From a virus (lineage: Duplodnaviria > Caudoviricetes): a stretch of 61,843 nt of DNA. Below, piece by piece: positions 1 through 61,843 of the stretch. Every line of letters starts with the position of its first letter. The stretch's first letter is position 1. The notes beneath the pieces are model-generated. The model searched no databases. It was not told where the DNA came from and saw only the letters and a list, made by a program, of their open reading frames with translations. The stretch lies in IMG/VR virus record IMGVR_UViG_3300027965_000203, positions 1-61,843 of that record, one strand, 5' to 3'. Position numbers and translations under genes: made by a program.

Positions 1-359
1 GGCGCGCCGTCCTCTCCCATCGCCACGGCGACGAGCGCGCCGATCATTTGCCTCGCATACGGTGCCCGCACGTCGATCGCGGGACCAAGGATGTGCGCGA
101 TCCGCGCGTTGACGGCATCGCGCCGCAACTCAATGCTTGGATCGTGCGGCGCATGCAGCATCGCGGCAAAAGCCCACTTCTGCCGATAGTCGCAATGAGG
201 GCAAATCCAGCCGTCGACCGTCGCGACCAGGTCGCGCGAGAATTGACCGTGATCATTCGCGCAGGTGAACGGGTGCACGAAGCCGCGCCGTTGCCAGTGG
301 TTGAGCGCGTCCACCTGGGCGTGGGTGAACGGCGCGGTGATCTTGTCGGGCTCGGTCAT
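1..359 (-). CDS. Phage hypothetical protein, Cys/His-rich; truncated by the window edge
   Basis: Not in the ORF track. Read manually from ATG at 359: MTEPDKITAPFTHAQVDALNHWQRRGFVHPFTC...GWICPHCDYRQKWA..., open to position 1 and directly downstream of the MTase stop. Confidence 0.7.
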   Translation of the reverse strand, partial: MTEPDKITAPFTHAQVDALNHWQRRGFVHPFTCANDHGQFSRDLVATVDGWICPHCDYRQKWAFAAMLHAPHDPSIELRRDAVNARIAHILGPAIDVRAPYARQMIGALVAVAMGEDGA

Positions 360-366
360 GACCGTC

Positions 367-2664
367 TCACTGCGCCGCCATCAGCGCGATCGCGACCGGC
401 TGCACCCAGATCGGCTCGCTCGACAGCATGAAGGTCTGCCCGCTCCAGGCGCCGAGCAGGCAGCGCCCGAGCACGCCGCCCATCGCCTTGGAGGCCTCGG
501 GCGGGACCATGTTTCCGATGCGCTCGCGCCACGCGGAATCCGACAGGCCGTCAAGGATCAGGAATTCTTCCGGATCGATCAGGCTCTGGATGGCGGCGAG
601 CTCGAGCGTGGTGAAGGGCCGGTGCCATGTGCCATCGAGCGCGAGGATCAGGCACACGAGGCGATCGTTCGGCCCGGGCAGCGCGACGTCACTTTCTCCG
701 TTCAAATTCGTGAGCGGCATTCTCGGATCGGCGACCGAATTGAAGCCGTTGTCGTGCTGTCCCGCGGCGGTCACCGCGCGCATCGCGGCATCATAGGGCA
801 CCACGCCGTAGTGGCCGGCGGTGAGGTACTTGTCGCGGCCGTCACGGGCGAAGTCAGGCCTGGGATCAGCGACGGAGAGCGCGCCACCCTGGACCTGGTT
901 GGCGCCGGTGACCGTGCGGGCGTGCTCGTCCCAATCGACCACCACCAGCTTGTTGCGGTGGGAGTTGGGCCCGTAGCCCGTGCGCGGATCTGCGACCGAC
1001 ATCGCGCTCGAGCCGGGGCTCCGTTGGCCGGTAACCGCGCCGGCGTGCTTCTCCCACGGCACGATGCGCATGCCGCCGAACTCGTTGTCGGTGCGCGGGT
1101 CCGCCACGGCGAATGCACCGTTGGTCGGATAGCTCTCGCCGGCGACCACGCCGGTCGCCTCGGTCCATTCGTGCACGCCGAGCTGCGTCGAGCGCGCGCG
1201 GCCGTCGACGCGCGGATCGGCGACCACGAATGCGCCATTACCGGTGGTGCTCGCCGCGATCACGGCGCCGGCCGGCTCATCGAAGGCCGTGACGCGGTAC
1301 TTCCCGTTGACGTGCCGACCCTCGCCAGCGCGCGGGTCGGCGACCGCAAGGCCTCCGGCCGGGCCACCCGGCCCCGCCACCGCCGGCGAGGCTGCGTCCC
1401 ACGGGACGATCCGGAACACGTTGTTGAAGCGTGGCTTGCCTTCGATGCGCGGATCGGCAACCGAGTGCGGTCCCCCGCCGACGTACATCTTGCCGGTCAC
1501 GACGCCGGCGGGCTCGGCCCAGGGCCGCACGCCGAGCTGCACCGATTTCGGATGACCCTCGATGCGCGGGTCGGACACCGCGAAGGCGTTGTTGTGCGGC
1601 CAGGAGCGGCCCGCAACCGTACAGGACGGCTCGTGCCATTGGCGCACGCCCAAGGATCCGGCGTGCGGCTGATTGTCGATGCGCGGATCGGCGACCGCGT
1701 GCGCGCCGGTGAGGGGAGCACTGCGGCCGGTCACCGTCGGCGCCGGCTGATCCCAGCGGCGCACGCCCAGGACGCCGTGATTGAGATAGTGGTCGGGCGC
1801 GATGCCGAAGTCCTTGAGCACGCCGTTCTCGACCGAGAGGTCATTGAGCGAGCGCCAATCGGAGCCCGCCTTGACGAAGGCGAGGCGCACCCACGTCTTC
1901 CATTGCAGCGCCGGCATGCGGTGCATCGGGCCGCCGATGCCCGACAGCGGGAGCGGCAGCTTGTCGAGCACCTCGCCGACGCCGCGCAGACGACGCTTGA
2001 CCGGCTCATAGAGAAAGTTCGGCACCTTCGCGGTATGGCGGGCCACCATGAGGAACCGTTTGCGGCTCTGCGCAAGATTGCCGAGCTCGCCGCAGTCGTG
2101 CGTCGTCTCGGCGATCGCGTAGCAGTGCGCGCGCAGAAGCGCGCTGTACTGGTCGAGCAGCCAACGGCCCCGCGTCGCGATCCGCGGCACGTTCTCGAAG
2201 ATGATCAGCTCAACCGGATCGTCCTTGAACGCCTCCAGGACGAGCATCATCCCGCGCAGCAGAAGCCCGTTGAGCGCCTGGTATTTGGCCGTGCCGGACG
2301 TCTTCTCCGACAGGAGGCCGCTGAAGCCCTTGCACGGATAGGACGCGAAGACGATGTGCGGGCGCTCGCCGCCGCATGCGCGGTGAATGTCAGCCGGCGT
2401 CGCCTCGCGCCAGCCTTCAGGCGGTTCGCGGCCATGGAAGGCCGCGTACTGTTCGCGGCTGAAAAGATCGATGCAGGACGCCGGCACGCCGACCAGCCGC
2501 GTGAAGTCCCGGCATGCGGCCGGGTCGACATCGATGCCGCCTAGGCAGCGAAACTTTGCGACCAGGTTGCCGACGCGCGCGCTCGCGTTGTTGAAGCCGA
2601 TGGCGCCGCCGCCGATGCCGCAGGCCATATGGAAGTGAAGAATTTCTTTGGTGATTGTCGTCAA
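367..2664 (-). CDS. DNA (cytosine-5) methyltransferase with an expanded, nine-repeat variable region
   Basis: Motif I (HMACGIGGG), IV (SYPCKGFS), VI (ENVPRI), VIII (QSRKRF), X (RIGNMVPP); nine ~37-46 aa repeats ending V[AS]DPR between motifs VIII and IX. Confidence 0.92.
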   Translation of the reverse strand: MTTITKEILHFHMACGIGGGAIGFNNASARVGNLVAKFRCLGGIDVDPAACRDFTRLVGVPASCIDLFSREQYAAFHGREPPEGWREATPADIHRACGGERPHIVFASYPCKGFSGLLSEKTSGTAKYQALNGLLLRGMMLVLEAFKDDPVELIIFENVPRIATRGRWLLDQYSALLRAHCYAIAETTHDCGELGNLAQSRKRFLMVARHTAKVPNFLYEPVKRRLRGVGEVLDKLPLPLSGIGGPMHRMPALQWKTWVRLAFVKAGSDWRSLNDLSVENGVLKDFGIAPDHYLNHGVLGVRRWDQPAPTVTGRSAPLTGAHAVADPRIDNQPHAGSLGVRQWHEPSCTVAGRSWPHNNAFAVSDPRIEGHPKSVQLGVRPWAEPAGVVTGKMYVGGGPHSVADPRIEGKPRFNNVFRIVPWDAASPAVAGPGGPAGGLAVADPRAGEGRHVNGKYRVTAFDEPAGAVIAASTTGNGAFVVADPRVDGRARSTQLGVHEWTEATGVVAGESYPTNGAFAVADPRTDNEFGGMRIVPWEKHAGAVTGQRSPGSSAMSVADPRTGYGPNSHRNKLVVVDWDEHARTVTGANQVQGGALSVADPRPDFARDGRDKYLTAGHYGVVPYDAAMRAVTAAGQHDNGFNSVADPRMPLTNLNGESDVALPGPNDRLVCLILALDGTWHRPFTTLELAAIQSLIDPEEFLILDGLSDSAWRERIGNMVPPEASKAMGGVLGRCLLGAWSGQTFMLSSEPIWVQPVAIALMAAQ

Positions 2665-2677
2665 GCCATCCCCTCCC

Positions 2678-3160
2678 CTAAGCCGCGGCCGCGGCCGTCG
2701 GCATGTCCGCCGGCAGCATCTGCCAAGCGAGCTTCCCGCTCTTCGTTTCGCCGACCAGGCGGAAGCCCGCTTTCCAGAAGCAAAAGCCCTTCATCCGCTC
2801 GCCGCGGACCAGCACGCCATCAACCATCTTGGGATCGACGAAGGTGACGCAGCCGAGCGCCGGCACCTCGTACTCGGTGCGCATATGCGCCATCGCCTGC
2901 CGGATCATGTCGGAGGCGAGCGGCCCCGCTTCCTCATTGCGGAAGATCGACACCACCCAGGCGCCGGCCCAGGCGTGCTTGACGTACTCGGCCTTCGGGA
3001 ATGAGAGCCCGAAGACCGCTTTGCTGTTGCTTGCGACCAGGACGCGGCACGAACCGGGCGGCATGAACTGCGGCGAGCCGGGCTTTTGCCGGCTGTAGTG
3101 CCGATCGGCGAGGGCGACCGCTCGCGGATCGGCGCGGTTCGATTGGCGCCAGATTGACAT
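2678..3160 (-). CDS. Mom-like GNAT-fold protein (putative DNA modification acetyltransferase)
   Basis: Start moved to ATG at 3160 (MSIWRQ), overlapping the upstream stop; RHYSR near the N-terminus and VTFVDP...GFCFWKAGFRLVGET resemble the Mom-family D...G..Y/F.A.G/NF...G.T signature. Confidence 0.55.
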   Translation of the reverse strand: MSIWRQSNRADPRAVALADRHYSRQKPGSPQFMPPGSCRVLVASNSKAVFGLSFPKAEYVKHAWAGAWVVSIFRNEEAGPLASDMIRQAMAHMRTEYEVPALGCVTFVDPKMVDGVLVRGERMKGFCFWKAGFRLVGETKSGKLAWQMLPADMPTAAAAA

Positions 3161-3432
3161 CAGGCGGCTTCCTGGTGGTTCGAGGCGGGCGCCGGTGCCG
3201 GCTGTAGCAGCTCGGCCCGCTCGCGATAGTGCGCGAATACGAACACCCGGATCGCCGACGACAGATTGCCGTGCCGGCGGTGCGCATCGATCGCGCCGAC
3301 GGTCTCCGAAAGGCTCGTATTCGCCTCCGCGGCGATCTCCTTGAGCCCCTTCCAGAAGCAATCCTCGAGGCTGACCGAGGTCTTTTGTCCGGCGATGACG
3401 ATCGAACGCTTCACGACTGGCGATTTCTTCAT
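3160..3432 (-). CDS. Ribbon-helix-helix DNA-binding protein (alphaproteobacterial RHH_4 type)
   Basis: KRSIVIAGQKTSVSLEDCFWKGLKEIA...NLSSAIRVFV is the characteristic family sequence. Confidence 0.88.
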   Translation of the reverse strand: MKKSPVVKRSIVIAGQKTSVSLEDCFWKGLKEIAAEANTSLSETVGAIDAHRRHGNLSSAIRVFVFAHYRERAELLQPAPAPASNHQEAA

Positions 3433-3839
3433 GGCTTCTTCCTCCGCTCGAAACCTCGTGATTGCAGCCTGCGGCCGCGCGGCCAGTTACCGGTGGGCTC
3501 GCGGTGCTGGCCGCACGGCCGCGCCAGAACCTTGCGCTGGAATTCTTCCTGCTCCGGCGTGAGGCGTCGCACCTTGGCGACGATCGAGGTGTCGCGGCGC
3601 GACTTCTGCCGGTGCGGGTCCTTGAGCAGCGGGGTCAGGTTCCACCATTTGTCGGCGCCATCGAGCGCGAAAAGGATGTTGTGATCCTGGTGAAACATCG
3701 AGATCACGGACTTCGCCGGCACCTTGGCGGCGCGCAGCTCGTCCCGGAGCTCCTGCGGCAACAGAAGCGACAATGCAGCCGCGAGCTTCTCGCGGAGCGA
3801 TATGTACTTGCGGGCGCGCTTGCGGCGGGGCGTGTCCAT
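3429..3839 (-). CDS. HNH-like phage protein
   Basis: HQDHNILFALDGADKWWNLTPLLKDPHRQKS resembles the DH...G.D...NL..L...H..K core of HNH nucleases. Confidence 0.6.
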   Translation of the reverse strand: MDTPRRKRARKYISLREKLAAALSLLLPQELRDELRAAKVPAKSVISMFHQDHNILFALDGADKWWNLTPLLKDPHRQKSRRDTSIVAKVRRLTPEQEEFQRKVLARPCGQHREPTGNWPRGRRLQSRGFERRKKP

Positions 3840-4988
3840 CTACATCACCACCGTCAGGCGCTCGGCCGCGCGCGTGATGCCCGTGTAAAGCCAGCGCCGC
3901 GCATCGTCGCGAAACACCGCGCTCTCATCGAACAGCACGACGTTGTTCCACTGCGAGCCCTGCGACTTGTGCACGGTCAGCGCATAGCCGTAGGTCATGC
4001 GCTGGGTCTTCTTGAGGTCCTGCCAGGGAAGCTCGTTCTCCCGCCCGACGAAGAAGTGCGGGTGCACCTTCACCTCGATGCGCCGATCGCTCTCGGAATC
4101 GTCCGGCTTGACCACCATGCGCACCATGGCGGCATTGGCCTTGCGCACCTTCTCGACCCGGAAGAGGCCACCGTTGAAGATGCCCTTGGTGTGATCGTTG
4201 CGCAGGCAGACCAGGCGCTCGCCCGCCTTGGGATCGCCGCGGAAGCCGAGCAGGTCGCGGATGCGGTTATTGTAGGAGACGCGGGTGTCGTTCTTGCCGA
4301 CCAGGACCTGCTCGGCCTCGAGGATGAGGGCGCGCACGATCGCCTGGTCGGCGCCGCGGCGCAGGATGCGGCAGGCGCCGTGGTCGCCGGGCTCGAGCTG
4401 GCGGCCCTCGCGCACATCCATCGACAGGCGGATGATGGGGTTGCCTTCCGCCTGGCGGTGCACCTCGGTCAGCATCGCGTCGGGCTCGGCATTGGTGAAA
4501 TAACCCGCGTCCTGCACCGGCGGCAGCTGCGCCGGGTCGCCCAGGACGAGCACCTTGACGCCGAACGAGAGCAGGTCGTTCGCGAGCTCGGCGCCGACCA
4601 TCGAGCATTCGTCGATGATGCAGAGCGCGGCATCGGTGAGGTCGCTGTCTTCCTTGAGGACGAACTTGGGCGCCTCGCCGGTGGGGCCGTCCTCGTCCAC
4701 CCGGTAGATCAGGCTGTGGATGGTGGAGGCGCCGATGCAGCCCTTGGAGCGCATCACAAGCGCGGCCTTGCCGGTGAAGGCGGCGAAGATGACGGGCTTG
4801 GTGACGTGCTCGCCCTTGCGCTCCTTGACGATCGCGCGCACGCGTTTGGCGATCTCGATCGCCAGCGTGGTCTTGCCGGTGCCGGCGTAGCCGAACAGGC
4901 GGAAGGTCTGCGGGGCGTTCTCGGCCGCGAACCATTCCTCGACACGGGCGAGGGCGGCGAGCTGCTGCGGCGACCAGGCGTCGGTCAT
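3840..4988 (-). CDS. RecD/Dda-like superfamily 1B DNA helicase
   Basis: GYAGTGKTT, AFTGKAA, TIHSLIY, IIDECSM, GDPAQLPPV, LTEVHRQ, YALTVHKSQGSQW and YTGITRA motifs. Confidence 0.93.
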   Translation of the reverse strand: MTDAWSPQQLAALARVEEWFAAENAPQTFRLFGYAGTGKTTLAIEIAKRVRAIVKERKGEHVTKPVIFAAFTGKAALVMRSKGCIGASTIHSLIYRVDEDGPTGEAPKFVLKEDSDLTDAALCIIDECSMVGAELANDLLSFGVKVLVLGDPAQLPPVQDAGYFTNAEPDAMLTEVHRQAEGNPIIRLSMDVREGRQLEPGDHGACRILRRGADQAIVRALILEAEQVLVGKNDTRVSYNNRIRDLLGFRGDPKAGERLVCLRNDHTKGIFNGGLFRVEKVRKANAAMVRMVVKPDDSESDRRIEVKVHPHFFVGRENELPWQDLKKTQRMTYGYALTVHKSQGSQWNNVVLFDESAVFRDDARRWLYTGITRAAERLTVVM

Positions 4989-5012
4989 GCGGCCGAACTC
5001 CGGCCGCGGCGA

Positions 5013-5486
5013 TCAATAGAGGAACGGCTTGCCCGGCGGATCGAGGCGCGGGCGCCGACCCGCCCACTCGGCGATGAGCGCTTTGCGCTGGCGCGAGCGA
5101 ACGTGCGGGAGGTAGTCGCGGAAAAGCAATTCGACGGCGACGTCGACATACCGCGAGAACTCGGCGTCATCCATGAGCGGGAACGCGGTCGACTTGAGGC
5201 GCACCGCAATCGCGGCAACTTCGCCGGAGGGGAAGGCCATGATCTGCAGCACCAGCCCCGCCTTCCACTTGAGCTCGGCGTGGAGAAGGTCCGGGTGCAC
5301 GTCGATTGCCTCGGCGACCTTGCCGAGCAGTCCTCGGTACCAGCGGTTGAGCTTCGACGTGCGCGCGAAGATCGTCTGCACCTGCATGGGCTCGAAGCAC
5401 CGGATGCTGCGCAGACGCTCGCGGTCGATATCGGTCGCCGGGAGAAGGGCGAGGCGCCCTTTCTCCCGGACCATGAGCATGTCCAT
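5013..5486 (-). CDS. NinB/DUF1367-like recombination-associated protein
   Basis: RTSKLNRWYRGLL...KSTAFPLMDDAEFSRYVD pattern; sits between an annealing ATPase and a helicase. Confidence 0.6.
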   Translation of the reverse strand: MDMLMVREKGRLALLPATDIDRERLRSIRCFEPMQVQTIFARTSKLNRWYRGLLGKVAEAIDVHPDLLHAELKWKAGLVLQIMAFPSGEVAAIAVRLKSTAFPLMDDAEFSRYVDVAVELLFRDYLPHVRSRQRKALIAEWAGRRPRLDPPGKPFLY

Positions 5487-5523
5487 GCCATGGATATAGT
5501 GCTCGGCATGGTTAAGGTCCTCT

Positions 5524-6957
5524 TCACTCGGCGGCTTCGGCGAGCGCCGGGTTCTCGGCCTTGATGATCTCGCCCTGACGCTTGAGCAGGGCAGTGTTCA
5601 CGCGGTTGCGGTGCTCGAAGGGCAGGTTGCCGAGCTTGGCGATCTCGATCGTGTAATGGGCGCAGTCGCCCATGCTCATGAGCTTGGGGATGCCGTCGAG
5701 CAGCTTCTTCTCCAGCAGGGCCGGGTCGCGGATGCAGTCGAGCGGGATGTCGGCCTGGGCTTCCGCCATCGCGGCGCTCGCCGGCGCCGAAGATGCGTCC
5801 GCGGCCGTCGGCGGCGCCGGGTGCTCCGGGATTTCGTCGTCGATCGGCTGCCGCATCTTCTCGACCTCGGCGGCATAGCGCGACGGCTTGCCGGCGAGCT
5901 TGCGGTGCAGGCTGTCGTAGCCGGCCCGCAGGTCCGGCAGCGGCATGACCTTCTCGATCTCGGTCCAGGTCGCGTCGAAGTGCTCCAGGACCGCCTTGAG
6001 CTTGGCCTTCTTGTCTTCGGCGCTCTGCGTCGGGAAATGCAGCGCCAGCAGGTTCTGGATTTCCTCGATGCAGATCTCGCGCTGCACCGGCTGCCAGTCC
6101 TTGCGCTCGGTCTTGAGGATGTGGCGGCTATCGCCGCTCGCATCGACGCCGACATGGTCGCTGCCGATCGCGAGGTTCTCGATGTGCGGCAGGAAGGCGC
6201 CGAAGGTCTGCGCCACCAGCTGCTTGAGGCTCAACCGGTTGCCGTTATCGTCCTCGGCCGAGAACCTGAATTCCCGCCCGTCGATGATCGTCGAGCGATC
6301 CTTCTGCACGATGGCCTTGTGCCCGACCTTGCCGGTGCGCAGGTTCTCGTCCTGCTCCATCAGCACCAGGAGCGAGGGCTCGAAGCCCGTCTCGCCCTCG
6401 GTCTTCATCTTGGTGCCGGTCTTCTCCAGCTGCCGCTTGCCGTTGTCGTCGCGGTACTCGGAGAACTCGTGACCCGCGCGGCCGCACATGATGATGTGCA
6501 GCTTCGAGTTGATGAAGAGGTCGGTGAACTGCGCCCAGCCGTATTGGCCCTTGAGATAGCTCCAATCGTCCATCTGCAGGAAGGTGCGCTCCTTGCGCTT
6601 CATGTACGCGTCGCACAGCTCGCGCCACGGGTGCGTGATGGAGTCGATGATCAGGATCGAGGCGTGCTGCTCGGCCTCCTTCACGGCGGAGAGCAGATCG
6701 GCGAAGTTGCGCTTCTTGGCGGTGAAAAACGGGACGTTCGCGGCCTTGAAATGCGGGATCAGCCAGTCGGAGCCAGTCTCGGTGTCGAAGAATGCGACCG
6801 GCTTGCCCGCATAGGGCACGCCCTTGTCCTTGAGATAGTTGAACAGGCCGATCGCGACCATGCCGGCGGTGAACGTCTTGCCGCCGCCCTGGAAGCCGAG
6901 CAGGCCCATCTTGAGGTGTGCCGAGGTCGATGCCGCCGGCTGGAAAATGCCGCTCAT
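5524..6957 (-). CDS. Sak4/AAA_24-like P-loop ATPase (phage recombination)
   Basis: Start at ATG 6957 after GGAG; Walker A GFQGGGKT, FFDTETGS, IIDSITHPW. Confidence 0.8.
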   Translation of the reverse strand: MSGIFQPAASTSAHLKMGLLGFQGGGKTFTAGMVAIGLFNYLKDKGVPYAGKPVAFFDTETGSDWLIPHFKAANVPFFTAKKRNFADLLSAVKEAEQHASILIIDSITHPWRELCDAYMKRKERTFLQMDDWSYLKGQYGWAQFTDLFINSKLHIIMCGRAGHEFSEYRDDNGKRQLEKTGTKMKTEGETGFEPSLLVLMEQDENLRTGKVGHKAIVQKDRSTIIDGREFRFSAEDDNGNRLSLKQLVAQTFGAFLPHIENLAIGSDHVGVDASGDSRHILKTERKDWQPVQREICIEEIQNLLALHFPTQSAEDKKAKLKAVLEHFDATWTEIEKVMPLPDLRAGYDSLHRKLAGKPSRYAAEVEKMRQPIDDEIPEHPAPPTAADASSAPASAAMAEAQADIPLDCIRDPALLEKKLLDGIPKLMSMGDCAHYTIEIAKLGNLPFEHRNRVNTALLKRQGEIIKAENPALAEAAE

Positions 6958-6962
6958 GATAC

Positions 6963-7175
6963 TCACTCCTGCTCGACGACGGCCGGCGTCGAGGCGTGCT
7001 GGTTGTGCTCTGCCGCGGCCGCGGCGGCTAAGGCTTGCGATCCATACCGGCGCGCTCGCTTCTGCGAGGGCGTCCAGCATTCCGTTCCTTCGGGCGTGAC
7101 CCGCAGGAAGCATTTGGTCGACCCGAAGATGCGGGTGACGAACCAATCGCGTTCGATCGTCTCCGACATGCTCAT
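6963..7175 (-). CDS. Phage hypothetical protein
   Basis: MSMSETIERDWF...; ATGA overlap with the upstream gene. Confidence 0.55.
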   Translation of the reverse strand: MSMSETIERDWFVTRIFGSTKCFLRVTPEGTECWTPSQKRARRYGSQALAAAAAAEHNQHASTPAVVEQE

Positions 7176-7345
7176 GCGGCGCGGTCCTTCCCGATCGATG
7201 CGGCCTGCGCCGCCTTCTCGGCGACCATCCGGTTGAGCGGGCAGCGATCGCCGGACGGGCAGCGGTTCGGGGCCGGGATGTGCTCTTCCTTCACCGACAC
7301 GCCGCAGCGGGTGCATTTGAGCTCGGGGTGATCGCGGCGGGTCAT
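7172..7345 (-). CDS. Small Cys-rich (zinc-binding) protein
   Basis: MTRRDHPELKCTRCG...RCPSGDRCP; overlapping start/stop with both neighbours. Confidence 0.55.
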   Translation of the reverse strand: MTRRDHPELKCTRCGVSVKEEHIPAPNRCPSGDRCPLNRMVAEKAAQAASIGKDRAA

Positions 7346-7527
7346 GGCGTCAGTGCTCCCGTTTGGATGAGGGTCGCGGCCACCATGACGAGCCCGCAGG
7401 CCGCGGCGAGCATGAAGCCCTTGATCGCCCCCTCCGGGGCCGGCCCCCACGCGCGGCTCGCGATGGCGCCCGCGAGCGAGCCCGCGAAGAAGCCGCACAA
7501 AAGGCAGGAGGCGCCGAGCGCGATCAT
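7342..7527 (-). CDS. Small two-helix membrane protein
   Basis: Two hydrophobic segments in 61 aa; operon coupling. Confidence 0.55.
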   Translation of the reverse strand: MIALGASCLLCGFFAGSLAGAIASRAWGPAPEGAIKGFMLAAACGLVMVAATLIQTGALTP

Positions 7528-7530
7528 GGC

Positions 7531-7932
7531 TCAGGCCGCCCGCTTCTTCGCGCCCGCCGCCGGCACCAGGCTCTCGACCAGGTGCAGCACCGCGAGCTTC
7601 GCGGTGTCGTTGTCGATCCGCTCGAAGGCCTGCAGGAGCCGCAGCGCGTGCGGCTCCGCCAGCAGCGCCCGCGCGGTCGGCATCGCGGCCGCATGCGGCG
7701 CCGTCGGGGCGCCATCGAACAGCACCGGGATCGAGACGCCGAGCGCGGTCGCGATCTGCGTCATGCGGCTCGCGCCGACGCGGTTCGTGCCCTTCTCGTA
7801 CTTCTGGATTTGCTGGAACGAGACGCTGAGATGGCGGCCGAGCTCGGTCTGGCTCATGTTCTTCTGCAGGCGGGCGATGCGGATGTTCTGGCCGACAAGG
7901 ACATCGGTCGAGTTCGGGGAACGCTTGGGCAT
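7531..7932 (-). CDS. XRE-family HTH transcriptional regulator
   Basis: VGQNIRIARLQKNMSQTELGRHLSVSFQQIQKYEKGTNRVGASR, typical alphaproteobacterial XRE. Confidence 0.93.
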   Translation of the reverse strand: MPKRSPNSTDVLVGQNIRIARLQKNMSQTELGRHLSVSFQQIQKYEKGTNRVGASRMTQIATALGVSIPVLFDGAPTAPHAAAMPTARALLAEPHALRLLQAFERIDNDTAKLAVLHLVESLVPAAGAKKRAA

Positions 7933-7946
7933 TTCACTCTCCCTGG

Positions 7947-8282
7947 TTACGACGCGGGTTGGATCGGGCGCCCGGACGGGTTGAGCGCCGTCACAATGAG
8001 ATCGTCGATCTCGGAGGGGTCGACGCCGGCGCGGCGGAGCTGCTGGTCGGCTTCCTCGGGCGCCATGTGGCCGAGCGCGAGCGCGTCGCTCACGCGCGTC
8101 ACCGCGTCATCGGGGTCGATGCAGAGCAGGTCCTCGATCGCGGCTTCCTTGGTGGCGCCGAAACCGATCGGGCAATGGCTGTCGGGGGCGCCATCGTAGT
8201 CGTCATAGACCGCGATCCAGTCGAAGGAGCGCTGCGGGATCGGGGGACGGACGAACGAGGTGCGGATCGTGGCGCGGCTCAT
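7947..8282 (-). CDS. Phage hypothetical protein
   Basis: Coupled ORF; PPIPQRSFDWIAVYDDYDGAPDS...IGFGATKEAAIEDL. Confidence 0.7.
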   Translation of the reverse strand: MSRATIRTSFVRPPIPQRSFDWIAVYDDYDGAPDSHCPIGFGATKEAAIEDLLCIDPDDAVTRVSDALALGHMAPEEADQQLRRAGVDPSEIDDLIVTALNPSGRPIQPAS

Positions 8283-8527
8283 GACCGTGTTCCCTCCACA
8301 AGCATCAGCATGCCGCGCTGCGCAGGATCGAGCGCAGCGGCCTCTTCCTGAATGGCGAGGTCGATCTTCTTCAGGAGCTCGCGCAGATCGCGCTTGGCCT
8401 CGTAGAGTTCGAGGACGCGAAGGCGCGCCTGCCGGTCATTGGCGCGCGTGAGCGCGACCAGGATGTCCGGGAGCTTCACGGCGCCGGCCGCGAAGGCGAT
8501 GGCAGTGGCTTCGCCGCGGGCCATCAC
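8279..8527 (-). CDS. Phage hypothetical protein (coiled coil)
   Basis: Coupled ORF in the leftward early operon. Confidence 0.6.
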   Translation of the reverse strand: MMARGEATAIAFAAGAVKLPDILVALTRANDRQARLRVLELYEAKRDLRELLKKIDLAIQEEAAALDPAQRGMLMLVEGTRS

Positions 8528-8737
8528 TCAAATCCCCATGATGCTGGCGAGCCGCTCGCTCACCTGCGCTCCGGCGCCGGCCGCACACGCCCGCGCGTAG
8601 CGGGCATGCGAGGCAAAATCGTCATCGGAGAGCTGGTGCAGCGTGAAGCCGGTGTTTGAGTGCATCCACGCCAGAACGTGGCGGGGGTTCATGTCGGGGA
8701 TGACGGCGACGATACGGGCGATGTAGGGGGCGGGCAT
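8528..8737 (-). CDS. Phage hypothetical protein
   Basis: Abuts both neighbours in the leftward early operon. Confidence 0.6.
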   Translation of the reverse strand: MPAPYIARIVAVIPDMNPRHVLAWMHSNTGFTLHQLSDDDFASHARYARACAAGAGAQVSERLASIMGI

Positions 8738-8743
8738 CGTGGT

Positions 8744-9145
8744 TCACTCCGCCGGCAGCCGCAGCACGTAGTGCGGCGCCGCTCCGCCGCCGCCCGTGTG
8801 CTCGCCGGTCTTCGCGAGATCGGCGATCGCGTCGGCGAGATCGTCCCCGCCATCCGGGAAGCACTCGCCGAGTGGGGCGGTGGAGGGCGGGGCGTCGCCC
8901 ATGTCGATCGTCACGACGGTGTCGGAGGTGATGGTGCGCGGGCGGCCGGCGGCGATGATCCGCGCCAGCTCGTCCGCGACGGCGGCACGCGCCGCCGGGA
9001 GGCAGGCTTCGAGGCGGTCGAGGTGCTCGGCGCGCTGGGCGGCGACCTGCGCCAACGCCTCGGGCGAGGTGAGGCGGGCCACCGCGTCGAGACCGCGGAG
9101 AGCCCAGGGCGGAGCATGGCGGAACTGGGAGATGGTGACGGACAT
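8744..9145 (-). CDS. Phage hypothetical protein, first gene of the leftward early operon
   Basis: Directly downstream of the putative PL promoter and operators. Confidence 0.6.
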   Translation of the reverse strand: MSVTISQFRHAPPWALRGLDAVARLTSPEALAQVAAQRAEHLDRLEACLPAARAAVADELARIIAAGRPRTITSDTVVTIDMGDAPPSTAPLGECFPDGGDDLADAIADLAKTGEHTGGGGAAPHYVLRLPAE

Positions 9146-9175
9146 TGGCGACCCCCGAAGTGGTATCGAGGGTCA

Positions 9176-9229
9176 CGTTACCGGATCGGTAACAAGCGCG
9201 TCAAGCTATTTGTTACCGATCCGGCAACA
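9176..9229 (-). promoter_or_regulatory. Left operators and PL-like promoter
   Basis: Two 19-bp palindromes, CGTTACCGGATCGGTAACA (9176-9194) and TGTTACCGATCCGGCAACA (9211-9229), flank a minus-strand TTGACG -35 at 9199-9204. Confidence 0.8.
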
Positions 9230-9319
9230 TCCGAGTTGTGCCAATGCAATCAGCCGGTTGCTCGGTGCATTGGGGCGGGGGAGAAAGCGCCGGATGCACA
9301 GCGCTCGCGCGAATCGGTG

Positions 9320-9541
9320 TCAGTGCAGTCGATCGGCAAGGATGCCCAGCATCAGGATTGCGGCCATCAGCAGATAGGCAATGAGGCGGATATCTTGCCG
9401 GGCCTGCAGCAGCGCCACGCGCGCGTCCTCGTCCGAAATCTCGCCATAGGCGCCGCGGTCGCGGGTGTTCGCGCGATTGGAAACGGCGGCGACGATCGCG
9501 ATGAGAATGACTGCGCAGATCGTAAATGCCGGATAGTTCAT
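9320..9541 (-). CDS. Small two-TM membrane protein co-transcribed with the repressor (possible exclusion factor)
   Basis: Two hydrophobic helices; start overlaps the repressor stop. Confidence 0.65.
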   Translation of the reverse strand: MNYPAFTICAVILIAIVAAVSNRANTRDRGAYGEISDEDARVALLQARQDIRLIAYLLMAAILMLGILADRLH

Positions 9542-9840
9542 GGCTTTTTGATCAGCCGTCGCACGATGTCGACGGAGGTCTCGAAGGTGGCCTGGTCGAC
9601 GTCCTTCAGCATGGCATCGACGCTCGGCCGATCGGGCGGGCGGTACAAATCCTCGGGTTCGACGCCGATCGCGTGGGCAAGCTCGGCGATCTTTTTGGGA
9701 TTAAGCCGATGCTGCTCGGTGCGCCGGCGCCAGATGGTCTCGCGGGCTACACCTAGGATTTCCCCGACCTTTTCGTCGGAGAGCCCGCGAGCCTGCATGT
9801 GCTCCTGAATGTAGAGGTAGCCGCGCGGACGTGTTGCCAT
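9538..9840 (-). CDS. CI-like HTH repressor (100 aa, no S24 peptidase domain)
   Basis: Start moved to ATG 9840; GLSDEKVGEILGVARETIWR HTH; divergent from the cro-like gene across operators. Confidence 0.8.
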   Translation of the reverse strand: MATRPRGYLYIQEHMQARGLSDEKVGEILGVARETIWRRRTEQHRLNPKKIAELAHAIGVEPEDLYRPPDRPSVDAMLKDVDQATFETSVDIVRRLIKKP

Positions 9841-9928
9841 GTTGGTAATGCTAGTCCGCGCCGCCGGCCGGGTCGTTTGCCGGCTCGGCAACAAGGTTCT
9901 TGACGTGGCTGTTGCCGATTTGGTAACA
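9832..9928. promoter_or_regulatory. Right operators and PR-like promoter
   Basis: Three 19-bp sites related to TGTTRCCG-N3-CGGYAACA at 9832-9850, 9875-9893 and 9910-9928; TTGACG at 9900-9905 upstream of the cro-like gene. Confidence 0.8.
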
Positions 9929-9937
9929 GAGGCGTCC

Positions 9938-10162
9938 ATGACCCTAGCTCCGCTTACGGCGCTTAAGGACTGGCGCGAACAGCAAAATCCGCCGCTGACG
10001 CAGTCGCAGGCAGCGCGGCGAATCGGCGTCTCGCGCGCCGCGTGGTCGCGGTGGGAGGCGGGGCGCCGCAAGGTCCAAGGCGATCTGGTGCCGAAGGTCG
10101 CGAAGAAGACCGGGATCCCGAAGGAGCGGCTTCGCCCGGACCTCGTCGAGCTGCTGTCGTGA
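9938..10162 (+). CDS. Cro-like HTH regulator
   Basis: LTQSQAARRIGVSRAAWSRWEAGRRK...LRPDL; ATG 9938 after GAGG. Confidence 0.85.
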   Translation: MTLAPLTALKDWREQQNPPLTQSQAARRIGVSRAAWSRWEAGRRKVQGDLVPKVAKKTGIPKERLRPDLVELLS

Positions 10163-10164
10163 CT

Positions 10165-10437
10165 TTATTGCAGCAAGGACGTGAGGTGCTCGACCGCTCC
10201 CGAGACGAGCGCCTGCAGAACTGCCGCGATAGGACCAAGACGCCCCAGGTTGGTCACGGCTTCGAATTTGATCTCGCGCTCGTTGGCGCTCTCGTCCCCT
10301 GGCAGACGTCGATCCTTGAAAAAGAAGAGCCGTACACTTCCGCCCCCCAAGTCCAGGACTTCTACTCCATCCACCCAAGCTTCCGGTACCGGCCCGACCT
10401 CCACGAGAGGCGGGCGTTCTGGCGACGCCCTTCCCAT
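10165..10437 (-). CDS. Hypothetical protein, convergent with cro
   Basis: Globular-looking ORF (EAWVDGVEVLDLGGGSVRLFFF); start uncertain. Confidence 0.5.
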   Translation of the reverse strand: MGRASPERPPLVEVGPVPEAWVDGVEVLDLGGGSVRLFFFKDRRLPGDESANEREIKFEAVTNLGRLGPIAAVLQALVSGAVEHLTSLLQ

Positions 10438-10683
10438 TCCGCACTCCCACGCACACTTTTGGTCTTGCGGCCGGTAGTATCTCACAGTGCAGCGGATGCG
10501 CGCTACAACTGTTCGTTATGCGACACGCGGAGCCGATCTCGCCGTGCATGCCCAGCCCGCGCAAAATTCGGCAGTCTCGCTGACGTTTCACCAACATCGC
10601 ACCGCTCAACGTTCGCGCCTCATGCGCGCGGGCGGGATTCGGGGTGCCTGTCAAGCAGGAGTCGAGTCGGAACCCGCCGCGCC

Positions 10684-10709
10684 TGTGGATAAGCGGCGCC
10701 TGTGGATAA
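10684..10709 (-). promoter_or_regulatory. Two tandem perfect DnaA boxes
   Basis: TGTGGATAA (TTATCCACA on the minus strand) at 10684-10692 and 10701-10709. Confidence 0.7.
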
Positions 10710-10784
10710 CTCTGCCCGCGTTCGTCGTCGCGTTCGTCCAAGTCACCGCGTGCTGCTCAAGCCCTTCAAATGTCGGGGAAAGCC

Positions 10785-10898
10785 ATGCTCACGCGCGACG
10801 ATCTGATCGCGGTCTACCGAATTCTCGGGTTTGCGCTCGCCGCGATGATCCTCATCGACGGCGGCACGATCGCGGCGCAGTCGGCCGGGCTCTTCTGA
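10785..10898 (+). CDS. 37-aa hydrophobic peptide
   Basis: Read manually: MLTRDDLIAVYRILGFALAAMILIDGGTIAAQSAGLF, preceded by GGGGAAAG; below the ORF track cutoff. Confidence 0.4.
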   Translation: MLTRDDLIAVYRILGFALAAMILIDGGTIAAQSAGLF

Positions 10899-11027
10899 GT
10901 GAGAGCAGCTCGACCACGGCTCGCGATCCGGCGGCCGGCGCCGTGCGAAGGCGCGGCCACTTTCGCCGCCATGATCGCAGCGCATGCTGGAAATCCGAAA
11001 TGCTGCGGAGCGTTGCCCGCATCGCAT

Positions 11028-11218
11028 GTCACGCGTGACTCTTGCAATGTCACGCGTGACAGCGTGACTCACGCCGTGACAGGCGTGACGTCACGCCCAT
11101 ACTATACGTATACGAGACCTTTTTTTTCTTCGCGCAGATCGCGCTTGCGGCGCGGCCCAAAGGGGCTTAGCGAGGGAAGAGGTCCCCGGCTCCGAGCCCC
11201 TGCACAGTCACACGTGAC
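11028..11218. repeat. GTCAC/GTGAC iteron cluster (putative phage replication origin)
   Basis: GTCACGCGTGAC at 11028-11039 and 11049-11060, further CGTGAC/GTCACG copies to ~11095, a T-run near 11120, GTCACACGTGAC at 11207-11218; one more copy at 11692-11703. Confidence 0.65.
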
Positions 11219-11236
11219 AGCATCAAGGGTGCGGCC

Positions 11237-12109
11237 ATGAGCGAGAAATCGCCATCGCCGCCGCGGAAGCGCATGCCGGGACCGTGGCATTGCGTCTACA
11301 ACGACTTCGTCGGGCATCCGAAGTGGCGCCGCGTCGCCAACATGAGCGGCGTGCACCTCGCCTTCGTACACACGATCGTGCAGGCGCACTTTCAGGCCGC
11401 TGCCAAGGCGAAGAAGGACGGCTGGATCGGCAATTTCAATAGCGAAGATTGCGCGGCCGCGACCGACATTCCGTCCGACGACGTCGCAAAGGTGTGCCGC
11501 GCGCTGCGCGTCATCGGCTGGATCATCGACGACTATATCGTCGACTGGGCGGAGCATCAGCCGTTCAAGCCGGACGCGAGCGCGGCCGATCGCCAGCGCA
11601 ACAAGCGCGCGCGCGACAAGGCGGCCGAGCGCGCCGCCATGGGTCTTGCATCGACCGAAGAGGTCGCCGCGCTCGAGCAGCTCGCCGAGCTGTCACGCGT
11701 GACGGCCGTGCGCTCCGCCGGACCGAAACCGGTGCGGCAGGTCGTGCCGTTCGAGACGATCGCCTCGGTCGGCAATGCCGAGCTCACTGATCAGGCAAAT
11801 GCCGCGGCTGCCAAGCAGTGGCTGTTCGGTGATGGCAGCGTCTCCGACTTCGGCATGGCGAGCGCGATCATTTCGGAGAACTTCGGCACGAAGCCGCTCT
11901 CCGCCGTCTGGCAGATCGGCCAATGGGCGCAGCGTGTCGACTATGTGTCGCTCGCGACCCTGATCAGCACGCTGCATCTGCGGCGGCTCGACCGCGCGAC
12001 GTTCAAGAACCTTCTGCAGCAGGGGATCGAGAAAGCGGCCGACGAAGGCCGCAACGGCCCGATGCTGCCCAAGCTGCTCGGCGGCGTGCGTGGAGGCAGC
12101 GCCGCATGA
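11237..12109 (+). CDS. Putative phage replication initiator
   Basis: N-terminal W...YNDFVGHPKWRRVA wHTH-like region, DWAEHQP...DASAADRQRNKRAR linker typical of phage Rep; adjacent iterons. Confidence 0.7.
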   Translation: MSEKSPSPPRKRMPGPWHCVYNDFVGHPKWRRVANMSGVHLAFVHTIVQAHFQAAAKAKKDGWIGNFNSEDCAAATDIPSDDVAKVCRALRVIGWIIDDYIVDWAEHQPFKPDASAADRQRNKRARDKAAERAAMGLASTEEVAALEQLAELSRVTAVRSAGPKPVRQVVPFETIASVGNAELTDQANAAAAKQWLFGDGSVSDFGMASAIISENFGTKPLSAVWQIGQWAQRVDYVSLATLISTLHLRRLDRATFKNLLQQGIEKAADEGRNGPMLPKLLGGVRGGSAA

Positions 12110-12230
12110 AATTCCCGGCGTACACACCGCCCACGCCTGAGGGCGGATCAGATCGCCGGGATGAAGCCGCCCCGCGTCGCCGATATCGGTAGCTCGGCGA
12201 CGCGGGGCGCATCAGCCAAGGAGGAGCCGA

Positions 12231-12479
12231 ATGGCTAACACCTACGAAGGCGAGCCCGACGCCCGGCAGAGCGACGACGTCGCCATGCCGACCACGCGCT
12301 TCCGGCCGCGCTATCGCGCGCTCACCGAGGATGAAAAGGCGCTCCATGACGCCATCAAGTCGAAGGCGGACGAGCTCGATGCGCTCTACGCCAAGGTGAA
12401 GCCCGGCCGCTACAACTCGCTCGCCGTCACGTCGCTCGAGCAATCGGTGATGTGGATCATCAAGGAGCTGACGGCTTGA
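12231..12479 (+). CDS. Acb2/Tad1-like cyclic nucleotide sponge (anti-defence)
   Basis: YRALTEDEKALHDAIK...PGRYNSLAVTSLEQSVMWIIK parallels the Acb2 YR.L..EE...PGRW.AI..T...MM pattern; strong RBS AGGAGG. Confidence 0.72.
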   Translation: MANTYEGEPDARQSDDVAMPTTRFRPRYRALTEDEKALHDAIKSKADELDALYAKVKPGRYNSLAVTSLEQSVMWIIKELTA

Positions 12480-12907
12480 TCGAGCCCAAATCCACCGACG
12501 TCGGCCGCCGCGTCGCCTTCATGGTCGGCGAAGAACGCCAGCTCGGCGCGATCGCCGACTTCAACTGCACCTATGTGCACGTGACCTTGCGGGACGGCAG
12601 CACGATCCCGCTGCCGCGCACGCTGCTCGAATGGGCGCAGGAGAACGAGGATCCGCAGATCGAGGCCGATGCGGCCGTGCGGGCAGCGCTCCCGGACGTC
12701 GAGCGCTCCGGGCTCGAGTTCAAGATCGTCGATCGGCGGCGGATCCTGCTGGTCGCCTCCGGCATCGAGGCGATGCCCTGCACCGGCACCTGGTCGGGGC
12801 GAGATGGCGAGGTGAGGTATGGCGGCATCGCCGCGGCGATCGCGGCCGCGCGGGCGATGGCGGCGCCGGCCGAGCAGCTGTCGGCGGAAGAGGGCGAGCC
12901 GGACTGA
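12476..12907 (+). CDS. Phage hypothetical protein
   Basis: TTG start overlapping the upstream stop. Confidence 0.55.
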   Translation: MIEPKSTDVGRRVAFMVGEERQLGAIADFNCTYVHVTLRDGSTIPLPRTLLEWAQENEDPQIEADAAVRAALPDVERSGLEFKIVDRRRILLVASGIEAMPCTGTWSGRDGEVRYGGIAAAIAAARAMAAPAEQLSAEEGEPD

Positions 12908-13155
12908 TGGGCGCGACCTACAAGGGCCATCGGCTCAAGCCGGCACCGTGGTGGCTCTGCCTCCTGCAGCTGCTCGTGCTCGCCCCGATCGCGATCCTGA
13001 TGGCGATCTGCAGCGCCCTGCAGGCAACGGCGCGCGGGATCGAATGGGCGACCCGCGGGCGCGGCTGGGTCAAGCCGTTCGAGCGCGCGTCCGATCACAT
13101 TGAGCTGTGGTGGCATCGGCGGCAGTGTCGACGGATCGATCGCGAGGGCGCCTGA
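12907..13155 (+). CDS. Small membrane protein
   Basis: TGATG coupling; WWLCLLQLLVLAPIAILMAIC TM segment. Confidence 0.55.
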   Translation: MGATYKGHRLKPAPWWLCLLQLLVLAPIAILMAICSALQATARGIEWATRGRGWVKPFERASDHIELWWHRRQCRRIDREGA

Positions 13156-13258
13156 TGCCGGCCGCGCCGAAGCGCCCCTGGACCGTCCCGGAGCTCGCCG
13201 CCGTCGCCGGCACGCTTGGCCCATGGCGACCGAAGCAGGGCGGCCGGCATTGCCGCCC

Positions 13259-13480
13259 ATGATCGAGCCCCTGCGCGGCCAGCGTGGCTTCGATATATCC
13301 TGCACCGGCTGCGGTGTCGTCGAGCGCTTCGCCCTCGAATACGACCGGTTCCTCATCGCGGCGAAGAAGGCCGGCTGGATGATCGGCACGCCACGGGCGG
13401 CACGGGACATCCTCTGCCCGGAGTGCGTCGGCGAGGCGCGAATGCCCAAGCCCCTTCAGGCAGTTGCGCCACCGCCTTGA
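13259..13480 (+). CDS. Small zinc-ribbon protein
   Basis: ISCTGCG...AKKAGW...ILCPECV. Confidence 0.6.
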   Translation: MIEPLRGQRGFDISCTGCGVVERFALEYDRFLIAAKKAGWMIGTPRAARDILCPECVGEARMPKPLQAVAPPP

Positions 13481-13614
13481 ACTTCAGCATTCACTTTGCC
13501 TTCACGTGAAACATCCTTCTACGTGGTCACCCTTAGTTCTCGGGTGCAGCCGGCCTAAGCCGTTGATTGAGGGATAGTTTTTCTATAGATTACCGGCGCA
13601 CGGGGACCAATCCG

Positions 13615-13887
13615 ATGGCCGACGACCAAGCCAGGGAAGGGGCGCTATTCCGCCCCTGGGTGCGCGAGGGCGGCGCCGTCCTGGTGGCCGGCGTCATCGT
13701 CGGGAGGTCTGGCGAGATCGCCCGGGTGCGCATCAACATCGTCGAGGCCCTGGGCGGCTTGGGCGGCGTCGTCCTGCCGATCGCGCTCGATGACCTGCGC
13801 GCGGTCACGGCCACCTGCCTCAACCCGTTGTGCCCGCATGGGCGCATGCAAATGTGGGCTGCGGCCCGGGCCGCAGCGGCGGCGTGA
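13615..13887 (+). CDS. Hypothetical protein
   Basis: ATG after GGGGA; stop overlaps the next GTG start. Confidence 0.45.
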   Translation: MADDQAREGALFRPWVREGGAVLVAGVIVGRSGEIARVRINIVEALGGLGGVVLPIALDDLRAVTATCLNPLCPHGRMQMWAAARAAAAA

Positions 13888-14126
13888 GGTTCTCGGTCGA
13901 CATTGAGACGAATCGTCGGGCGAAGCGCTACGCCCGGTTACGCGCCGTGGTGCTGACCCCGGGCGGCCGCTGGACGGCTCACCGCAAGGCCGATGCCGTC
14001 ATGGCGCTCGCCGGCGGGGTGGTGACGCGGGACGAGCTGCAGGCGACGCACAACGTCACGTCCGCCGAGATCGATGAGTGGCAGCAGGCGGCGCGGCGCT
14101 ACGGTCTACCCAAGACGGTCCGTTAA
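13884..14126 (+). CDS. SciP/DUF1153-like protein (CtrA inhibitor family)
   Basis: RWTAHRKADAVMALAGGVVTRDELQATHNVTSAEIDEWQQAARRYG follows the RW...RKA.VV.A..GG......Y....EE...W......G pattern of DUF1153. Confidence 0.72.
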   Translation: MRFSVDIETNRRAKRYARLRAVVLTPGGRWTAHRKADAVMALAGGVVTRDELQATHNVTSAEIDEWQQAARRYGLPKTVR

Positions 14127-14201
14127 TCCTTCGACCCTTAATCCGTTGCCGAAAACCTCACCTGCGCGCTCAATCCTCCCTGACGTTTTTCGGGAGGCGT
14201 C

Positions 14202-14390
14202 ATGTCCACCAATCTCGGCATCACCGATCGCGAGCGCGAAGCTGCCTTGCGGCTATGCGCGCGGCTGATCGCCTCGCCCGATGTCGATCGCGAGGTGGCC
14301 CGCCGCGCGACCTGGTTGAAGTGGCGGCTCGAAGGCGAAGAGCCGAAAGAAGACACGCTGACCAAACTCGCTTTGATGCAGAGGGCGTGA
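14202..14390 (+). CDS. Hypothetical protein
   Basis: GGAGG RBS; stop overlaps the next start. Confidence 0.55.
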   Translation: MSTNLGITDREREAALRLCARLIASPDVDREVARRATWLKWRLEGEEPKEDTLTKLALMQRA

Positions 14391-15241
14391 GCGTGCTCGC
14401 GCTCGGGGAGTCGGCCGCGGGGGCGGTCGCGGGAATGGGGAAGGGGCTCGTGGGAAAGAAGAACCGCGAGAAGGCCCGCGCGTCGGACGAAAAGCGTCCC
14501 GGCCATGATGGGCGCTTTCAGGTCGGCACGCGCATCGTCGATGATCCCTATGAGCCCGGCAAGCGCTATGCCGCCGCCGTCAATGTGCGCGAGAGCGCGA
14601 TCGAACACATGGTCTCGCGCGGGCGCCTCAATACCGCGCAGCAGGCCGCATGCGAGCGCTTCCGTAAGATGTGGGAGCTTGCCGCCGTCGGGCGACAGCG
14701 CGGAATCGACATCACGTCGGGCGGCGGTGGCGGCGGCAGCGGGGTCGCCGACCCGATCAGCGATGAGCTGATCCGCGCCGGGCAATTGCTCGCCGGCGCG
14801 ATCCGCGCCGTCGGACCGCGCTACTCGCAATTGTTGATCTCGATCGTCGGGGAAGGCGCGCTGATCCGCGATGTGGCGCGCCGCTGGGCCGGCGCCGGCG
14901 GCATCGTCAAGGGACGCCAGGCCGCCGAGGGCTACATCACCGGCACGCTGATCGATGCAATCGACGAGCTGGTCCGGACGTGGCGCCTGGTTGGAACCGG
15001 CCGCGAGCAGCTGCAGGAAGCGCACTACACGCGCAACGGAGTTGCGGTCGTGGTTAACGACGATATCCGCGCAAGCGGGCCAATGACTTACACGGGACCG
15101 GCATTCGAAATCCAGGTCGGAAAATTCGGCGACGTGACGCGCGAGGCGAAAAGGCCCTTGACCAACGTGACATTGACGGAGCAGTCTTCGGGCAATCTCG
15201 GAAGTCGTGCGCGTGGGCGCAGGCAGCGAGGCCAATCCTAA
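14387..15241 (+). CDS. DUF6456-like late-gene activator/antiterminator
   Basis: NVRESAIEHMVSRGRLNTAQQAACERFRKMWELA...GPRYSQLLISIVGEG; occupies the Q-like position before the late genes; start 14387 (GTG) or 14435 (ATG). Confidence 0.65.
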   Translation: MSVLALGESAAGAVAGMGKGLVGKKNREKARASDEKRPGHDGRFQVGTRIVDDPYEPGKRYAAAVNVRESAIEHMVSRGRLNTAQQAACERFRKMWELAAVGRQRGIDITSGGGGGGSGVADPISDELIRAGQLLAGAIRAVGPRYSQLLISIVGEGALIRDVARRWAGAGGIVKGRQAAEGYITGTLIDAIDELVRTWRLVGTGREQLQEAHYTRNGVAVVVNDDIRASGPMTYTGPAFEIQVGKFGDVTREAKRPLTNVTLTEQSSGNLGSRARGRRQRGQS

Positions 15242-15247
15242 AAATTC

Positions 15248-15448
15248 ATGCGAGCGCAAGCGCGAGTAGACGTCGCGGCCGCGATTATTGGCGGCAAGCG
15301 CACGCCCTGCATCTGTCCGCGGCAGTTCGAGAAGAACGCGCCGATGAGCAGGCCTTTGACCTATAGCACGAGCGGCAACCGCCCGGCGGTGCGCGTCGAA
15401 TGTGAGCGCTGTCTGCGCCAATGGGTCCGGATCGACATAAAGGATTGA
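15248..15448 (+). CDS. Small Cys-containing protein
   Basis: PCIC...ECERC; short ORF, weak support. Confidence 0.35.
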   Translation: MRAQARVDVAAAIIGGKRTPCICPRQFEKNAPMSRPLTYSTSGNRPAVRVECERCLRQWVRIDIKD

Positions 15449-15614
15449 GAAATCCGTCCGCGCCCGCCGACAGACCGTGCGCGCTCGGCCGGCGTGACGC
15501 GCCACCAGGCCCGCGCCAGCGGCTCGGCGATTGCGCCTCCCAAAGGTTGCGCCGGGCCGCCTTATTAACGCGCTGTGAATCTTTGCGGCGCATTCCCCCT
15601 CGCGGGGATGCAAG

Positions 15615-16073
15615 ATGAGCGGTCGCGTATCAGTCACGCTCGCGGACGGCCGGCACGTCGTCGGCTACAGGAAGACGTTACGCCGTAACGCTCGCCGCAC
15701 GCCGCAAGAGCGCCGCCGCGCGCTGCTCGCCGAGCATATGAAGCCGGCGGGCGAAGAGCTGCAGGTCGGTTTCTGTTTCGTGTTGCCGGGATCGATCGCG
15801 CCGTTCACGGCGCCTGGCCGCCACGGCATCGGCGTGCTGGTGACCAAGACCGACCACATGGTGGTGCTCGGCAAGTCGAGCGACCACTGCCTTTACCTGA
15901 TTCGCGCCTTCCTGCGCGGCATCGCTGAAGAAAAGCCCGGCTGGTGCGCGGCCGTGACGGTCGCCAGCAATGAACGGCCGGATGCGATCTATGAGCGCCA
16001 TCTCCTGGTGCTCGCCGGCATTCCGGCGCTGTGCAACGGAAACGATCCGCCGAAGTGGTGTGAAGCTGCATGA
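15615..16073 (+). CDS. Hypothetical protein
   Basis: 152-aa ORF with ATGA coupling to the next gene. Confidence 0.55.
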   Translation: MSGRVSVTLADGRHVVGYRKTLRRNARRTPQERRRALLAEHMKPAGEELQVGFCFVLPGSIAPFTAPGRHGIGVLVTKTDHMVVLGKSSDHCLYLIRAFLRGIAEEKPGWCAAVTVASNERPDAIYERHLLVLAGIPALCNGNDPPKWCEAA

Positions 16074-16318
16074 ACCGGAGAGCCGAGGCCTCCTTGGCGC
16101 GCTGCCTGCTGGATACGCCGCGCGATGCCGATCGCGTCGGGCGCGTCGCCCGGGCGCCTCAGCGGGAGACCGAGCATCGCCTCGCGGTGCGGCTCGATGA
16201 GCTCGCTTCCCGCATCCGCCGCAACATCCCGCTCGGCTCTGATCCGAGCCGGTTCCACGAAGAGAAGTCCGAGGTCGCACGCGAGATCGCGGCGATTGCG
16301 GATGAGCTGCGGCGATGA
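16070..16318 (+). CDS. Hypothetical protein
   Basis: Coupled ORF; DPSRFHEEKSEV helix. Confidence 0.55.
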   Translation: MNRRAEASLARCLLDTPRDADRVGRVARAPQRETEHRLAVRLDELASRIRRNIPLGSDPSRFHEEKSEVAREIAAIADELRR

Positions 16319-16391
16319 GGCGCTCTGATCTTGCGCGAGCCATCGTCGCGACCCTCGTGCTCGAGGTCCTGTTGATCCTGCTGTTTGCCGG

Positions 16392-16616
16392 ATGGCACCC
16401 GTAATGATCACCGAGTTGCGCCAGCCGCTGCATATGGTCACCCCGAAGGGGCCGGGACGTGCACTATTCGTGATCGATTACGGCCCCGAGAGCAGCCTCG
16501 AATGGGTCGTGTTCCTCGACTCCGACGGCTCGTGTTGGGTCATTCCGAACGCTGAAGCGCGCCTGTTCTGGAATTGGACGGCGGGGCGCAGGCCGCAAAC
16601 TCCGGCCAAAATCTAG
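16392..16616 (+). CDS. Phage hypothetical protein
   Basis: TPKGPGRALFVIDYGPESSLEWVVFLD...CW..PN.E.R...NWT.GR, a recurrent phage small-protein pattern. Confidence 0.7.
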   Translation: MAPVMITELRQPLHMVTPKGPGRALFVIDYGPESSLEWVVFLDSDGSCWVIPNAEARLFWNWTAGRRPQTPAKI

Positions 16617-16723
16617 ATTTTCCGACCACTACGCGCGTCCAGCGCGGGCAATCGGCGCGACGGTCGCCGCAGTTCCACCGTCACAGCGCCGGCCGCGCCG
16701 GTATCTCACTCAGGAGAATTCCC

Positions 16724-17347
16724 ATGAAGCTCAAGCGTCTCTCGGCGCTCGCGGCCACGTGTGTTGTGGCCTTCGGCATCTACGCGGCGAACGCGGCCGG
16801 CCTTTGGTCGACGCTGCCGATCATCGGGGGCGCTTCCTATTGCGCTGCAGTTGTCGGCGCGGGCCCCTCGCAGGCCGGCGTCACCGGGCAGGGCGCCGGC
16901 TCTGTCGGCGGCTCGACCTATTGCGCCCAGACGGTTCCGGCGGGCCCCTCCGTCTTCGCCGGCACCGAGATGGTGCCGCTGGACATCTATACGCCCGGTC
17001 CGCAGGCATCGGCCCCTCCGACCACGGCGCTCGCGAATATCGTACAGCTCGGGCAGGGGCCGATGGTGGACGTGACCTCGCCCGTGACCGCGACCATCCC
17101 GGCGAACACGCCGTTCTATTTCCTCGATGGCGCGCAGGCCTCCGCCTTCACGATCACGATGCCGGCGGCCCCGATCGAGGGCTACATCCAGCGCATCACC
17201 TGCGCGGCCGCGACCGTCGGCGTCCTCACGGTCGCGGCGAACGCCAACCAATCGATCAAGAATAACCCGGCCGCGGCTTGCGTCGCCGGCGTCGGCTACG
17301 CCTGGCGCTATCAGGCGTCGAACACGACTTGGTATCGGTTCCAGTAA
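16724..17347 (+). CDS. Signal-peptide-bearing beta-rich protein (head fibre/decoration-like)
   Basis: ATG 16724 after AGGAG; MKLKRLSALAATCVVAFGIYAANA; C-terminal TITMPAAP.EG...WRYQASNTTWYR fibre-like domain; 4 Cys in the mature part. Confidence 0.7.
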   Translation: MKLKRLSALAATCVVAFGIYAANAAGLWSTLPIIGGASYCAAVVGAGPSQAGVTGQGAGSVGGSTYCAQTVPAGPSVFAGTEMVPLDIYTPGPQASAPPTTALANIVQLGQGPMVDVTSPVTATIPANTPFYFLDGAQASAFTITMPAAPIEGYIQRITCAAATVGVLTVAANANQSIKNNPAAACVAGVGYAWRYQASNTTWYRFQ

Positions 17348-17450
17348 TCCGATTCGGACAAGCTCCGCGGCCGGGGACGCCCGGCTTTGACGGCGCCGCG
17401 GCCCTACCTGCGGCGCGCGTGACGCGGACGTAGCAATGCGAGGGATCGTC

Positions 17451-17873
17451 ATGCTGGCGCGCCATGTCGTCCGAGCGCTTGCCGCGGCAGCGCTCGCGTG
17501 GTCGCTTGCTGGGCTCGCGGGCGCGCCTGCCCACGGCCAGGAGGCGACCTCTTTCCAAGGTCAATCCCAGGCAGCCGGCACGCTCAATAGCTCGGCCGTC
17601 ATCGCCACCGGGAACACCTTCCAGACGGTGCTGCCGGCGCTGACCTCGACGGCCTATCCCGGGACGCCGGCGCGCCGCTCGCTGACCATCAACAACAACA
17701 ACGCGACCGACAGCTGCTGGATTTTCATCGGCAGCGGCAGCGCGAGTAAGGGCGCGTCGATCCTGCTCACCGCGGGGCAGACCTATCGCCGCGATTGGCC
17801 CTACGTGCCCTCCGACGCGATCCAGGCCACCTGCACGACGACGAGCGACACGCTCTATGTCGACACCCAGTGA
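17451..17873 (+). CDS. Signal-peptide-bearing beta-sandwich protein (decoration-like)
   Basis: MLARHVVRALAAAALAWSLAGLAGAPAHG; RRSLTINN...WIFIG...SILLTAG pattern; 2 Cys. Confidence 0.7.
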   Translation: MLARHVVRALAAAALAWSLAGLAGAPAHGQEATSFQGQSQAAGTLNSSAVIATGNTFQTVLPALTSTAYPGTPARRSLTINNNNATDSCWIFIGSGSASKGASILLTAGQTYRRDWPYVPSDAIQATCTTTSDTLYVDTQ

Positions 17874-18423
17874 GGCGCCGGCAGCCGCCGGCGCCTCTCC
17901 GGGCAAAGCGGGCCGCCCGTCGCTCTACAGCCACGACCTTGCGGAGACGATCTGCCGCCTGATCGTCACCCCTGATCCTACGACGGGCCGCCCACAATCG
18001 GTGCGCTCGATCTGCCAGCGCGAGGACATGCCGCACCGCGACACGGTCTATGGCTGGCTTCTGGTGCACAAGGATTTCGCCGAGCTCTATGGCCGCGCCA
18101 TGGAGCTGCGCGCCGATCAGATGTTCGATGAGTGCCTGGACATCGCCGACGACGCACGGGGTGACTATCGCGTCGAGCCGCTCGGGGACGAGGGGATCGC
18201 GGTCGAGATCGTCGACAAGGAGAACATCGCCCGCGCGCGCCTGCGCATCGACACCCGCAAATGGATGGCGGGCAAGATGGCGCCGAAGAAGTACGGAGAT
18301 CGCCTGGTCAATGAGCACGTCGGCAAGAACGGCGGCCCGATCGAGACCAAGGACGTGACCGACGACAAGACGCGGGCCCGGGCGCTCGCTGCCTTCATCG
18401 CCAAAACTCGGAAGCGGGCCTGA
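17857..18423 (+). CDS. terS: Terminase small subunit (Sf6 gp1-like)
   Basis: GRPSLYS..LAETIC...SVRSIC..EDMP...TVYGWL...F...Y.RA...ARLRIDTRKWMAGKMAPKKYGD. Confidence 0.93.
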   Translation: MSTPSEAPAAAGASPGKAGRPSLYSHDLAETICRLIVTPDPTTGRPQSVRSICQREDMPHRDTVYGWLLVHKDFAELYGRAMELRADQMFDECLDIADDARGDYRVEPLGDEGIAVEIVDKENIARARLRIDTRKWMAGKMAPKKYGDRLVNEHVGKNGGPIETKDVTDDKTRARALAAFIAKTRKRA

Positions 18424-18424
18424 T

Positions 18425-20059
18425 GTGGGCGCGCTCGATGACCTCGAGGCCTATGTCGCGTCGCTGGACGAGACGCAAAAGGCGCAGCTCGACCAGCTGA
18501 TCGCCCCGGAGCTCGCCTCGATCTGGCTCCCCGAGCCGGACAACAAGCCGCAGTGTGAGGCCTACTGGTCGCTCGCGGACTTGCTGCTGTTCGGCGGGGG
18601 CGCCGGCGGCGGCAAGACCGATCTGCTCGCCGGCACGGCGCTGACCCAGCACCGACGGGCCGTCATCTTCCGGCGCCAAGCGGTCGATCTACGCGGCCTC
18701 GAGGACCGCATCATCGAAATTGCCGGCCGCGAGGGCTGGAACGGGGCGGATAAGATCCTGCGCCGGCCGCCCTGCGTGCTCGAGCTCGGCCACCTGCAGA
18801 AGCCGGGCGCCGAGCTCTCCTGGCAGGGCCGGCCGCACGATTTCTTCGGGTTTGACGAGGGCGCGCAGATCCCACGCGCCAAGGTGCAGTTCGTGCTGGG
18901 GTGGCTTCGCTCGGTCGACGGCAGCCAGCGCAAGCGGGCGATCATCGCGTCGAACCCGCCGACCGGCGGCGAGGGCGAGTGGCTGATCGAATGGTTCGCG
19001 CCCTGGCTCGATGAGCGCTTTCCGAACCCGGCAAAGCAGGGGGAACTGCGCTGGGCGGCGACCGCGCCGGACCGCGAGGGAACCACGATCTGGCTGCCGG
19101 ACGGCTCGCCGATCGTCTTCACGGGGCTCAAGGATTACCGCCCCGCCACGGCGGAAGAGATCGCGAGCAACGATGCGCGGGTGGTGCAGCCGCTGACGCG
19201 GACTTTCATCCAGTCGCTGCTCGACAACAATCCCTACCTCGCCAAGACGGGGTACCGGGCGCAGATCCAGAGCCTGCCGGAACCGCTGCGCTCGCAGCTG
19301 CTCAACGGCGATTTCGTGGTCGGGCGCAAGGACCATGAATGGCAGGTGATCCCGACCGCCTGGGTCAAGGCCGCGCAGGCACGCTGGACCGCGACCCCGC
19401 CGATCGGCGCGCAGATGACGGCGATCGGCGTCGACGTCGCCCAGGGCGGTGATGACTCGACCACGATCGCGCCGCGCTACGGCCCCTGGTACGCCGAGCT
19501 CGTCAAGCGACCCGGGATCGAGACGCCGCGGCCGTCCGATGTGGCCGGCCTGGTCGTGACGGTGCGTCGGCACAAGGCCGTCGTGATCGTCGACGTCGGC
19601 GGCGGCTACGGCGGCGGCGTCAAGGAGCGGCTGGAAGAGAACAACGTCGACGTGCGCCCCTTCAATGGCGCCGCCGAGTCGCAGGCGCGCACCAAGGACA
19701 AGCAGCTCGGCTTCCGCAACCTCCGGGCAGCGGCTTGGTGGGGTTTTCGCGAGGCGCTCGATCCGGATCAGGAGGGCGGCTCGCAGATCGCGCTGCCGCC
19801 GAGCCCGACATTGCTCGCGGACCTCACCGCGGTGCGCTGGAAGCTCTCTTCCGGCGGCATCCAGGTCGAGGACAAAGAGATCATCAAGAAAGCCGACCGG
19901 CTCGGCCGCTCGCCCGACGAAGGCGACGCGGTTGTGCAGGCCTGGGCGGAAGGCGAGCGCGCAATCGTCGCGAAGCTGCGCAAGGCGGCGCGCGGTGCGG
20001 CGCCCCCGCAGACCCCGGTGACCGTCGGCGAGCGCGGCGCCGGCTGGCTCGGCCGATAG
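18425..20059 (+). CDS. terL: Terminase large subunit
   Basis: GGGAGGGKT Walker A, FDEG Walker B, ASNPP, nuclease IGVDVAQGGDD and GRSPDEGDA. Confidence 0.95.
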   Translation: MGALDDLEAYVASLDETQKAQLDQLIAPELASIWLPEPDNKPQCEAYWSLADLLLFGGGAGGGKTDLLAGTALTQHRRAVIFRRQAVDLRGLEDRIIEIAGREGWNGADKILRRPPCVLELGHLQKPGAELSWQGRPHDFFGFDEGAQIPRAKVQFVLGWLRSVDGSQRKRAIIASNPPTGGEGEWLIEWFAPWLDERFPNPAKQGELRWAATAPDREGTTIWLPDGSPIVFTGLKDYRPATAEEIASNDARVVQPLTRTFIQSLLDNNPYLAKTGYRAQIQSLPEPLRSQLLNGDFVVGRKDHEWQVIPTAWVKAAQARWTATPPIGAQMTAIGVDVAQGGDDSTTIAPRYGPWYAELVKRPGIETPRPSDVAGLVVTVRRHKAVVIVDVGGGYGGGVKERLEENNVDVRPFNGAAESQARTKDKQLGFRNLRAAAWWGFREALDPDQEGGSQIALPPSPTLLADLTAVRWKLSSGGIQVEDKEIIKKADRLGRSPDEGDAVVQAWAEGERAIVAKLRKAARGAAPPQTPVTVGERGAGWLGR

Positions 20060-20081
20060 ATAGGTTTTGGCAGTCCCGAAC

Positions 20082-22262
20082 ATGGCCGACGATGACGACA
20101 ATCTCGCCGGCCTGACCGGCGATGACCGCATCGTCCAGGAGGCGCGCGACGACTTCAAGCGCTGGCTCGATTGGGAGAGCGACTGCCATAAGTGGTTCCG
20201 CGAGGACACGCGCTTCGCGAATGCGGATGCGAGGAACGGCCACCAGTGGCCGGACAAAATCTACCAGGACCGCGACAACGACGATCGCCCGTGTCTCACG
20301 ATCAACAAGACGCGCACGCACAACCGCATCATCATCAATGAGGCGATGGAGAACAAATCCTCCATCAAGATCAGGCCCACCGGCGGGGAGGCGAGCTACG
20401 AAGGCTCGCAGGTGATGCAGGCGATCATCCGCCGCATCGAGTACATCTCGAAGGCGACGATCGCGTACCGCAAGGCGATTACGGATCAGGTGACGGGCGG
20501 CTTCGGCTACATCACGCTGCGCACCGACTACGTCAACGACAAGAGCCGCGACCAGGATATCTACATCTGCCAGGTCCGCGACCCGCTCTGCGTCGGCCTC
20601 GACCCCGACGCGATCGAGCCGGACGGATCGGACGCGAATTTCGGGCTGATCTTCGAGAACCACCTGCGCAAGCGGTTCTTCCGCAACCCGAAGTACCGCA
20701 AATGGAAGGGCAAGATCGGCACGACAACGCTCGGCGCCGACCAGACCTGGCTCTCCGACACGCACATCAAGACGTGCATGTACTACCGCCGCACGGGCAA
20801 GAGCGACACGCTCGTGGTCTATACCGAGCCGCAGAGCGGCCAGCAGGTCAGCGTCTTCAAGTCCGAGCAGGAGCGGGAGCTGATCGAGCCGATCATTGCG
20901 CAAATTCAGGGCGGCGAGCTCGACGGCTATATCCGCGAGGACGTGATGCGCCAGTCGGTCGAATGGTTCCTGATCGCCGGCGACAAGGTCATCGACCGCG
21001 GCAAGTGGGCGGGCAAATACATCCCGATCATCCGCCTAGTCGGCGAGGAAGTCATCATCGACGGCAAGCTCGATCGCAAGGGCATGACGCGCTACCTGAT
21101 CGACCAGCAGCGCATGCTCAATTACAACGCCTCGGGCCAAGTAGAATTCGGCGCCCTGCAGTCGAAATCGCCCTGGGTCGGGCCGGCGCGCGCCTTCGAG
21201 GGCCAGGAGGCCTGGAAAGACGCCAATCGCAAGAACTACGCGTTCCTGCAGTACAATGACGTCGACGAAGACAATCCCGGGACCGCGATCCAGGCGCCGC
21301 AGCGCCAGCAGCCGCCGCAGACCTCGCCGGTCTATGCCGAAGGCATGGCCGACGCCGAGCGCCAGATGATGATGGCGTCGGGCCAGTACCAGACCAAGAT
21401 GGGGGAAGAGGATCAGCAGGCTGCGGCCTCGGGCCGCGCCATCAACGCGCGCCAGCGGCAGGGGGACGTCGCGACCTATCACTTCATCGAGCATCAGGGC
21501 GACATGTACCGGTTCACCGGCATGCAGCTGCTCGACCTGATCCCGAAAATCTACGACACCGAGCGCACCCTGCACGTGCTCGGCGAGGACGGGACCAAGC
21601 GCTGGATCAAGATCGACCCCGACTCGAAGCAGGCCGTCACCGAGCTCAAAAAGGAGACCGAAGAGGCGGCCGAGCTCGCGTTCAACCCGTCGATCGGCGA
21701 ATACGACTGCATGGCCGATGTGGGCCCGAACTACGCCACCCAGCGGCAGGAAGCCTGGAACGCCATCACCATCATCCTGCAGCAGAATGCCCAGCTCGCC
21801 GGCATCATCGGCGATCTCCTGTTCAAGTTCGGCGACTTCCCGGGCGCGGACGAGATCATGGAGCGCCTCAAGCGCGAGATCCAGGCGACCAAGCCCTACC
21901 TCTTCTCCAAGGATGCCGACCCGGGCATGGTCGCGCTGCAGCAGCAGGTGCAGAAGCTCGGCGCCCTCAATGGCGAACTCATGCACAAGCTCGCCGAGAT
22001 GCAGTTGACGCTACGCGGCAAGGACGAGAAGCGCGGCGTCGAGGCCTACAACGCCGAGACGAACCGCATCCACAAGCTCGGCGTCACCGCCAAGGACCTG
22101 GGCTACGACGTGCTCGCCCCGGCGATCCGGCAGGTGCTCTCGGAAATGCTCGGCCATCCGCTGACCGGCGAGGATCACGCCATCCAGGGCGCGATCGATC
22201 TCGATGCGCACATGCGCGAGGCGCCGCCGCCGGCCGACTCCGCGCCCGAGGGCGCCGCATGA
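20082..22262 (+). CDS. Portal protein (P22 gp1-like)
   Basis: GHQWP...RPCLTINK, SGRAINARQRQGD, DVGPNYATQRQEA; follows terL. Confidence 0.93.
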   Translation: MADDDDNLAGLTGDDRIVQEARDDFKRWLDWESDCHKWFREDTRFANADARNGHQWPDKIYQDRDNDDRPCLTINKTRTHNRIIINEAMENKSSIKIRPTGGEASYEGSQVMQAIIRRIEYISKATIAYRKAITDQVTGGFGYITLRTDYVNDKSRDQDIYICQVRDPLCVGLDPDAIEPDGSDANFGLIFENHLRKRFFRNPKYRKWKGKIGTTTLGADQTWLSDTHIKTCMYYRRTGKSDTLVVYTEPQSGQQVSVFKSEQERELIEPIIAQIQGGELDGYIREDVMRQSVEWFLIAGDKVIDRGKWAGKYIPIIRLVGEEVIIDGKLDRKGMTRYLIDQQRMLNYNASGQVEFGALQSKSPWVGPARAFEGQEAWKDANRKNYAFLQYNDVDEDNPGTAIQAPQRQQPPQTSPVYAEGMADAERQMMMASGQYQTKMGEEDQQAAASGRAINARQRQGDVATYHFIEHQGDMYRFTGMQLLDLIPKIYDTERTLHVLGEDGTKRWIKIDPDSKQAVTELKKETEEAAELAFNPSIGEYDCMADVGPNYATQRQEAWNAITIILQQNAQLAGIIGDLLFKFGDFPGADEIMERLKREIQATKPYLFSKDADPGMVALQQQVQKLGALNGELMHKLAEMQLTLRGKDEKRGVEAYNAETNRIHKLGVTAKDLGYDVLAPAIRQVLSEMLGHPLTGEDHAIQGAIDLDAHMREAPPPADSAPEGAA

Positions 22263-22525
22263 CCGATATCGTCGATGAACTGGCCATTATCGCCAAGGAC
22301 GGCGGGCGCCTCTCGCCACGCGATTGTGCGCTGATCGCGCGCGCCGCCGCCGAGCTCGAGCATACGAGCGCGCTGCTGATCAAGACGCAGGCCGCGATGC
22401 TGGAAGCGCAGGCGAAGCAGCTTGCGACCGCGGAACGCTTGCTCGAGCAAAGGCGGCCAGCCCTCGCGCATTGGCACGGCACGTTCGTGTGGCCGGCCGG
22501 CAACTGGAGCATCCCATGCCGCTGA
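22259..22525 (+). CDS. Hypothetical protein
   Basis: ATGA coupling to the portal gene. Confidence 0.5.
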   Translation: MTDIVDELAIIAKDGGRLSPRDCALIARAAAELEHTSALLIKTQAAMLEAQAKQLATAERLLEQRRPALAHWHGTFVWPAGNWSIPCR

Positions 22526-22968
22526 TGGTCGACGGCGAGCTCCTGCAGGACGATGAAGTCCGCAAGCTCATGGCGCTGGTCGAAAACGACGCCAAGAAGG
22601 TCGCCGGCGAATTCCACGGCATGAAGCGTTCGGCCAAGTTCCGGGCGATGTGGCCGAACGAGTACGTGTTCGCCGAGCAGAACTGGAAGAATTTCGTGGT
22701 CGCGGTGCGGATGATGTACGCCGAGCGCCTCGCCGATCAGAAGACCAGGCCCGAAGAGGCCGAGACAATGTTCCGGGCGCTCTGCGTCCAGGCGATGATG
22801 GGCGCGGGACCGAACGCGCCGGCGCCGATCCAGTCGCTGCCGAACACGGAGAATTTCGTCGGCGACAAGACCGAGAACAAGGTCATCGACGAAAGCTTCG
22901 GCGTCGGCCAGGGGCCGGGCAGCCTCAAGTCGCGCATGCTGCGCACGGCCGGGCGTCGGCTGAATTAG
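22516..22968 (+). CDS. Phage hypothetical protein
   Basis: Start at ATG 22516 (MPLMVDGE); high GC3 codon usage. Confidence 0.65.
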   Translation: MPLMVDGELLQDDEVRKLMALVENDAKKVAGEFHGMKRSAKFRAMWPNEYVFAEQNWKNFVVAVRMMYAERLADQKTRPEEAETMFRALCVQAMMGAGPNAPAPIQSLPNTENFVGDKTENKVIDESFGVGQGPGSLKSRMLRTAGRRLN

Positions 22969-22979
22969 GAGAATGTCGC

Positions 22980-23819
22980 ATGGCAGAAGAGCCGTTGGTC
23001 CCTGAGGTGACACATGCTCCGGAGCCGCCCGTCGAGCCGGCGGTGACACCGCCTGCACCGGTCGCCGCCGACCCGCCTGCGCCCGCGCCCGAACCGCCTG
23101 CGCCGCCCGCGGCGGTCGATCCGGCCGCGCCGCGCGAGCACGGCAACAAGGGCCGCCAGCCCTGGTATCTCACCCGCATCAGCGAGGCCGAGCACGCCAA
23201 GCGGCAGGCGAACGAGGCGCGCGAGGCGGAGAAGCGCCGCGCCGATGCGGCGGAGGAAATGCTCGCCCGCCTGCAGCGCGGCGAGCAGCCGACCGGGACG
23301 CAGCCGCCGGCCCCGCAGCGCCAGCCCGGCCAGTCGCAAGAGGAATTCCAGCGCGAGGTGAAGGCGGAGGCGCAGCGCCAGCGCATCTTCGAGGACACGG
23401 TCGCGGTGCGCGATGCCGGCCTGGAGAAATTCCCCGACTTCAACGAAACGCTCAATGTCCTCACCGCGATCGGGCTCACCCGCGACGACGTCGTCGCGGA
23501 CCTGATCGCGGTCGACAAGGCCAATGCGCACGCGATCCTCGACAAGCTCGCCAAGGATCAGGACAAGGCGGCCGCGATCGCGGCCATGAGCCCGGCGCGC
23601 CGAATCGCCGAATTCACGAGGATGTCGATGGCCGAGACCGAGAAGCCTGCGCCGCAGCCCGCACCCGCACCGAAGCCTGCCGCACCCAGCAAAGCGCCGC
23701 CGCCGCCGCCCAAGCTCGCGCCGGTCGCGGAGCGCCCGGAAGGCGAGGACTTCAGCGACGATCGCTCCGACGAGGAATGGTCGGCGGCATGGGATCGCAA
23801 GTTCCTGAAGCGCGCCTGA
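22980..23819 (+). CDS. Capsid scaffolding protein
   Basis: ATG after AGGAG; Pro-rich ends, coiled coil, KFPDF, SKAPPPP, acidic-Trp C-terminus; precedes the coat gene. Confidence 0.8.
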   Translation: MAEEPLVPEVTHAPEPPVEPAVTPPAPVAADPPAPAPEPPAPPAAVDPAAPREHGNKGRQPWYLTRISEAEHAKRQANEAREAEKRRADAAEEMLARLQRGEQPTGTQPPAPQRQPGQSQEEFQREVKAEAQRQRIFEDTVAVRDAGLEKFPDFNETLNVLTAIGLTRDDVVADLIAVDKANAHAILDKLAKDQDKAAAIAAMSPARRIAEFTRMSMAETEKPAPQPAPAPKPAAPSKAPPPPPKLAPVAERPEGEDFSDDRSDEEWSAAWDRKFLKRA

Positions 23820-23857
23820 TCGTCTCGATTTCCTGATCTTCACATTTTGATTTCGTC

Positions 23858-24054
23858 CCGGCGCAAGCCGGTGGCGGCATTAGCCGCATCACGTATCCGC
23901 AGCTCGTGACTGCGTCGACTGGCAAAGCGCCCCGCCCGGAACGGTCACCCGGTGGCGATCGCCTGATCGCATCCCGCCTCTCTCGGCCTCGGGACCCGAG
24001 CGAACCCGCGACTTCGGTCGCCTCCCCAAAATTCAGCGCCCTTCGAGGTGGCGC
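23858..24054 (+). ncRNA. Candidate structured RNA / 5' leader of the coat gene
   Basis: About eight consecutive short hairpins, including CCGGC-GCAA-GCCGG (23858-23871) and GCGAC-TTCG-GTCGC (24008-24021). Confidence 0.4.
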
Positions 24055-24074
24055 GAACCTGACGGGTCCCTCCT

Positions 24075-25325
24075 ATGGGCAATTCGCTTCTCACCCCGAG
24101 CATGATCACGCGCTATGCGATCAAGCTCTTCCTCAATACGAACTACTTCATCCAGAACATCTCGCGCCAGTACGACAACCAATTCGGTGAGGAAGGCGCG
24201 AAGATCGGCGCGCAGCTGCGCATTCGCCTGCCCAACGACTACACCGTCACCGACGGCCCGGGCATCGCGCTGCAGGACACTTCCGAGCAGCAGGTGGTGC
24301 TGACCGTCGCGACGCAGCGCCATGTCGACGTCGCCTTCACGACCGCCGAGCGCACCCTCTCCCTCGACGACTACGCCGAGCGCATCATGCTCCCGCGCGT
24401 CAACGTGCTCACCGGCAACGTCGCGCAGACCATCATGCTGGGCTCCGAAGGCGGCGTGTGCAACGCGACCGCGAATGTGGACGCCAACAACAACATCCTC
24501 GCCGTGACCGAGACGCCGTTCGTGATCGGTGGCGCGGTGCTCGACGACAACTCGGCGCCGATGATGCCGGGCCGCAAGGTCGTCAACGACCCCCACACCG
24601 ACGCCAAGACCATGGTCGCGCTGCGCGGGCTGCTCAATCCCGTGACCGAGATCAGCGCCCAGTTCCGCTCCGGCGGGATGCGCAACGGTCTCGGCTTCGA
24701 GAAGTGGTTCCGCGACCAGACCGTGATCAAGCACACCACGGGCTCGCTGGTGAACGGCACCGTGAACGGCGCCGGCCAGACCGGCACGCTTCTCAACGTC
24801 AACGCGCTCGGCGGCACCATCAACCAGGGCGACGTCTTCTCGATCGCCGGCGTCTTCGCCGTCAACCGCGTCACCAAGGCCTCGACCGGGCAGCTGCGCC
24901 AGTTCGTGGCCACGGCCAACGTCGCCGCGAACGCGACGCAGATCCCGATCTATCCGGCGCTGATCCCGCCGGCGTCCGCCGTGCCCTACGCCTCGCTGCC
25001 ATACACCCCGCAGCAGTACCAGACCGTGACGGCGAGCCCGGCGAACAATGCGACCATCACGCCGTTCGCCAACGCGAGCGTGACCTATCGCAAGTCGATC
25101 GCGTATGCGCCCGACGCGATCACCATGGTGGTCGCCCCGCTGTGGATGCCGCCCGGCGGCCGCGGCGTCATCGAGGCGACGCGCCATACCATGGACAACG
25201 TCTCGATGCGCTCGCTCGTCTGCTACGAGCCCGGCACCGATCAGCCGGTCGACCGGCTCGATGTCCTCTTCGGCTACTACTACGTCCGCCCGGAATGGGC
25301 GAACCAGGTCTGCGACAGCCTGTAA
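24075..25325 (+). CDS. Major capsid protein (P22 gp5-like)
   Basis: MGNSLLTPSMIT...RQYDNQF...KIGAQLRIRLP...GDVFSIAGVFAVN...RLDVLFGY...RPEWA. Confidence 0.93.
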   Translation: MGNSLLTPSMITRYAIKLFLNTNYFIQNISRQYDNQFGEEGAKIGAQLRIRLPNDYTVTDGPGIALQDTSEQQVVLTVATQRHVDVAFTTAERTLSLDDYAERIMLPRVNVLTGNVAQTIMLGSEGGVCNATANVDANNNILAVTETPFVIGGAVLDDNSAPMMPGRKVVNDPHTDAKTMVALRGLLNPVTEISAQFRSGGMRNGLGFEKWFRDQTVIKHTTGSLVNGTVNGAGQTGTLLNVNALGGTINQGDVFSIAGVFAVNRVTKASTGQLRQFVATANVAANATQIPIYPALIPPASAVPYASLPYTPQQYQTVTASPANNATITPFANASVTYRKSIAYAPDAITMVVAPLWMPPGGRGVIEATRHTMDNVSMRSLVCYEPGTDQPVDRLDVLFGYYYVRPEWANQVCDSL

Positions 25326-25345
25326 GCGGCTGACGCCTGACGCAA

Positions 25346-25377
25346 TCGCGGCGGCGCCCGCACCAGCGCCGCCGCGA
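25346..25377 (+). other. 12-bp stem hairpin after the coat gene
   Basis: TCGCGGCGGCGC-N8-GCGCCGCCGCGA; no U-tract, so more likely an mRNA stabiliser than an intrinsic terminator. Confidence 0.5.
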
Positions 25378-25413
25378 CCCGCCGAAATCTAGAAAAAATC
25401 TAGGAGCCTGCCC

Positions 25414-25968
25414 ATGTCGCTTTTCCGCGACCCGCTCACCCATCACCTCATCGGAATTGAGCAAGCGCCTGCGCAGGCGTCCAAAACCGACGTCGAATTC
25501 CCGAAATGGGTGGTTCCGCACCCGAGCCATGTGGTCGACACGAGCGGCCACATCTCGGTTGCCGATTTCGCCCACCATATCGATCGAGCCGGCAAGGTGA
25601 CCGTGCTGGTCAAGGATGCCGGCGAGGAAGCCGAGGCCTTGGCAGAGAAGTCCGACAAGCCGCGGCTGCGCGTCGTGCCCGATGCGCCGGAGGATGTCTC
25701 GGCCGGCAAGCCGCTCTCGCCGCTCTGGCCCGCACCCGCGACCGAGCCGGCCGAGATCGACCCGATCGAGGCCAATCACGCGGCGGCGCTCAAGAATGTC
25801 GAGCAGTTCGTCACCGATCAGCACCAGCACGATCGCCATGCGGCGCCCGCGCTGGTCGCGGCGACCGGTGCGCTGCCGAACCCCGACGGCAAGGTGCTGG
25901 CGATTAATCCCGAGACGCCGCCAGCTCCGGAGCCGACCGGCGCCGAGGACGACGACATTTTCTACTGA
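25414..25968 (+). CDS. Phage hypothetical protein
   Basis: AGGAG RBS; EFPKWV motif common in genes following P22-like coat genes. Confidence 0.7.
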   Translation: MSLFRDPLTHHLIGIEQAPAQASKTDVEFPKWVVPHPSHVVDTSGHISVADFAHHIDRAGKVTVLVKDAGEEAEALAEKSDKPRLRVVPDAPEDVSAGKPLSPLWPAPATEPAEIDPIEANHAAALKNVEQFVTDQHQHDRHAAPALVAATGALPNPDGKVLAINPETPPAPEPTGAEDDDIFY

Positions 25969-26012
25969 GCGCGCTCGCGCGCGCCTTCCGACACCAACGC
26001 CACGGAGCACCC

Positions 26013-26750
26013 ATGACCATCGAATATCTCGATCCCGAGATCGCCAATGAGGGCCAGCGCGCCGACATGATGCCGGGCGTGGTCGACGACGACGGCGCCT
26101 TCCAGCCGATGGTGGAGAAGCCGCATATCCCGACCTATGAGGGTATCAAGTCGATCAAGCACCTCTTCCCGCAGTTCTCCAACGTGCCCTATCGGCACAA
26201 GGCGTTCCCGGCGATCTTCTATCACGCGACCGAGAAGCCGCGCCTGGTGCGCACGCCGGAGGCCGCGGCCGCGCTCGGCGTCACCTGGAACAAGGGCGAG
26301 CATCGCTTCGACTGCGCCGGCGAATGGAAGGCAAAGCCGGTCGTTGCGCCCAAGCCCGCGCATGACGGCCCGGGCAAGAGCCTGATGGAGGCGCAGCAGA
26401 CGCGCGCGCAGGGCCAGTCCGAGCTGATCGGCGCCGTCGTCGCCGCCGTGATCGCGCAGATGAAGAACGCGCCGGCCGCCGCACCAACCGCGGCCGCGCA
26501 AATCGCAGCCGATCCGGACTATGCGGAATTCCTTGCCTTCAAGGCGTGGAAGAACGGCGAGCGCGCCCCAATTGCAGCTGCGACCATGGACGTCGCGCCG
26601 GCGGTGCAGCTCGCATCCGACAACCCGAACAAGCTCACCGAGGCGGAAGAGCGCGAGGTCCTGCTCGAGGCCGCAGCCGAGCGCGACATTCCGGTTGACG
26701 ATGCGTGGAGCCTCGATCGCATCAAGGAAGCGCTCGACGAAGTGGCGTGA
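26013..26750 (+). CDS. Phage hypothetical protein with a C-terminal HeH/LEM-like helical domain
   Basis: GGAG RBS; REVLLEAAAERDIPVDDAWSLDRIKEAL. Confidence 0.7.
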   Translation: MTIEYLDPEIANEGQRADMMPGVVDDDGAFQPMVEKPHIPTYEGIKSIKHLFPQFSNVPYRHKAFPAIFYHATEKPRLVRTPEAAAALGVTWNKGEHRFDCAGEWKAKPVVAPKPAHDGPGKSLMEAQQTRAQGQSELIGAVVAAVIAQMKNAPAAAPTAAAQIAADPDYAEFLAFKAWKNGERAPIAAATMDVAPAVQLASDNPNKLTEAEEREVLLEAAAERDIPVDDAWSLDRIKEALDEVA

Positions 26751-26782
26751 TCGCCACGCGCCTTTGAGATCGGACCGGCACC

Positions 26783-27541
26783 ATGGCCATCAACGCCCAA
26801 GCGCTGCCGGTCCCGACCGTGCAGGACATCATCACCGATGCCCTGATCGACGCCGGCGTCGAGGGCGTCGACGAAATGATCGAGCAGCCGGTCCTCAACC
26901 GGTCGTTCAAACAGGCGAATTACCTGCTCGCCGAATGGCAGGTGCAGCGTTACATGGTCTACCACCTGGTGGACTATGCCTTCGTGTCGACGGGCGCGCA
27001 GAGCTATACGGTCGGCGTCGGCGGGAATTTCAACGTCAATCCGCGCCCGGATCGCCTGGAAAGCGCGTTTCTGCGCCAGCTGCAGCCGAGCGGCGGGGCA
27101 GGAAGCCAGGTCGATTACCCGCTGGAGATCCTGCCCGCGCGCGAGGACTACAACCGCATCGTGCTGAAGACGCTCGGCACCTTCGCCAACAGCATCTTCT
27201 ATGACAGCGGCTGGCCGAACGGCCTGCTCTATCCCTGGCCGATCCCGCAGGCGTCGATCTACGAGATACATGCGACGTTCAAGGAGACGCTGCCGCAATT
27301 CGTGAACTTGCAGGACAAGGTCAACCTGCCGCCGCTCTATCACGCGGCCCTGCAATGGAACCTGGCCGAGCGCTACCGGGCGACCAACCAGCTCCCCGAG
27401 GATCCCAAGATCAGCTCGGTCGCCAAGCGCACGCGCAACGCGATCCGATTGGGCAATGTGCAGGTGCCGCTGCTCACCATGCCGCGGGCGCTCCGCCGGC
27501 AAGGCAATGCCGCCTACAACTACAAATCCGACACGCCATAG
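26783..27541 (+). CDS. Head-tail adaptor (P22 gp4-like)
   Basis: TVQDIITDALIDAGV...NYLLAEW...LYPWPIP...LPPLYHAALQWNLAER; position. Confidence 0.8.
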   Translation: MAINAQALPVPTVQDIITDALIDAGVEGVDEMIEQPVLNRSFKQANYLLAEWQVQRYMVYHLVDYAFVSTGAQSYTVGVGGNFNVNPRPDRLESAFLRQLQPSGGAGSQVDYPLEILPAREDYNRIVLKTLGTFANSIFYDSGWPNGLLYPWPIPQASIYEIHATFKETLPQFVNLQDKVNLPPLYHAALQWNLAERYRATNQLPEDPKISSVAKRTRNAIRLGNVQVPLLTMPRALRRQGNAAYNYKSDTP

Positions 27542-27550
27542 GAGAGAGAG

Positions 27551-28042
27551 ATGAAGCTTCTTCGCGCCGCCCGCGCCGCGGGCGCGGCCTTTGCGCTCGT
27601 GCTCGTCGGCATGATCGCTCACGCCTCGGTCGGCACGCAGCCGGGCAGCGGTATGGGCCTGGTCGACGGCGTGTGGCTCAACGGCCTCGCCGGCGGCCAG
27701 AACTATGCCTACCAGTACGGCATCACGGCGCATGCCGGCGGCACGCAGGCCGCTTGTCTCTCGATCACGCCCGGCGCCTACCTCTACGAGGTCGACACGG
27801 TCGCGAGCGGCAATGACAGCATCTGCATCCCCTACGCGCAGGCCGGCATGAACTTCAGCCTGCGCAATGCCGGCGCCAGCACGCTCGCGATCTACGCGCA
27901 GGCAGGCACCAACCTGGTCACCGGCTCGACCGATCAGATCAACGGCTCGAGCAATTCGACCTCGTACACGCTCTCGACACAGAACAGCGTCGAATGTTTC
28001 GTGGCGAAGCCCGGGTCGTGGTCCTGCGTCCACGGTAACTGA
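27551..28042 (+). CDS. Signal-peptide-bearing virion-type beta domain protein
   Basis: MKLLRAARAAGAAFALVLVGMIAHA; AGGTQA...DTVASGNDSI.IP...RNAGASTLAIY...DQING; 4 Cys. Confidence 0.72.
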   Translation: MKLLRAARAAGAAFALVLVGMIAHASVGTQPGSGMGLVDGVWLNGLAGGQNYAYQYGITAHAGGTQAACLSITPGAYLYEVDTVASGNDSICIPYAQAGMNFSLRNAGASTLAIYAQAGTNLVTGSTDQINGSSNSTSYTLSTQNSVECFVAKPGSWSCVHGN

Positions 28043-28051
28043 CGCCTCGAC

Positions 28052-28246
28052 ATGCGCCGCACGCTCTTCGGCTGGCAGGTCCCGGGCGGATATTGCCTCT
28101 CCAAGGTCCCGCCCGACCTGCCGCAGCTGCCGCGCGATGTCCATCCAACGATCGATGCGGCCGAGGGCGCGGCGATGAAGCGTAAAGCCGTCGTCGTCTG
28201 GTGCGGGCCGGCGCTCGCCGAGAAAGCCCGGCTCGAGGCCGCGTAA
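28052..28246 (+). CDS. Hypothetical protein
   Basis: Fills the gap between structural genes. Confidence 0.5.
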   Translation: MRRTLFGWQVPGGYCLSKVPPDLPQLPRDVHPTIDAAEGAAMKRKAVVVWCGPALAEKARLEAA

Positions 28247-28249
28247 GCC

Positions 28250-29791
28250 ATGGTCGGCATCCCCCTTACCAGCGGCGCCTATTCGGCGCAGGGCTACATT
28301 GCCAATGCCCAGCGCTGCGTGAACCTCTATCCGGAGCGCAACCCGCCGGAGACGAAGCCGGTCACGCCGTTCACGCTCTATCCGCGCCCAGGCCTGCGCT
28401 CGCTCGCGCTGTGCCCGGCGCCGGGGCCTGGCCGCTGCCTCTATCGCTCGACCCGTGGCGGATACGACCCCAACGGCGATCTCTTCGCCGTCGTCGGCGT
28501 CAACGTCTACGCGATCGATCCGGACTGGAACTTCCATCTGCTGGGGCAGATGCGAAATCCGCTGCGCACGCCGGTATCCATGGCGGATAACGGCACGGCC
28601 ATCATCGTGGTCGACGGCAGCACCTCGGGAAACCAGATCGTGATTGCGGCCGCGGGTGCTGCCTATTCGGCGGCATCATTCACCGAGATCGGCGATCCGA
28701 ACTTCCTCGGCTCGACGCGCGCCGACTTCCTCGACACGTTCATTCTGCTCAACAAGCCCGGCACCAACCAGTGGTACTGCACGCTGCAGGGCCAGATCGC
28801 CTTCAACGGGCTCTATGTCGGGGTCAAGACGGCGTGGCCCGACAACATTCTCTGTGTGGTCGCGATCGAGCGCGAAGCCTGGGTGTTCGGCTCGCAGAAG
28901 AACGAGCCCTGGTACAACGCCGGCGCCGTGCCGTTCCCGTTCCAGCTCCTGCCCGGCGTCATCATCGAGCAAGGCTGCGTCGCCGCCTATTCGCCAGCGA
29001 AGATGGATACCAACGTCTTCTGGCTCTCGCAGAGCCCGGAAGGCGCCCGCATGGTGATGCGCGGCAACAACCAGAACGTCGCGCAGCGCATCTCGACGCA
29101 TGCGATCGAGGCCGAGTTCAAGAAATATGCCCGCGTCGATGACGCGATCGGCTCGGTCTACCAGATCGCCGGACACTCGTTTTACAAGCTGCATTTCCCG
29201 ACCGCCGATAAGACCTGGGGCTTCGACCAGGCGACCGAGCAGTGGCACGAGGACGCCTGGATCGACAACAATGGCGTCCTGCATCGCGCCCGCAACACGT
29301 TCATGGCCTATGCCTACGGCAAGAACGTCGGGCTCGATTGGGCGACGGGACAGCTCTACGAGGTGACGGCGGACGCGTTGACCGATGCCGGCCAGCCGAT
29401 CCCGTGGATCAGGTCGTTCCCGCACGCGCTCGAGGAACTCAAGCAGGTGAGCCATGCGGCGTTCGTCGCCGATGTGCAGACTGGCACCGATCCGGGCACG
29501 GGCGAGGTCGTGCAGTTTCGCACGCCTTGGAACGCGGGCTTCAGCCAGGGGTTTGGCCCGCTGACGCAGGTCGCGTCGCCCGTCGTCTACATGCGCATGT
29601 CGCGCGATGGCGGCAACACATTCGGCAATGCCCGCGCCAAGGGCCGGCTGAGCGCCGGCCGATATCGCTCGCTCCTGCGCTGGCGCAACAATGGGATCGC
29701 GCGCGACGCGGTGTTCGAGCTTTCGTCCACCGCCGAAATGTCGAATGCGCTCAACGGCGCTTTCATCGATCCCGTGGTCGGGAACGCATAG
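28250..29791 (+). CDS. Tail hub / packaged DNA stabilization protein (P22 gp10-like)
   Basis: QRCVNLYPE, RISTHAIE, YQIAGHSFYKLHFPTADKTW..D.AT.QWHE, SRDGGNTFGN, RDAVFEL. Confidence 0.9.
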   Translation: MVGIPLTSGAYSAQGYIANAQRCVNLYPERNPPETKPVTPFTLYPRPGLRSLALCPAPGPGRCLYRSTRGGYDPNGDLFAVVGVNVYAIDPDWNFHLLGQMRNPLRTPVSMADNGTAIIVVDGSTSGNQIVIAAAGAAYSAASFTEIGDPNFLGSTRADFLDTFILLNKPGTNQWYCTLQGQIAFNGLYVGVKTAWPDNILCVVAIEREAWVFGSQKNEPWYNAGAVPFPFQLLPGVIIEQGCVAAYSPAKMDTNVFWLSQSPEGARMVMRGNNQNVAQRISTHAIEAEFKKYARVDDAIGSVYQIAGHSFYKLHFPTADKTWGFDQATEQWHEDAWIDNNGVLHRARNTFMAYAYGKNVGLDWATGQLYEVTADALTDAGQPIPWIRSFPHALEELKQVSHAAFVADVQTGTDPGTGEVVQFRTPWNAGFSQGFGPLTQVASPVVYMRMSRDGGNTFGNARAKGRLSAGRYRSLLRWRNNGIARDAVFELSSTAEMSNALNGAFIDPVVGNA

Positions 29792-30229
29792 ATGGGTTTC
29801 CCCGGCCTGCAGGCGTTTCAGCAGAATTTCCCGGCGCCGCAGACGTCGATCATCGGGCCGAATGGCACGTTCACGACGGACGGCCGCTATCTCCTGCTGG
29901 CGCTGTGGAACAGGACCGGCGGCGCATCGGGCGCGCCTTCGGTCGGCGTCGGACTTGTGGTGCAGGCAGGCACGTCGTTTCCGATCGTCAATGATTGGAG
30001 CGAGTTCGACACGGTGCCCAACGGCGGTTCGGTGATCATTCCTGGGCTCAAGGTCGGCGCGAGTGCCGTGATCTTCAACGGCGGCGCCAACGCGCTTTCG
30101 GTGCTGCCGCAGCCCGGATCGCGGATCGACGCACTCGCGGTCGGCGCCGGCTACCCGCTCGCTGCCGGCAAGACCCAGATATTCAGCGCCTGGTCGCCCA
30201 CCCAACTGCGCTCGCTGCAGCTCGGATGA
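29792..30229 (+). CDS. Tail-associated protein (tail needle position)
   Basis: Follows the gp10-like gene; C-terminal domain resembles 27551-28042 but has no signal peptide and no Cys. Confidence 0.65.
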   Translation: MGFPGLQAFQQNFPAPQTSIIGPNGTFTTDGRYLLLALWNRTGGASGAPSVGVGLVVQAGTSFPIVNDWSEFDTVPNGGSVIIPGLKVGASAVIFNGGANALSVLPQPGSRIDALAVGAGYPLAAGKTQIFSAWSPTQLRSLQLG

Positions 30230-30696
30230 TCGAGATGGACGAGACCGCCGCCGCCCCGCAGCTCACGCCGCCGGAAGCGCTCACCGCGCGCGATGCGGTC
30301 GCGGCCTTCGAGGCGCAATTGCGCGGCTATCCGCAGCTCACGCTCACGGTCCGCCATTGGTTTGCGCCCGGCATCTATGCGCGTGAACTCATGATCCCGG
30401 CCGGGACGCTGCTGACCGGCAAAATCCACAAAGCTGCGCACCTTTGCATCATGTCGGCCGGCGACATGGAGGTGCTGACCGAGGGCGGAATCGTCCGGGT
30501 CAAGGCGCCGTTCACGCTCGTCTCTCCGCCCGGCACCAAGCGCATCGCGCTCGCCCATGCCGATACGGTGTGGACCACGATCCATCCGAGCACCGAGACC
30601 GACCTCGACAAACTCGAGGCGGAGCTCATCGCCGAGTCGGAAGACGATTATCAGGCCTTCCTTCTGGCCCAGCAGGCACCAAAATGTCTTTCGTAG
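30226..30696 (+). CDS. Cupin-fold phage protein
   Basis: HWFAPGIYARELMIPAGTLLTGKIHKAAH...SPPGTKR...DTVWTTIH. Confidence 0.8.
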   Translation: MIEMDETAAAPQLTPPEALTARDAVAAFEAQLRGYPQLTLTVRHWFAPGIYARELMIPAGTLLTGKIHKAAHLCIMSAGDMEVLTEGGIVRVKAPFTLVSPPGTKRIALAHADTVWTTIHPSTETDLDKLEAELIAESEDDYQAFLLAQQAPKCLS

Positions 30697-31394
30697 CGGT
30701 CGCCATCGCGGGATCCGCCGCCGCCGGGCTCGGTGGCGCCTATCTGACGTCGCAGGCTGCAAAAAACGCATCCAATGCACAGGTACAGCAGGGCGAGGCG
30801 GCGCTCGCGCAGCAGAACGCGTTGTTTCAGCAGGGCGTCGGCATGGTGCAGCCCTATATCGACCGCGGCAACACAGCTGGCGCGACGCTCTCGAGCCTGC
30901 TCACGCCGGGCCCGAACCAGACGGCGACGCTCTCGCAGATCCCGGGCTTCACCTTCGCCCAGGACTGGGGGCAGAAGGCGGTGCAGAACATCGGCACCGT
31001 CAATGGGCTCGGCGGCAATACGCTGACCGCGGGCGCGAACTTCGCGACCGGGCAGGCACAGCAGGGCTTCGGCACGCTGGCGCAGCTCCTGCTCGGGCTC
31101 ACCCAGACCGGCGGCAATGCGGCATCGAGCGCCTTCGGCAACGCGACGCAGACCGGCGCCAACATGGCGAGCACGCTCACCGGCATCGGCAACGCGCAGG
31201 CCGCAGGCACGCTCGGATCGGCGAATGCGCTCGCCGGCGGGCTCACGAACGCCGGCAATGCCGGCCTCAATGGGCTCTTGTTGAGCAAGCTCTTGCCGGG
31301 CGGGAATGCCAACCCTAACCCGGGCATCTATTCCGGCGGCGCCGGCGAGGGCAACACGCTCAGCACGTATAGCAATGGCGTGGTTGGACCATGA
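30684..31394 (+). CDS. DNA ejection protein (P22 gp7-like)
   Basis: MSFVAVAIAGSAAAGLGGAY.....A..A, QPY...G, PGFTF, GNAQAAGTLGSANA. Confidence 0.8.
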   Translation: MSFVAVAIAGSAAAGLGGAYLTSQAAKNASNAQVQQGEAALAQQNALFQQGVGMVQPYIDRGNTAGATLSSLLTPGPNQTATLSQIPGFTFAQDWGQKAVQNIGTVNGLGGNTLTAGANFATGQAQQGFGTLAQLLLGLTQTGGNAASSAFGNATQTGANMASTLTGIGNAQAAGTLGSANALAGGLTNAGNAGLNGLLLSKLLPGGNANPNPGIYSGGAGEGNTLSTYSNGVVGP

Positions 31395-31930
31395 ACCCGC
31401 TCCAGACCTCGGGCCCGCCGGCCGCGCCACTGCCGAATGCGCCACTCGCGCCCTCGCCCGGCGCATCCCCGCAGGCGACCTCCGCGCCCGCGCCAGGCGC
31501 TACGGCCCCCGCCGCGATGCCGCCGCCGCCCACGCACGCCCAGACGGTCGCGACGCTGCGCCATCTCCACATGGTCAACGCCGCCTTCGCGCCGATCCTC
31601 CAGGACCGCGATCTCGGCAAGACCGACCAGAAATCCTCCATCATCGACGCCGTGGTCCATCTCGTTGCCGAGCGCGTCGTGCCGCAGGCCTCCGCCGTCA
31701 TGCTTCTCAGCCAAGTACCGACCGACCCGCTCGAGCAGCGCAAATGGCTGCAGAATTTCTATGACGGCAATGAGCGCGCGGCCGTGACCGTGCTTGAGCA
31801 CCACGCCGCCGGCGGACCGCAGACGCTCGACTGGCAGGCTGATCAGGCAAGCTTCACGCCCTATGACCGCAACGCTCACATGAAGACGATGGATGGCGTC
31901 GTGGCGAATTACCGAGGCCGCCGTGGCTGA
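31391..31930 (+). CDS. Hypothetical protein in the ejection module
   Basis: ATGA coupling; Pro-rich N-terminus. Confidence 0.65.
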   Translation: MNPLQTSGPPAAPLPNAPLAPSPGASPQATSAPAPGATAPAAMPPPPTHAQTVATLRHLHMVNAAFAPILQDRDLGKTDQKSSIIDAVVHLVAERVVPQASAVMLLSQVPTDPLEQRKWLQNFYDGNERAAVTVLEHHAAGGPQTLDWQADQASFTPYDRNAHMKTMDGVVANYRGRRG

Positions 31931-33299
31931 TCTCTCCGCACTCTATCCGGCGCCCCCGCAGAACAACGGCCTGCTGTCCGATCCGGCGCGGATCATCGGC
32001 ACGATCGGCGCGCTCAACCAGAATGCGCTGTTTCAGCAGGAATTTGCCGCGAGGAAGGCGATCGGGCAGGCCTATCAGGATGCGATCCGGCCCGACGGCA
32101 ATATCGACACGAACGTGCTGATGAACGGCCCGCGCGGGATCAAGAACAATCCCGATGCGGGGTTTCTGGCGGGCGAGGCCTCGGCCGGCGCGCTCGCGCG
32201 CACGCACCAGATGATCGCCAATACGCTTGCGGCGACCGAGCTCGGGGCAAAGCAGCAGGATTACGTGACGAACTTCATCGGCTCGACCGCGACCAATCCG
32301 AACGCGCGGGCCGGCGACATCGTCAACGGCCTGGTCGCGCTCAAGCGCAATATCCCCTCGCTCTCGGCGCCGATGATCAACGGCTGGATCAAGAAGTTCT
32401 CGACGATCGACGATACAACGCCGCAGGGGCAGGCGGACTTGCAGGCGAGCAAGAACCTGCTGCGCGATTGGGCGATCGGGCCGGCGGCGCTTGCGCAGCG
32501 CGTTCCCGGGCCGCCGCAGCCCGGCACGGGCGCGCCGACGACGATCCCGCTCGGCACCGCCAATGATACGGGCGGCGGACCTGCAGCGCCTGGCGCGCCT
32601 CCGGCGGCGCCCGGCACCATCGTGGGCAACCGCCCGGGTCTTTCCGAGGCTGCCGTCATCAATGCGACGCAGGGCGCGAACCTCGCAGGCGCGCTCACGG
32701 CCGCGAATGACACCTCGCCGGCCCGCAAGGCGATCTTGGGCAACCTCGAAAACACGCTCTCCGGCGCGCATGCGTTTGAGCCCGGGCCCGGCGCCGACTT
32801 CTCCAAAGTCGCCAAGGCCTTCATCAACCGCAACGTGCCGTTGCCGCCGGGCTGGAAGTTCGATCCGAAGTCGATCGCGAGCCAGGAGGAATTCGCCAAG
32901 CAGGCCTACCAGCTCGCGCAATCCCAGTTCCAGGCGATCGGTGGCACCGGCACGGACGCAAAGCTCGACTCCGCGATGAGCACGAGCCCGAACGAATTGC
33001 TTTCGCTGCTCGGCAACCAAGGCATTATCCGCCTGCTCAAGGGCAACGAGGACGCGATCCAGGCCAAGAACCGCGCGTGGCGGCAATGGGTGCGCGCCGG
33101 CAATGGCGCCGACAGCTACGCCGACTTTTCCGAGGACTTCAATTCGCACTTCGATCCGCGCGCCTTCCAGTTCAAGTATCTCAAGCCGGCGGAGCGTCAG
33201 CAGTACATCGAGCACATGGATCCCGCCGACCGGCAGCGATTCGTGACCAATCTCACCGACGCGCATAAGCGCGGCTGGATCAAGTTCGAGGGCGAGTAG
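31923..33299 (+). CDS. Putative DNA ejection protein (gp20 position)
   Basis: GTG start after GAGG; Ala/Gln/Asn-rich helical composition; synteny. Confidence 0.65.
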   Translation: MADLSALYPAPPQNNGLLSDPARIIGTIGALNQNALFQQEFAARKAIGQAYQDAIRPDGNIDTNVLMNGPRGIKNNPDAGFLAGEASAGALARTHQMIANTLAATELGAKQQDYVTNFIGSTATNPNARAGDIVNGLVALKRNIPSLSAPMINGWIKKFSTIDDTTPQGQADLQASKNLLRDWAIGPAALAQRVPGPPQPGTGAPTTIPLGTANDTGGGPAAPGAPPAAPGTIVGNRPGLSEAAVINATQGANLAGALTAANDTSPARKAILGNLENTLSGAHAFEPGPGADFSKVAKAFINRNVPLPPGWKFDPKSIASQEEFAKQAYQLAQSQFQAIGGTGTDAKLDSAMSTSPNELLSLLGNQGIIRLLKGNEDAIQAKNRAWRQWVRAGNGADSYADFSEDFNSHFDPRAFQFKYLKPAERQQYIEHMDPADRQRFVTNLTDAHKRGWIKFEGE

Positions 33300-35447
33300 A
33301 TGGCTGACACGGTCACGCCGACCCCGCCGTCGCAGGATCAGATCAACGACGTCCTCGCCCGCTATGGCGTCGGGCCCGGTCCCTCGACCGTGGTGGCGCC
33401 GGCCTCGAGCGATGACGCCGCGCAGGTGCTGCAGCGCTACGGCGTCACGCTCAATCCGAAGGCGCCCGTTGCGCCGACGGCGGACAGCGACGCCGCCGCG
33501 CGCGGGCTCGTGGTGCCTGGCACCAACGATGATCTCGCCAAGGTCAAACCGGGCAGCAAATTCAAGTTCGAGGCGGGGGAGTATTTCACTCCGCAGGAGG
33601 TCAAAAGCGGCCTCAACCGCGGCATTGGCTCTCAGTTCGTCAATGGCATTCCGATCGTCGGGCCGGCCTTCAATGCGCTCACCGCCGAGATCAATCCCGG
33701 GGCGCCGACGTTCGGCCAGCGCTTCTATGATCAGCAGGCGGCGGATCGTGCATACGCGGCGCTGCACCCGGCGCTTTCGACCGGCGCGAATGTCGCCGGC
33801 AGCCTCGTCGGTTATGGCGGCATCGCGCGAGCCGCGCCGGCGCTTCTCGGGCTCTCGGGCCCGACGACGGGCGCGCGCATCTACCAAGGCATTGCGGGCG
33901 GCGGCGGCCTCAACGCGCTCGACGCCATCCTGCGCGGCGAGAATCCGATCCCTGCCGCGACGATTGGCGCGGTGAGCGGCGGCATTGCGCCGGCGGCGGG
34001 GGCGGTCAGCGAGGGCGCCGCCAATGCGGCGGCACGCCTCGCCTGGCCGCGCCCGAACGCGCTCGCCGGCGTTCCGCGTTCCGGCATCAACGTGCTGACC
34101 AATGCACTCGCGGGCGAGACGCCGTCCTCGATCGCGGCCGCGGTCGATCGCATGGGGCCGGCCGGCGTCTTCGCCGACCTCAACCCGCGCACCACCGATA
34201 TCGCCGGTGCCATCTCCGACCTGCCGATCGCGGAGCGCACCGCGATCCAGAATGCCTATCGCGCGCGCGCCGCCGCGGCGCCCCAGCGCGTCGATGCGGC
34301 GCTCACCAAGGCGACGGGCGTCCCGGGCGGTATCAACGTCGTGCAATATGCCGATTGGCTCGATCAGCAGCGCTCGGCTGCCGCGGGACCGCTCTACGAT
34401 CAGTTCCGCAGTATGAGCGTGCAGCCGACGCCAAAACTGACCCAGGATATCATTCCGCGACTGGAGAAAGCTGGCGCGTTCGAGCGTGCCGAGTACCTCG
34501 CCGGCATCACGGGTCAGAAGATCGATCGCGCCAATATGACGCCTGCGCAATACGATCTCGTCAAGCAGGGCCTCGATAGCAAGATCGACCAGGCATACGC
34601 CAATGGCGACAAGACGGTCGGCTCGAAACTCGTGGCATTGAAAAACGATCTCATCGACGAGATCGGCCAAACCAATGCCGGCCAGGTCTGGAATAAGGCG
34701 CGTCAAACTTTCGCTGATCGCAGCAACGTCATCGATCAGCTCGAGGCCGGCTACAACACCCCGCTTGGCGGCCGCTCGGCGCAGAGCGTCGACGAGTTCG
34801 AGCAGGAGTGGAACGGCCTTTCCCGTCCCGAGCAGATCGCCCGCACCATGGGCTGGCGCAAGATGATTGCGGAGACAATGGGCGAGCCCGGCAATGCAGC
34901 CAGCATCACCCGCGGCAAGCTGCTCTCGCCGAACAACCAGGCGAAGATGCGCATCATGTTCGGCGACCAGAAAGCCGATGAGCTGATCGGCACGCTGCAG
35001 CAGGAAAAGGACTTCGCCGACCGCCTGCCGGCCGTGATCCCCAACTGGAATACGGGCGCGAGCGCGCAGACGCGCGCGGAACGCATGCAGATGTTCGCGC
35101 CGCCGACCAATGCGCTCTCGTCCTGGACGCCGGGTCTCGACCTGACCAACCCGCTGCACGTCGTTCCGTCGGCGCTGCGGCCCGGGACGGTGGCGCAGGA
35201 TTTCGCGATGGCGCGCGCCGGCCGTGTGCCGCCATCGCTGGTGCCGATCCTGCTCACCCCGCAAGCGCAGGTGCCCGACGTGGCCGACGCGATCATGTCG
35301 GAAGGCAATCGTCTCGCGAAGACGTCTAGCCTCGTCAGGAACTATGTGGCGCGTCCGGCACAGTTCGCCATCGCCGGCCCGGGCCAGGCCGAGTACCGTC
35401 GGCGCTACGAGCTCGCGCAGCCTCTGCAGCCGCCCACTGGCCCGTAA
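33300..35447 (+). CDS. Putative DNA ejection protein (gp16 position)
   Basis: 715 aa, Gly/Ala-rich hydrophobic segment then a helical region; synteny. Confidence 0.7.
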   Translation: MADTVTPTPPSQDQINDVLARYGVGPGPSTVVAPASSDDAAQVLQRYGVTLNPKAPVAPTADSDAAARGLVVPGTNDDLAKVKPGSKFKFEAGEYFTPQEVKSGLNRGIGSQFVNGIPIVGPAFNALTAEINPGAPTFGQRFYDQQAADRAYAALHPALSTGANVAGSLVGYGGIARAAPALLGLSGPTTGARIYQGIAGGGGLNALDAILRGENPIPAATIGAVSGGIAPAAGAVSEGAANAAARLAWPRPNALAGVPRSGINVLTNALAGETPSSIAAAVDRMGPAGVFADLNPRTTDIAGAISDLPIAERTAIQNAYRARAAAAPQRVDAALTKATGVPGGINVVQYADWLDQQRSAAAGPLYDQFRSMSVQPTPKLTQDIIPRLEKAGAFERAEYLAGITGQKIDRANMTPAQYDLVKQGLDSKIDQAYANGDKTVGSKLVALKNDLIDEIGQTNAGQVWNKARQTFADRSNVIDQLEAGYNTPLGGRSAQSVDEFEQEWNGLSRPEQIARTMGWRKMIAETMGEPGNAASITRGKLLSPNNQAKMRIMFGDQKADELIGTLQQEKDFADRLPAVIPNWNTGASAQTRAERMQMFAPPTNALSSWTPGLDLTNPLHVVPSALRPGTVAQDFAMARAGRVPPSLVPILLTPQAQVPDVADAIMSEGNRLAKTSSLVRNYVARPAQFAIAGPGQAEYRRRYELAQPLQPPTGP

Positions 35448-35617
35448 ACCGGCGCCAGGCGGCGCAGCGCGCCCCGATCGTCCCTTCATTCCACTGCGGG
35501 TCGCTCGCCTGGAAATGCAGCCACGCGGCGTGCTCGCGCCGCCAATCGAGATAGCCGCGGATCACGCTTCGCCCGAAGTGCCGCTGCAGCCCGCGATACG
35601 CGCCGCAAATCACCGAG

Positions 35618-37345
35618 ATGCCGATGCCGATCCAGAAATCGACGCCGAAGAGGTGGACGAACTGCATGGCTGTCCTCGCGACCGCCATCCTATTCGCCTG
35701 CGCGCTCATTGGCCATGCCCATGCGGCCGCCACCCTTCTCCCCCCGGGGGAAAACTGCTTCCAGGCGACCACCGGCATCAACGGCATGGTCGGCACGCTC
35801 GGCACCATCACGGGCGGCACGGGCGGCACCAACGGCACCTATTCGGGCGTGGCGCTCACCGGCGGGTCCGGGAGCGGCGCGACCGCCAATATCACGGTAT
35901 CGGGCGGCGCCGTCACGGCGATCGCGATCCTCTCCCCCGGCACGCAATACGTGGTCGGCGACACGCTTTCGGCCGCCTCCGGCTCAATCGGCAACGTCAC
36001 CGGCTTCTCGGTCCCGGTCGCCTCGGTCGCGATCAATTCCTCGCTCGCCGGCGGATCCGTCTATTTCTACATCCCGAACACGACCACGTTCAAACAGACC
36101 TGGTCGAACGCGACCCAGACGGTCCTCAACCCGAATCCGGTCATCCTCGATCAGAACGGCTGCGCCGTCATCTACGGCACCGGCACCTATCGGCAGGTCC
36201 TCAAGGATCAGCTCGGCAACACGGTCTGGGATCAGACCACGACCGACACGAGCGCCACCAACAGCACATTTTGGGCGGGGCTCGCCGGCGGGACGCCGAA
36301 CGTCATCACGGTCGTCGACCCGGGCTTCAATGCGACCGACGGATCGATCGTCAATTTCACGGCGCTCGCGACCAATACGTCGGCCGCGACGCTCAACCCG
36401 TCGAGCTTCGGCGCGATCCCGATCCTCAAGGATACGACGGCCGGCCCGGTCGCGCTGACCGGCGGCGAGATCGTCCAGAGCAATCCGATCTCGGCCATCT
36501 TCCGCGCGACCGACAATGCGTTTCATCTGCTCAATACCGTCATCGCCTCGGCGAGCGGCACGACGGCGCCGCTCTGCGGCGCGACCAATCTCACCATCGG
36601 CAATAACGGGGCCAACCCGAACTCCATTCTGAGCATCCTCGCCGACCAGGTGGTGATGCAGACGACGGCCGGCATCACGGTCAATCGCTCGAACGTCACG
36701 CTCGGGCTGATCAACATCACCACCGGCAACTCGGTCGCGACCGCGAACGGCATGGATGGGGAGGCCCCCGGCACGAGCGGCTGGCTCTACATCTGGGCGA
36801 TCGACAACGGCGGCGGCGCGGCCGGCCTCGTGTCCACCGCATCGGGCAACGGCCTCAATCCGACGCTGCCGAGCGGCTACACCTACAAGTGCCGCTTGGG
36901 CGCGATGCGGGTCGATGGCAGCGGAAATCTGCTGCGCACGCTCCAGCACGGCAACGTCGCGCAATATCAGGTGACCGGGGGCGGCACGCTGCCGCTCATC
37001 ACCAATGCGTTCGGCACTTATTGGACTGGACAACCGATCTCGTCTTTCGTGCCGCCGACCGCGGCGGCGATCAATACCGCGTTCCGCGCCGTCCTCTCGG
37101 CCAACTTTGGAGGCACCGCAACGGAGGCAGCAGCGGTCGCGCCGAATGGCGGCTACGGCGCCGCCCCATCAAGTGCGCCGTGTGCACAATCGCTCAACAA
37201 TGGTGCATCAGGCGCAATCGCTACCGACAACACGATGATCTGCAGCTTCGTGCTCGAAAGCACGAACCTCTTCACCGGCAACACATCGGCTTCGGCGGCC
37301 ACCCTGAGCGCGCTCGGCTGGCGGGATGCTGTCAATGCGAATTGA
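35618..37345 (+). CDS. Tailspike/tail fibre with a P22-type head-binding-like domain, preceded by a signal peptide
   Basis: LAGGSVYFYIPNTTTFKQTW...NPNPVILDQNG.AVIY...Y...LKDQLGNTVW; N-terminal MAVLATAILFACALIGHAHA; start 35618, 35624 or 35666. Confidence 0.78.
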   Translation: MPMPIQKSTPKRWTNCMAVLATAILFACALIGHAHAAATLLPPGENCFQATTGINGMVGTLGTITGGTGGTNGTYSGVALTGGSGSGATANITVSGGAVTAIAILSPGTQYVVGDTLSAASGSIGNVTGFSVPVASVAINSSLAGGSVYFYIPNTTTFKQTWSNATQTVLNPNPVILDQNGCAVIYGTGTYRQVLKDQLGNTVWDQTTTDTSATNSTFWAGLAGGTPNVITVVDPGFNATDGSIVNFTALATNTSAATLNPSSFGAIPILKDTTAGPVALTGGEIVQSNPISAIFRATDNAFHLLNTVIASASGTTAPLCGATNLTIGNNGANPNSILSILADQVVMQTTAGITVNRSNVTLGLINITTGNSVATANGMDGEAPGTSGWLYIWAIDNGGGAAGLVSTASGNGLNPTLPSGYTYKCRLGAMRVDGSGNLLRTLQHGNVAQYQVTGGGTLPLITNAFGTYWTGQPISSFVPPTAAAINTAFRAVLSANFGGTATEAAAVAPNGGYGAAPSSAPCAQSLNNGASGAIATDNTMICSFVLESTNLFTGNTSASAATLSALGWRDAVNAN

Positions 37346-40343
37346 ACGCGCCATTCGCGCCATCGCGGCGCTGCTGCTGCTCGTCTCGGCCGCCATCGCG
37401 CAGCAGCCTTATAGCAAATCAGCGCTCACGTCGCAGATCGGGCAGGATTTCCCTGACCAGAATGCCGGCGCGATCACGCCCGCCATCCTGCGCGGCTTCC
37501 TCACCAACGCGGTCAATTCCTCGCAGCAATACGCCGGCGTCAACGCGCAGGTCGGCACCAGCTACACGGTGCAGGCGAGCGACTACGGCCAGCTCATCAC
37601 CTTCAACAATGCCGGCGCGGTCGCGGTCACCTTGCCGCAGACGGTCGCGGGAACGTTCACGTTCTACCCATTCAGCTTCTATGTGAGGAACCTCGGCGCC
37701 GGCACGGTGACGATCACGCCGCAGAACGGCTCGACCATCAACGGCGCCGCGAGCCTCGCGATCACGCAAGGCGTCAATGCCATCGTGATCTCGGATGGCG
37801 CCAATTACCAGGTGTTCGGCGCACAGGGCTTCTCGCCGGGCGGCTCCGGGATCATCATCAACGGCGGCAGCGCCTATCTCAATTCCTCGGTGCCCTATCT
37901 CGGCACGGGGAGCTGCAATGGCTGCGGCCCGCTGGCGATGGAGAGCGCCGGCCCCGGCGCCTTCTGGCACGAGACCGACCAAAACCCCTACGAGACCGGG
38001 ACCGCGCAGGCCGGCACGTCCACCACGATCACGCTCGCGTCGCGCTCGTGCACGCCCGTCAATGGCATCACCGCCATGGGCTGCGGGGCCGGCGACTACG
38101 TGTCGTCGGTCCTCACCATCACGGGCGGCACCGGGCTCGGGCAGAAGTTCCAGGTTTCGGCGGTATCGCCGGGCACCAGCCCGGTTCTCACGATCTCGGG
38201 CACGTTCTCGCCGGCGCCGGACTCGACCAGCGTCTATGCGCTCGGCCGCATCGACTACGGTTGGTGGCGTCTCATCTGCGACGGCAATGCCTGCTACTTC
38301 GAGGACTGGGAGGCCTGCAACCCGCTCACGGCCACCTTCCCGGCCAATCTCGAGGATTGCCAGGACGAGTTCTGGCGGGTCATGCGCGTGCCGACGAACA
38401 CGCCGCTCGCCGCCAACCACATCATCGGGTTCAACTATCCGATCTATGGCAACGGCAACCGCGACTGGCACATCGGCGCCAACTGGGCGGACCCACACCA
38501 GCCACAGACCGCACGTAACCTCGATTTCGACGCGCTCAACACGTCGACCAATCAGATGGTCACGGCGATGCAGCTCGTGCCCAACGGCGCGAACCCGCAG
38601 ATCATCGTCTCTTCCGTATCGCCGTTCTGTTTCGTCAGCTGCTCGGGCACGAACAATCTCGGCGCGCTCGCCAACAATTCGTTCGTCGGAAACGTCTCGG
38701 GCAGCACCGGCCCTGCGATCGGCGTGCCCAAGCAGGCTGCCTTCGACGGCATGGCGCCGGCGCCCACGCGGGCAGGCGACATCATCTATTGGAATGGCAC
38801 GCACTGGGTAAATTTCGCCGGCAACAATTCCGGGACGAGCTGCCTCAGCGAGACCTCATCCGGGGTGCCCGGATGGTCGGCCTGCTCGGGCGGCAGCGGG
38901 ACGCCGGGCGGATCGAATACGCAGCTGCAATACAATTCGTCCGGCGTGTTCGGTGGCATCACGGGCGTCACCAGCAACGGCACCAATGTCACGATCGCGT
39001 CGGGCGATCTCCTGCTCGGCGGCGCGACGTCGGGCACGACCACGCTCAACGCGAGCGGCACCGCCTCGGGCACCGCAACGCTGCCGGCGAACACTGGCAC
39101 GATCGCCGAGCTGAACCTTGCCCAGACTTGGTCGGCGCCGCAGACCTTCAACAACAACGACCTGCTACTTGCCGGCTCATCGTCCGGCACGACCACGCTC
39201 AACGCGAGCGCGACGGCATCGGGCACCGCAACGCTGCCGGCGAACAGCGGCACGGTTGCTGAGGTCAACTTCGCCCAGACTTGGTCCGCGGCGCAGACGT
39301 TCAACAATAACGATCTCCTGCTGGCGGGGTCTTCGTCCGGCACGACCACGCTCAATGCCAGCTCGATCGCCTCGGGCACGCTCACGCTGCCGGCCGCGAC
39401 CGATACGCTCATCGCGCGCGCGACGATCGACACGCTCACCAACAAGACCTACGACACCGCCGGCACCGGCAATTCGTTCAAGATCAACGGCACCTCGATC
39501 GCGGCCGTCACCGGCACCGGATCGGTCGTGCTCGCGACCTCGCCGACGATCAGTGGTGCGACGCTCTCCGGCACCACGAACGCGAGCGGCACGTTCCAGA
39601 TCGGCGGCTTCACGATCGGGGCCACCTCGGCGACATCGATCGGCGCCGGCCAGTACCAGGGCACGGCGACCAACGACAACGCGACCGCCGGCAACATCGG
39701 TGAATTCACCTCGACCATCACGCAAAAGACGAGCGCGACGGTCACGATCAGCAATGCGTCGCCGGGCATCATCTCGTGGACCGCGCACGGGCTCGGCGTC
39801 GCGTCGTCGGTGAGCTTCACCACGACCGGCTCCCTGCCGACCGGCTTGAGCCCATCGACCAATTACTATGTCTGCTCCGGCTCGACTTATCAGACCAACA
39901 GCTTCGCGGTCGCGACCAGCCCCGCCAATGCGCTCGCCGGCACGTGCATCAATACCTCTTCGGCGGGATCCGGCACCCAGACCGGCACGGCGGGCGCGAT
40001 CCTTACCGCAGGCAATCCGGACAGCGTGTCGGCCATCAGCCTCACGGCCGGCGACTGGCAGGTCTGTGCGGGAGCCGCATACACGGGCGGCGCGACCACG
40101 ACCGCGACCTATATCGAGGCGGGTCTTTCGACCACAACCAATACGCTCGACACGACGCCCGGCCGGTTCGTGATCATTCCCGCGTTCAACTCGACGCCCT
40201 TCTCACAGGCCGATGTCGGCCTGTTCGTATGCGATCGCTTCAGCCTGTCCGGTACGACCACGATCTTCCAGATCGCGCAGTCCTCGTTCGGGACGAGCAC
40301 GATGAGCGCCTACGGTAAGCTTTGGGCAAGGCGGATGCGGTAA
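37335..40343 (+). CDS. Long tail fibre/adhesin-like protein with a signal peptide
   Basis: MRIERAIRAIAALLLLVSAAIA; Ser/Thr/Gly-rich beta modules (SYTVQASD.G..ITFN...VTLP; TLPAATDTL...TLTNKT; SISLTAGDW); 16 Cys. Confidence 0.78.
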   Translation: MRIERAIRAIAALLLLVSAAIAQQPYSKSALTSQIGQDFPDQNAGAITPAILRGFLTNAVNSSQQYAGVNAQVGTSYTVQASDYGQLITFNNAGAVAVTLPQTVAGTFTFYPFSFYVRNLGAGTVTITPQNGSTINGAASLAITQGVNAIVISDGANYQVFGAQGFSPGGSGIIINGGSAYLNSSVPYLGTGSCNGCGPLAMESAGPGAFWHETDQNPYETGTAQAGTSTTITLASRSCTPVNGITAMGCGAGDYVSSVLTITGGTGLGQKFQVSAVSPGTSPVLTISGTFSPAPDSTSVYALGRIDYGWWRLICDGNACYFEDWEACNPLTATFPANLEDCQDEFWRVMRVPTNTPLAANHIIGFNYPIYGNGNRDWHIGANWADPHQPQTARNLDFDALNTSTNQMVTAMQLVPNGANPQIIVSSVSPFCFVSCSGTNNLGALANNSFVGNVSGSTGPAIGVPKQAAFDGMAPAPTRAGDIIYWNGTHWVNFAGNNSGTSCLSETSSGVPGWSACSGGSGTPGGSNTQLQYNSSGVFGGITGVTSNGTNVTIASGDLLLGGATSGTTTLNASGTASGTATLPANTGTIAELNLAQTWSAPQTFNNNDLLLAGSSSGTTTLNASATASGTATLPANSGTVAEVNFAQTWSAAQTFNNNDLLLAGSSSGTTTLNASSIASGTLTLPAATDTLIARATIDTLTNKTYDTAGTGNSFKINGTSIAAVTGTGSVVLATSPTISGATLSGTTNASGTFQIGGFTIGATSATSIGAGQYQGTATNDNATAGNIGEFTSTITQKTSATVTISNASPGIISWTAHGLGVASSVSFTTTGSLPTGLSPSTNYYVCSGSTYQTNSFAVATSPANALAGTCINTSSAGSGTQTGTAGAILTAGNPDSVSAISLTAGDWQVCAGAAYTGGATTTATYIEAGLSTTTNTLDTTPGRFVIIPAFNSTPFSQADVGLFVCDRFSLSGTTTIFQIAQSSFGTSTMSAYGKLWARRMR
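39005..39400 (+). repeat. Internal ~153-bp (51-aa) tandem repeat in the tail fibre, about 2.6 copies
   Basis: DLLL.G.SSGTTTLNAS..ASGT.TLPA occurs three times, AQTWSA.QTFNNN twice. Confidence 0.85.
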
Positions 40344-40354
40344 GGAGCTGGTCG

Positions 40355-40612
40355 ATGCGCCATATTGCTTTGATCCTCATGCTCGCTCTCGCCGCAGCCG
40401 CCCGGGCCGATGACCTCGACCATGCGGCGCAGGTCTGCGGCGAGCATCAGACGCGCGTCGTGACACAGGGCCCGCAACACGTGCCGCTGATCGATTACGG
40501 CCAGGGCTTCGAAAACTGCACCGCCGTCATCCAGAAGTGGCGCGAGCGCCAAACCAGCCGGTCGGCGAAGGACAAGGCCGACCAGGACCTCATCAACAGG
40601 ATGGCCAAATGA
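40355..40612 (+). CDS. Small exported protein (possible fibre chaperone)
   Basis: AGGAG RBS; MRHIALILMLALAAAARA; 2 Cys. Confidence 0.65.
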   Translation: MRHIALILMLALAAAARADDLDHAAQVCGEHQTRVVTQGPQHVPLIDYGQGFENCTAVIQKWRERQTSRSAKDKADQDLINRMAK

Positions 40613-40875
40613 AACGCGCTCTTCTGCTCTCAGTGCTCGTCTTCGCCGGATCCGCGCATGCCGTCGAGCTCAAGCTCGATCAGAGCTGGATCCCGAAGCT
40701 TGGGCAGTTGTGTCAGGCGGCCACATATGGCTCGCGCATGACGGCCGAGCCGATCTGCAACGAGCTTGGCCAGGTCGTGGCGCGCGCCAATGCGGCCGAG
40801 GCCGCCGCTAAGGCCGAGGCGACGAAGAAGCCGACTGCCACGAAAGAGCCGGCTGCAGCTCCAGCGAAACCCTAG
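40609..40875 (+). CDS. Small exported protein (possible fibre chaperone)
   Basis: ATGA coupling; MKRALLLSVLVFAGSAHA; 2 Cys; Ala/Lys/Pro tail. Confidence 0.65.
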   Translation: MKRALLLSVLVFAGSAHAVELKLDQSWIPKLGQLCQAATYGSRMTAEPICNELGQVVARANAAEAAAKAEATKKPTATKEPAAAPAKP

Positions 40876-40948
40876 GCTCCCGGCCGGCGGATCAGGAAGC
40901 CGAGAAGCGCCGCCAGCAGCAGAACCAGCACGATTTGGTCGGCGTGCA

Positions 40949-42454
40949 TTACGGAAAGGCGCGATCAAAGGAGACGCGGCCGCCGGCCGCAGCCTTTTTG
41001 AGGGCGCGAGCGGCAGCTACATACGCAGGATAATCGGGATTGTCGGGCAGGTGCACTGCGCAGCGCCGATAGCCATGCTCATCCCGCGTGCCCCAATCCA
41101 TGAGGTGTTCGAAAATCACGTTGTCGCAGCCGAGCGTGCGGCCCCAGCGATAGAATTCCGCCATCTCGGTAAAATTTGCCTGCTGCACGACGAACGAGAT
41201 CAGGAACGTGCGGATCACGTTCTCGCGGCGTAGCCGAGCCAGAAAGTCGAGATTGGCGACGAGCTTGTCCCAATCGCCCCCGAGGCGCACCCGTTTATAG
41301 GTCTCAGGCCGGCTGGCGTCGATCGAGACGCGTACTGTGCGGACCCTGCGGTGGATGTTCGGGAACTTCGCCCATTCCGCCTCGGAAAACAGGACGCCGT
41401 TGGTGATGAAGATCAGCTCGAGATCGGGGTTGAGCGCATCGCTGATGGACTCGAGCGTTCGCCGGCACGAGCGGCTGGAAAACACGTCGCCATAGCCGTT
41501 CATCATCACGGTCTTCGCGGTGCGCAGGGCCGGCACCACGACGCGCTCCGTCATCGTCATGATGCGGGCGAACTCGTCTCCTTTCGCCGTGATGCGATGC
41601 GTGCGGCATGACGGGCACCAGAGATTACAGGTCGGATCGTGCGATAGCCGCACGTCAGTCGGCCCGTCGATCACGCCATCGCCGGCAGCAATGAAACGCT
41701 TGAGCCGGGGCTCGGCGACGTCCTTGCGCAGCGGCAACGTATCGAGCTGGATCGCGTTGCATTGGGTCCAGTCGCAGTAGGCGAAGCTCTGATCGAGGAT
41801 GGACTTGCGCAGCCGCCGCGCCATGTCGGAATTGACGAGGCCGGCGAGCGTCGCATCGGCACCATCGGCGCGCCCGATCGGCATCGGCAGATAGTTCGGA
41901 CAGCAGACGTGAACACCACCGTCGCTGCCGATCTCGAAGTCGCCGAACGGCTTTGAGCAAAAGCGGCCGGCGAAATAGTTGCCTTCGCCGCCGAGCAGCT
42001 GATCGATATAGCCCGGCACGTCCGGCCGGCTCTTCGCCATCTCGATCGCGCGAAGCAGCAGGCGGGGAAGTCGGGCAAGGCGGACCTCGTCGGGTTCCTC
42101 ATTAAGCCGGCGCAGCGCCGCGTCGCGCTTTCCGGCTTGCCATAGCAGCTGGATTTCGGCCGCAACGAAGACCTCCCGCGCAAGCAGGAGCTTGCCTCCG
42201 CTCAACATGCCGATGGTCCGGGCGGCGAAGAACCGCCGCAGCCGCCGCGGCCGGCGCTCGAGCCAGCGTCGGAGCGAGGCCGTCGCAGCAAGCCGGTTCT
42301 GCGTCGTGGCGAGCTCTTGGACCTCGCGCGGTAGGCACGCAAAGGCAACGCGCAGGACTGCCGGCGCCAGTCGCCGCCGCAAAGCCAGCGGGAGCGATTT
42401 CCAGATGATCGCGCGCGGCCCGCGCTGACTGGCTGGAGACGCCTGCACGCTCAT
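40949..42454 (-). CDS. Radical SAM protein with an N-terminal SPASM/twitch-like Cys cluster (antisense cargo)
   Basis: CNLWCPSC (CX3CX2C), GYGDVF, ITNG, VSIDA...TYKRVRLGG.W; upstream CSKPF...VHVCC...C....C; start uncertain. Confidence 0.85.
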   Translation of the reverse strand: MSVQASPASQRGPRAIIWKSLPLALRRRLAPAVLRVAFACLPREVQELATTQNRLAATASLRRWLERRPRRLRRFFAARTIGMLSGGKLLLAREVFVAAEIQLLWQAGKRDAALRRLNEEPDEVRLARLPRLLLRAIEMAKSRPDVPGYIDQLLGGEGNYFAGRFCSKPFGDFEIGSDGGVHVCCPNYLPMPIGRADGADATLAGLVNSDMARRLRKSILDQSFAYCDWTQCNAIQLDTLPLRKDVAEPRLKRFIAAGDGVIDGPTDVRLSHDPTCNLWCPSCRTHRITAKGDEFARIMTMTERVVVPALRTAKTVMMNGYGDVFSSRSCRRTLESISDALNPDLELIFITNGVLFSEAEWAKFPNIHRRVRTVRVSIDASRPETYKRVRLGGDWDKLVANLDFLARLRRENVIRTFLISFVVQQANFTEMAEFYRWGRTLGCDNVIFEHLMDWGTRDEHGYRRCAVHLPDNPDYPAYVAAARALKKAAAGGRVSFDRAFP

Positions 42455-42552
42455 TGCTGTGAACCCTGCCACGAAGACCACAACCCTAACTCGCTCAACC
42501 GTCGGCTGTCTAGACGGCGCCCCTCGCAACCCACAGTCCAGAGAAGATCTCC

Positions 42553-43134
42553 ATGCTGACCCTGACCGGGCCGCCCGCGCCGGCCTATTCCGCGCGTTTT
42601 CTCGCCTGCCTGCCCTTCACGCTCGCGCAGGAGTGCCCGCACCCGGCCGATTGGTCGAACCCGCGAAACTTTTCCGACGATGCCCACGATCCGGGCGGCA
42701 AGACCATGTGCGGCATCATCCAGCGCGAGTACGACGCCTGGCGCAAAGCGCACGGCCTGCCGGTGCGCGACGTGCGCAAGCTCGCCCAGGACGAGGGCTA
42801 TGCGATCTACTATGCCAATTACTGGCATCCGCACGCGGACGATCTGCCTCCCGGTCTCGACCTCGACTATTTCGATGCCGCCGTGAACGAGGGCGCGATG
42901 GAGGCGAACCGCATTCTGCAGTTCGCGCTGGGCGTCCCGGCCGATGGCACCTGGGGACCGCAGACGGCGGCGGCGGTCGCCGGCATTCATGACCGGCATG
43001 CGGCCGTCGTCGCCTTCACGACGCGTCGCGAGGCGGTCTATCGCGCGTTCCGCGGCTTCCAGTACTTCGGCAAGGACTGGGAGCGCCGCTCGGCCGAGAT
43101 CGGGGCGCAGGCCCTGCAGATGGCTGCCAGCTGA
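42553..43134 (+). CDS. Glycoside hydrolase family 108 endolysin
   Basis: E...DDAHDPGGKTMCGI, IYYANYW, LPPGLD..YFDAAVNEG, LQFALGVPADG.WGPQT, FGKDWERR. Confidence 0.9.
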   Translation: MLTLTGPPAPAYSARFLACLPFTLAQECPHPADWSNPRNFSDDAHDPGGKTMCGIIQREYDAWRKAHGLPVRDVRKLAQDEGYAIYYANYWHPHADDLPPGLDLDYFDAAVNEGAMEANRILQFALGVPADGTWGPQTAAAVAGIHDRHAAVVAFTTRREAVYRAFRGFQYFGKDWERRSAEIGAQALQMAAS

Positions 43135-43143
43135 TAGCCCGAC

Positions 43144-43782
43144 ATGCCCGATCTCCTGGAGCTCGCGCGCTTCTCGCGCGATGCCTACCTTTTGCCGCCA
43201 ACCTGGATCGGCGCCGGCCTCGACCAGGATGTCCATGCGATCGTCGATCTCTCGACGACGCCGGCGCGGGTCGGCTTCCGTGGCTCGGACGAGCTCGCGA
43301 ACTGGCTGCGCGATTTCTTCGCCCTCCCGGACGAGGCGCATGACACGACCGAGCACGCGCAGCTCGGGCTGATGCATGCCGGCATCCTCGCCGGGGCGCT
43401 CGCGGTCTATGCGCCGCTGAAGGCGCTCGCCGAAGAGCTCCGATCGAGCGCCGCCCGCCTGCCGCTGGTGCTCACCGGCCATAGCCTTGGAGGCGCTCTC
43501 GCGCTCGCCGCCGGCGCGCTGCTCGCCGCCGACGGGCTGCCGGTCCAGCAGATTGCCGCGTTCGAGGCGCCGCGCGTCGGGCGCGCGCGCTACGTGCTCA
43601 CCCTCGCGCCGATCGACGTCGTCGAGACGCAATGCGGCAACGACCCGGTGCCGGATACGCCGATCTTCCTTCTGCCGGCGCGGGCCCGCATCTCGATCGG
43701 CGAAGCGCGGCTCAACCCGATCGAGTGCCATTTCATCGACAACGTCATTGCGGCGCTCACGCCCGCGCCCATTCCGGCCTGA
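43144..43782 (+). CDS. Class 3 lipase
   Basis: FRGS, H.G, LTGHSLGGALA nucleophile elbow, FEAPRVG, DPVPDTP, C-terminal His. Confidence 0.9.
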   Translation: MPDLLELARFSRDAYLLPPTWIGAGLDQDVHAIVDLSTTPARVGFRGSDELANWLRDFFALPDEAHDTTEHAQLGLMHAGILAGALAVYAPLKALAEELRSSAARLPLVLTGHSLGGALALAAGALLAADGLPVQQIAAFEAPRVGRARYVLTLAPIDVVETQCGNDPVPDTPIFLLPARARISIGEARLNPIECHFIDNVIAALTPAPIPA

Positions 43783-43797
43783 TCCAGGAGAAAACCG

Positions 43798-44559
43798 ATG
43801 AAGATCTATCGCGCCGCGCTCGGCGCATCCCTGTTGTGCTGCGCCGCCACCGTGACCCTCGCGGCGGGAACCGGGCTTGACCACGACCAGATCGCGCAGG
43901 TGCTCGCCAATGGCGGCGTTGCCACCCCGCCGCCCGAGGTCATCGCCGCCCCGGGATCCTCGGTCGACGTCACTGGTGTCGCCGGCGTCACGGCGCAATG
44001 GCTGATCTGGATCGTCGGCGCCTCGGCACTCGCCCTGGTGCAGCGCAACGTCAAAGACAAGCAGGCCCGCGACACGCTCTCAGCCGCGATCCTCAACGGC
44101 GTCAATTACGGCTTCAACATGGTGCCCGGCGCGCTCAAGGGGCACACCCTCGCGATCGACGTCGGCTCCAAGGTCGCGGCGCACGCGCTGCGCTATGTGC
44201 TCGATGCCGGGGGAGCCGAAGCAAAGCGGCTCGACCTGCAGCCCGCGGATCTGGCCAAGCGCATCATCGCCCGCATCCCCAACATGGACGGCGAGACGTC
44301 CGACGCGATCGTGCACCAGGTCGCGGCCGCGGCCGCCGGCGCGCCGCCGCCGCTCGATGCCTCCAAGGCGATCGAGCTGATCGGACCGCTTGCCGACCGG
44401 CTCGCCGGGCGGCTGGTGCCCTATATCGCCGACCATCTGGAGAAGACCGCACTCGCCCGCAATGGCGCGGCTGCCGTCGCCGACCACCGGCAGGATTCGT
44501 CCGCCGCGGAAGCCGCTCCGCCGCCCCCGCAGGTCGCGCCGGCGGCCGCGGCGTCCTGA
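43798..44559 (+). CDS. Membrane protein in the lysis cassette (holin-like), with an N-terminal signal-like sequence
   Basis: AGGAG RBS; hydrophobic N-terminus plus WLIWIVGASALALV; RDTLSAAILNGV...ALRYV...IIARI resembles single-TM phage holins. Confidence 0.55.
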   Translation: MKIYRAALGASLLCCAATVTLAAGTGLDHDQIAQVLANGGVATPPPEVIAAPGSSVDVTGVAGVTAQWLIWIVGASALALVQRNVKDKQARDTLSAAILNGVNYGFNMVPGALKGHTLAIDVGSKVAAHALRYVLDAGGAEAKRLDLQPADLAKRIIARIPNMDGETSDAIVHQVAAAAAGAPPPLDASKAIELIGPLADRLAGRLVPYIADHLEKTALARNGAAAVADHRQDSSAAEAAPPPPQVAPAAAAS

Positions 44560-44595
44560 CCCCTCCATTACCAGCCAGCCACCAGGAGAGCCACC

Positions 44596-45339
44596 ATGCG
44601 TATCGTAGCCCTCGCGGCGAGCCTCGCGCTCGCCGCCCTCGCCATCGGGCCCGCGTACGCGCAGAGCACCGCCGCGCCGGCGCCTGCGCCTATACCCGCA
44701 CCCAGGATTACCGCGCCCGCCAACGTCTTCGCGGCGCCCTACAGCGGCTCCGGCTGGTATCTCGGCCTCGAGGCCGGCGGCGGCACCGGCTCGGTCAATG
44801 TCGGGAATATCCCTGGGGTCAATTCCGCGAGCCTCACGACGACGCAGGGCCTGATCGGCGGCATCGTCGGCTATTCGTCCGACATGTCGAACGGCGCCCG
44901 CTATTGGTTCGCGGAGGCCGATCTCGGCTGGAACAATTTCAACGGCAACACGCAGGGGTTTGCGCTCGGCGGCCCGTTCACCGGGCAGCTCCTGGTGGGC
45001 GCCGGCGCTCCCGCTTCGCAGGTCCTCAACATGCTGCCGACCTTCGGACTGACCGCGCCGACGCTGCCGCAGGTCCCGGGCGCGACGCAGACCAACCCGC
45101 ATCTCTATCTCGCCGCCGGCGTCGATATTTCCGATGTCTCGGCCGCCTACCAGCAGGCGAGCCATACGGCATGGCAGTTCTCGCCCATGGTGGCGCTCGG
45201 CATCGAGGCGCAGCTCTCCACCGGCGGCACGATCGGGGCGCGGCTCGAGGACGTGCTGCAGACCGATTCGGTCTGCGTCGGGGCGATCTGCGCCAAGCAG
45301 TCGAACCTGGTGCGGGCGAAGGTGCTCTACAAGTTCTGA
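44596..45339 (+). CDS. Outer membrane beta-barrel protein (Omp25/RopB- or Lom-like)
   Basis: Signal peptide ending AYA; YSGSGWYLGLEAGGG, GGIVGY, FAEADLGW, ALGIEAQL; C-terminal VLYKF. Confidence 0.8.
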   Translation: MRIVALAASLALAALAIGPAYAQSTAAPAPAPIPAPRITAPANVFAAPYSGSGWYLGLEAGGGTGSVNVGNIPGVNSASLTTTQGLIGGIVGYSSDMSNGARYWFAEADLGWNNFNGNTQGFALGGPFTGQLLVGAGAPASQVLNMLPTFGLTAPTLPQVPGATQTNPHLYLAAGVDISDVSAAYQQASHTAWQFSPMVALGIEAQLSTGGTIGARLEDVLQTDSVCVGAICAKQSNLVRAKVLYKF

Positions 45340-45362
45340 GCGCCTGAAGGCTTGAAATCCCC

Positions 45363-45689
45363 ATGCCCGCCCCCCGCCATCTCCCCCTCGGCTCGCGCCT
45401 CACCCAAGACGATCTCGCCGTCATCGGCGACCACGTGGCCTCAAAGCTGCGCGGCGAGATCGCGGGCGCGATCCGCACCGAGTTCGCCCGCATGGGCCTC
45501 GCGGTCGACGGGGATGAAGGGCTTATCGAGGTGCAGCGCGATCATGCCTTCCTGCGGGCGGCGCGGCTGCGCGTGGAGGATGATCGCGCCACGGTGCGGC
45601 GGCAGATCATCACCTGGGTGGTGCCGTTCGTGTGCCTCGCGCTGGTCGCGGGGCTCGCGGCCGTCGTCGGGCATCACTTCACGCCGTAG
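45363..45689 (+). CDS. Small protein with a C-terminal TM helix (holin/antiholin-like)
   Basis: EVQRDHAFLRAAR followed by IITWVVPFVCLALVAGLAAVVG. Confidence 0.6.
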   Translation: MPAPRHLPLGSRLTQDDLAVIGDHVASKLRGEIAGAIRTEFARMGLAVDGDEGLIEVQRDHAFLRAARLRVEDDRATVRRQIITWVVPFVCLALVAGLAAVVGHHFTP

Positions 45690-45765
45690 ATAATTCGGCG
45701 GCCCGGCTTGCCGCCGTCATGGCTCCGGCCCTTACCCAGCCGGAGGATCGAACCTCCTGGAACTT

Positions 45766-45798
45766 GCCCCTCTCCCCGCAAAGGGAGAGGGGCTTTTT
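45766..45798 (+). terminator. Intrinsic terminator ending the late operon
   Basis: GCCCCTCTCCC-CGCAAA-GGGAGAGGGGC followed by TTTTT. Confidence 0.85.
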
Positions 45799-45804
45799 CG
45801 CGTT

Positions 45805-46161
45805 TCAGGCCTTCGCGCGCTTCGGCGCCGGATGGCTGTTCGGCAGCGGCTCGATCTTGGCGAGCGCATCCGCAAGCTTCGCCCGCGCGTGCCACAGATC
45901 ATGGCTCGCCTGCATGGTGAGCCAGTGCTCCGGCGTCTCCCCGCCCATCAGGGCCTCGATCCGCAGCGCCATTTCGGGCGTGACCGGACCCTTGCCCTTG
46001 AGCACCTTCTCCAGTCCCGAGGGCGACACCCCGATCGCGATCGCGGCGGCGCGCATCGACACCCGCTGCTCATCGAGGATATCGGCGATCACCTCGCCGG
46101 GATGCATCGGCGCGACCTTGCGCGGTCCGGCGGGCAGGCTCCTAGGCTTCGCCATGGGCAT
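45805..46161 (-). CDS. higA: HigA antitoxin
   Basis: PMHPGEVIADIL...VTPEMALRI...TPEHWLTMQASHDLW. Confidence 0.92.
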   Translation of the reverse strand: MPMAKPRSLPAGPRKVAPMHPGEVIADILDEQRVSMRAAAIAIGVSPSGLEKVLKGKGPVTPEMALRIEALMGGETPEHWLTMQASHDLWHARAKLADALAKIEPLPNSHPAPKRAKA

Positions 46162-46189
46162 GATCGAGGCGGCCCGCGCCGCCTCGCCT

Positions 46190-46474
46190 TCAGTGGGGTT
46201 GCTCAAGATCGACATTGTGGGCCTCGTTCTTAATCCAGTCGAAGGTGATGCGCCAAGGGCCGCTGACCGATATCGACCACTTTGTGTCGTAGCCCTTCCA
46301 TTTGTGCAGCTCGAAGCCGGGGCGGTAGAGGGTGCGAATGTCGCCGTTGGCGTTGTCGAGCGCTTCGAGGCGGGCGCGAACGCGGCGGGCGAGGCGCGCA
46401 TCGATCCGCCGCGCGGCGCCCGTATCAAACAGCTCCTTGAGGTCGGCATTCTTGAAGGTCTTGATCGTACCCAT
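46190..46474 (-). CDS. higB: HigB (RelE-family) toxin
   Basis: IKTFKNADLKELF...PGFELHKWKG...WSISVSGPWRITFDW...VDLEQPH; upstream of higA. Confidence 0.92.
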   Translation of the reverse strand: MGTIKTFKNADLKELFDTGAARRIDARLARRVRARLEALDNANGDIRTLYRPGFELHKWKGYDTKWSISVSGPWRITFDWIKNEAHNVDLEQPH

Positions 46475-46509
46475 CGGTCCCGCTCCCGTCATCAACAGAA
46501 ACGAGAATA

Positions 46510-46589
46510 CACACTTATGGTGTGCATGTCAACACTATTAGTATGCATTTGTGCATCCCGGTCATGTTTGTGTGCACACTGTTAGTGTG
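46510..46589. promoter_or_regulatory. Three palindromic operators between higBA and the ligase gene
   Basis: CACACT-TAT-GGTGTG (46510-46524), AACACT-ATT-AGTATG (46531-46545), CACACT-GTT-AGTGTG (46575-46589) in an AT-rich spacer. Confidence 0.65.
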
Positions 46590-46640
46590 AATGGACGCCG
46601 CCTTGATCCTCCTGCCCCGTCGCTGCTACGCGGCCGGCCC

Positions 46641-47264
46641 ATGCGTTCGCGTATCCTCCCCGCCGGCTTCGTCGCGCCCTGCCTGCCGATCGCCAATCCG
46701 ATTCCTCCCGCGGGCCCCGGTTGGTTCCACGAGGTCAAGCACGACGGCTTTCGCCTCCTGGTGCTGCGCGATCGGGAGCGCGTGCGGTTGTTCACCCGCC
46801 GCGGCCACGACTGGGCCGAGCGCTTCCCGGCGGTGGTGGCGGCCGCGCTGGCGCTGCGCGCGAGCGCGTTCCTGATCGATGCCGAGGTTGTGTGCGCCGG
46901 CGCCGACGGTGTCGCCGATTTCGATCGCCTGCGCCGTCGCCGGCATGGGCCGGAGGCCTTCGCCTGGGCGTTCGACCTGCTGATGCTCGGCGGCGAGGAC
47001 CTGCGCGGCGCGACGCTTTCGGCGCGCAAGCTCGCGCTCGAGGGATTGCTGCGCAAAGCCCCGGCTGCCATCGCGATGAACGAGCACCACGAGGGCGACG
47101 GGCCGGCGCTGTTCGCAGCCGCCTGTGCAAAAGGCCTGGAGGGGATCGTGTCGAAGCGGGCGACGTCGCGCTATCGTAGCGGGCGCTGCGACGACTGGCG
47201 CAAGGCGAAGAATCCGTCCTCGCCGGCGGCGCGCCGTGAGGCCTTGGAGGACTGGAGCCGATGA
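46641..47264 (+). CDS. ATP-dependent DNA ligase, stand-alone LigD-type adenylation domain
   Basis: HEVKHDGFR, LIDAEVV, AFDLL, GLEGIVSKR..SRYRSGR..DWRKAK; ends without an OB domain. Confidence 0.9.
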   Translation: MRSRILPAGFVAPCLPIANPIPPAGPGWFHEVKHDGFRLLVLRDRERVRLFTRRGHDWAERFPAVVAAALALRASAFLIDAEVVCAGADGVADFDRLRRRRHGPEAFAWAFDLLMLGGEDLRGATLSARKLALEGLLRKAPAAIAMNEHHEGDGPALFAAACAKGLEGIVSKRATSRYRSGRCDDWRKAKNPSSPAARREALEDWSR

Positions 47265-47452
47265 CCGCAAGCGAGATGCCGAAGCCGCCGGGCGCGCGCT
47301 ATGAGATCCGGGTCGGCGGGATCCCTCGCACCATGCGCGACCGCGAGGCGGTTGCGTGCGAGGCGGCGCGCGAGCTCGAGCGGCAGAACCCGAGCGTCGA
47401 GGTGGTCGACCTGCGCACCGGCGCGGTGGTACCGCATCACAAGGCGGGCTGA
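47261..47452 (+). CDS. Hypothetical protein
   Basis: ATGA coupling; YEIRVGGIPRTMRD...V.VVDLRTG. Confidence 0.65.
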   Translation: MTASEMPKPPGARYEIRVGGIPRTMRDREAVACEAARELERQNPSVEVVDLRTGAVVPHHKAG

Positions 47453-47454
47453 GC

Positions 47455-47766
47455 GTGGCGCTGACGTGGCTGCGCACGATCGACAAGTCGCCACACATGT
47501 TCTCGGCGAAGGCCGATCCCAACGAGGACTGGGTGCTCTACTCGGGCGGCTGGCTGATCGGCCGCGTCTGCCGCGCCGGCGGCGCGCAGACAGGCCTCTA
47601 TCTGTGGTCGCTCACCGGCCCGCACACGCCCGAGGCGCCGGGCGTCAAGCACGGCACCGAGGCCTCGATCGCGGCCGCGCAGGAGCGCCTGGTCAGCTCG
47701 TGGCAGGCTTGGGTTGCTTGGGCCGAGCTGCAGGAATCGTCCGGGCCTTCCGCCGGCGGGACTTGA
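47455..47766 (+). CDS. Hypothetical protein
   Basis: GTG start; DWVLYSGGWLIGRV...WSLTGP...SWQAWVAWAEL. Confidence 0.6.
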   Translation: MALTWLRTIDKSPHMFSAKADPNEDWVLYSGGWLIGRVCRAGGAQTGLYLWSLTGPHTPEAPGVKHGTEASIAAAQERLVSSWQAWVAWAELQESSGPSAGGT

Positions 47767-47956
47767 GCGATGGCGCCGGTGGTTTTTTCTGCAGCGGCGG
47801 CGGTGGCGGCCGCGGGAACTCGATACGCGTACTCACCCGCTGAATTTAGGATCGAGCCAGCCAAAGCGCCAGCGCCACCAAGATCGCGACCGCCATCAGG
47901 ATGAGGGTGCGCCGACCGCGTCGGGTGAGATAGTGGGACATGTTTCTAAAAAGCGT

Positions 47957-48142
47957 TCACCGGATGGCGAACGGCATCTTGGGAGGTTCCCACGGGGATT
48001 CTTTCTCCCACGCTTTGCGTCTCGCGATCTGCAATTCGGCGCTCCGTCGATAATGCGCTCGGCCGCCTTCGTTTAGATCGTGCCAATGCACGCCCGAATA
48101 GGCTGCGATCGACACGGCCAAATCTTCGATGTCCTCAGCCAT
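47957..48142 (-). CDS. Hypothetical protein
   Basis: Last ORF of the right-hand leftward block. Confidence 0.45.
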   Translation of the reverse strand: MAEDIEDLAVSIAAYSGVHWHDLNEGGRAHYRRSAELQIARRKAWEKESPWEPPKMPFAIR

Positions 48143-48152
48143 CTACTCAGCC

Positions 48153-48482
48153 TCAAATATCGCGCACAACCGTGCCGTCACCCCAGATAAATCCGATCCG
48201 GCTGCAGCGGAAATGCTCATCACACCAAAGCATCCGGCCGCGCGTGTAGAAGGGGAAGGGGTTCGGAGTGCGCCAAATGTCCTCATCGGCGGTGCTCTTT
48301 TGCGTCGGCGTCGAAAACTGGAGCGTCGCGGTCGGCTTGGCCGCCAGCGCCGGCGCGACATGATCGAGATAGAAGCCGACGGCGTCCATCACCCACCATT
48401 GCACGATGAAGAACGCGCCCCAGAAAAGCTGCCGGCGCGTCACGCCGGACCCGGTCAGGATGCGGTGCAGCGCGTCATTCAT
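48153..48482 (-). CDS. Hypothetical membrane protein
   Basis: LFWGAFFIVQWWVM hydrophobic segment; coupled to the upstream gene. Confidence 0.5.
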   Translation of the reverse strand: MNDALHRILTGSGVTRRQLFWGAFFIVQWWVMDAVGFYLDHVAPALAAKPTATLQFSTPTQKSTADEDIWRTPNPFPFYTRGRMLWCDEHFRCSRIGFIWGDGTVVRDI

Positions 48483-48972
48483 GGCCGTTCCCCTTCAGCT
48501 GCTTGTGCGCCTGCGCGATCGTCTCGCGATTGTCCCGGCACCACCGCAGCGTCTCCAGCGCCGCCTCCATGCGCCGCACATGATAGTCGGCGACGCCCTT
48601 GCCCAGGCTGCCCTTGCGCACCAGGCGGGGATAGACGCTCGCGCGCTGCTGCAGCTCGTACTCGACTTCCTCGATCTGCTGGTCGATCGAGATGCGCGGC
48701 TTGGGCTCGGGCTTCGGCTCTTCCGGTGGCGGCGGCAAGGCTTCCTCCAGGCTCATTGTCCCGTTGAGGACCGCGAGGGCGGCATCGAGGTCGCGGACAG
48801 GCTTCTCGTCCACGTACCAGCGCATGAAAGCGCCGGCCTTGTCGTGGCCGCGGGCGACGCCGAGGCGCGGCACGCCCTCGACGCCGCCCATCCAGGCGCT
48901 CTCGCGCCGCGAGAAATCGATATGGACGGCATTGACCATCTTGCGGCCGAAGATGTCCTCTCGGGTGAGCAT
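48475..48972 (-). CDS. Phage hypothetical protein
   Basis: C-terminal ISIDQQIEEVEYELQQRASVYPRLV..G......A...RRMEA..ETL, a recurrent phage domain. Confidence 0.7.
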   Translation of the reverse strand: MLTREDIFGRKMVNAVHIDFSRRESAWMGGVEGVPRLGVARGHDKAGAFMRWYVDEKPVRDLDAALAVLNGTMSLEEALPPPPEEPKPEPKPRISIDQQIEEVEYELQQRASVYPRLVRKGSLGKGVADYHVRRMEAALETLRWCRDNRETIAQAHKQLKGNGHE

Positions 48973-48985
48973 CAGCCGCCCTGCG

Positions 48986-49261
48986 TCATTGCCCGAGAAG
49001 AAGCGTCCGCGCCGGCCCGCACACCTCGTCCACAATCTCGATCGCCCGCGCGGGCGTGAGGCCCGAAAGCTCGTCCCAGGTCACCGTTCGCATCGACGAT
49101 CCCGCAATGTCCTCGGGCTTGCTCGCCGGGATTTTGCACTCAAGCACCAACCCTTCCGGCCAGATGCGCAGCAGCGTCTGCGCGCGTTTCAGATCGTGCC
49201 GATGTTCGAACATCCGTACACAGGCCGCCTTCAGGGCGCCGATCAGCTGTGCATCGCTCAT
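48986..49261 (-). CDS. Hypothetical protein
   Basis: ATG after GGAGG. Confidence 0.55.
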   Translation of the reverse strand: MSDAQLIGALKAACVRMFEHRHDLKRAQTLLRIWPEGLVLECKIPASKPEDIAGSSMRTVTWDELSGLTPARAIEIVDEVCGPARTLLLGQ

Positions 49262-49458
49262 GATGCCTCCTTGCGCGCGGCATGTACCAGCTTCTTCCAC
49301 GGGTTCGGCCGCTTGAACCCGCCGACGCGATTGAGGTGCACCCAGATTGCGGCCCAATAGCCGAACATCTGGAATTTGTAGCGGGCGAGGGCGTCCCAGG
49401 CCTTGCGCTCGGCGCAAGTGAGATCGATGCGCGCTCCGCGGTAATCGCGCGAGGTCAT
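49258..49458 (-). CDS. Phage hypothetical protein
   Basis: AERKAWDALARYKFQMFGYWAAIWVHLN...PNPWKKLV; coupled on both sides. Confidence 0.65.
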   Translation of the reverse strand: MTSRDYRGARIDLTCAERKAWDALARYKFQMFGYWAAIWVHLNRVGGFKRPNPWKKLVHAARKEAS

Positions 49459-49757
49459 ACTGATGCTCCCGCCGGCAGCACCACCGGCTTGAACGGTCCC
49501 ATGTGCGACGCCGATCCCGCGGCCTGCTCTGGCGTGTAGATGTACCGGCCGCGCTGATCGCTGACGTAACCCTCCGCGAGCTTGCGCGGAAATTGTCCGT
49601 GCCAGCGGCTCGTGAGGCATTGCGAACACTGCGGCTCGAAGCGCGGCCGAGCGACCGCGTTCGCCGTCGCGGCGAGCCAATCCCTTTCTTGGTTCCAGTA
49701 TTCGGCGAGCGCCGTGTTATCGACGCAGCCGCACTTCGTGCACATGAAGAGGGGCAT
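49455..49757 (-). CDS. Zinc-binding phage protein
   Basis: MPLFMCTKCGCVDNTAL...CSQC...WHGQFPR. Confidence 0.7.
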   Translation of the reverse strand: MPLFMCTKCGCVDNTALAEYWNQERDWLAATANAVARPRFEPQCSQCLTSRWHGQFPRKLAEGYVSDQRGRYIYTPEQAAGSASHMGPFKPVVLPAGASV

Positions 49758-50254
49758 CAGAGCAGCTCCATTTGACCGGCCGCCTTAGCCGCCGCGCGCT
49801 CAACCACTTGCGCGACCCAGCGACATATCCGATCCGCCGATGCGCCCTTTACCCCATCCCATAGCGCGCCGTAATCAGGCCCGGCGTATCGCGTGCCGTT
49901 GTGGAAAGAGACCTGGCCGGTCGGCAAGTCGATGTAGATGACGTGATGATGGGGATCGCCCTCGCGCAGGAGATAGTCGTCGATGCCCCAACCCCAACGA
50001 TGCCCGAGAATGGCGCCGTGCTTCTCGAGCTCGGCCGCGAGGTTGCCGATGCTCCAGTCTTTCCGGCCGTACGCCTCGCTCTTGTAGCCGCGGCCGCGGT
50101 AGAGCTTCGCGCGCTCCGAGCACTTGCAGGCGCGGAAGAGATTGACCGCGACGATTCCTGCAGGGCCGAGCTTCTCCAGCTCGGCATACAGAGCCTTGGT
50201 GGCCTCGCCGTTGGAGCCGGCGTAGATCGATTGGACGGTGGCGAGGTCGGTCAT
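49757..50254 (-). CDS. Phage hypothetical protein
   Basis: VIYIDLPTGQVSFH...WDG motif; coupled. Confidence 0.7.
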   Translation of the reverse strand: MTDLATVQSIYAGSNGEATKALYAELEKLGPAGIVAVNLFRACKCSERAKLYRGRGYKSEAYGRKDWSIGNLAAELEKHGAILGHRWGWGIDDYLLREGDPHHHVIYIDLPTGQVSFHNGTRYAGPDYGALWDGVKGASADRICRWVAQVVERAAAKAAGQMELL

Positions 50255-50454
50255 GCGCGCACCCGCAGATATTCCAGCTCGGTCGGGTGGCACGGCAGCG
50301 GATGCGACGTGCCATCGAACCGCACCATGACGTAGTGGCTTTGGCTGCGGTTCTCGCGCGAGATGGTGCCTTCCTGTTCGGTCACCTTGTGGCGCACGCG
50401 TTCGCCGACGCGCGGGTTCACGCCGTAGGCGCGCATGACGTAGTCGTAGCTCAC
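50251..50454 (-). CDS. Small SH3-like phage protein
   Basis: YDYVMRAYGVNPRVGERVRH...YVMVRFDG...CHPT. Confidence 0.65.
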   Translation of the reverse strand: MSYDYVMRAYGVNPRVGERVRHKVTEQEGTISRENRSQSHYVMVRFDGTSHPLPCHPTELEYLRVRA

Positions 50455-52229
50455 GCCGCCGCCCTCCATCCGCTCAACAGCTCCTGCGCCCACGCGCTCA
50501 TCATCACCAGCCCCGGCCGCGGATAGTCGATCAGCCCCAAGGTGCGCAGCGAGCCGAGCAAGTTGTTGAAGCCTCCGGACGAAGGCGAATAGTCCGTGTC
50601 GGCGCCGAGCTGCTCGCGCGAGACCTCGCCCTGGTCGACCAGGGCGCCGATGATCTTCTTCTGCGGGTTGCTCAAGACGGAGAGCAGCTTCTCGCGACCC
50701 TCCGCGGCGGACATGACCGGGATGCCGGAGGCCTCGAGCTGCACGAAGCCCGGCTGCGGGTAGCTGATCGCTCCCATGGTGTTGAGGCCGCCGAGCAGGT
50801 TGTTGAAGCCGCCCGACGTCGGGCTATAGCCGGCGACGGCGGCGACCATTTCGCGGGTCGGCGCCCCGCGGCGGGATGCGTCGTGGCCGAGCGCGAACCA
50901 CATAGCGAGGCTTTCCAGCACCTTCATTTGCGGGCGGGTGTACGTGCCGTCGCCGGCCGGGGCAGGCGGCTTGGCGCGAGGCGCCGATCGGGGCGGGGCG
51001 CTTGGCGCGGGGCGGGGCACCGCGCGCGCCGCCGGCGCCGTGCGCTCCGGCGCATACGCGATCTCCAGCCGGCGGCTCTCCGCCTTCGCCTTGGCGAGTT
51101 CCTCCTTGAACAGCTCATGGATCGGACCGAGCCGTTCCGCCAGCACGCCCAGGATGTTGAGATGGGCGGCTTTGACTTGCTTCTCGGCCGCCTCCCGCAG
51201 CTTGCGCTCGGCCTGGGCGAAGCCGCGCTTCTCGGCTTCATCGATCGCCTCAAGGTCAAATTTGACCGCCGTCGGCTTCTCGGCGAGCTCGCGCTGCAGG
51301 CGGGAGATCTCTGCGCGCAGCGCCTTCGGATCGTTCGCCTTAGTCTCCGCCTCGACCTTGCCGAGCCGGTCGCGCAGCTTGGCGAGGTCGAGCGGCCGCA
51401 GCTCGACCGCGTGCGCCTTCTCGCCCCGGCTCGGCGTCTTCGAGCTATCGAACGTCCCCTTGGCCGGAAACTGCACCACCTCCAGGATCCCGCGACCCGG
51501 GATCCACACGACGCCTTGCCCGCGCGCCATGGTCGGCAACATCCCCCACGTCTCGCGCCAGGTCTGCTTATCGGCCTGCCCCTCGACCCAGTCGCCGATC
51601 GCGTCGCGGTCCTGGCTCGACGTGAGCTTGAACGCGATCAGGCCGTCGACCTGGGAAAGGACGTCCTTGGCGAGCACCGCGGGGCGCTGGCTGATCAGCC
51701 ACGGGATGAAGCCCTTCACTCGCCCGCGGCGGACGATCGTCTCCATCATGCCGTAGAGGCGGGCGGCGTCGCCCTCCTTGTCCATGATCTTCTGCGGCGC
51801 CCACATGTCGGCTTCGTCGAACACGACGTGCAGCGGCTCGCCCGAGGCGTGCTTGTAGAGCGCGGTCAGGAACGCGAGCATGAAGCGTCGCTCGGCTGCT
51901 TTGGTGCCGAGCGCGGAGAGATCGAGGATGCAGCTTTCCTTCATGCCGGCGACCGTCTCGCCGATCAGGGCGCCGGCATGCTCGGACAGCGGCAGGTCGC
52001 CATGCGGGCCGCCGAAGATCACGACGTCGTAGCCGGATGGCGTCTTGCCGTCCGGCTCGAGCCGCAGCCCCCACCACACGCCGAGCGGATCGGGGATGAC
52101 GACGCGGGCTTTCTTGGCCAGCAGGCGCTCGACGCGCCCCGAGGCGTTATAGGTCTTGCCGGCGCCGGCGGTGCCCGCGAAGAACAGGCGGTCATCAAGG
52201 GCGGCGTCGGGAAACGGTTGCTTGCTCAT
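50451..52229 (-). CDS. HerA/FtsK-like ATPase with a coiled coil and two C-terminal winged-helix-like repeats
   Basis: Start ATG 52229 after GAGGA; GTAGAGKT, DPLGVWWGL, VFDEAD, RRGRVKG, SQRPA; twice YSP.SGGFNNLLG.L.T.G.I.YP. Confidence 0.8.
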   Translation of the reverse strand: MSKQPFPDAALDDRLFFAGTAGAGKTYNASGRVERLLAKKARVVIPDPLGVWWGLRLEPDGKTPSGYDVVIFGGPHGDLPLSEHAGALIGETVAGMKESCILDLSALGTKAAERRFMLAFLTALYKHASGEPLHVVFDEADMWAPQKIMDKEGDAARLYGMMETIVRRGRVKGFIPWLISQRPAVLAKDVLSQVDGLIAFKLTSSQDRDAIGDWVEGQADKQTWRETWGMLPTMARGQGVVWIPGRGILEVVQFPAKGTFDSSKTPSRGEKAHAVELRPLDLAKLRDRLGKVEAETKANDPKALRAEISRLQRELAEKPTAVKFDLEAIDEAEKRGFAQAERKLREAAEKQVKAAHLNILGVLAERLGPIHELFKEELAKAKAESRRLEIAYAPERTAPAARAVPRPAPSAPPRSAPRAKPPAPAGDGTYTRPQMKVLESLAMWFALGHDASRRGAPTREMVAAVAGYSPTSGGFNNLLGGLNTMGAISYPQPGFVQLEASGIPVMSAAEGREKLLSVLSNPQKKIIGALVDQGEVSREQLGADTDYSPSSGGFNNLLGSLRTLGLIDYPRPGLVMMSAWAQELLSGWRAAA

Positions 52230-52269
52230 CGCGTTCCTCGCGGTTTGAAAATGGTCACGCGTGACGCAA

Positions 52270-54867
52270 CTATTCGGCCGCCTGCGCGGTCGACGACTCC
52301 GCTTCCAAGAGATCAAACAGGGTGACGGCCGACGCCTGGCGTTCGGCATCCTGCAGGTGGCGCACCGCGTCGCGGTGGTAGGCGGGCGATAGCTCGATCG
52401 AGAAGCCCCGCCGCTTCTGCAGCACCGCGCAATAGGCGACGGTGCCGAGCCCGCCGAACATGTCGAGCACGAGCTCGCCCGGCATCGAGCATTGCCGAAT
52501 GACGCGGTCGACGATGTCGAGCGGAAGCGGACAAAGATGCCGCTCCATTCCGCGCGCGACCTGCAGCGTGTTGAGCGACCGCATGCGCACGACGTCGGTG
52601 AGCACGTCCGGGTGCCACGAATGCACCGGGATGATCGCGTAATCGACCGGGAGCTTGCCGGCGGCCTCGAGCGCCTCAGCGCAGGCGACGTGGTGCTCGA
52701 AGTCGTAGACCTCGCCGAGCGAATGCTCCTTGTAGCGGCGATAGATGCCGCGCTGCATCGCGGCGAGCTCGGAGGGCAGGAGCAGGCGGTTGCCGCTCGA
52801 GCGCGTGAAGCCCGCCGCATCGAGCTGCCAGCGCGAGCGCGAATAGCCGTCCTCGCGGCCCCAGGCCTGCGCGGTCTCATCGAACTCGCGCTTGCCCTTC
52901 ACCACCGGCACGTCCGCATAGCCGCGGCTCCGGTCCGTCTGCGGCTTGCGGAAGAGATGCAGGTATTCCGGCAGGCCGAACCCCATGCGGCTGCCGTCCT
53001 TGCATTGCTCGGTGTAGCCCAGCCGATAGGTCTGGTTGTTCTCGCGCACGACGTCGGTGACGATCGTCTTCGTGCCGAGATAGGCAAAGCCATGCTCGCG
53101 GAAATGCAGCATGGTCTTCGCCCCGAACGGCTCGACGGTCTGGAAGCCGAGCCCCGAGCGCGAGCCCTCGACGATGCGGTCCTTGACGTGGATGGCGCAG
53201 ACGCGGCCGGGCTTGAGCACGCGCAGGAGCTGCGGCGTCAGGAAGTCCATCTGCCGGAAGAAGTGATCGTCATCGTCCGTGTGGCCGAAGTCGCGATAGC
53301 TCGGCGTGTACTCGTACTGCGTCGAGAACGGCAGCGACGACACGATCAGGTCGACGCTGTCCTGCGCCATGCGGCCGACTTCGTCGATGCAATCGTTATT
53401 GACCGCGGTGAAGCGCTCGCCCTTCACCTCCGCGCGCGCGACCTCCATCGTGCGGGTGAGCGCCGAGCCGATCGCGAGCTGGGTCAGCCCATATTCCCGG
53501 ATCAGGCCCGACATGCGCGCGGATTGTTCCTCGTAGCGCCTCCAGTTCGCCTGCAGCGTCCGCACGATCTCGCGCTCGGCCTCGGTATGGATGATATCGA
53601 TCCGCACCGCGCGCGGCCGATCGGCCGGGAAGCCCTCGAAGGCCTGACCGTAGCGATGCGTGCGGTGGACCGATTGGATGAAGTCCTTGAACTTCCAGCC
53701 GACGCCCAGATAGATCGACCACCAGCAGTGATGCTGGAGGTTCGGCCCCGACCCGATCATCACGGGTTTTCCGGCCAGCTCGCGCGTCTCGCCGGCCTGG
53801 AATTTCATCATCGCAGCTTCGCGATCGTCGACCTCCTGGCTGCCGTAGACGGTCACCACCTCCGGCGCCGCCTTCTCGATCGCCCGGCGCTCGTCCTCGA
53901 GGTCGTGCCAGATCAGGCGGTGGGCCTCGGGCAACTCCGCCCGCAGCTCCATCATCTTGGCGATCCGCGCCGGCAGGCTCTTCCGCTTCTCGGCTGCCGC
54001 GCCCTGGACGCCGGCGGCGCTGTCCTTGATCAGCCGCTTCTGCCCGTTCGGGTCCTCGCCGGCGTCGGAATGATCCGTCGGCACCTCGTGCCAGCGCACG
54101 TCGAGCGGCGGCAGCACGTAGCCGTCATCGGAGAAGGACGGGTCGACGTCGGACGGCTTGTTGATGAACAGCGCCCAGGAGGCGACCCACAGCCAGAACT
54201 CCGCCTCTTTGTGCGGATGGATCGTGAGCTTGTCCGCCTTCTCCGAGTTGCGCCTGAAGAAGCGCGTGCGCGCCTGGCCGATGTCCATGATGTCGAGATA
54301 GCCCGCGAACGCGAGCAGCTCTGCGTATTCCCGGGGATCTGGGGTCGCGGTCGCCACATGCCGATAGCGGACCTGTTTGGCGCGTTCGGTGAACGTCCAG
54401 AAGGTCTTGGTCGACATGTTGCGGAGAATGTCGCCCTCATCGAACGTGGTTGAGCCGAAGCGCCGCGGGTCGATATTGCCCTCGCGCACACGCTCGACGT
54501 TGGTGAGGTTGATCGCGCGGCGATCGATATCGGCATCGCGGGTGACCCAGTTGAGCTTGATCGCGTGCTCGCCGGTGAAGCGCTCGGCGTCGTTGTAAAA
54601 CGACAGACGCGCGCCGAGCGGCATCACGACCAGGTGCGGCTCGCCGGTGTGGCGCATGGTGAGGCGGCCGATTTCGAGGTGCCACGTCGTCTTTTGCGTG
54701 CCGAAGCGGGAGGCGAGCAGGCGGCGGCCGCCGGCAAGAGCCCATTGGGTCGCCACCTGGATATGCGGCTTGAGCGCCGGATTGAGCTCGGCCGGGTCGA
54801 TCTCGAAGCCGGCCGACTCGGCGAGCTTGATCTTGGCTTGGAGGAAGGTGCGGTAGGCGTCCGTCAT
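52270..54867 (-). CDS. SNF2-like helicase fused to an N4/N6 amino-DNA methyltransferase
   Basis: Degenerate SF2 motifs (FGTQKT, FDEGD, ATATP, QSVHRTHRYGQ), then DLIVSSLPF, RVLKPGR, HLCPLPLD, VLDMFGGLGT, IELSPAY. Confidence 0.88.
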   Translation of the reverse strand: MTDAYRTFLQAKIKLAESAGFEIDPAELNPALKPHIQVATQWALAGGRRLLASRFGTQKTTWHLEIGRLTMRHTGEPHLVVMPLGARLSFYNDAERFTGEHAIKLNWVTRDADIDRRAINLTNVERVREGNIDPRRFGSTTFDEGDILRNMSTKTFWTFTERAKQVRYRHVATATPDPREYAELLAFAGYLDIMDIGQARTRFFRRNSEKADKLTIHPHKEAEFWLWVASWALFINKPSDVDPSFSDDGYVLPPLDVRWHEVPTDHSDAGEDPNGQKRLIKDSAAGVQGAAAEKRKSLPARIAKMMELRAELPEAHRLIWHDLEDERRAIEKAAPEVVTVYGSQEVDDREAAMMKFQAGETRELAGKPVMIGSGPNLQHHCWWSIYLGVGWKFKDFIQSVHRTHRYGQAFEGFPADRPRAVRIDIIHTEAEREIVRTLQANWRRYEEQSARMSGLIREYGLTQLAIGSALTRTMEVARAEVKGERFTAVNNDCIDEVGRMAQDSVDLIVSSLPFSTQYEYTPSYRDFGHTDDDDHFFRQMDFLTPQLLRVLKPGRVCAIHVKDRIVEGSRSGLGFQTVEPFGAKTMLHFREHGFAYLGTKTIVTDVVRENNQTYRLGYTEQCKDGSRMGFGLPEYLHLFRKPQTDRSRGYADVPVVKGKREFDETAQAWGREDGYSRSRWQLDAAGFTRSSGNRLLLPSELAAMQRGIYRRYKEHSLGEVYDFEHHVACAEALEAAGKLPVDYAIIPVHSWHPDVLTDVVRMRSLNTLQVARGMERHLCPLPLDIVDRVIRQCSMPGELVLDMFGGLGTVAYCAVLQKRRGFSIELSPAYHRDAVRHLQDAERQASAVTLFDLLEAESSTAQAAE

Positions 54868-55481
54868 GGGCGCACCCCCGCGAAAAGATCAGGTTGCCAG
54901 CGCGCCCGCTCGAGCTTTGGGAGGTTGATCGCATAGCGACTGACTGACGAGCCGTCGAAGCTCGTGGCGCCGGCGGCCGCGCAAAGGCGAATGCGCCGGA
55001 TCGTATTGACCCGCCCCACATGGCAGCGCGTGCCATGGGTTCGCGCGAGCGCGCCCCACATCGACATGGAGCGCTCTTTCCATCCGGTCGATCCGCCGAC
55101 GAAGATGCCGACCCGCTCGGCCAGCAGCGGGGCGATATCGGTCTCGGTCATCCCGTCCTGGACCGGGATGAGCGCCAGCGGAGCGCGGTCGAGCACGCGC
55201 GGCAACCAGGCGCACGAGCGGGCGAGGCTTTCGGCGCCGCCCTCGACGATATCCGGCACGGCGACGAAGTCGGCGCCGGCGCCGTGCGTCGTCAGCGCGC
55301 GGACAAAGGCTTCCTCGTCCCAGGGCGCCCCGGTCGCGAACGCCGACCACGCGCCGTTATCGAGCGCATAGGGCAGGCCGTACGAATTCAGGCCCGTTGC
55401 CGGCGAGAGCATGATGCGCCAGCGAGCTCGCTCAAGAGCAGCGAGGTTGCGGCGGGTGGTCGTGTATGCCGCGTACGCCAT
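54864..55481 (-). CDS. DpdA/TGT-like protein (queuine tRNA-ribosyltransferase-like fold)
   Basis: YALDNGAWS, VAVPDIV, LIPVQDG, IFVGGSTGWK, CHVGRVNT, SFDGSS parallel the TGT DSG / PD / QG / GG / H.G / SFD motif series. Confidence 0.6.
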   Translation of the reverse strand: MAYAAYTTTRRNLAALERARWRIMLSPATGLNSYGLPYALDNGAWSAFATGAPWDEEAFVRALTTHGAGADFVAVPDIVEGGAESLARSCAWLPRVLDRAPLALIPVQDGMTETDIAPLLAERVGIFVGGSTGWKERSMSMWGALARTHGTRCHVGRVNTIRRIRLCAAAGATSFDGSSVSRYAINLPKLERARWQPDLFAGVRP

Positions 55482-55756
55482 CACAGGCGCCCCCAGCACG
55501 TCATGCAGATCGGCTTGAGCTTGGGCGCGCTGGCGCGGCGGAGCAGCGCGGCGCCGCACCTGGTGCACTCGCACGGCACGTCGTAATCGTCCGCCGCCGG
55601 CGGCAGACGATCCTCATCCGCGTTCGAGCAGATCAGGAACTCGGCGCGGGCGAAGAGCGCCGGCGTGAGGGGGACGCTGACCTCCCGGAGCGGGTGGTCA
55701 GCGGGCCATTCCCGGGCGGTCCGCTCGGTGATGGCATTGATCTTGGGGCGGCTCAT
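55481..55756 (-). CDS. Zinc-binding hypothetical protein
   Basis: CTRCG...ICMTC; TGATG coupling to the DpdA-like gene. Confidence 0.55.
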   Translation of the reverse strand: MSRPKINAITERTAREWPADHPLREVSVPLTPALFARAEFLICSNADEDRLPPAADDYDVPCECTRCGAALLRRASAPKLKPICMTCWGRL

Positions 55757-55859
55757 CGCGCGCCACCCCGCAACGCTGCGAGCAGCTTATCGGTGGCGCC
55801 GACCGTGATCCTGGGGGTGGCAATCTCGCCGCCGCGATCGCGGCCGTGACCCCCTCCGG

Positions 55860-55939
55860 ACCGTTTCGACTCTGCCCTTGCAAGAGTCGAAATTCCGGGG
55901 CTTATTTCGCCTGTCGGACCGTCCGAGAGTCGAAACGGT
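55860..55939. repeat. Putative integrase arm-type sites
   Basis: ACCGTTTCGACTCT (55860-55873) and AGAGTCGAAACGGT (55926-55939) form a perfect 14-bp inverted repeat; a third copy AGAGTCGAAA at 55883-55892. Confidence 0.65.
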
Positions 55940-55962
55940 ATTTGATTCCGCTCGAAATCGGA

Positions 55963-56011
55963 CGGCCTGTCACGCCGAAGGTCGCGGGTTCGAGCCCCGT
56001 CGCTCCCGCCA
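55963..56011 (+). pseudogene. 3' fragment of tRNA-Asp(GTC) = prophage att core
   Basis: CGGC-CTGTCAC-GCCG anticodon arm, GCGGG-TTCGAGC-CCCGT T arm, CGCTCCCGCCA end; no D arm or 5' acceptor strand upstream. Confidence 0.88.
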
Positions 56012-56050
56012 TTCATCAAGATCCGATTTTCCGATTCCGGAAGGCATTCC

Positions 56051-56380
56051 ATGAAGCGCACCGTTGCCGTGGCCTTCGTTCTCGCGCTCGGACTGGGCTC
56101 CGCGCATGCCGCCGGGCTGCTCACCGAGCAACAGGCTCGCGCCAAAGCGATTGCTCTCCTCAAGGGCGACCCTTATGGCCAGACCGATGCGGCCGTCGCC
56201 AAGAACATGAAGCAGGCGCGGCTCGTGCAGAATGCGGAGAGCCAAGCATGCGGTCGCAAGGCGACGGTGTGGGAATTCCACGTGGTGGCCAAGGGCGACA
56301 ATGGCCCGATCGACGGCTACCTCGCGCTCGATGCGCGCTCCGGCAAGATGGTGTGCGCCAACCTGCCGTTCCTGGACTAG
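56051..56380 (+). CDS. Small exported protein (PepSY-like), host side
   Basis: Signal peptide ending AHA; LTEQQARAKA...WEFHV...YLALDARSGKMV. Confidence 0.7.
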   Translation: MKRTVAVAFVLALGLGSAHAAGLLTEQQARAKAIALLKGDPYGQTDAAVAKNMKQARLVQNAESQACGRKATVWEFHVVAKGDNGPIDGYLALDARSGKMVCANLPFLD

Positions 56381-57150
56381 GACGCGAGAGTCAGAGCCGC
56401 GCGCGATCCGGCGAGCGCTGGTGCGACGTCCCGATTAAGTCCCGTGATCGGGAGCCGCGCCGCGAGCTGCCGACCCACTGAGGGACTCGCGTCTGCCGAG
56501 ATCGAGCCGATCCGAATGAGGAGGGCCACAAGCTCGGCTTGGCGTCGCGTGTCGGTCTTTTCGAACGCGGCTTTGAGCCGCTTGCGGGCGGTCTCGTACG
56601 AGACGTCGCAGGCCCGCGCCGCCGCCTCGATCCGGTCCCCGGCGGCCAGGCGGAGGGCTAGCCGTGCCTCGCCCGCGGACAATCCGAACATGTCGCCGAG
56701 CTGTGCTTCCGTCGGCAACATCCCGCGCGCCGCGTCCAGGAGGACGATTATCGCATGCGCGGGCCGAAATAGTGATCTGGCCCGCGGATCGAGCGGAAGC
56801 GCTCGCAGGATGAGCGGCTGCGAAGCGTCCCGCGCGATCACGACCGGATCGGCCGTCGATGGGCGGCCGCGCCTGAGGGCCTTGCCGATCGCGTCCGTCA
56901 GCGCCCGGCTGGTGCATGGGTCCTCGGCGGCGAGCCGCCGGTTGCGGATCAGGAGCTCCTGGCCGATGCACGTTCCGGCCGCGGGAGTCATCCCAACGAT
57001 TTCGCAGGTGGCGTCCACCAGGATGGCGGCCGTCCCCAGGAGCCCCAGCAGCCCGCACAGCGCGTTCGCGCCGTCGGCGGCCGGGGCGACCGGATGCATG
57101 CCGTACATGTCGGCGCGTCCGCTGATCTGACGCATTATCGGTTGTCCCAT
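56377..57150 (-). CDS. LuxR-type HTH transcriptional regulator with an N-terminal PAS-like region
   Basis: FGLSAGEARLALRLAAG...AARACDVSYETARKRLKAAFEKTDTRRQAELV. Confidence 0.85.
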   Translation of the reverse strand: MGQPIMRQISGRADMYGMHPVAPAADGANALCGLLGLLGTAAILVDATCEIVGMTPAAGTCIGQELLIRNRRLAAEDPCTSRALTDAIGKALRRGRPSTADPVVIARDASQPLILRALPLDPRARSLFRPAHAIIVLLDAARGMLPTEAQLGDMFGLSAGEARLALRLAAGDRIEAAARACDVSYETARKRLKAAFEKTDTRRQAELVALLIRIGSISADASPSVGRQLAARLPITGLNRDVAPALAGSRAALTLAS

Positions 57151-57160
57151 CCCGTCGGGC

Positions 57161-60100
57161 TCACGTGTGGGACGACGCCAACTGCGCCTGGGTGGGCGCG
57201 GGTGGATCGGTCACCAGCGTGCCGCCGTGACCATCGCTCGCGAGGGCGAAGTTCGCCGTGGTGTAGTCGCCGTAGAGGAGGATGTTGGAGGTCGCCGTGC
57301 CAGGGCCGTTGGTTACCGTCAGGGTGCCGCCGGTGCCGGCCGCGTTCTCGGTGAAGTTCACGGTCGTGGTCACGCCATAGACGAGGCCGCCGATGTCGAT
57401 CTGGTCTTGGCCGGTGAAGCCGACCACCGCATTCTGCTGGTTGGGATCGAAGCTGCCGGGGCCGGCGAGCTGCAGCGTCCCGGTCGCACCGCCAAAGGTC
57501 ACCGTAACGCCGGAGGTCTGTACGTATTGGATGCTCGCACCGTCCGCGATCGTGATCGCCTGGCCGCTGCCGAACAGCGTGTCATTGGTGCCTTCGATCG
57601 TGAGACTCGTCGTGGTCGAAGGCGTCTGAACCGGCAGGGTGATCTGGTCGTTGCTGCCGATGATGGTGGCCCCGACCAACTGATCGGTACCGCCATTGAG
57701 TGCCCCGAGCGCGATGTTCTTGTTGGCGACGTAGAGGATCTCGTTCGCGCCGTATACTTGGTCATTGTTGCCGTTCAGCGTCGCGGTGCCTCCGTTCGGC
57801 ATCTGGATGACCGCGTTGTCGCCGTTGACGACGTCGCCGTCGCCCATCAGCACGATCGAATTGGTTGGATCCGTGGCGTTGATCACCTCGTTGTTGCCGT
57901 AGACCGTGGCGCCCTGCTCGTTTTTGAGCGTCACGCCCGAGCCGTCTGGCAAGTCGATGATGTTGGCGAATCCCTCGACCGTGTCGTTGCTACCCGTCAG
58001 CACGAGCCCGTTGACCTGGCCGTTGAACGTCACGTTATTGCCGTTGATCGTGACATTCGATCCGATGGCCCCCCCGATCAGGTTCGCGCCGTCCTGGAGG
58101 TTGATCACATTGTTGCTGGCGCCGAACGTAAAACCGACGATGTCGTTCGACCCGGTCAGGGTCACGTTCAGGTTCGAGCCGAGCAAGATTTCCTGGGCGG
58201 CGCCGTCGACGACGGCATCCGCACCCTGGAGCGATATGATGTCCTGCTGACCGGATACATGGTCGCCGGCGCCGGTGAGCGTCACGAAGGCGTCGCTGAC
58301 GTTGACGGCGAGGCCGTTGCCGTTGACGATGTTGGACGTGCCGTCGACGTTCACGGTGGTGTTGTCTGCCGCATTGACGGTGTCCCAGCTGCCCGCGATC
58401 GTATCGCCGTTGCCGGCCAGCGCGAAGCTCGCGTAGCTGAACACGACATCCTGTCCGTCGCCGTTGATGACGCTCGGAATGATGTTGCCGTTGTTGGTGG
58501 GCGGGTCGTGGTCGGCGCCGTCGTCGGCCACCGGCCCGGTGGTGGCGAGGCCGGAGGTGGCGACACCGTCGTTTGTGATCGCATTGTAGTCGTTGAGAGC
58601 GATCGCCCTGACGCCGATCGAATAGCCCTCGTCGGCTTCCTGGACGATGTAGTACGGCGTTCGGGCGATCGGATTGGTGTAGCCGTCCGCCGAGCTGAAC
58701 CACTCATAGACGATGTCGCTGGCATCCGCTTCAGGCATGCCCGGGTCGCTCGCGGACAGGATCTGACCTTCCGCGAGCGTGCCGCTGATCGTCGGAGTGG
58801 CAACGGTCGGAGGCGCGTCCAGGATGCCGATCGAGTTGCTCGCCGACGATACCGTGGCACCGTCATCGTTGGTGATGGTCGCAACGACCTTGAGCTGACG
58901 GGTCTCGTCGCTCTCCTGCGCCGTATAGCTGTCGCCGAAGCCGATTGGATTGGTGAAGTTGTCGACCGAACTGTACCACGTATAAGTCACCGGGTTGTCG
59001 TTCTGCGCCGCCGTCGCCGAGGCCACCAGCGTTTGGCCCTCCTCACCGAGGCCGCTGATCGTCGGGAAGAGCGCGAACTGCGGCGGCGCATCGGTCACCA
59101 CCGCGGTGGGCGCGCTCGTTTGCGACACCGCCTGGCCTTGCTCGTTCGTGACCGTCGCGACCACTGTGATCGTCGACCCTTCGTCGGTCTCCTGAACCAC
59201 GTATTTGGTGCCGGTGCCGACCTCCGTGCCATGGCTGTACCACGCGTAGGTCACGGGGTTGTCGGGCTGCACTCCGGCCGCGAAGGCAAAGAGCGCCTGG
59301 CCTTCCTGCGCGGTGCCGCTGATGGTCGGGGAAACCAGGAAGGCGGGTGGCGCATCGGCTATTCCGGCAGTCGGCGCGCTCATTGCCGAGACGCTCACGC
59401 CGTTTTGGTTGGTGACCGTGGCTTTGACCTCGATGGTGTGCAGGTCGACGACGTTGATGAGGCCGTCCTGCGAGGTTGCGGTCAGGGCATCGGCGGACTC
59501 CGGGACGACGAGCGTCGGACCGTAGCCGATCGGGTTCGTGTAGTTGTCGGCCGATGAGTACCACGTATAGGTGACGAAATTATCGGGCTGACCGGAGCTG
59601 GCCGACGCCGTGAGGGTCTGGCCTTCCTGAGCGACGCCGCTGATGACCGGGATCGTCACCGTCGGCGCCGCATCCACCACCGTCGCGGTCGGCGCGCTGG
59701 TCGCCGAGGCAGTGACGCCGTTCTCGTTGGTCACGGTCGCCTTCGCCTCGATATTCCAGCCTTCGTCCGCTTCCTGGACCGTGTAGTTCGCACCCGATCC
59801 GATCTGGACCGTGTAGCCACTCTGCGAGGAGTACCAGGTGTAGTTCACCGGATCGTCGAGATCGCCGGTGGTTGCCGATACGGTCAGCATCTGCCCTTCC
59901 TGGGCATTGCCGGTGATGACCGGCGTGTTCACGGTCGGCGCCGCGTCGACGACCTTGGCGGTCGCGCTGCTGAACACCGTGCCGGCGACGGCGCCAGGAT
60001 CGTCCGGGTCGGTCGCCGAGATGGCGACGCGCAGGACGGCATTCTCATCGGCTTCCTGGACCACATAAGTCGCGTTCGTCGCCCCCGCGATGCTGCTCCA

Positions 60101-61843
60101 GGTATTGCCGTTGTCGGTCGATCGCTGCCACTGGTAGGCAAGCGCGAGATCACCGTCATTGGCGCCGACCGAGGCGGTCAGCGTCTGGCCTTCCTGCGCG
60201 GTGCCGCTGATCTGCGCGGCCTTGGCGGCGGTCGAGAACAAGAGGGCGCGCGTGTAGGTCTGGCTGTCGAAGACGTGGCCGGTGGTGGTGAACGTGGTCG
60301 CCCCGGTTTGCGTGCCGTTGTCGATCAGCTCGAACGAGGCGGTGATCGTCGACGTGTTCACCGTGTTGTGGCTGAGGTCGAGCTCGATCTGCGTGTTGCC
60401 GCTCACCTGCTGCGCGGTCAGGACCTGGTTTGCGATCGACTGGAACGCGTTGGTCGATGGGTTGAATTGCAGGAGGACGATATTGTCGCCCCCGGTGTTC
60501 GAGCGCTGCACCATCAGCTCCACGGATTCCGACTGCGCCACGCCCGTCGTGGCATTGGTCAGCCCGATGCCGTAGCCGCCGCCGCCCGGAACCGGCGTCG
60601 TGAGATCGAACGTGCCGCTCACCGTGAAGGTGCCGTTCTCCTTCAGCCCGGAATTGCTCTGCCCCGATCCGGTTCCCTCCGGCTGGGTATTGGTGACGAG
60701 CAGCGCCTGGACCTCCGCTCCGACGCCGCCCGAGACTGCACCACTCGACGACATGATCGCCTTGCCGCCGGATTCCGTCCACGTGCTCGCGTTCGAGCCG
60801 ACGCTGGTCGAGAATACGACCGGGGAGTTGCCGAACACGCCGGCGACGGGCGGCGGACCGCCCGCGAAGGTGTCATCGAAGATCGCGCTGCCCCTGACGA
60901 TCTTGAATTCGTCTGCCGCGTAGCTGAATGGAGTTGAGAGGACGGGCGGGACATCCGCGACCGTGCTCGTCGGCGCGCTCATTGCGCTCATCACCTGTCC
61001 GGTGTCGTCGGTGAATGACGCGACGGCACGGAAGATGCTTCCCTCGTCGCCCTCGCCAAGCTGATAGAACGAGGTGAGTATGTTGTTGCTGAGGCCGCTG
61101 GCCGTCGCCGGCACGTTGGTCCAGGTCGTGCCGCCGTTGCTCGATTTCTGCCATTGATAGGTGATCGGCGCCGCGAGGTCGTCCGTATCGCCCGTGATGG
61201 TCGCGCTCGCGGACAAGACCTGCCCCTGTTGGGTGGCCCCGCTGCCGAGCATCGACAGCGTCACCGACAAGCTCGCATTGTCGGTCACCGCCGACGTCGC
61301 CGTGCTGGTCGAGCTCGCGGTCTTGCCGTCGTCGTTGGTGACGGTGGCGACCACGTCGATGGTGTGGCCCTCGTCGCCCTCTTGCACCACGTAGGTAGCG
61401 CCGGTCGCGCCGGCGATGTTGTGACCGTCCTGCTGCCACTGGTAGGTGATGCCCCAGCCGGCCTCGGTGCCGCTCGCGCTCGCCGTGAGGGTCTGACCCT
61501 CCTGCGCGGTGCCGCTGATCGCAGCGCCGCTCGCAAAGCCGGGCGCCTGGTCGCTGACCGCGGCGGTCGCCGTGCTGGTCGAGCTCGCGGTCTTGCCGTC
61601 GTCGTTGGTGACGGTGGCGACCACGTCGATGGTGTGGCCCTCGTCGCCCTCTTGCACCACGTAGGTGGCGCCGGTCGCGCCGGCGATGTCGTGACCGTCC
61701 TGCTGCCACTGGTAGCTGATGCCCCAGCCGGCCTCGGTGCCGGCCGCGCTCGCCGTGAGGGTCTGGCCCTCCTGCGCGGTGCCGCTGATCGCAGCGCCGC
61801 TCGCAAAGCCGGGCGCCTGGTCGCTGACCGCGGCGGTCGCCGT
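57161..61843 (-). CDS. Large repetitive secreted adhesin/S-layer-like protein (5' end outside the window)
   Basis: Many ISGTAQEGQTLTA...YQW...YVVQE.DEG..I.V.AT Ig-like repeats, a G.ND beta-helix region and a C-terminal GDYTTANFALASDGHGGTLVTDPP motif; frame open to the window edge. Confidence 0.88.
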   Translation of the reverse strand, partial: TATAAVSDQAPGFASGAAISGTAQEGQTLTASAAGTEAGWGISYQWQQDGHDIAGATGATYVVQEGDEGHTIDVVATVTNDDGKTASSTSTATAAVSDQAPGFASGAAISGTAQEGQTLTASASGTEAGWGITYQWQQDGHNIAGATGATYVVQEGDEGHTIDVVATVTNDDGKTASSTSTATSAVTDNASLSVTLSMLGSGATQQGQVLSASATITGDTDDLAAPITYQWQKSSNGGTTWTNVPATASGLSNNILTSFYQLGEGDEGSIFRAVASFTDDTGQVMSAMSAPTSTVADVPPVLSTPFSYAADEFKIVRGSAIFDDTFAGGPPPVAGVFGNSPVVFSTSVGSNASTWTESGGKAIMSSSGAVSGGVGAEVQALLVTNTQPEGTGSGQSNSGLKENGTFTVSGTFDLTTPVPGGGGYGIGLTNATTGVAQSESVELMVQRSNTGGDNIVLLQFNPSTNAFQSIANQVLTAQQVSGNTQIELDLSHNTVNTSTITASFELIDNGTQTGATTFTTTGHVFDSQTYTRALLFSTAAKAAQISGTAQEGQTLTASVGANDGDLALAYQWQRSTDNGNTWSSIAGATNATYVVQEADENAVLRVAISATDPDDPGAVAGTVFSSATAKVVDAAPTVNTPVITGNAQEGQMLTVSATTGDLDDPVNYTWYSSQSGYTVQIGSGANYTVQEADEGWNIEAKATVTNENGVTASATSAPTATVVDAAPTVTIPVISGVAQEGQTLTASASSGQPDNFVTYTWYSSADNYTNPIGYGPTLVVPESADALTATSQDGLINVVDLHTIEVKATVTNQNGVSVSAMSAPTAGIADAPPAFLVSPTISGTAQEGQALFAFAAGVQPDNPVTYAWYSHGTEVGTGTKYVVQETDEGSTITVVATVTNEQGQAVSQTSAPTAVVTDAPPQFALFPTISGLGEEGQTLVASATAAQNDNPVTYTWYSSVDNFTNPIGFGDSYTAQESDETRQLKVVATITNDDGATVSSASNSIGILDAPPTVATPTISGTLAEGQILSASDPGMPEADASDIVYEWFSSADGYTNPIARTPYYIVQEADEGYSIGVRAIALNDYNAITNDGVATSGLATTGPVADDGADHDPPTNNGNIIPSVINGDGQDVVFSYASFALAGNGDTIAGSWDTVNAADNTTVNVDGTSNIVNGNGLAVNVSDAFVTLTGAGDHVSGQQDIISLQGADAVVDGAAQEILLGSNLNVTLTGSNDIVGFTFGASNNVINLQDGANLIGGAIGSNVTINGNNVTFNGQVNGLVLTGSNDTVEGFANIIDLPDGSGVTLKNEQGATVYGNNEVINATDPTNSIVLMGDGDVVNGDNAVIQMPNGGTATLNGNNDQVYGANEILYVANKNIALGALNGGTDQLVGATIIGSNDQITLPVQTPSTTTSLTIEGTNDTLFGSGQAITIADGASIQYVQTSGVTVTFGGATGTLQLAGPGSFDPNQQNAVVGFTGQDQIDIGGLVYGVTTTVNFTENAAGTGGTLTVTNGPGTATSNILLYGDYTTANFALASDGHGGTLVTDPPAPTQAQLASSHT
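61296..61843. repeat. Near-identical 270-bp (90-aa) tandem repeats
   Basis: CGTGCTGGTCGAGCTCGCGG at 61301 and 61571; a third unit begins at 61841. Confidence 0.9.

What the first reader, a model, noticed from the sequence alone, without database searches (positions are those of the whole stretch)
16724..40875. Virion appendage proteins appear to be Sec-exported and disulfide-bonded: candidate two-compartment phage assembly
Seen: seven late-region ORFs start with a classical signal peptide (hydrophobic core, small residues at -3/-1, usually a basic N-region): 16724, 17451, 27551, 35618, 37335, 40355 and 40609. Counted by hand, their mature regions all have an even number of Cys (4, 2, 4, 6, 16, 2, 2), often as local pairs. 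The set includes the tailspike-like and tail-fibre-like genes. Terminase, portal, scaffold, coat, adaptor and hub lack such leaders. Known: tailed-phage virions normally assemble entirely in the reducing cytoplasm, and P22 tailspike has no signal peptide. Inference: receptor-binding and decoration proteins are exported, folded by DsbA, and added to capsids in the periplasm or at lysis. Alternatively they serve as surface or secreted factors of the lysogen.
Basis: partly seen in the sequence, partly recalled or inferred. Interest (0 to 1): 0.9.

Follow-up and report, generated by a model that had tools for sequence, protein, structure and literature searches.

The report
Phage tail fibres carrying export signals
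A P22-like prophage, and a large uncultured group of related phages, put secretion signals and paired cysteines on the fibres that should dock onto the virus tail, which suggests those parts fold outside the cytoplasm and join the particle only around lysis.

Summary
All seven ORFs have signal-peptide-like N-termini and the stated mature Cys counts (4, 2, 4, 6, 16, 2, 2). Terminase, portal, scaffold, coat, adaptor, hub and ejection proteins have no such leader.

Seven of about 35 ORFs is not above the genome background of my heuristic (13-22%). What stands out is which proteins carry leaders. For 27551, 35618 and 37326 the leader holds across families: 92 of 100, 112 of 120 and 101 of 120 homologues.

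In the 35618 family the leader is variable (18% identity), followed by A-x-A and a conserved mature end (58%). SP-less relatives, including Pseudomonas phage PAE2, start with Met at that same point. Cys columns appear and vanish in pairs. The C47/C182 pair occurs only in leader-bearing forms (35 vs 0 of 27).

The mature N-terminus of 35618 models as the P22 tailspike head-binding domain (Z 8.7). 27551 models as a T4 gp9/gp10-like domain (Z 9.4-11.8). Both tailspike forms sit in the same slot of homologous P22-like tail modules.

Best reading (about 0.5): Sec-exported, disulfide-bonded virion appendages that join cytoplasmic particles at lysis. This is unproven. I found no related cultured phage and no paper describing it.

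The parts
16724..17347 (+). ORF of 207 aa with a leader (about residues 1-24, nt 16724-16795) and 4 mature Cys. Unassigned, and lies upstream of the small terminase gene.
   Evidence: AGGAG lies 8 nt upstream. No Pfam or PHROG match. Not found in 400 other genomes of the order or in 103 loci. Atlas leads only: viral clusters and depolymerase-C/Mtd_N-like folds.
17436..17873 (+). ORF of 145 aa (140 aa from the likelier start 17451) with a leader and 2 mature Cys. Unassigned.
   Evidence: One homologue, in L027 directly after the tailspike gene, also has a leader and 2 Cys. The Atlas places it nearest to viral clusters.
17857..25325 (+). Leaderless head module: TerS 17857-18423, TerL 18425-20059, portal 20067-22262, scaffold 22650-23819, coat 24075-25325.
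   Evidence: PHROG hits. All score no-SP.
26783..27541 (+). Head-tail adaptor (Ad3, P22 gp4-like), no leader.
   Evidence: A homologue is present in 54 of 103 loci.
27551..28042 (+). ORF of 163 aa. Leader (residues 1-25, nt 27551-27625), linker, then a T4 gp9/gp10-like beta-sandwich (residues 52-163). 4 mature Cys in two co-varying pairs (69/92, 149/159).
   Evidence: 92 of 100 homologues with a leader; Z 11.8 to Solidus gp83, 9.4 to CBA120 TSP4, 8.2 to T4 gp9. Lies between Ad3 and hub in related loci.
28250..29791 (+). Tail hub (Hc3, P22 gp10-like), no leader.
   Evidence: A homologue is present in 72 of 103 loci.
29792..35447 (+). Leaderless ORFs in the needle and ejection-protein positions: 29792-30229, 30444-31394, 31391-31930, 31893-33299, 33300-35447. 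They hold 0-1 Cys each.
35618..37345 (+). Receptor-binding fibre of 575 aa in the tailspike slot. Leader residues 1-36 (nt 35618-35725), cleavage predicted at AHA|AATLLPPGENCF. Then a P22-type head-binding domain (about residues 37-215) with an inserted Gly-rich domain (about 50-142), a fibre domain (217-312), an RBP-like domain (316-441) and a lectin-like tip (448-570). 6 mature Cys.
37326..40343 (+). Second fibre of 1005 aa, overlapping the end of 35618. Leader about 25 aa (nt 37326-37400), mature end QQPYSKSALTSQI..., conserved N-terminal domain (about residues 26-200), three shaft repeats of about 47 aa, 16 Cys.
   Evidence: 101 of 120 homologues with a leader; even Cys in 87 of 95; +1 residue is Gln in 69 of 95. 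An N-domain homologue follows the tailspike gene in related loci.
40355..40612 (+). ORF of 85 aa, leader about 18 aa, 2 mature Cys. Unassigned.
   Evidence: AGGAG upstream. No family hit. No homologue in the loci.
40609..40875 (+). ORF of 88 aa, leader about 18 aa (AHA|VE), 2 mature Cys. Its start overlaps the stop of 40355. Unassigned.
40976..40990 (.). GC-rich hairpin followed by a T run, the only + strand terminator-like site in 26500-43200. Probable end of the late transcript.
   Evidence: consensus scan only.
42553..45339 (+). Lysis-side genes: GH108 endolysin 42553-43134, class-3 lipase/esterase 43144-43782, and two further leader-bearing ORFs at 43798-44559 and 44596-45339.
   Evidence: A homologue of 44596 follows the endolysin in L033.

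Best explanation
The window holds a P22-like temperate podovirus. Its tail appendages are a receptor-binding fibre with a P22-type head-binding domain (35618), a second long fibre (37326) and a small gp9/gp10-like beta-sandwich protein (27551). All three are made as precursors with cleavable Sec (signal peptidase I) leaders.

Proposed mechanism:
1. The chains are translocated unfolded into the periplasm.
2. The leader is cut at A-x-A. This exposes the same N-terminus (A-A/T-T-L-L-P...) that leaderless relatives have after the start Met.
3. The chains fold, trimerise and gain structural disulfides in the periplasm.
4. Heads with portal, adaptor, hub and ejection proteins are built and filled in the cytoplasm.
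5. The two sets meet when the holin and endolysin break the barrier, or in the lysate. The head-binding domain then docks on the adaptor/hub junction.

In P22, tailspike attachment is the last step and needs no energy (recalled, not from a call).

Shown here: the leaders, their family-wide conservation, the junction with leaderless forms, the paired Cys co-variation, the virion-type folds and the conserved slot.

Inferred: export in vivo, cleavage, disulfide formation, incorporation into virions, and the timing of joining.

The four small leader-bearing ORFs may be periplasmic helpers or unrelated cargo. They are not assigned.
For: (1) Leaders are conserved as a property, not as sequence.
- 112 of 120 homologues of 35618, 101 of 120 of the 37326 N-domain and 92 of 100 of 27551 carry one.
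- In the 35618 family, 110 of 120 hold the motif. The -1 site is A/G/S in 99 of 110 and the -3 site is A/G/V/S/T in 103 of 110.
- Leader identity is 18% against 58% for the next 25 residues (n=60).

(2) Leaderless relatives start where the mature protein should.
- 27 of 92 N-domain copies, including the tailspike ORF of Pseudomonas phage PAE2, start Met-A-T-L-L-P-N-G at the predicted mature end.
- The same holds for 27551 relatives P0308, P0323, P0324 and P0327.

(3) Cysteines behave as disulfide pairs.
- Mature Cys count is even in 106 of 110 (35618 family) and 87 of 95 (37326 family), and is 4 or 2 in 85 of 92 (27551 family).
- Cys columns come and go together: 320/425 are both Cys in 47 rows, one alone in 0, neither in 4. 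Pairs 362/403, 466/554, 524/542 and, in 27551, 69/92 and 149/159 behave alike.
- The C47/C182 pair occurs in 35 leader-bearing copies and in 0 of 27 leaderless copies.
- Among 142 further representatives, 56 are leader+Cys and 0 are leaderless+Cys.
- Leaderless relatives have 0-12 Cys with 18 even (9 of them zero) and 11 odd. Leader-bearing ones all have at least 2, with 46 even and 7 odd.

(4) The folds are virion-type.
- Model residues 35-215 of 35618 match the P22 tailspike head-binding domain (1lkt_A Z 8.7, rmsd 3.0, 88 aa). They also match P22 hub:tailspike complexes (8tvr Z 8.1, 8u10 Z 8.4), Sf6 gp14N (Z 8.2) and the cyanopodophage Pan3 tail complex (Z 9.9).
- 27551 matches CBA120 TSP4, T4 gp9/gp10 and other appendage chains at Z 7.6-11.8. 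The next-best unrelated chain scores Z 6.1 or lower.

(5) Same slot, same machine.
- Leader-bearing and leaderless tailspikes both lie 7-9 kb downstream of homologous hub/adaptor genes. A hub homologue is in the locus for 51 of 59 leader-bearing copies and 24 of 31 leaderless copies.
- No other large leaderless receptor-binding candidate exists in this prophage.

(6) Compartment coherence within a phage.
- The next large ORF after the tailspike has a leader in 29 of 36 evaluable leader-type loci. By eye, 3 more do where the heuristic missed it.
- It has one in only 2 of 18 leaderless-type loci.

(7) Late-operon placement.
- Gene overlaps and tight spacing: 37326 overlaps 35618, 40355 starts 12 nt after 37326 ends, and 40609 overlaps 40355.
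- No + strand terminator-like site until 40976.

(8) The host genome has 7 DSBA-family matches.
Against: - There is no experimental datum of any kind: no RNA run was listed, no cultured relative was found, and so no virion proteomics exists.
- The signal-peptide call rests on my own heuristic, which also flags 13-22% of genome ORFs.
- The tree gives few independent events. Leader state changes 5 times on the best tree but only 1 change is forced by well-supported branches. The Cys pair changes 5 times, with 2 forced. The independent-pairs test had no power. The leader/Cys association is therefore largely clade structure.
- 18 leader-bearing copies lack the C47/C182 pair, though they hold other Cys.
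- Mixed phages exist. L052 and L037 have a leader on the tailspike but not on the 27551 homologue. L075 and L082 have a leaderless tailspike with a leader-bearing second fibre.
- Joining at or after lysis would dilute the partners, and no tailed phage is known to do this.
Confidence: 0.5

Rival explanations
1. The proteins are exported but do not serve as virion parts. They act in the envelope or on the surface of the producing cell. Possible roles are surface fibres (as in Bdellovibrio MAT proteins), glycan-modifying or glycan-binding proteins (as in Pantoea WceF), or receptor-masking or receptor-destroying factors that block superinfection and stop progeny sticking to debris. A mixed version is possible, where most copies are exported for such a role and a minority joins virions.
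For: - Precedents: all 21 MAT fibres have a signal peptide followed by a conserved N-terminal domain of about 130 aa, a trimeric fibre and variable tips (PMC10769870, passages read). The 37326 family has the same layout.
- WceF is a Tat-exported tailspike-like trimer (PMC7949094, passages). Its N-domain aligns to the 35618 model at Z 5.2.
- The tip of 35618 resembles the Bd2133 fibre tip at Z 6.5.
- Some 37326-type homologues lie on very large contigs, one of them a 6.4 Mb genome.
Against: - 35618 keeps a P22-type head-binding domain and the exact N-terminus of leaderless virion tailspikes. A purely cellular protein has no need of these.
- The genes sit in the tailspike slot of a complete P22-like late operon, overlapping or tightly spaced with their neighbours. 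They would be made only in a cell about to lyse.
- No leaderless receptor-binding protein is left to equip the virion.
- The leaders have no twin-arginine motif, so this is not the WceF route.
Confidence: 0.22
2. The leader is not used for export during lytic growth. The proteins stay in the cytoplasm and assemble in the usual way. The hydrophobic N-terminus would then have another role, such as a transient inner-membrane tether, a brake on premature assembly, or a membrane-active segment at infection. The Cys pairs would oxidise only after release.
For: - All known tailed-phage assembly is cytoplasmic (recalled). A preprint makes the same point for the P22 tailspike (10.64898/2026.09.13.751334, figure legend read).
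- The 27551-type leaders are long (about 20 hydrophobic residues) and more conserved in sequence than a plain signal peptide, so they could be membrane anchors.
- Virion proteins can in principle oxidise after lysis (inference).
Against: - Small residues at -3/-1 are kept in 99 and 103 of 110 sequences while the rest of the leader drifts to 18% identity. That fits signal peptidase recognition, not a structural helix.
- The mature end coincides with the start of leaderless homologues.
- Paired Cys occur only in leader-bearing lineages and never in the 27 leaderless copies. If oxidation after release were enough, leaderless forms should have them too.
Confidence: 0.15
3. Annotation artefact or decayed element. 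Either the true starts lie downstream of the hydrophobic stretch, or the prophage is defective and the leaders are meaningless.
For: - High-GC DNA gives many alternative starts.
- The genome comes from an assembly of 54 contigs, and only DNA runs labelled 'soil metagenome' hold the stretch. There is no evidence of induction.
Against: - The block right after the leader is conserved at the protein level and has no start codon at the junction. The next in-frame start in 35618 is 56 codons in.
- Leaders recur in hundreds of independent contigs, among them IMG/VR contigs of 30-60 kb with full late modules.
- All core genes here are intact open frames.
Confidence: 0.03

Closest known systems
Phage P22 / Sf6 tailspike (gp9 / gp14) with its N-terminal head-binding domain docking on gp4-gp10
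   Same: - Same gene slot after the ejection proteins in a P22-like module with Ad3 (gp4-like) and Hc3 (gp10-like) genes.
- The N-terminal domain of 35618 matches the P22 and Sf6 head-binding domains at Z 8.0-8.7.
- It has a conserved N-terminal anchor with variable distal parts.
   Different: - It carries a cleavable-type Sec leader and 6 paired Cys.
- A Gly-rich domain of about 95 aa is inserted in the head-binding domain.
- The distal part models as a fibre with a lectin-like tip. No solved beta-helix spike appeared among the matches to it.
- Sequence identity to P22 gp9 N-term is only 15-17% in the structural alignments, and there is no Pfam hit.
Leaderless tailspikes of the same N-domain family, e.g. 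Pseudomonas phage PAE2 (OK041467, + strand ORF 14864-16873, unannotated in the record)
   Same: The N-terminal motif (T-L/Q-L-P-N-G-x-Q-x-F) and N-domain are homologous, and they sit in the same slot behind homologous hub and adaptor genes.
   Different: PAE2 and 26 other copies start with Met directly at the motif. They have H/Q/T/R instead of Cys at position 47 and E/R/Q at position 182.
Bdellovibrio bacteriovorus MAT (mosaic adhesive trimer) fibres
   Same: Same layout: signal peptide, then a conserved N-terminal domain, then a long trimeric fibre with swappable tips that include S74 chaperone and TNF-like or beta-sandwich domains (PMC10769870). Some 37326 relatives carry PF13884. The 35618 tip resembles the Bd2133 tip at Z 6.5.
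   Different: MAT genes are chromosomal and the fibres sit on the predator's own surface. Here the genes lie in a phage late operon, and 35618 has a virion-docking domain.
Pantoea stewartii WceF
   Same: It is an exported protein with a tailspike-like fold and an N-domain resembling the tailspike N-domain (6tgf_F Z 5.2; PMC7949094).
   Different: WceF uses a Tat signal, so it is exported folded. It is a beta-helix glycanase and lies in an exopolysaccharide gene cluster, not in a prophage.
Phage proteins already known to use host export: filamentous-phage coat proteins, spanins, SAR endolysins, and morons such as lambda Lom and Bor (recalled, not from a call, except that the spanin disulfide paper appears in a reference list)
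   Same: These are phage-encoded proteins with signal sequences or signal anchors. Some depend on periplasmic disulfides.
   Different: None is a structural part of a tailed-phage virion. Filamentous phages assemble at the membrane by extrusion, not by lysis.

Membership tests
Sec / signal peptidase I signal peptide | Basic n-region, uncharged hydrophobic h-region, small residues at -3 and -1 | tested here: met
   All seven ORFs pass my heuristic. In the 35618 family, -1 is A/G/S in 99 of 110 and -3 is A/G/V/S/T in 103 of 110. SignalP was not available.
Sec / signal peptidase I signal peptide | The property is conserved while the sequence drifts, and the mature end is conserved | tested here: met
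   Leader identity is 18% against 58% for the first 25 mature residues. Leaders are present in 112 of 120, 101 of 120 and 92 of 100 homologues. This was tested for 3 of the 7 ORFs only.
Sec / signal peptidase I signal peptide | Actual translocation and cleavage | not testable with these tools
   Needs PhoA fusions or N-terminal sequencing.
Tat signal peptide | Twin-arginine motif in the n-region | tested here: not met
   None of the seven leaders contains RR (sequences).
Lipoprotein (signal peptidase II) signal | Lipobox ending in a conserved Cys at +1 | tested here: not met
   The Cys inside the 35618 leader is not conserved in homologues. The other leaders have no lipobox.
P22-like podovirus morphogenetic module | TerS, TerL, P22-type portal, scaffold, coat, gp4-like adaptor, gp10-like hub and ejection proteins, in that order | tested here: met
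   PHROG hits from E 1e-6 to 3e-90. The coat is 50.6% identical to the P22-type coat of phage PAE2. The order is conserved in related loci.
P22 tailspike head-binding domain (gp9 N-terminal domain) | The fold of the N-terminal dome domain | tested here: met
   1lkt_A Z 8.7 (rmsd 3.0, 88 aa), 2vky Z 8.7, 8u1o Z 8.5, 8u10 Z 8.4, 8tvr Z 8.1, all over model residues about 35-215. Model mean pLDDT is 82.7. These Z values lie only just above the 7-8 that the tool calls common.
P22 tailspike head-binding domain (gp9 N-terminal domain) | Binding to the gp4/gp10 junction of the virion | not tested
   No complex prediction was run. Homologous adaptor and hub genes are present.
P22 tailspike (whole protein) | Trimeric right-handed beta-helix with endoglycosidase activity | tested here: inconclusive
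   Matches to residues 217-570 were fibre, RBP and lectin-type domains, and no solved beta-helix spike matched that part. Parts of a 575-residue model are weakly tested.
T4 gp9/gp10-like beta-sandwich (as in the N-terminal part of CBA120 TSP4) | Fold of the domain | tested here: met
   For 27551 residues 52-163: 24qj Z 11.8, 7rfo_C Z 9.4, 9f4a_LS Z 9.3, 1qex_A Z 8.2, 5iv5_AC Z 7.6. All ten best matches but one are phage appendage chains, then Z drops to 6.1. Foldseek E 4e-5.
T4 gp9/gp10-like beta-sandwich (as in the N-terminal part of CBA120 TSP4) | Serves as a docking platform for other fibres | not tested
   Inference from position between adaptor and hub genes only.
Bdellovibrio MAT fibres | Signal peptide, conserved N-terminal domain, trimeric fibre and variable tip | tested here: inconclusive
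   The layout matches for the 37326 family. Homology of the N-domain was not testable. The tip similarity of 35618 to Bd2133 is Z 6.5.
Moron (independently expressed lysogenic-conversion gene) | Own promoter and terminator, variable presence, not part of the conserved structural gene order | tested here: not met
   For 27551, 35618 and 37326: conserved synteny, gene overlaps, and no flanking + strand terminator-like site (a weak consensus scan). For 16724, 17451, 40355 and 40609 the test is inconclusive. They are rare and not syntenic.

The most novel reading that the evidence does not exclude
A widespread, so far uncultured lineage of P22-like phages, whose named related genome contigs are mostly Alpha- and Betaproteobacteria, builds its virion in two compartments. 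DNA-filled particles with hub are made in the cytoplasm. The receptor-binding fibres, and in many members a gp9/gp10-like beta-sandwich protein, are Sec-exported, leader-cleaved and disulfide-bonded in the periplasm. They dock through a P22-type head-binding domain only when lysis merges the compartments. This would be the first tailed-phage assembly pathway that crosses a membrane. It may also be the phage source of exported cellular fibres such as the Bdellovibrio MAT family.
Probability: 0.5. Interest if true: 0.92.

Novelty: new variant of a known kind. Interest (0 to 1): 0.8.

Why it matters
Textbook tailed-phage assembly is wholly cytoplasmic. If these fibres really mature in the periplasm, several things follow.
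- Virion completion would depend on Sec, signal peptidase, Dsb enzymes and the lysis programme. Those would be new host-dependency and defence points.
- It would explain how soil phages obtain disulfide-stabilised receptor-binding proteins.
- Any recombinant production of such fibres would need periplasmic expression.
- Annotation pipelines that treat a signal peptide as evidence against a structural role would need changing.
- It gives a plausible evolutionary bridge between phage fibres and exported cellular fibres (MAT proteins, WceF).

The family is large: 6337 representatives at 50% clustering match the N-terminal part at E <= 0.001. This is therefore not a single-genome oddity.

Tried and rejected
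- Single-protein scans for related loci found nothing. The alignment-based scans worked.
- Pfam gave nothing for the seven ORFs beyond two sub-threshold hits on 27551. PHROGs gave only weak tail-fibre hits for 35618 and 37326.
- The phage record collection (50,697 records) holds no full-length relative of 35618. It holds only domain-level hits for the 37326 N-part and none for 27551. No cultured phage of this type could be used.
- PDB sequence searches found only a spurious antibody hit for A1 and nothing for 37326.
- hhalign of the 27551 family against 16724 and 17451 found nothing. Against the 37326 N-part it was weak (probability 72%, 39 columns).
- 16724 had no credible homologue in 400 other genomes of the order.
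- The independent-pairs test on the tree had no power.
- No RNA holder was listed for the stretch, so expression could not be examined.
- NCBI-sourced homologues carried no names.
- Complex prediction was not run. A hub plus a trimer of the head-binding region exceeds the size limit, and a pass would lean on solved P22 complexes.
- Seven literature searches and passages of seven papers showed no description of a signal peptide on a tailed-phage tailspike or fibre. Supplementary files were not consulted.
- I considered spanins for 40355 and 40609 and rejected them. Neither has a lipobox, and they lie inside the late operon before the terminator-like site, away from the endolysin.

Full report
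**What is there.** The window is 64-70% G+C. From about 17.8 to 35.4 kb on the + strand it carries a P22-like podovirus late module. The genes are small and large terminase, portal, scaffold, coat, an Ad3 (gp4-like) adaptor, an Hc3 (gp10-like) hub and ejection-type proteins (PHROG hits). A GH108 endolysin and a class-3 lipase lie further right. Early-type genes (methylase, helicase, HTH repressor) lie on the minus strand to the left. The element sits inside a contig of more than 600 kb of a 7.3 Mb genome. The closest deposited phage by coat protein is Pseudomonas phage PAE2, at 50.6% identity.

**Checking the observation.** Translation of the seven ORFs shows a basic start, an uncharged hydrophobic run and small residues before a polar mature part in each. 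My own heuristic (SignalP was not available) calls all seven. It calls none of the head, adaptor, hub or ejection proteins. Start codons are ambiguous for three ORFs (17436/17451, 35618/35624/35666, 37326/37335), but every choice keeps the leader. Two more leader-bearing ORFs lie outside the stated range, at 43798 and 44596. The number of leaders alone means little, because the same heuristic flags 12.7-22% of 4936 genome ORFs. What matters is which proteins carry them.

**Family-level evidence for real signal peptides.**
- 35618 has 908 scored relatives. Of the 120 listed, 112 pass the heuristic at the annotated start. Most of the 8 exceptions are start miscalls.
- In the 110 of 120 that hold the conserved N-terminal motif, the residue three before the Thr of "TLLP" is A/G/S in 99. 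The residue five before is A/G/V/S/T in 103. The residue between them is variable. This is an A-x-A site directly in front of A-A/T-T-L-L-P.
- Leaders are 18% identical pairwise, against 58% for the next 25 residues (n=60).
- The N-terminal 220 residues of 37326 have 239 scored relatives. Of the 120 listed, 101 carry a leader. The residue after the predicted cut is Gln in 69 of 95.
- 27551 has 100 relatives, 92 with a leader.

**A natural experiment.** I fetched 103 loci that encode relatives of 35618 (plus PAE2) and found 92 copies of its N-domain. Of these, 53 have a leader ending next to the motif. Another 27 start with Met directly at the motif (M-A-T-L-L-P-N-G-K-Q-Q-F). The remaining 12 were unclear to the script, and six of those show a leader by eye. 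PAE2 belongs to the leaderless class. Its 669-aa + strand ORF at 14864-16873 is not annotated in the record. So the predicted mature end of the leader-bearing forms is the natural N-terminus of the leaderless ones. The 27551 family shows the same pattern: P0308, P0323, P0324 and P0327 start at the predicted cut.

**Cysteines.**
- The Cys in "QCF" (position 47) and the Cys at 182 occur together in 35 leader-bearing copies and in 0 of the 27 leaderless copies. The leaderless copies have Q/T/H/R at 47 and E/R/Q at 182.
- Among 142 further representatives from an exhaustive HMMER search, 56 are leader+Cys, 7 leader without Cys, 8 leaderless without Cys and 0 leaderless with Cys. Another 16 had a motif the script could not class, and 55 had no motif in the first 90 residues.
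- Other Cys columns also appear and disappear in pairs. Columns 320/425 are both Cys in 47 rows, one alone in 0 and neither in 4. Pair 362/403 gives 4/0/0/47, pair 466/554 gives 5/0/1/45 and pair 524/542 gives 10/0/1/40. In the 27551 family, 69/92 gives 20/0/0/25 and 149/159 gives 22/0/0/23.
- Mature Cys counts are even in 106 of 110 (35618 family) and 87 of 95 (37326 family), and are 4 or 2 in 85 of 92 (27551 family).
- As a control, 29 distinct leaderless tailspikes have 0-12 Cys, 9 of them none, with 18 even and 11 odd. The 53 distinct leader-bearing ones all have at least 2, with 46 even and 7 odd. Some of these are cut by contig ends.
- Caveat: on a quick tree of the N-domain, the leader state needs 5 changes but only 1 is forced by well-supported branches. 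The Cys pair needs 5, with 2 forced. The independent-pairs test has no power. The association is real but is in large part clade structure. The Cys pair is nested inside leader-bearing clades.

**What the proteins are.**
- An AlphaFold2 model of 35618 (mean pLDDT 82.7) was compared with the PDB.
  - Residues 35-215 match the head-binding domain of the P22 tailspike (1lkt_A Z 8.7, rmsd 3.0, 88 aligned). They also match P22 in-situ hub:tailspike complexes (8u10 Z 8.4, 8tvr Z 8.1), Sf6 gp14N (Z 8.2) and cyanopodophage tail complexes (9vyg_o Z 9.9, 7eeq_A Z 8.6). The match begins at the predicted mature N-terminus.
  - Residues 217-312 match a Pa193 tail-fibre chain (Z 9.6).
  - Residues 316-441 match the lactococcal p2 receptor-binding protein (Z 5.3).
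  - Residues 448-570 match jelly-roll or TNF-like lectin domains and the tip of the Bdellovibrio fibre Bd2133 (Z 6.5).
  - It is therefore a short receptor-binding fibre with a P22-type docking domain, not a beta-helix spike.
- The model of 27551 (pLDDT 84.5) has a helical leader, a linker and a beta-sandwich at residues 52-163. The sandwich matches phage appendage chains: Solidus gp83 Z 11.8, CBA120 TSP4 N-terminal part Z 9.4, a KP1 baseplate chain Z 9.3, T4 gp9 Z 8.2 and T4 gp10 Z 7.6. After these, Z drops to 6.1 and lower.
- Relatives of the 37326 N-domain carry typical swappable fibre ends: PF13884 endosialidase chaperone, PF12708, PF13229 and PF21882.

**Context in relatives.**
- The order Ad3, 27551-type gene, hub, small ORF, ejection proteins, 35618-type gene, 37326-type gene, lysis genes recurs in IMG/VR contigs.
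- Among the 103 loci, homologues are present as follows: hub 72, Ad3 54, 27551-type 28, and any part of 37326 in 20.
- Leader-bearing and leaderless tailspikes use the same slot behind homologous hubs. A hub homologue is in the locus for 51 of 59 leader-bearing and 24 of 31 leaderless copies.
- Within one phage the appendages tend to share the state. The next large ORF after the tailspike has a leader in 29 of 36 evaluable leader-type loci, and three more (L031, L084, L093) show one by eye. In leaderless-type loci it has a leader in 2 of 18.
- Exceptions exist. L052 and L037 have a leader on the tailspike but none on the 27551 homologue. L075 and L082 show the reverse for the second fibre.
- In the window, 37326 overlaps 35618, 40355 starts 12 nt after 37326 ends, and 40609 overlaps 40355. 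The first + strand terminator-like hairpin comes at 40976. These are late-operon genes, not self-contained morons.

**Most likely mechanism.** I read the three proteins as virion appendages that are exported by Sec and cut by signal peptidase I to expose the docking N-terminus. They would be folded and disulfide-bonded in the periplasm, and added to cytoplasmic, DNA-filled particles when lysis merges the compartments. This is physically plausible. In P22, tailspike attachment is the last, spontaneous step and can be done in vitro with purified parts. Canonical holins also open very large inner-membrane lesions shortly before the outer membrane fails. Both statements are recalled, not from a call. 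The host has DSBA-family genes (7 matches). Every step from export onward is inference. I put this at about 0.5.

**Rivals.**
- (a) Exported, but for a cellular or envelope role: surface fibres, glycan modification, or receptor masking or destruction. Precedents are the Bdellovibrio MAT fibres, where all 21 have a signal peptide followed by a conserved N-terminal domain (PMC10769870, passages), and the Tat-exported tailspike-like WceF (PMC7949094, passages). I put this at 0.22.
- (b) The leader is not used for export in the lytic cycle (0.15). The conserved -3/-1 sites, and the restriction of Cys pairs to leader-bearing lineages, count against this.
- (c) Artefact or decay (0.03).

**The four small ORFs.** 16724, 17451, 40355 and 40609 remain unassigned. 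17451 has one relative, with a leader and 2 Cys, placed right after the tailspike in L027. 16724 was not found elsewhere. The Atlas puts both nearest to viral clusters, which is a lead only. 40355 and 40609 sit where fibre chaperones often lie, but nothing supports that beyond position.

**Novelty.** No deposited phage among 50,697 records holds these leader-bearing families. Seven full-text searches, and the passages I read, gave no report of a signal peptide on a tailed-phage tailspike or fibre. One preprint states the usual view that the P22 tailspike needs none. Supplementary files were not seen. The proteins are a new variant of a known kind, the P22-type receptor-binding protein. The assembly route, if confirmed, would be new for tailed phages. 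The family is large: 6337 representatives match at E <= 0.001, 2028 at E <= 1e-10 and 106 at E <= 1e-30. The looser counts include matches to the inserted Gly-rich domain alone.

Noticed in passing
L001 (OK041467) 14864-16873, + strand: The GenBank record of Pseudomonas phage PAE2 annotates small minus-strand ORFs (PAE2_16, PAE2_17) here. A 669-aa + strand ORF with a tailspike N-domain fills the gap and is probably the real tailspike gene.
   Followed up: partly
window 42553-45339: A class-3 lipase/esterase (43144-43782) directly follows the GH108 endolysin. It is followed by two leader-bearing ORFs (43798, 44596). A 44596 homologue also follows the endolysin in L033. This may be an outer-membrane-disrupting lysis accessory. 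No spanin pair was recognised.
   Followed up: partly
window 35765-36040 (residues about 50-142 of 35618): A Gly-rich domain (GGSG...ATANITVSGG.VTAV.ILNPG..Y) is inserted inside the head-binding domain. The same unit recurs up to 13 times in giant proteins (P0347, 1604 aa) and occurs in Bacteroidota genomes.
   Followed up: no
window about 39000-39500 (37326 residues about 560-720): Three tandem repeats of about 47 aa (LLLAGSSSGTTTLNAS...TLPAN.GT.AE.N.AQTWSA.QTFNNND) form the presumed shaft of the long fibre. They were seen in the translation only.
   Followed up: no
L052, L037; L075, L082: Mixed phages. L052 and L037 have a leader on the tailspike but not on the 27551-type protein. L075 and L082 have a leaderless tailspike with a leader-bearing second fibre. 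These are natural test cases for whether parts from two compartments can join.
   Followed up: partly
window 40976-40990: A perfect GC hairpin with T runs on both strands (a bidirectional terminator-like site) lies right after 40609. It separates the fibre genes from a poorly coding stretch (41.0-42.5 kb) in front of the endolysin.
   Followed up: no
window 57161-61843, minus strand (open at the window end): An ORF of more than 1560 aa with Ig-like repeats (PF23197, PF13927). Beside it are a large methylase-domain protein (52270-54888) and an ATP-dependent DNA ligase (46551-47264). It is unclear whether these belong to the prophage.
   Followed up: no
window 29792-35447: The leaderless ORFs in the needle and ejection-protein positions hold 0-1 Cys each, in contrast to 6 and 16 in the two fibres.
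   Followed up: no
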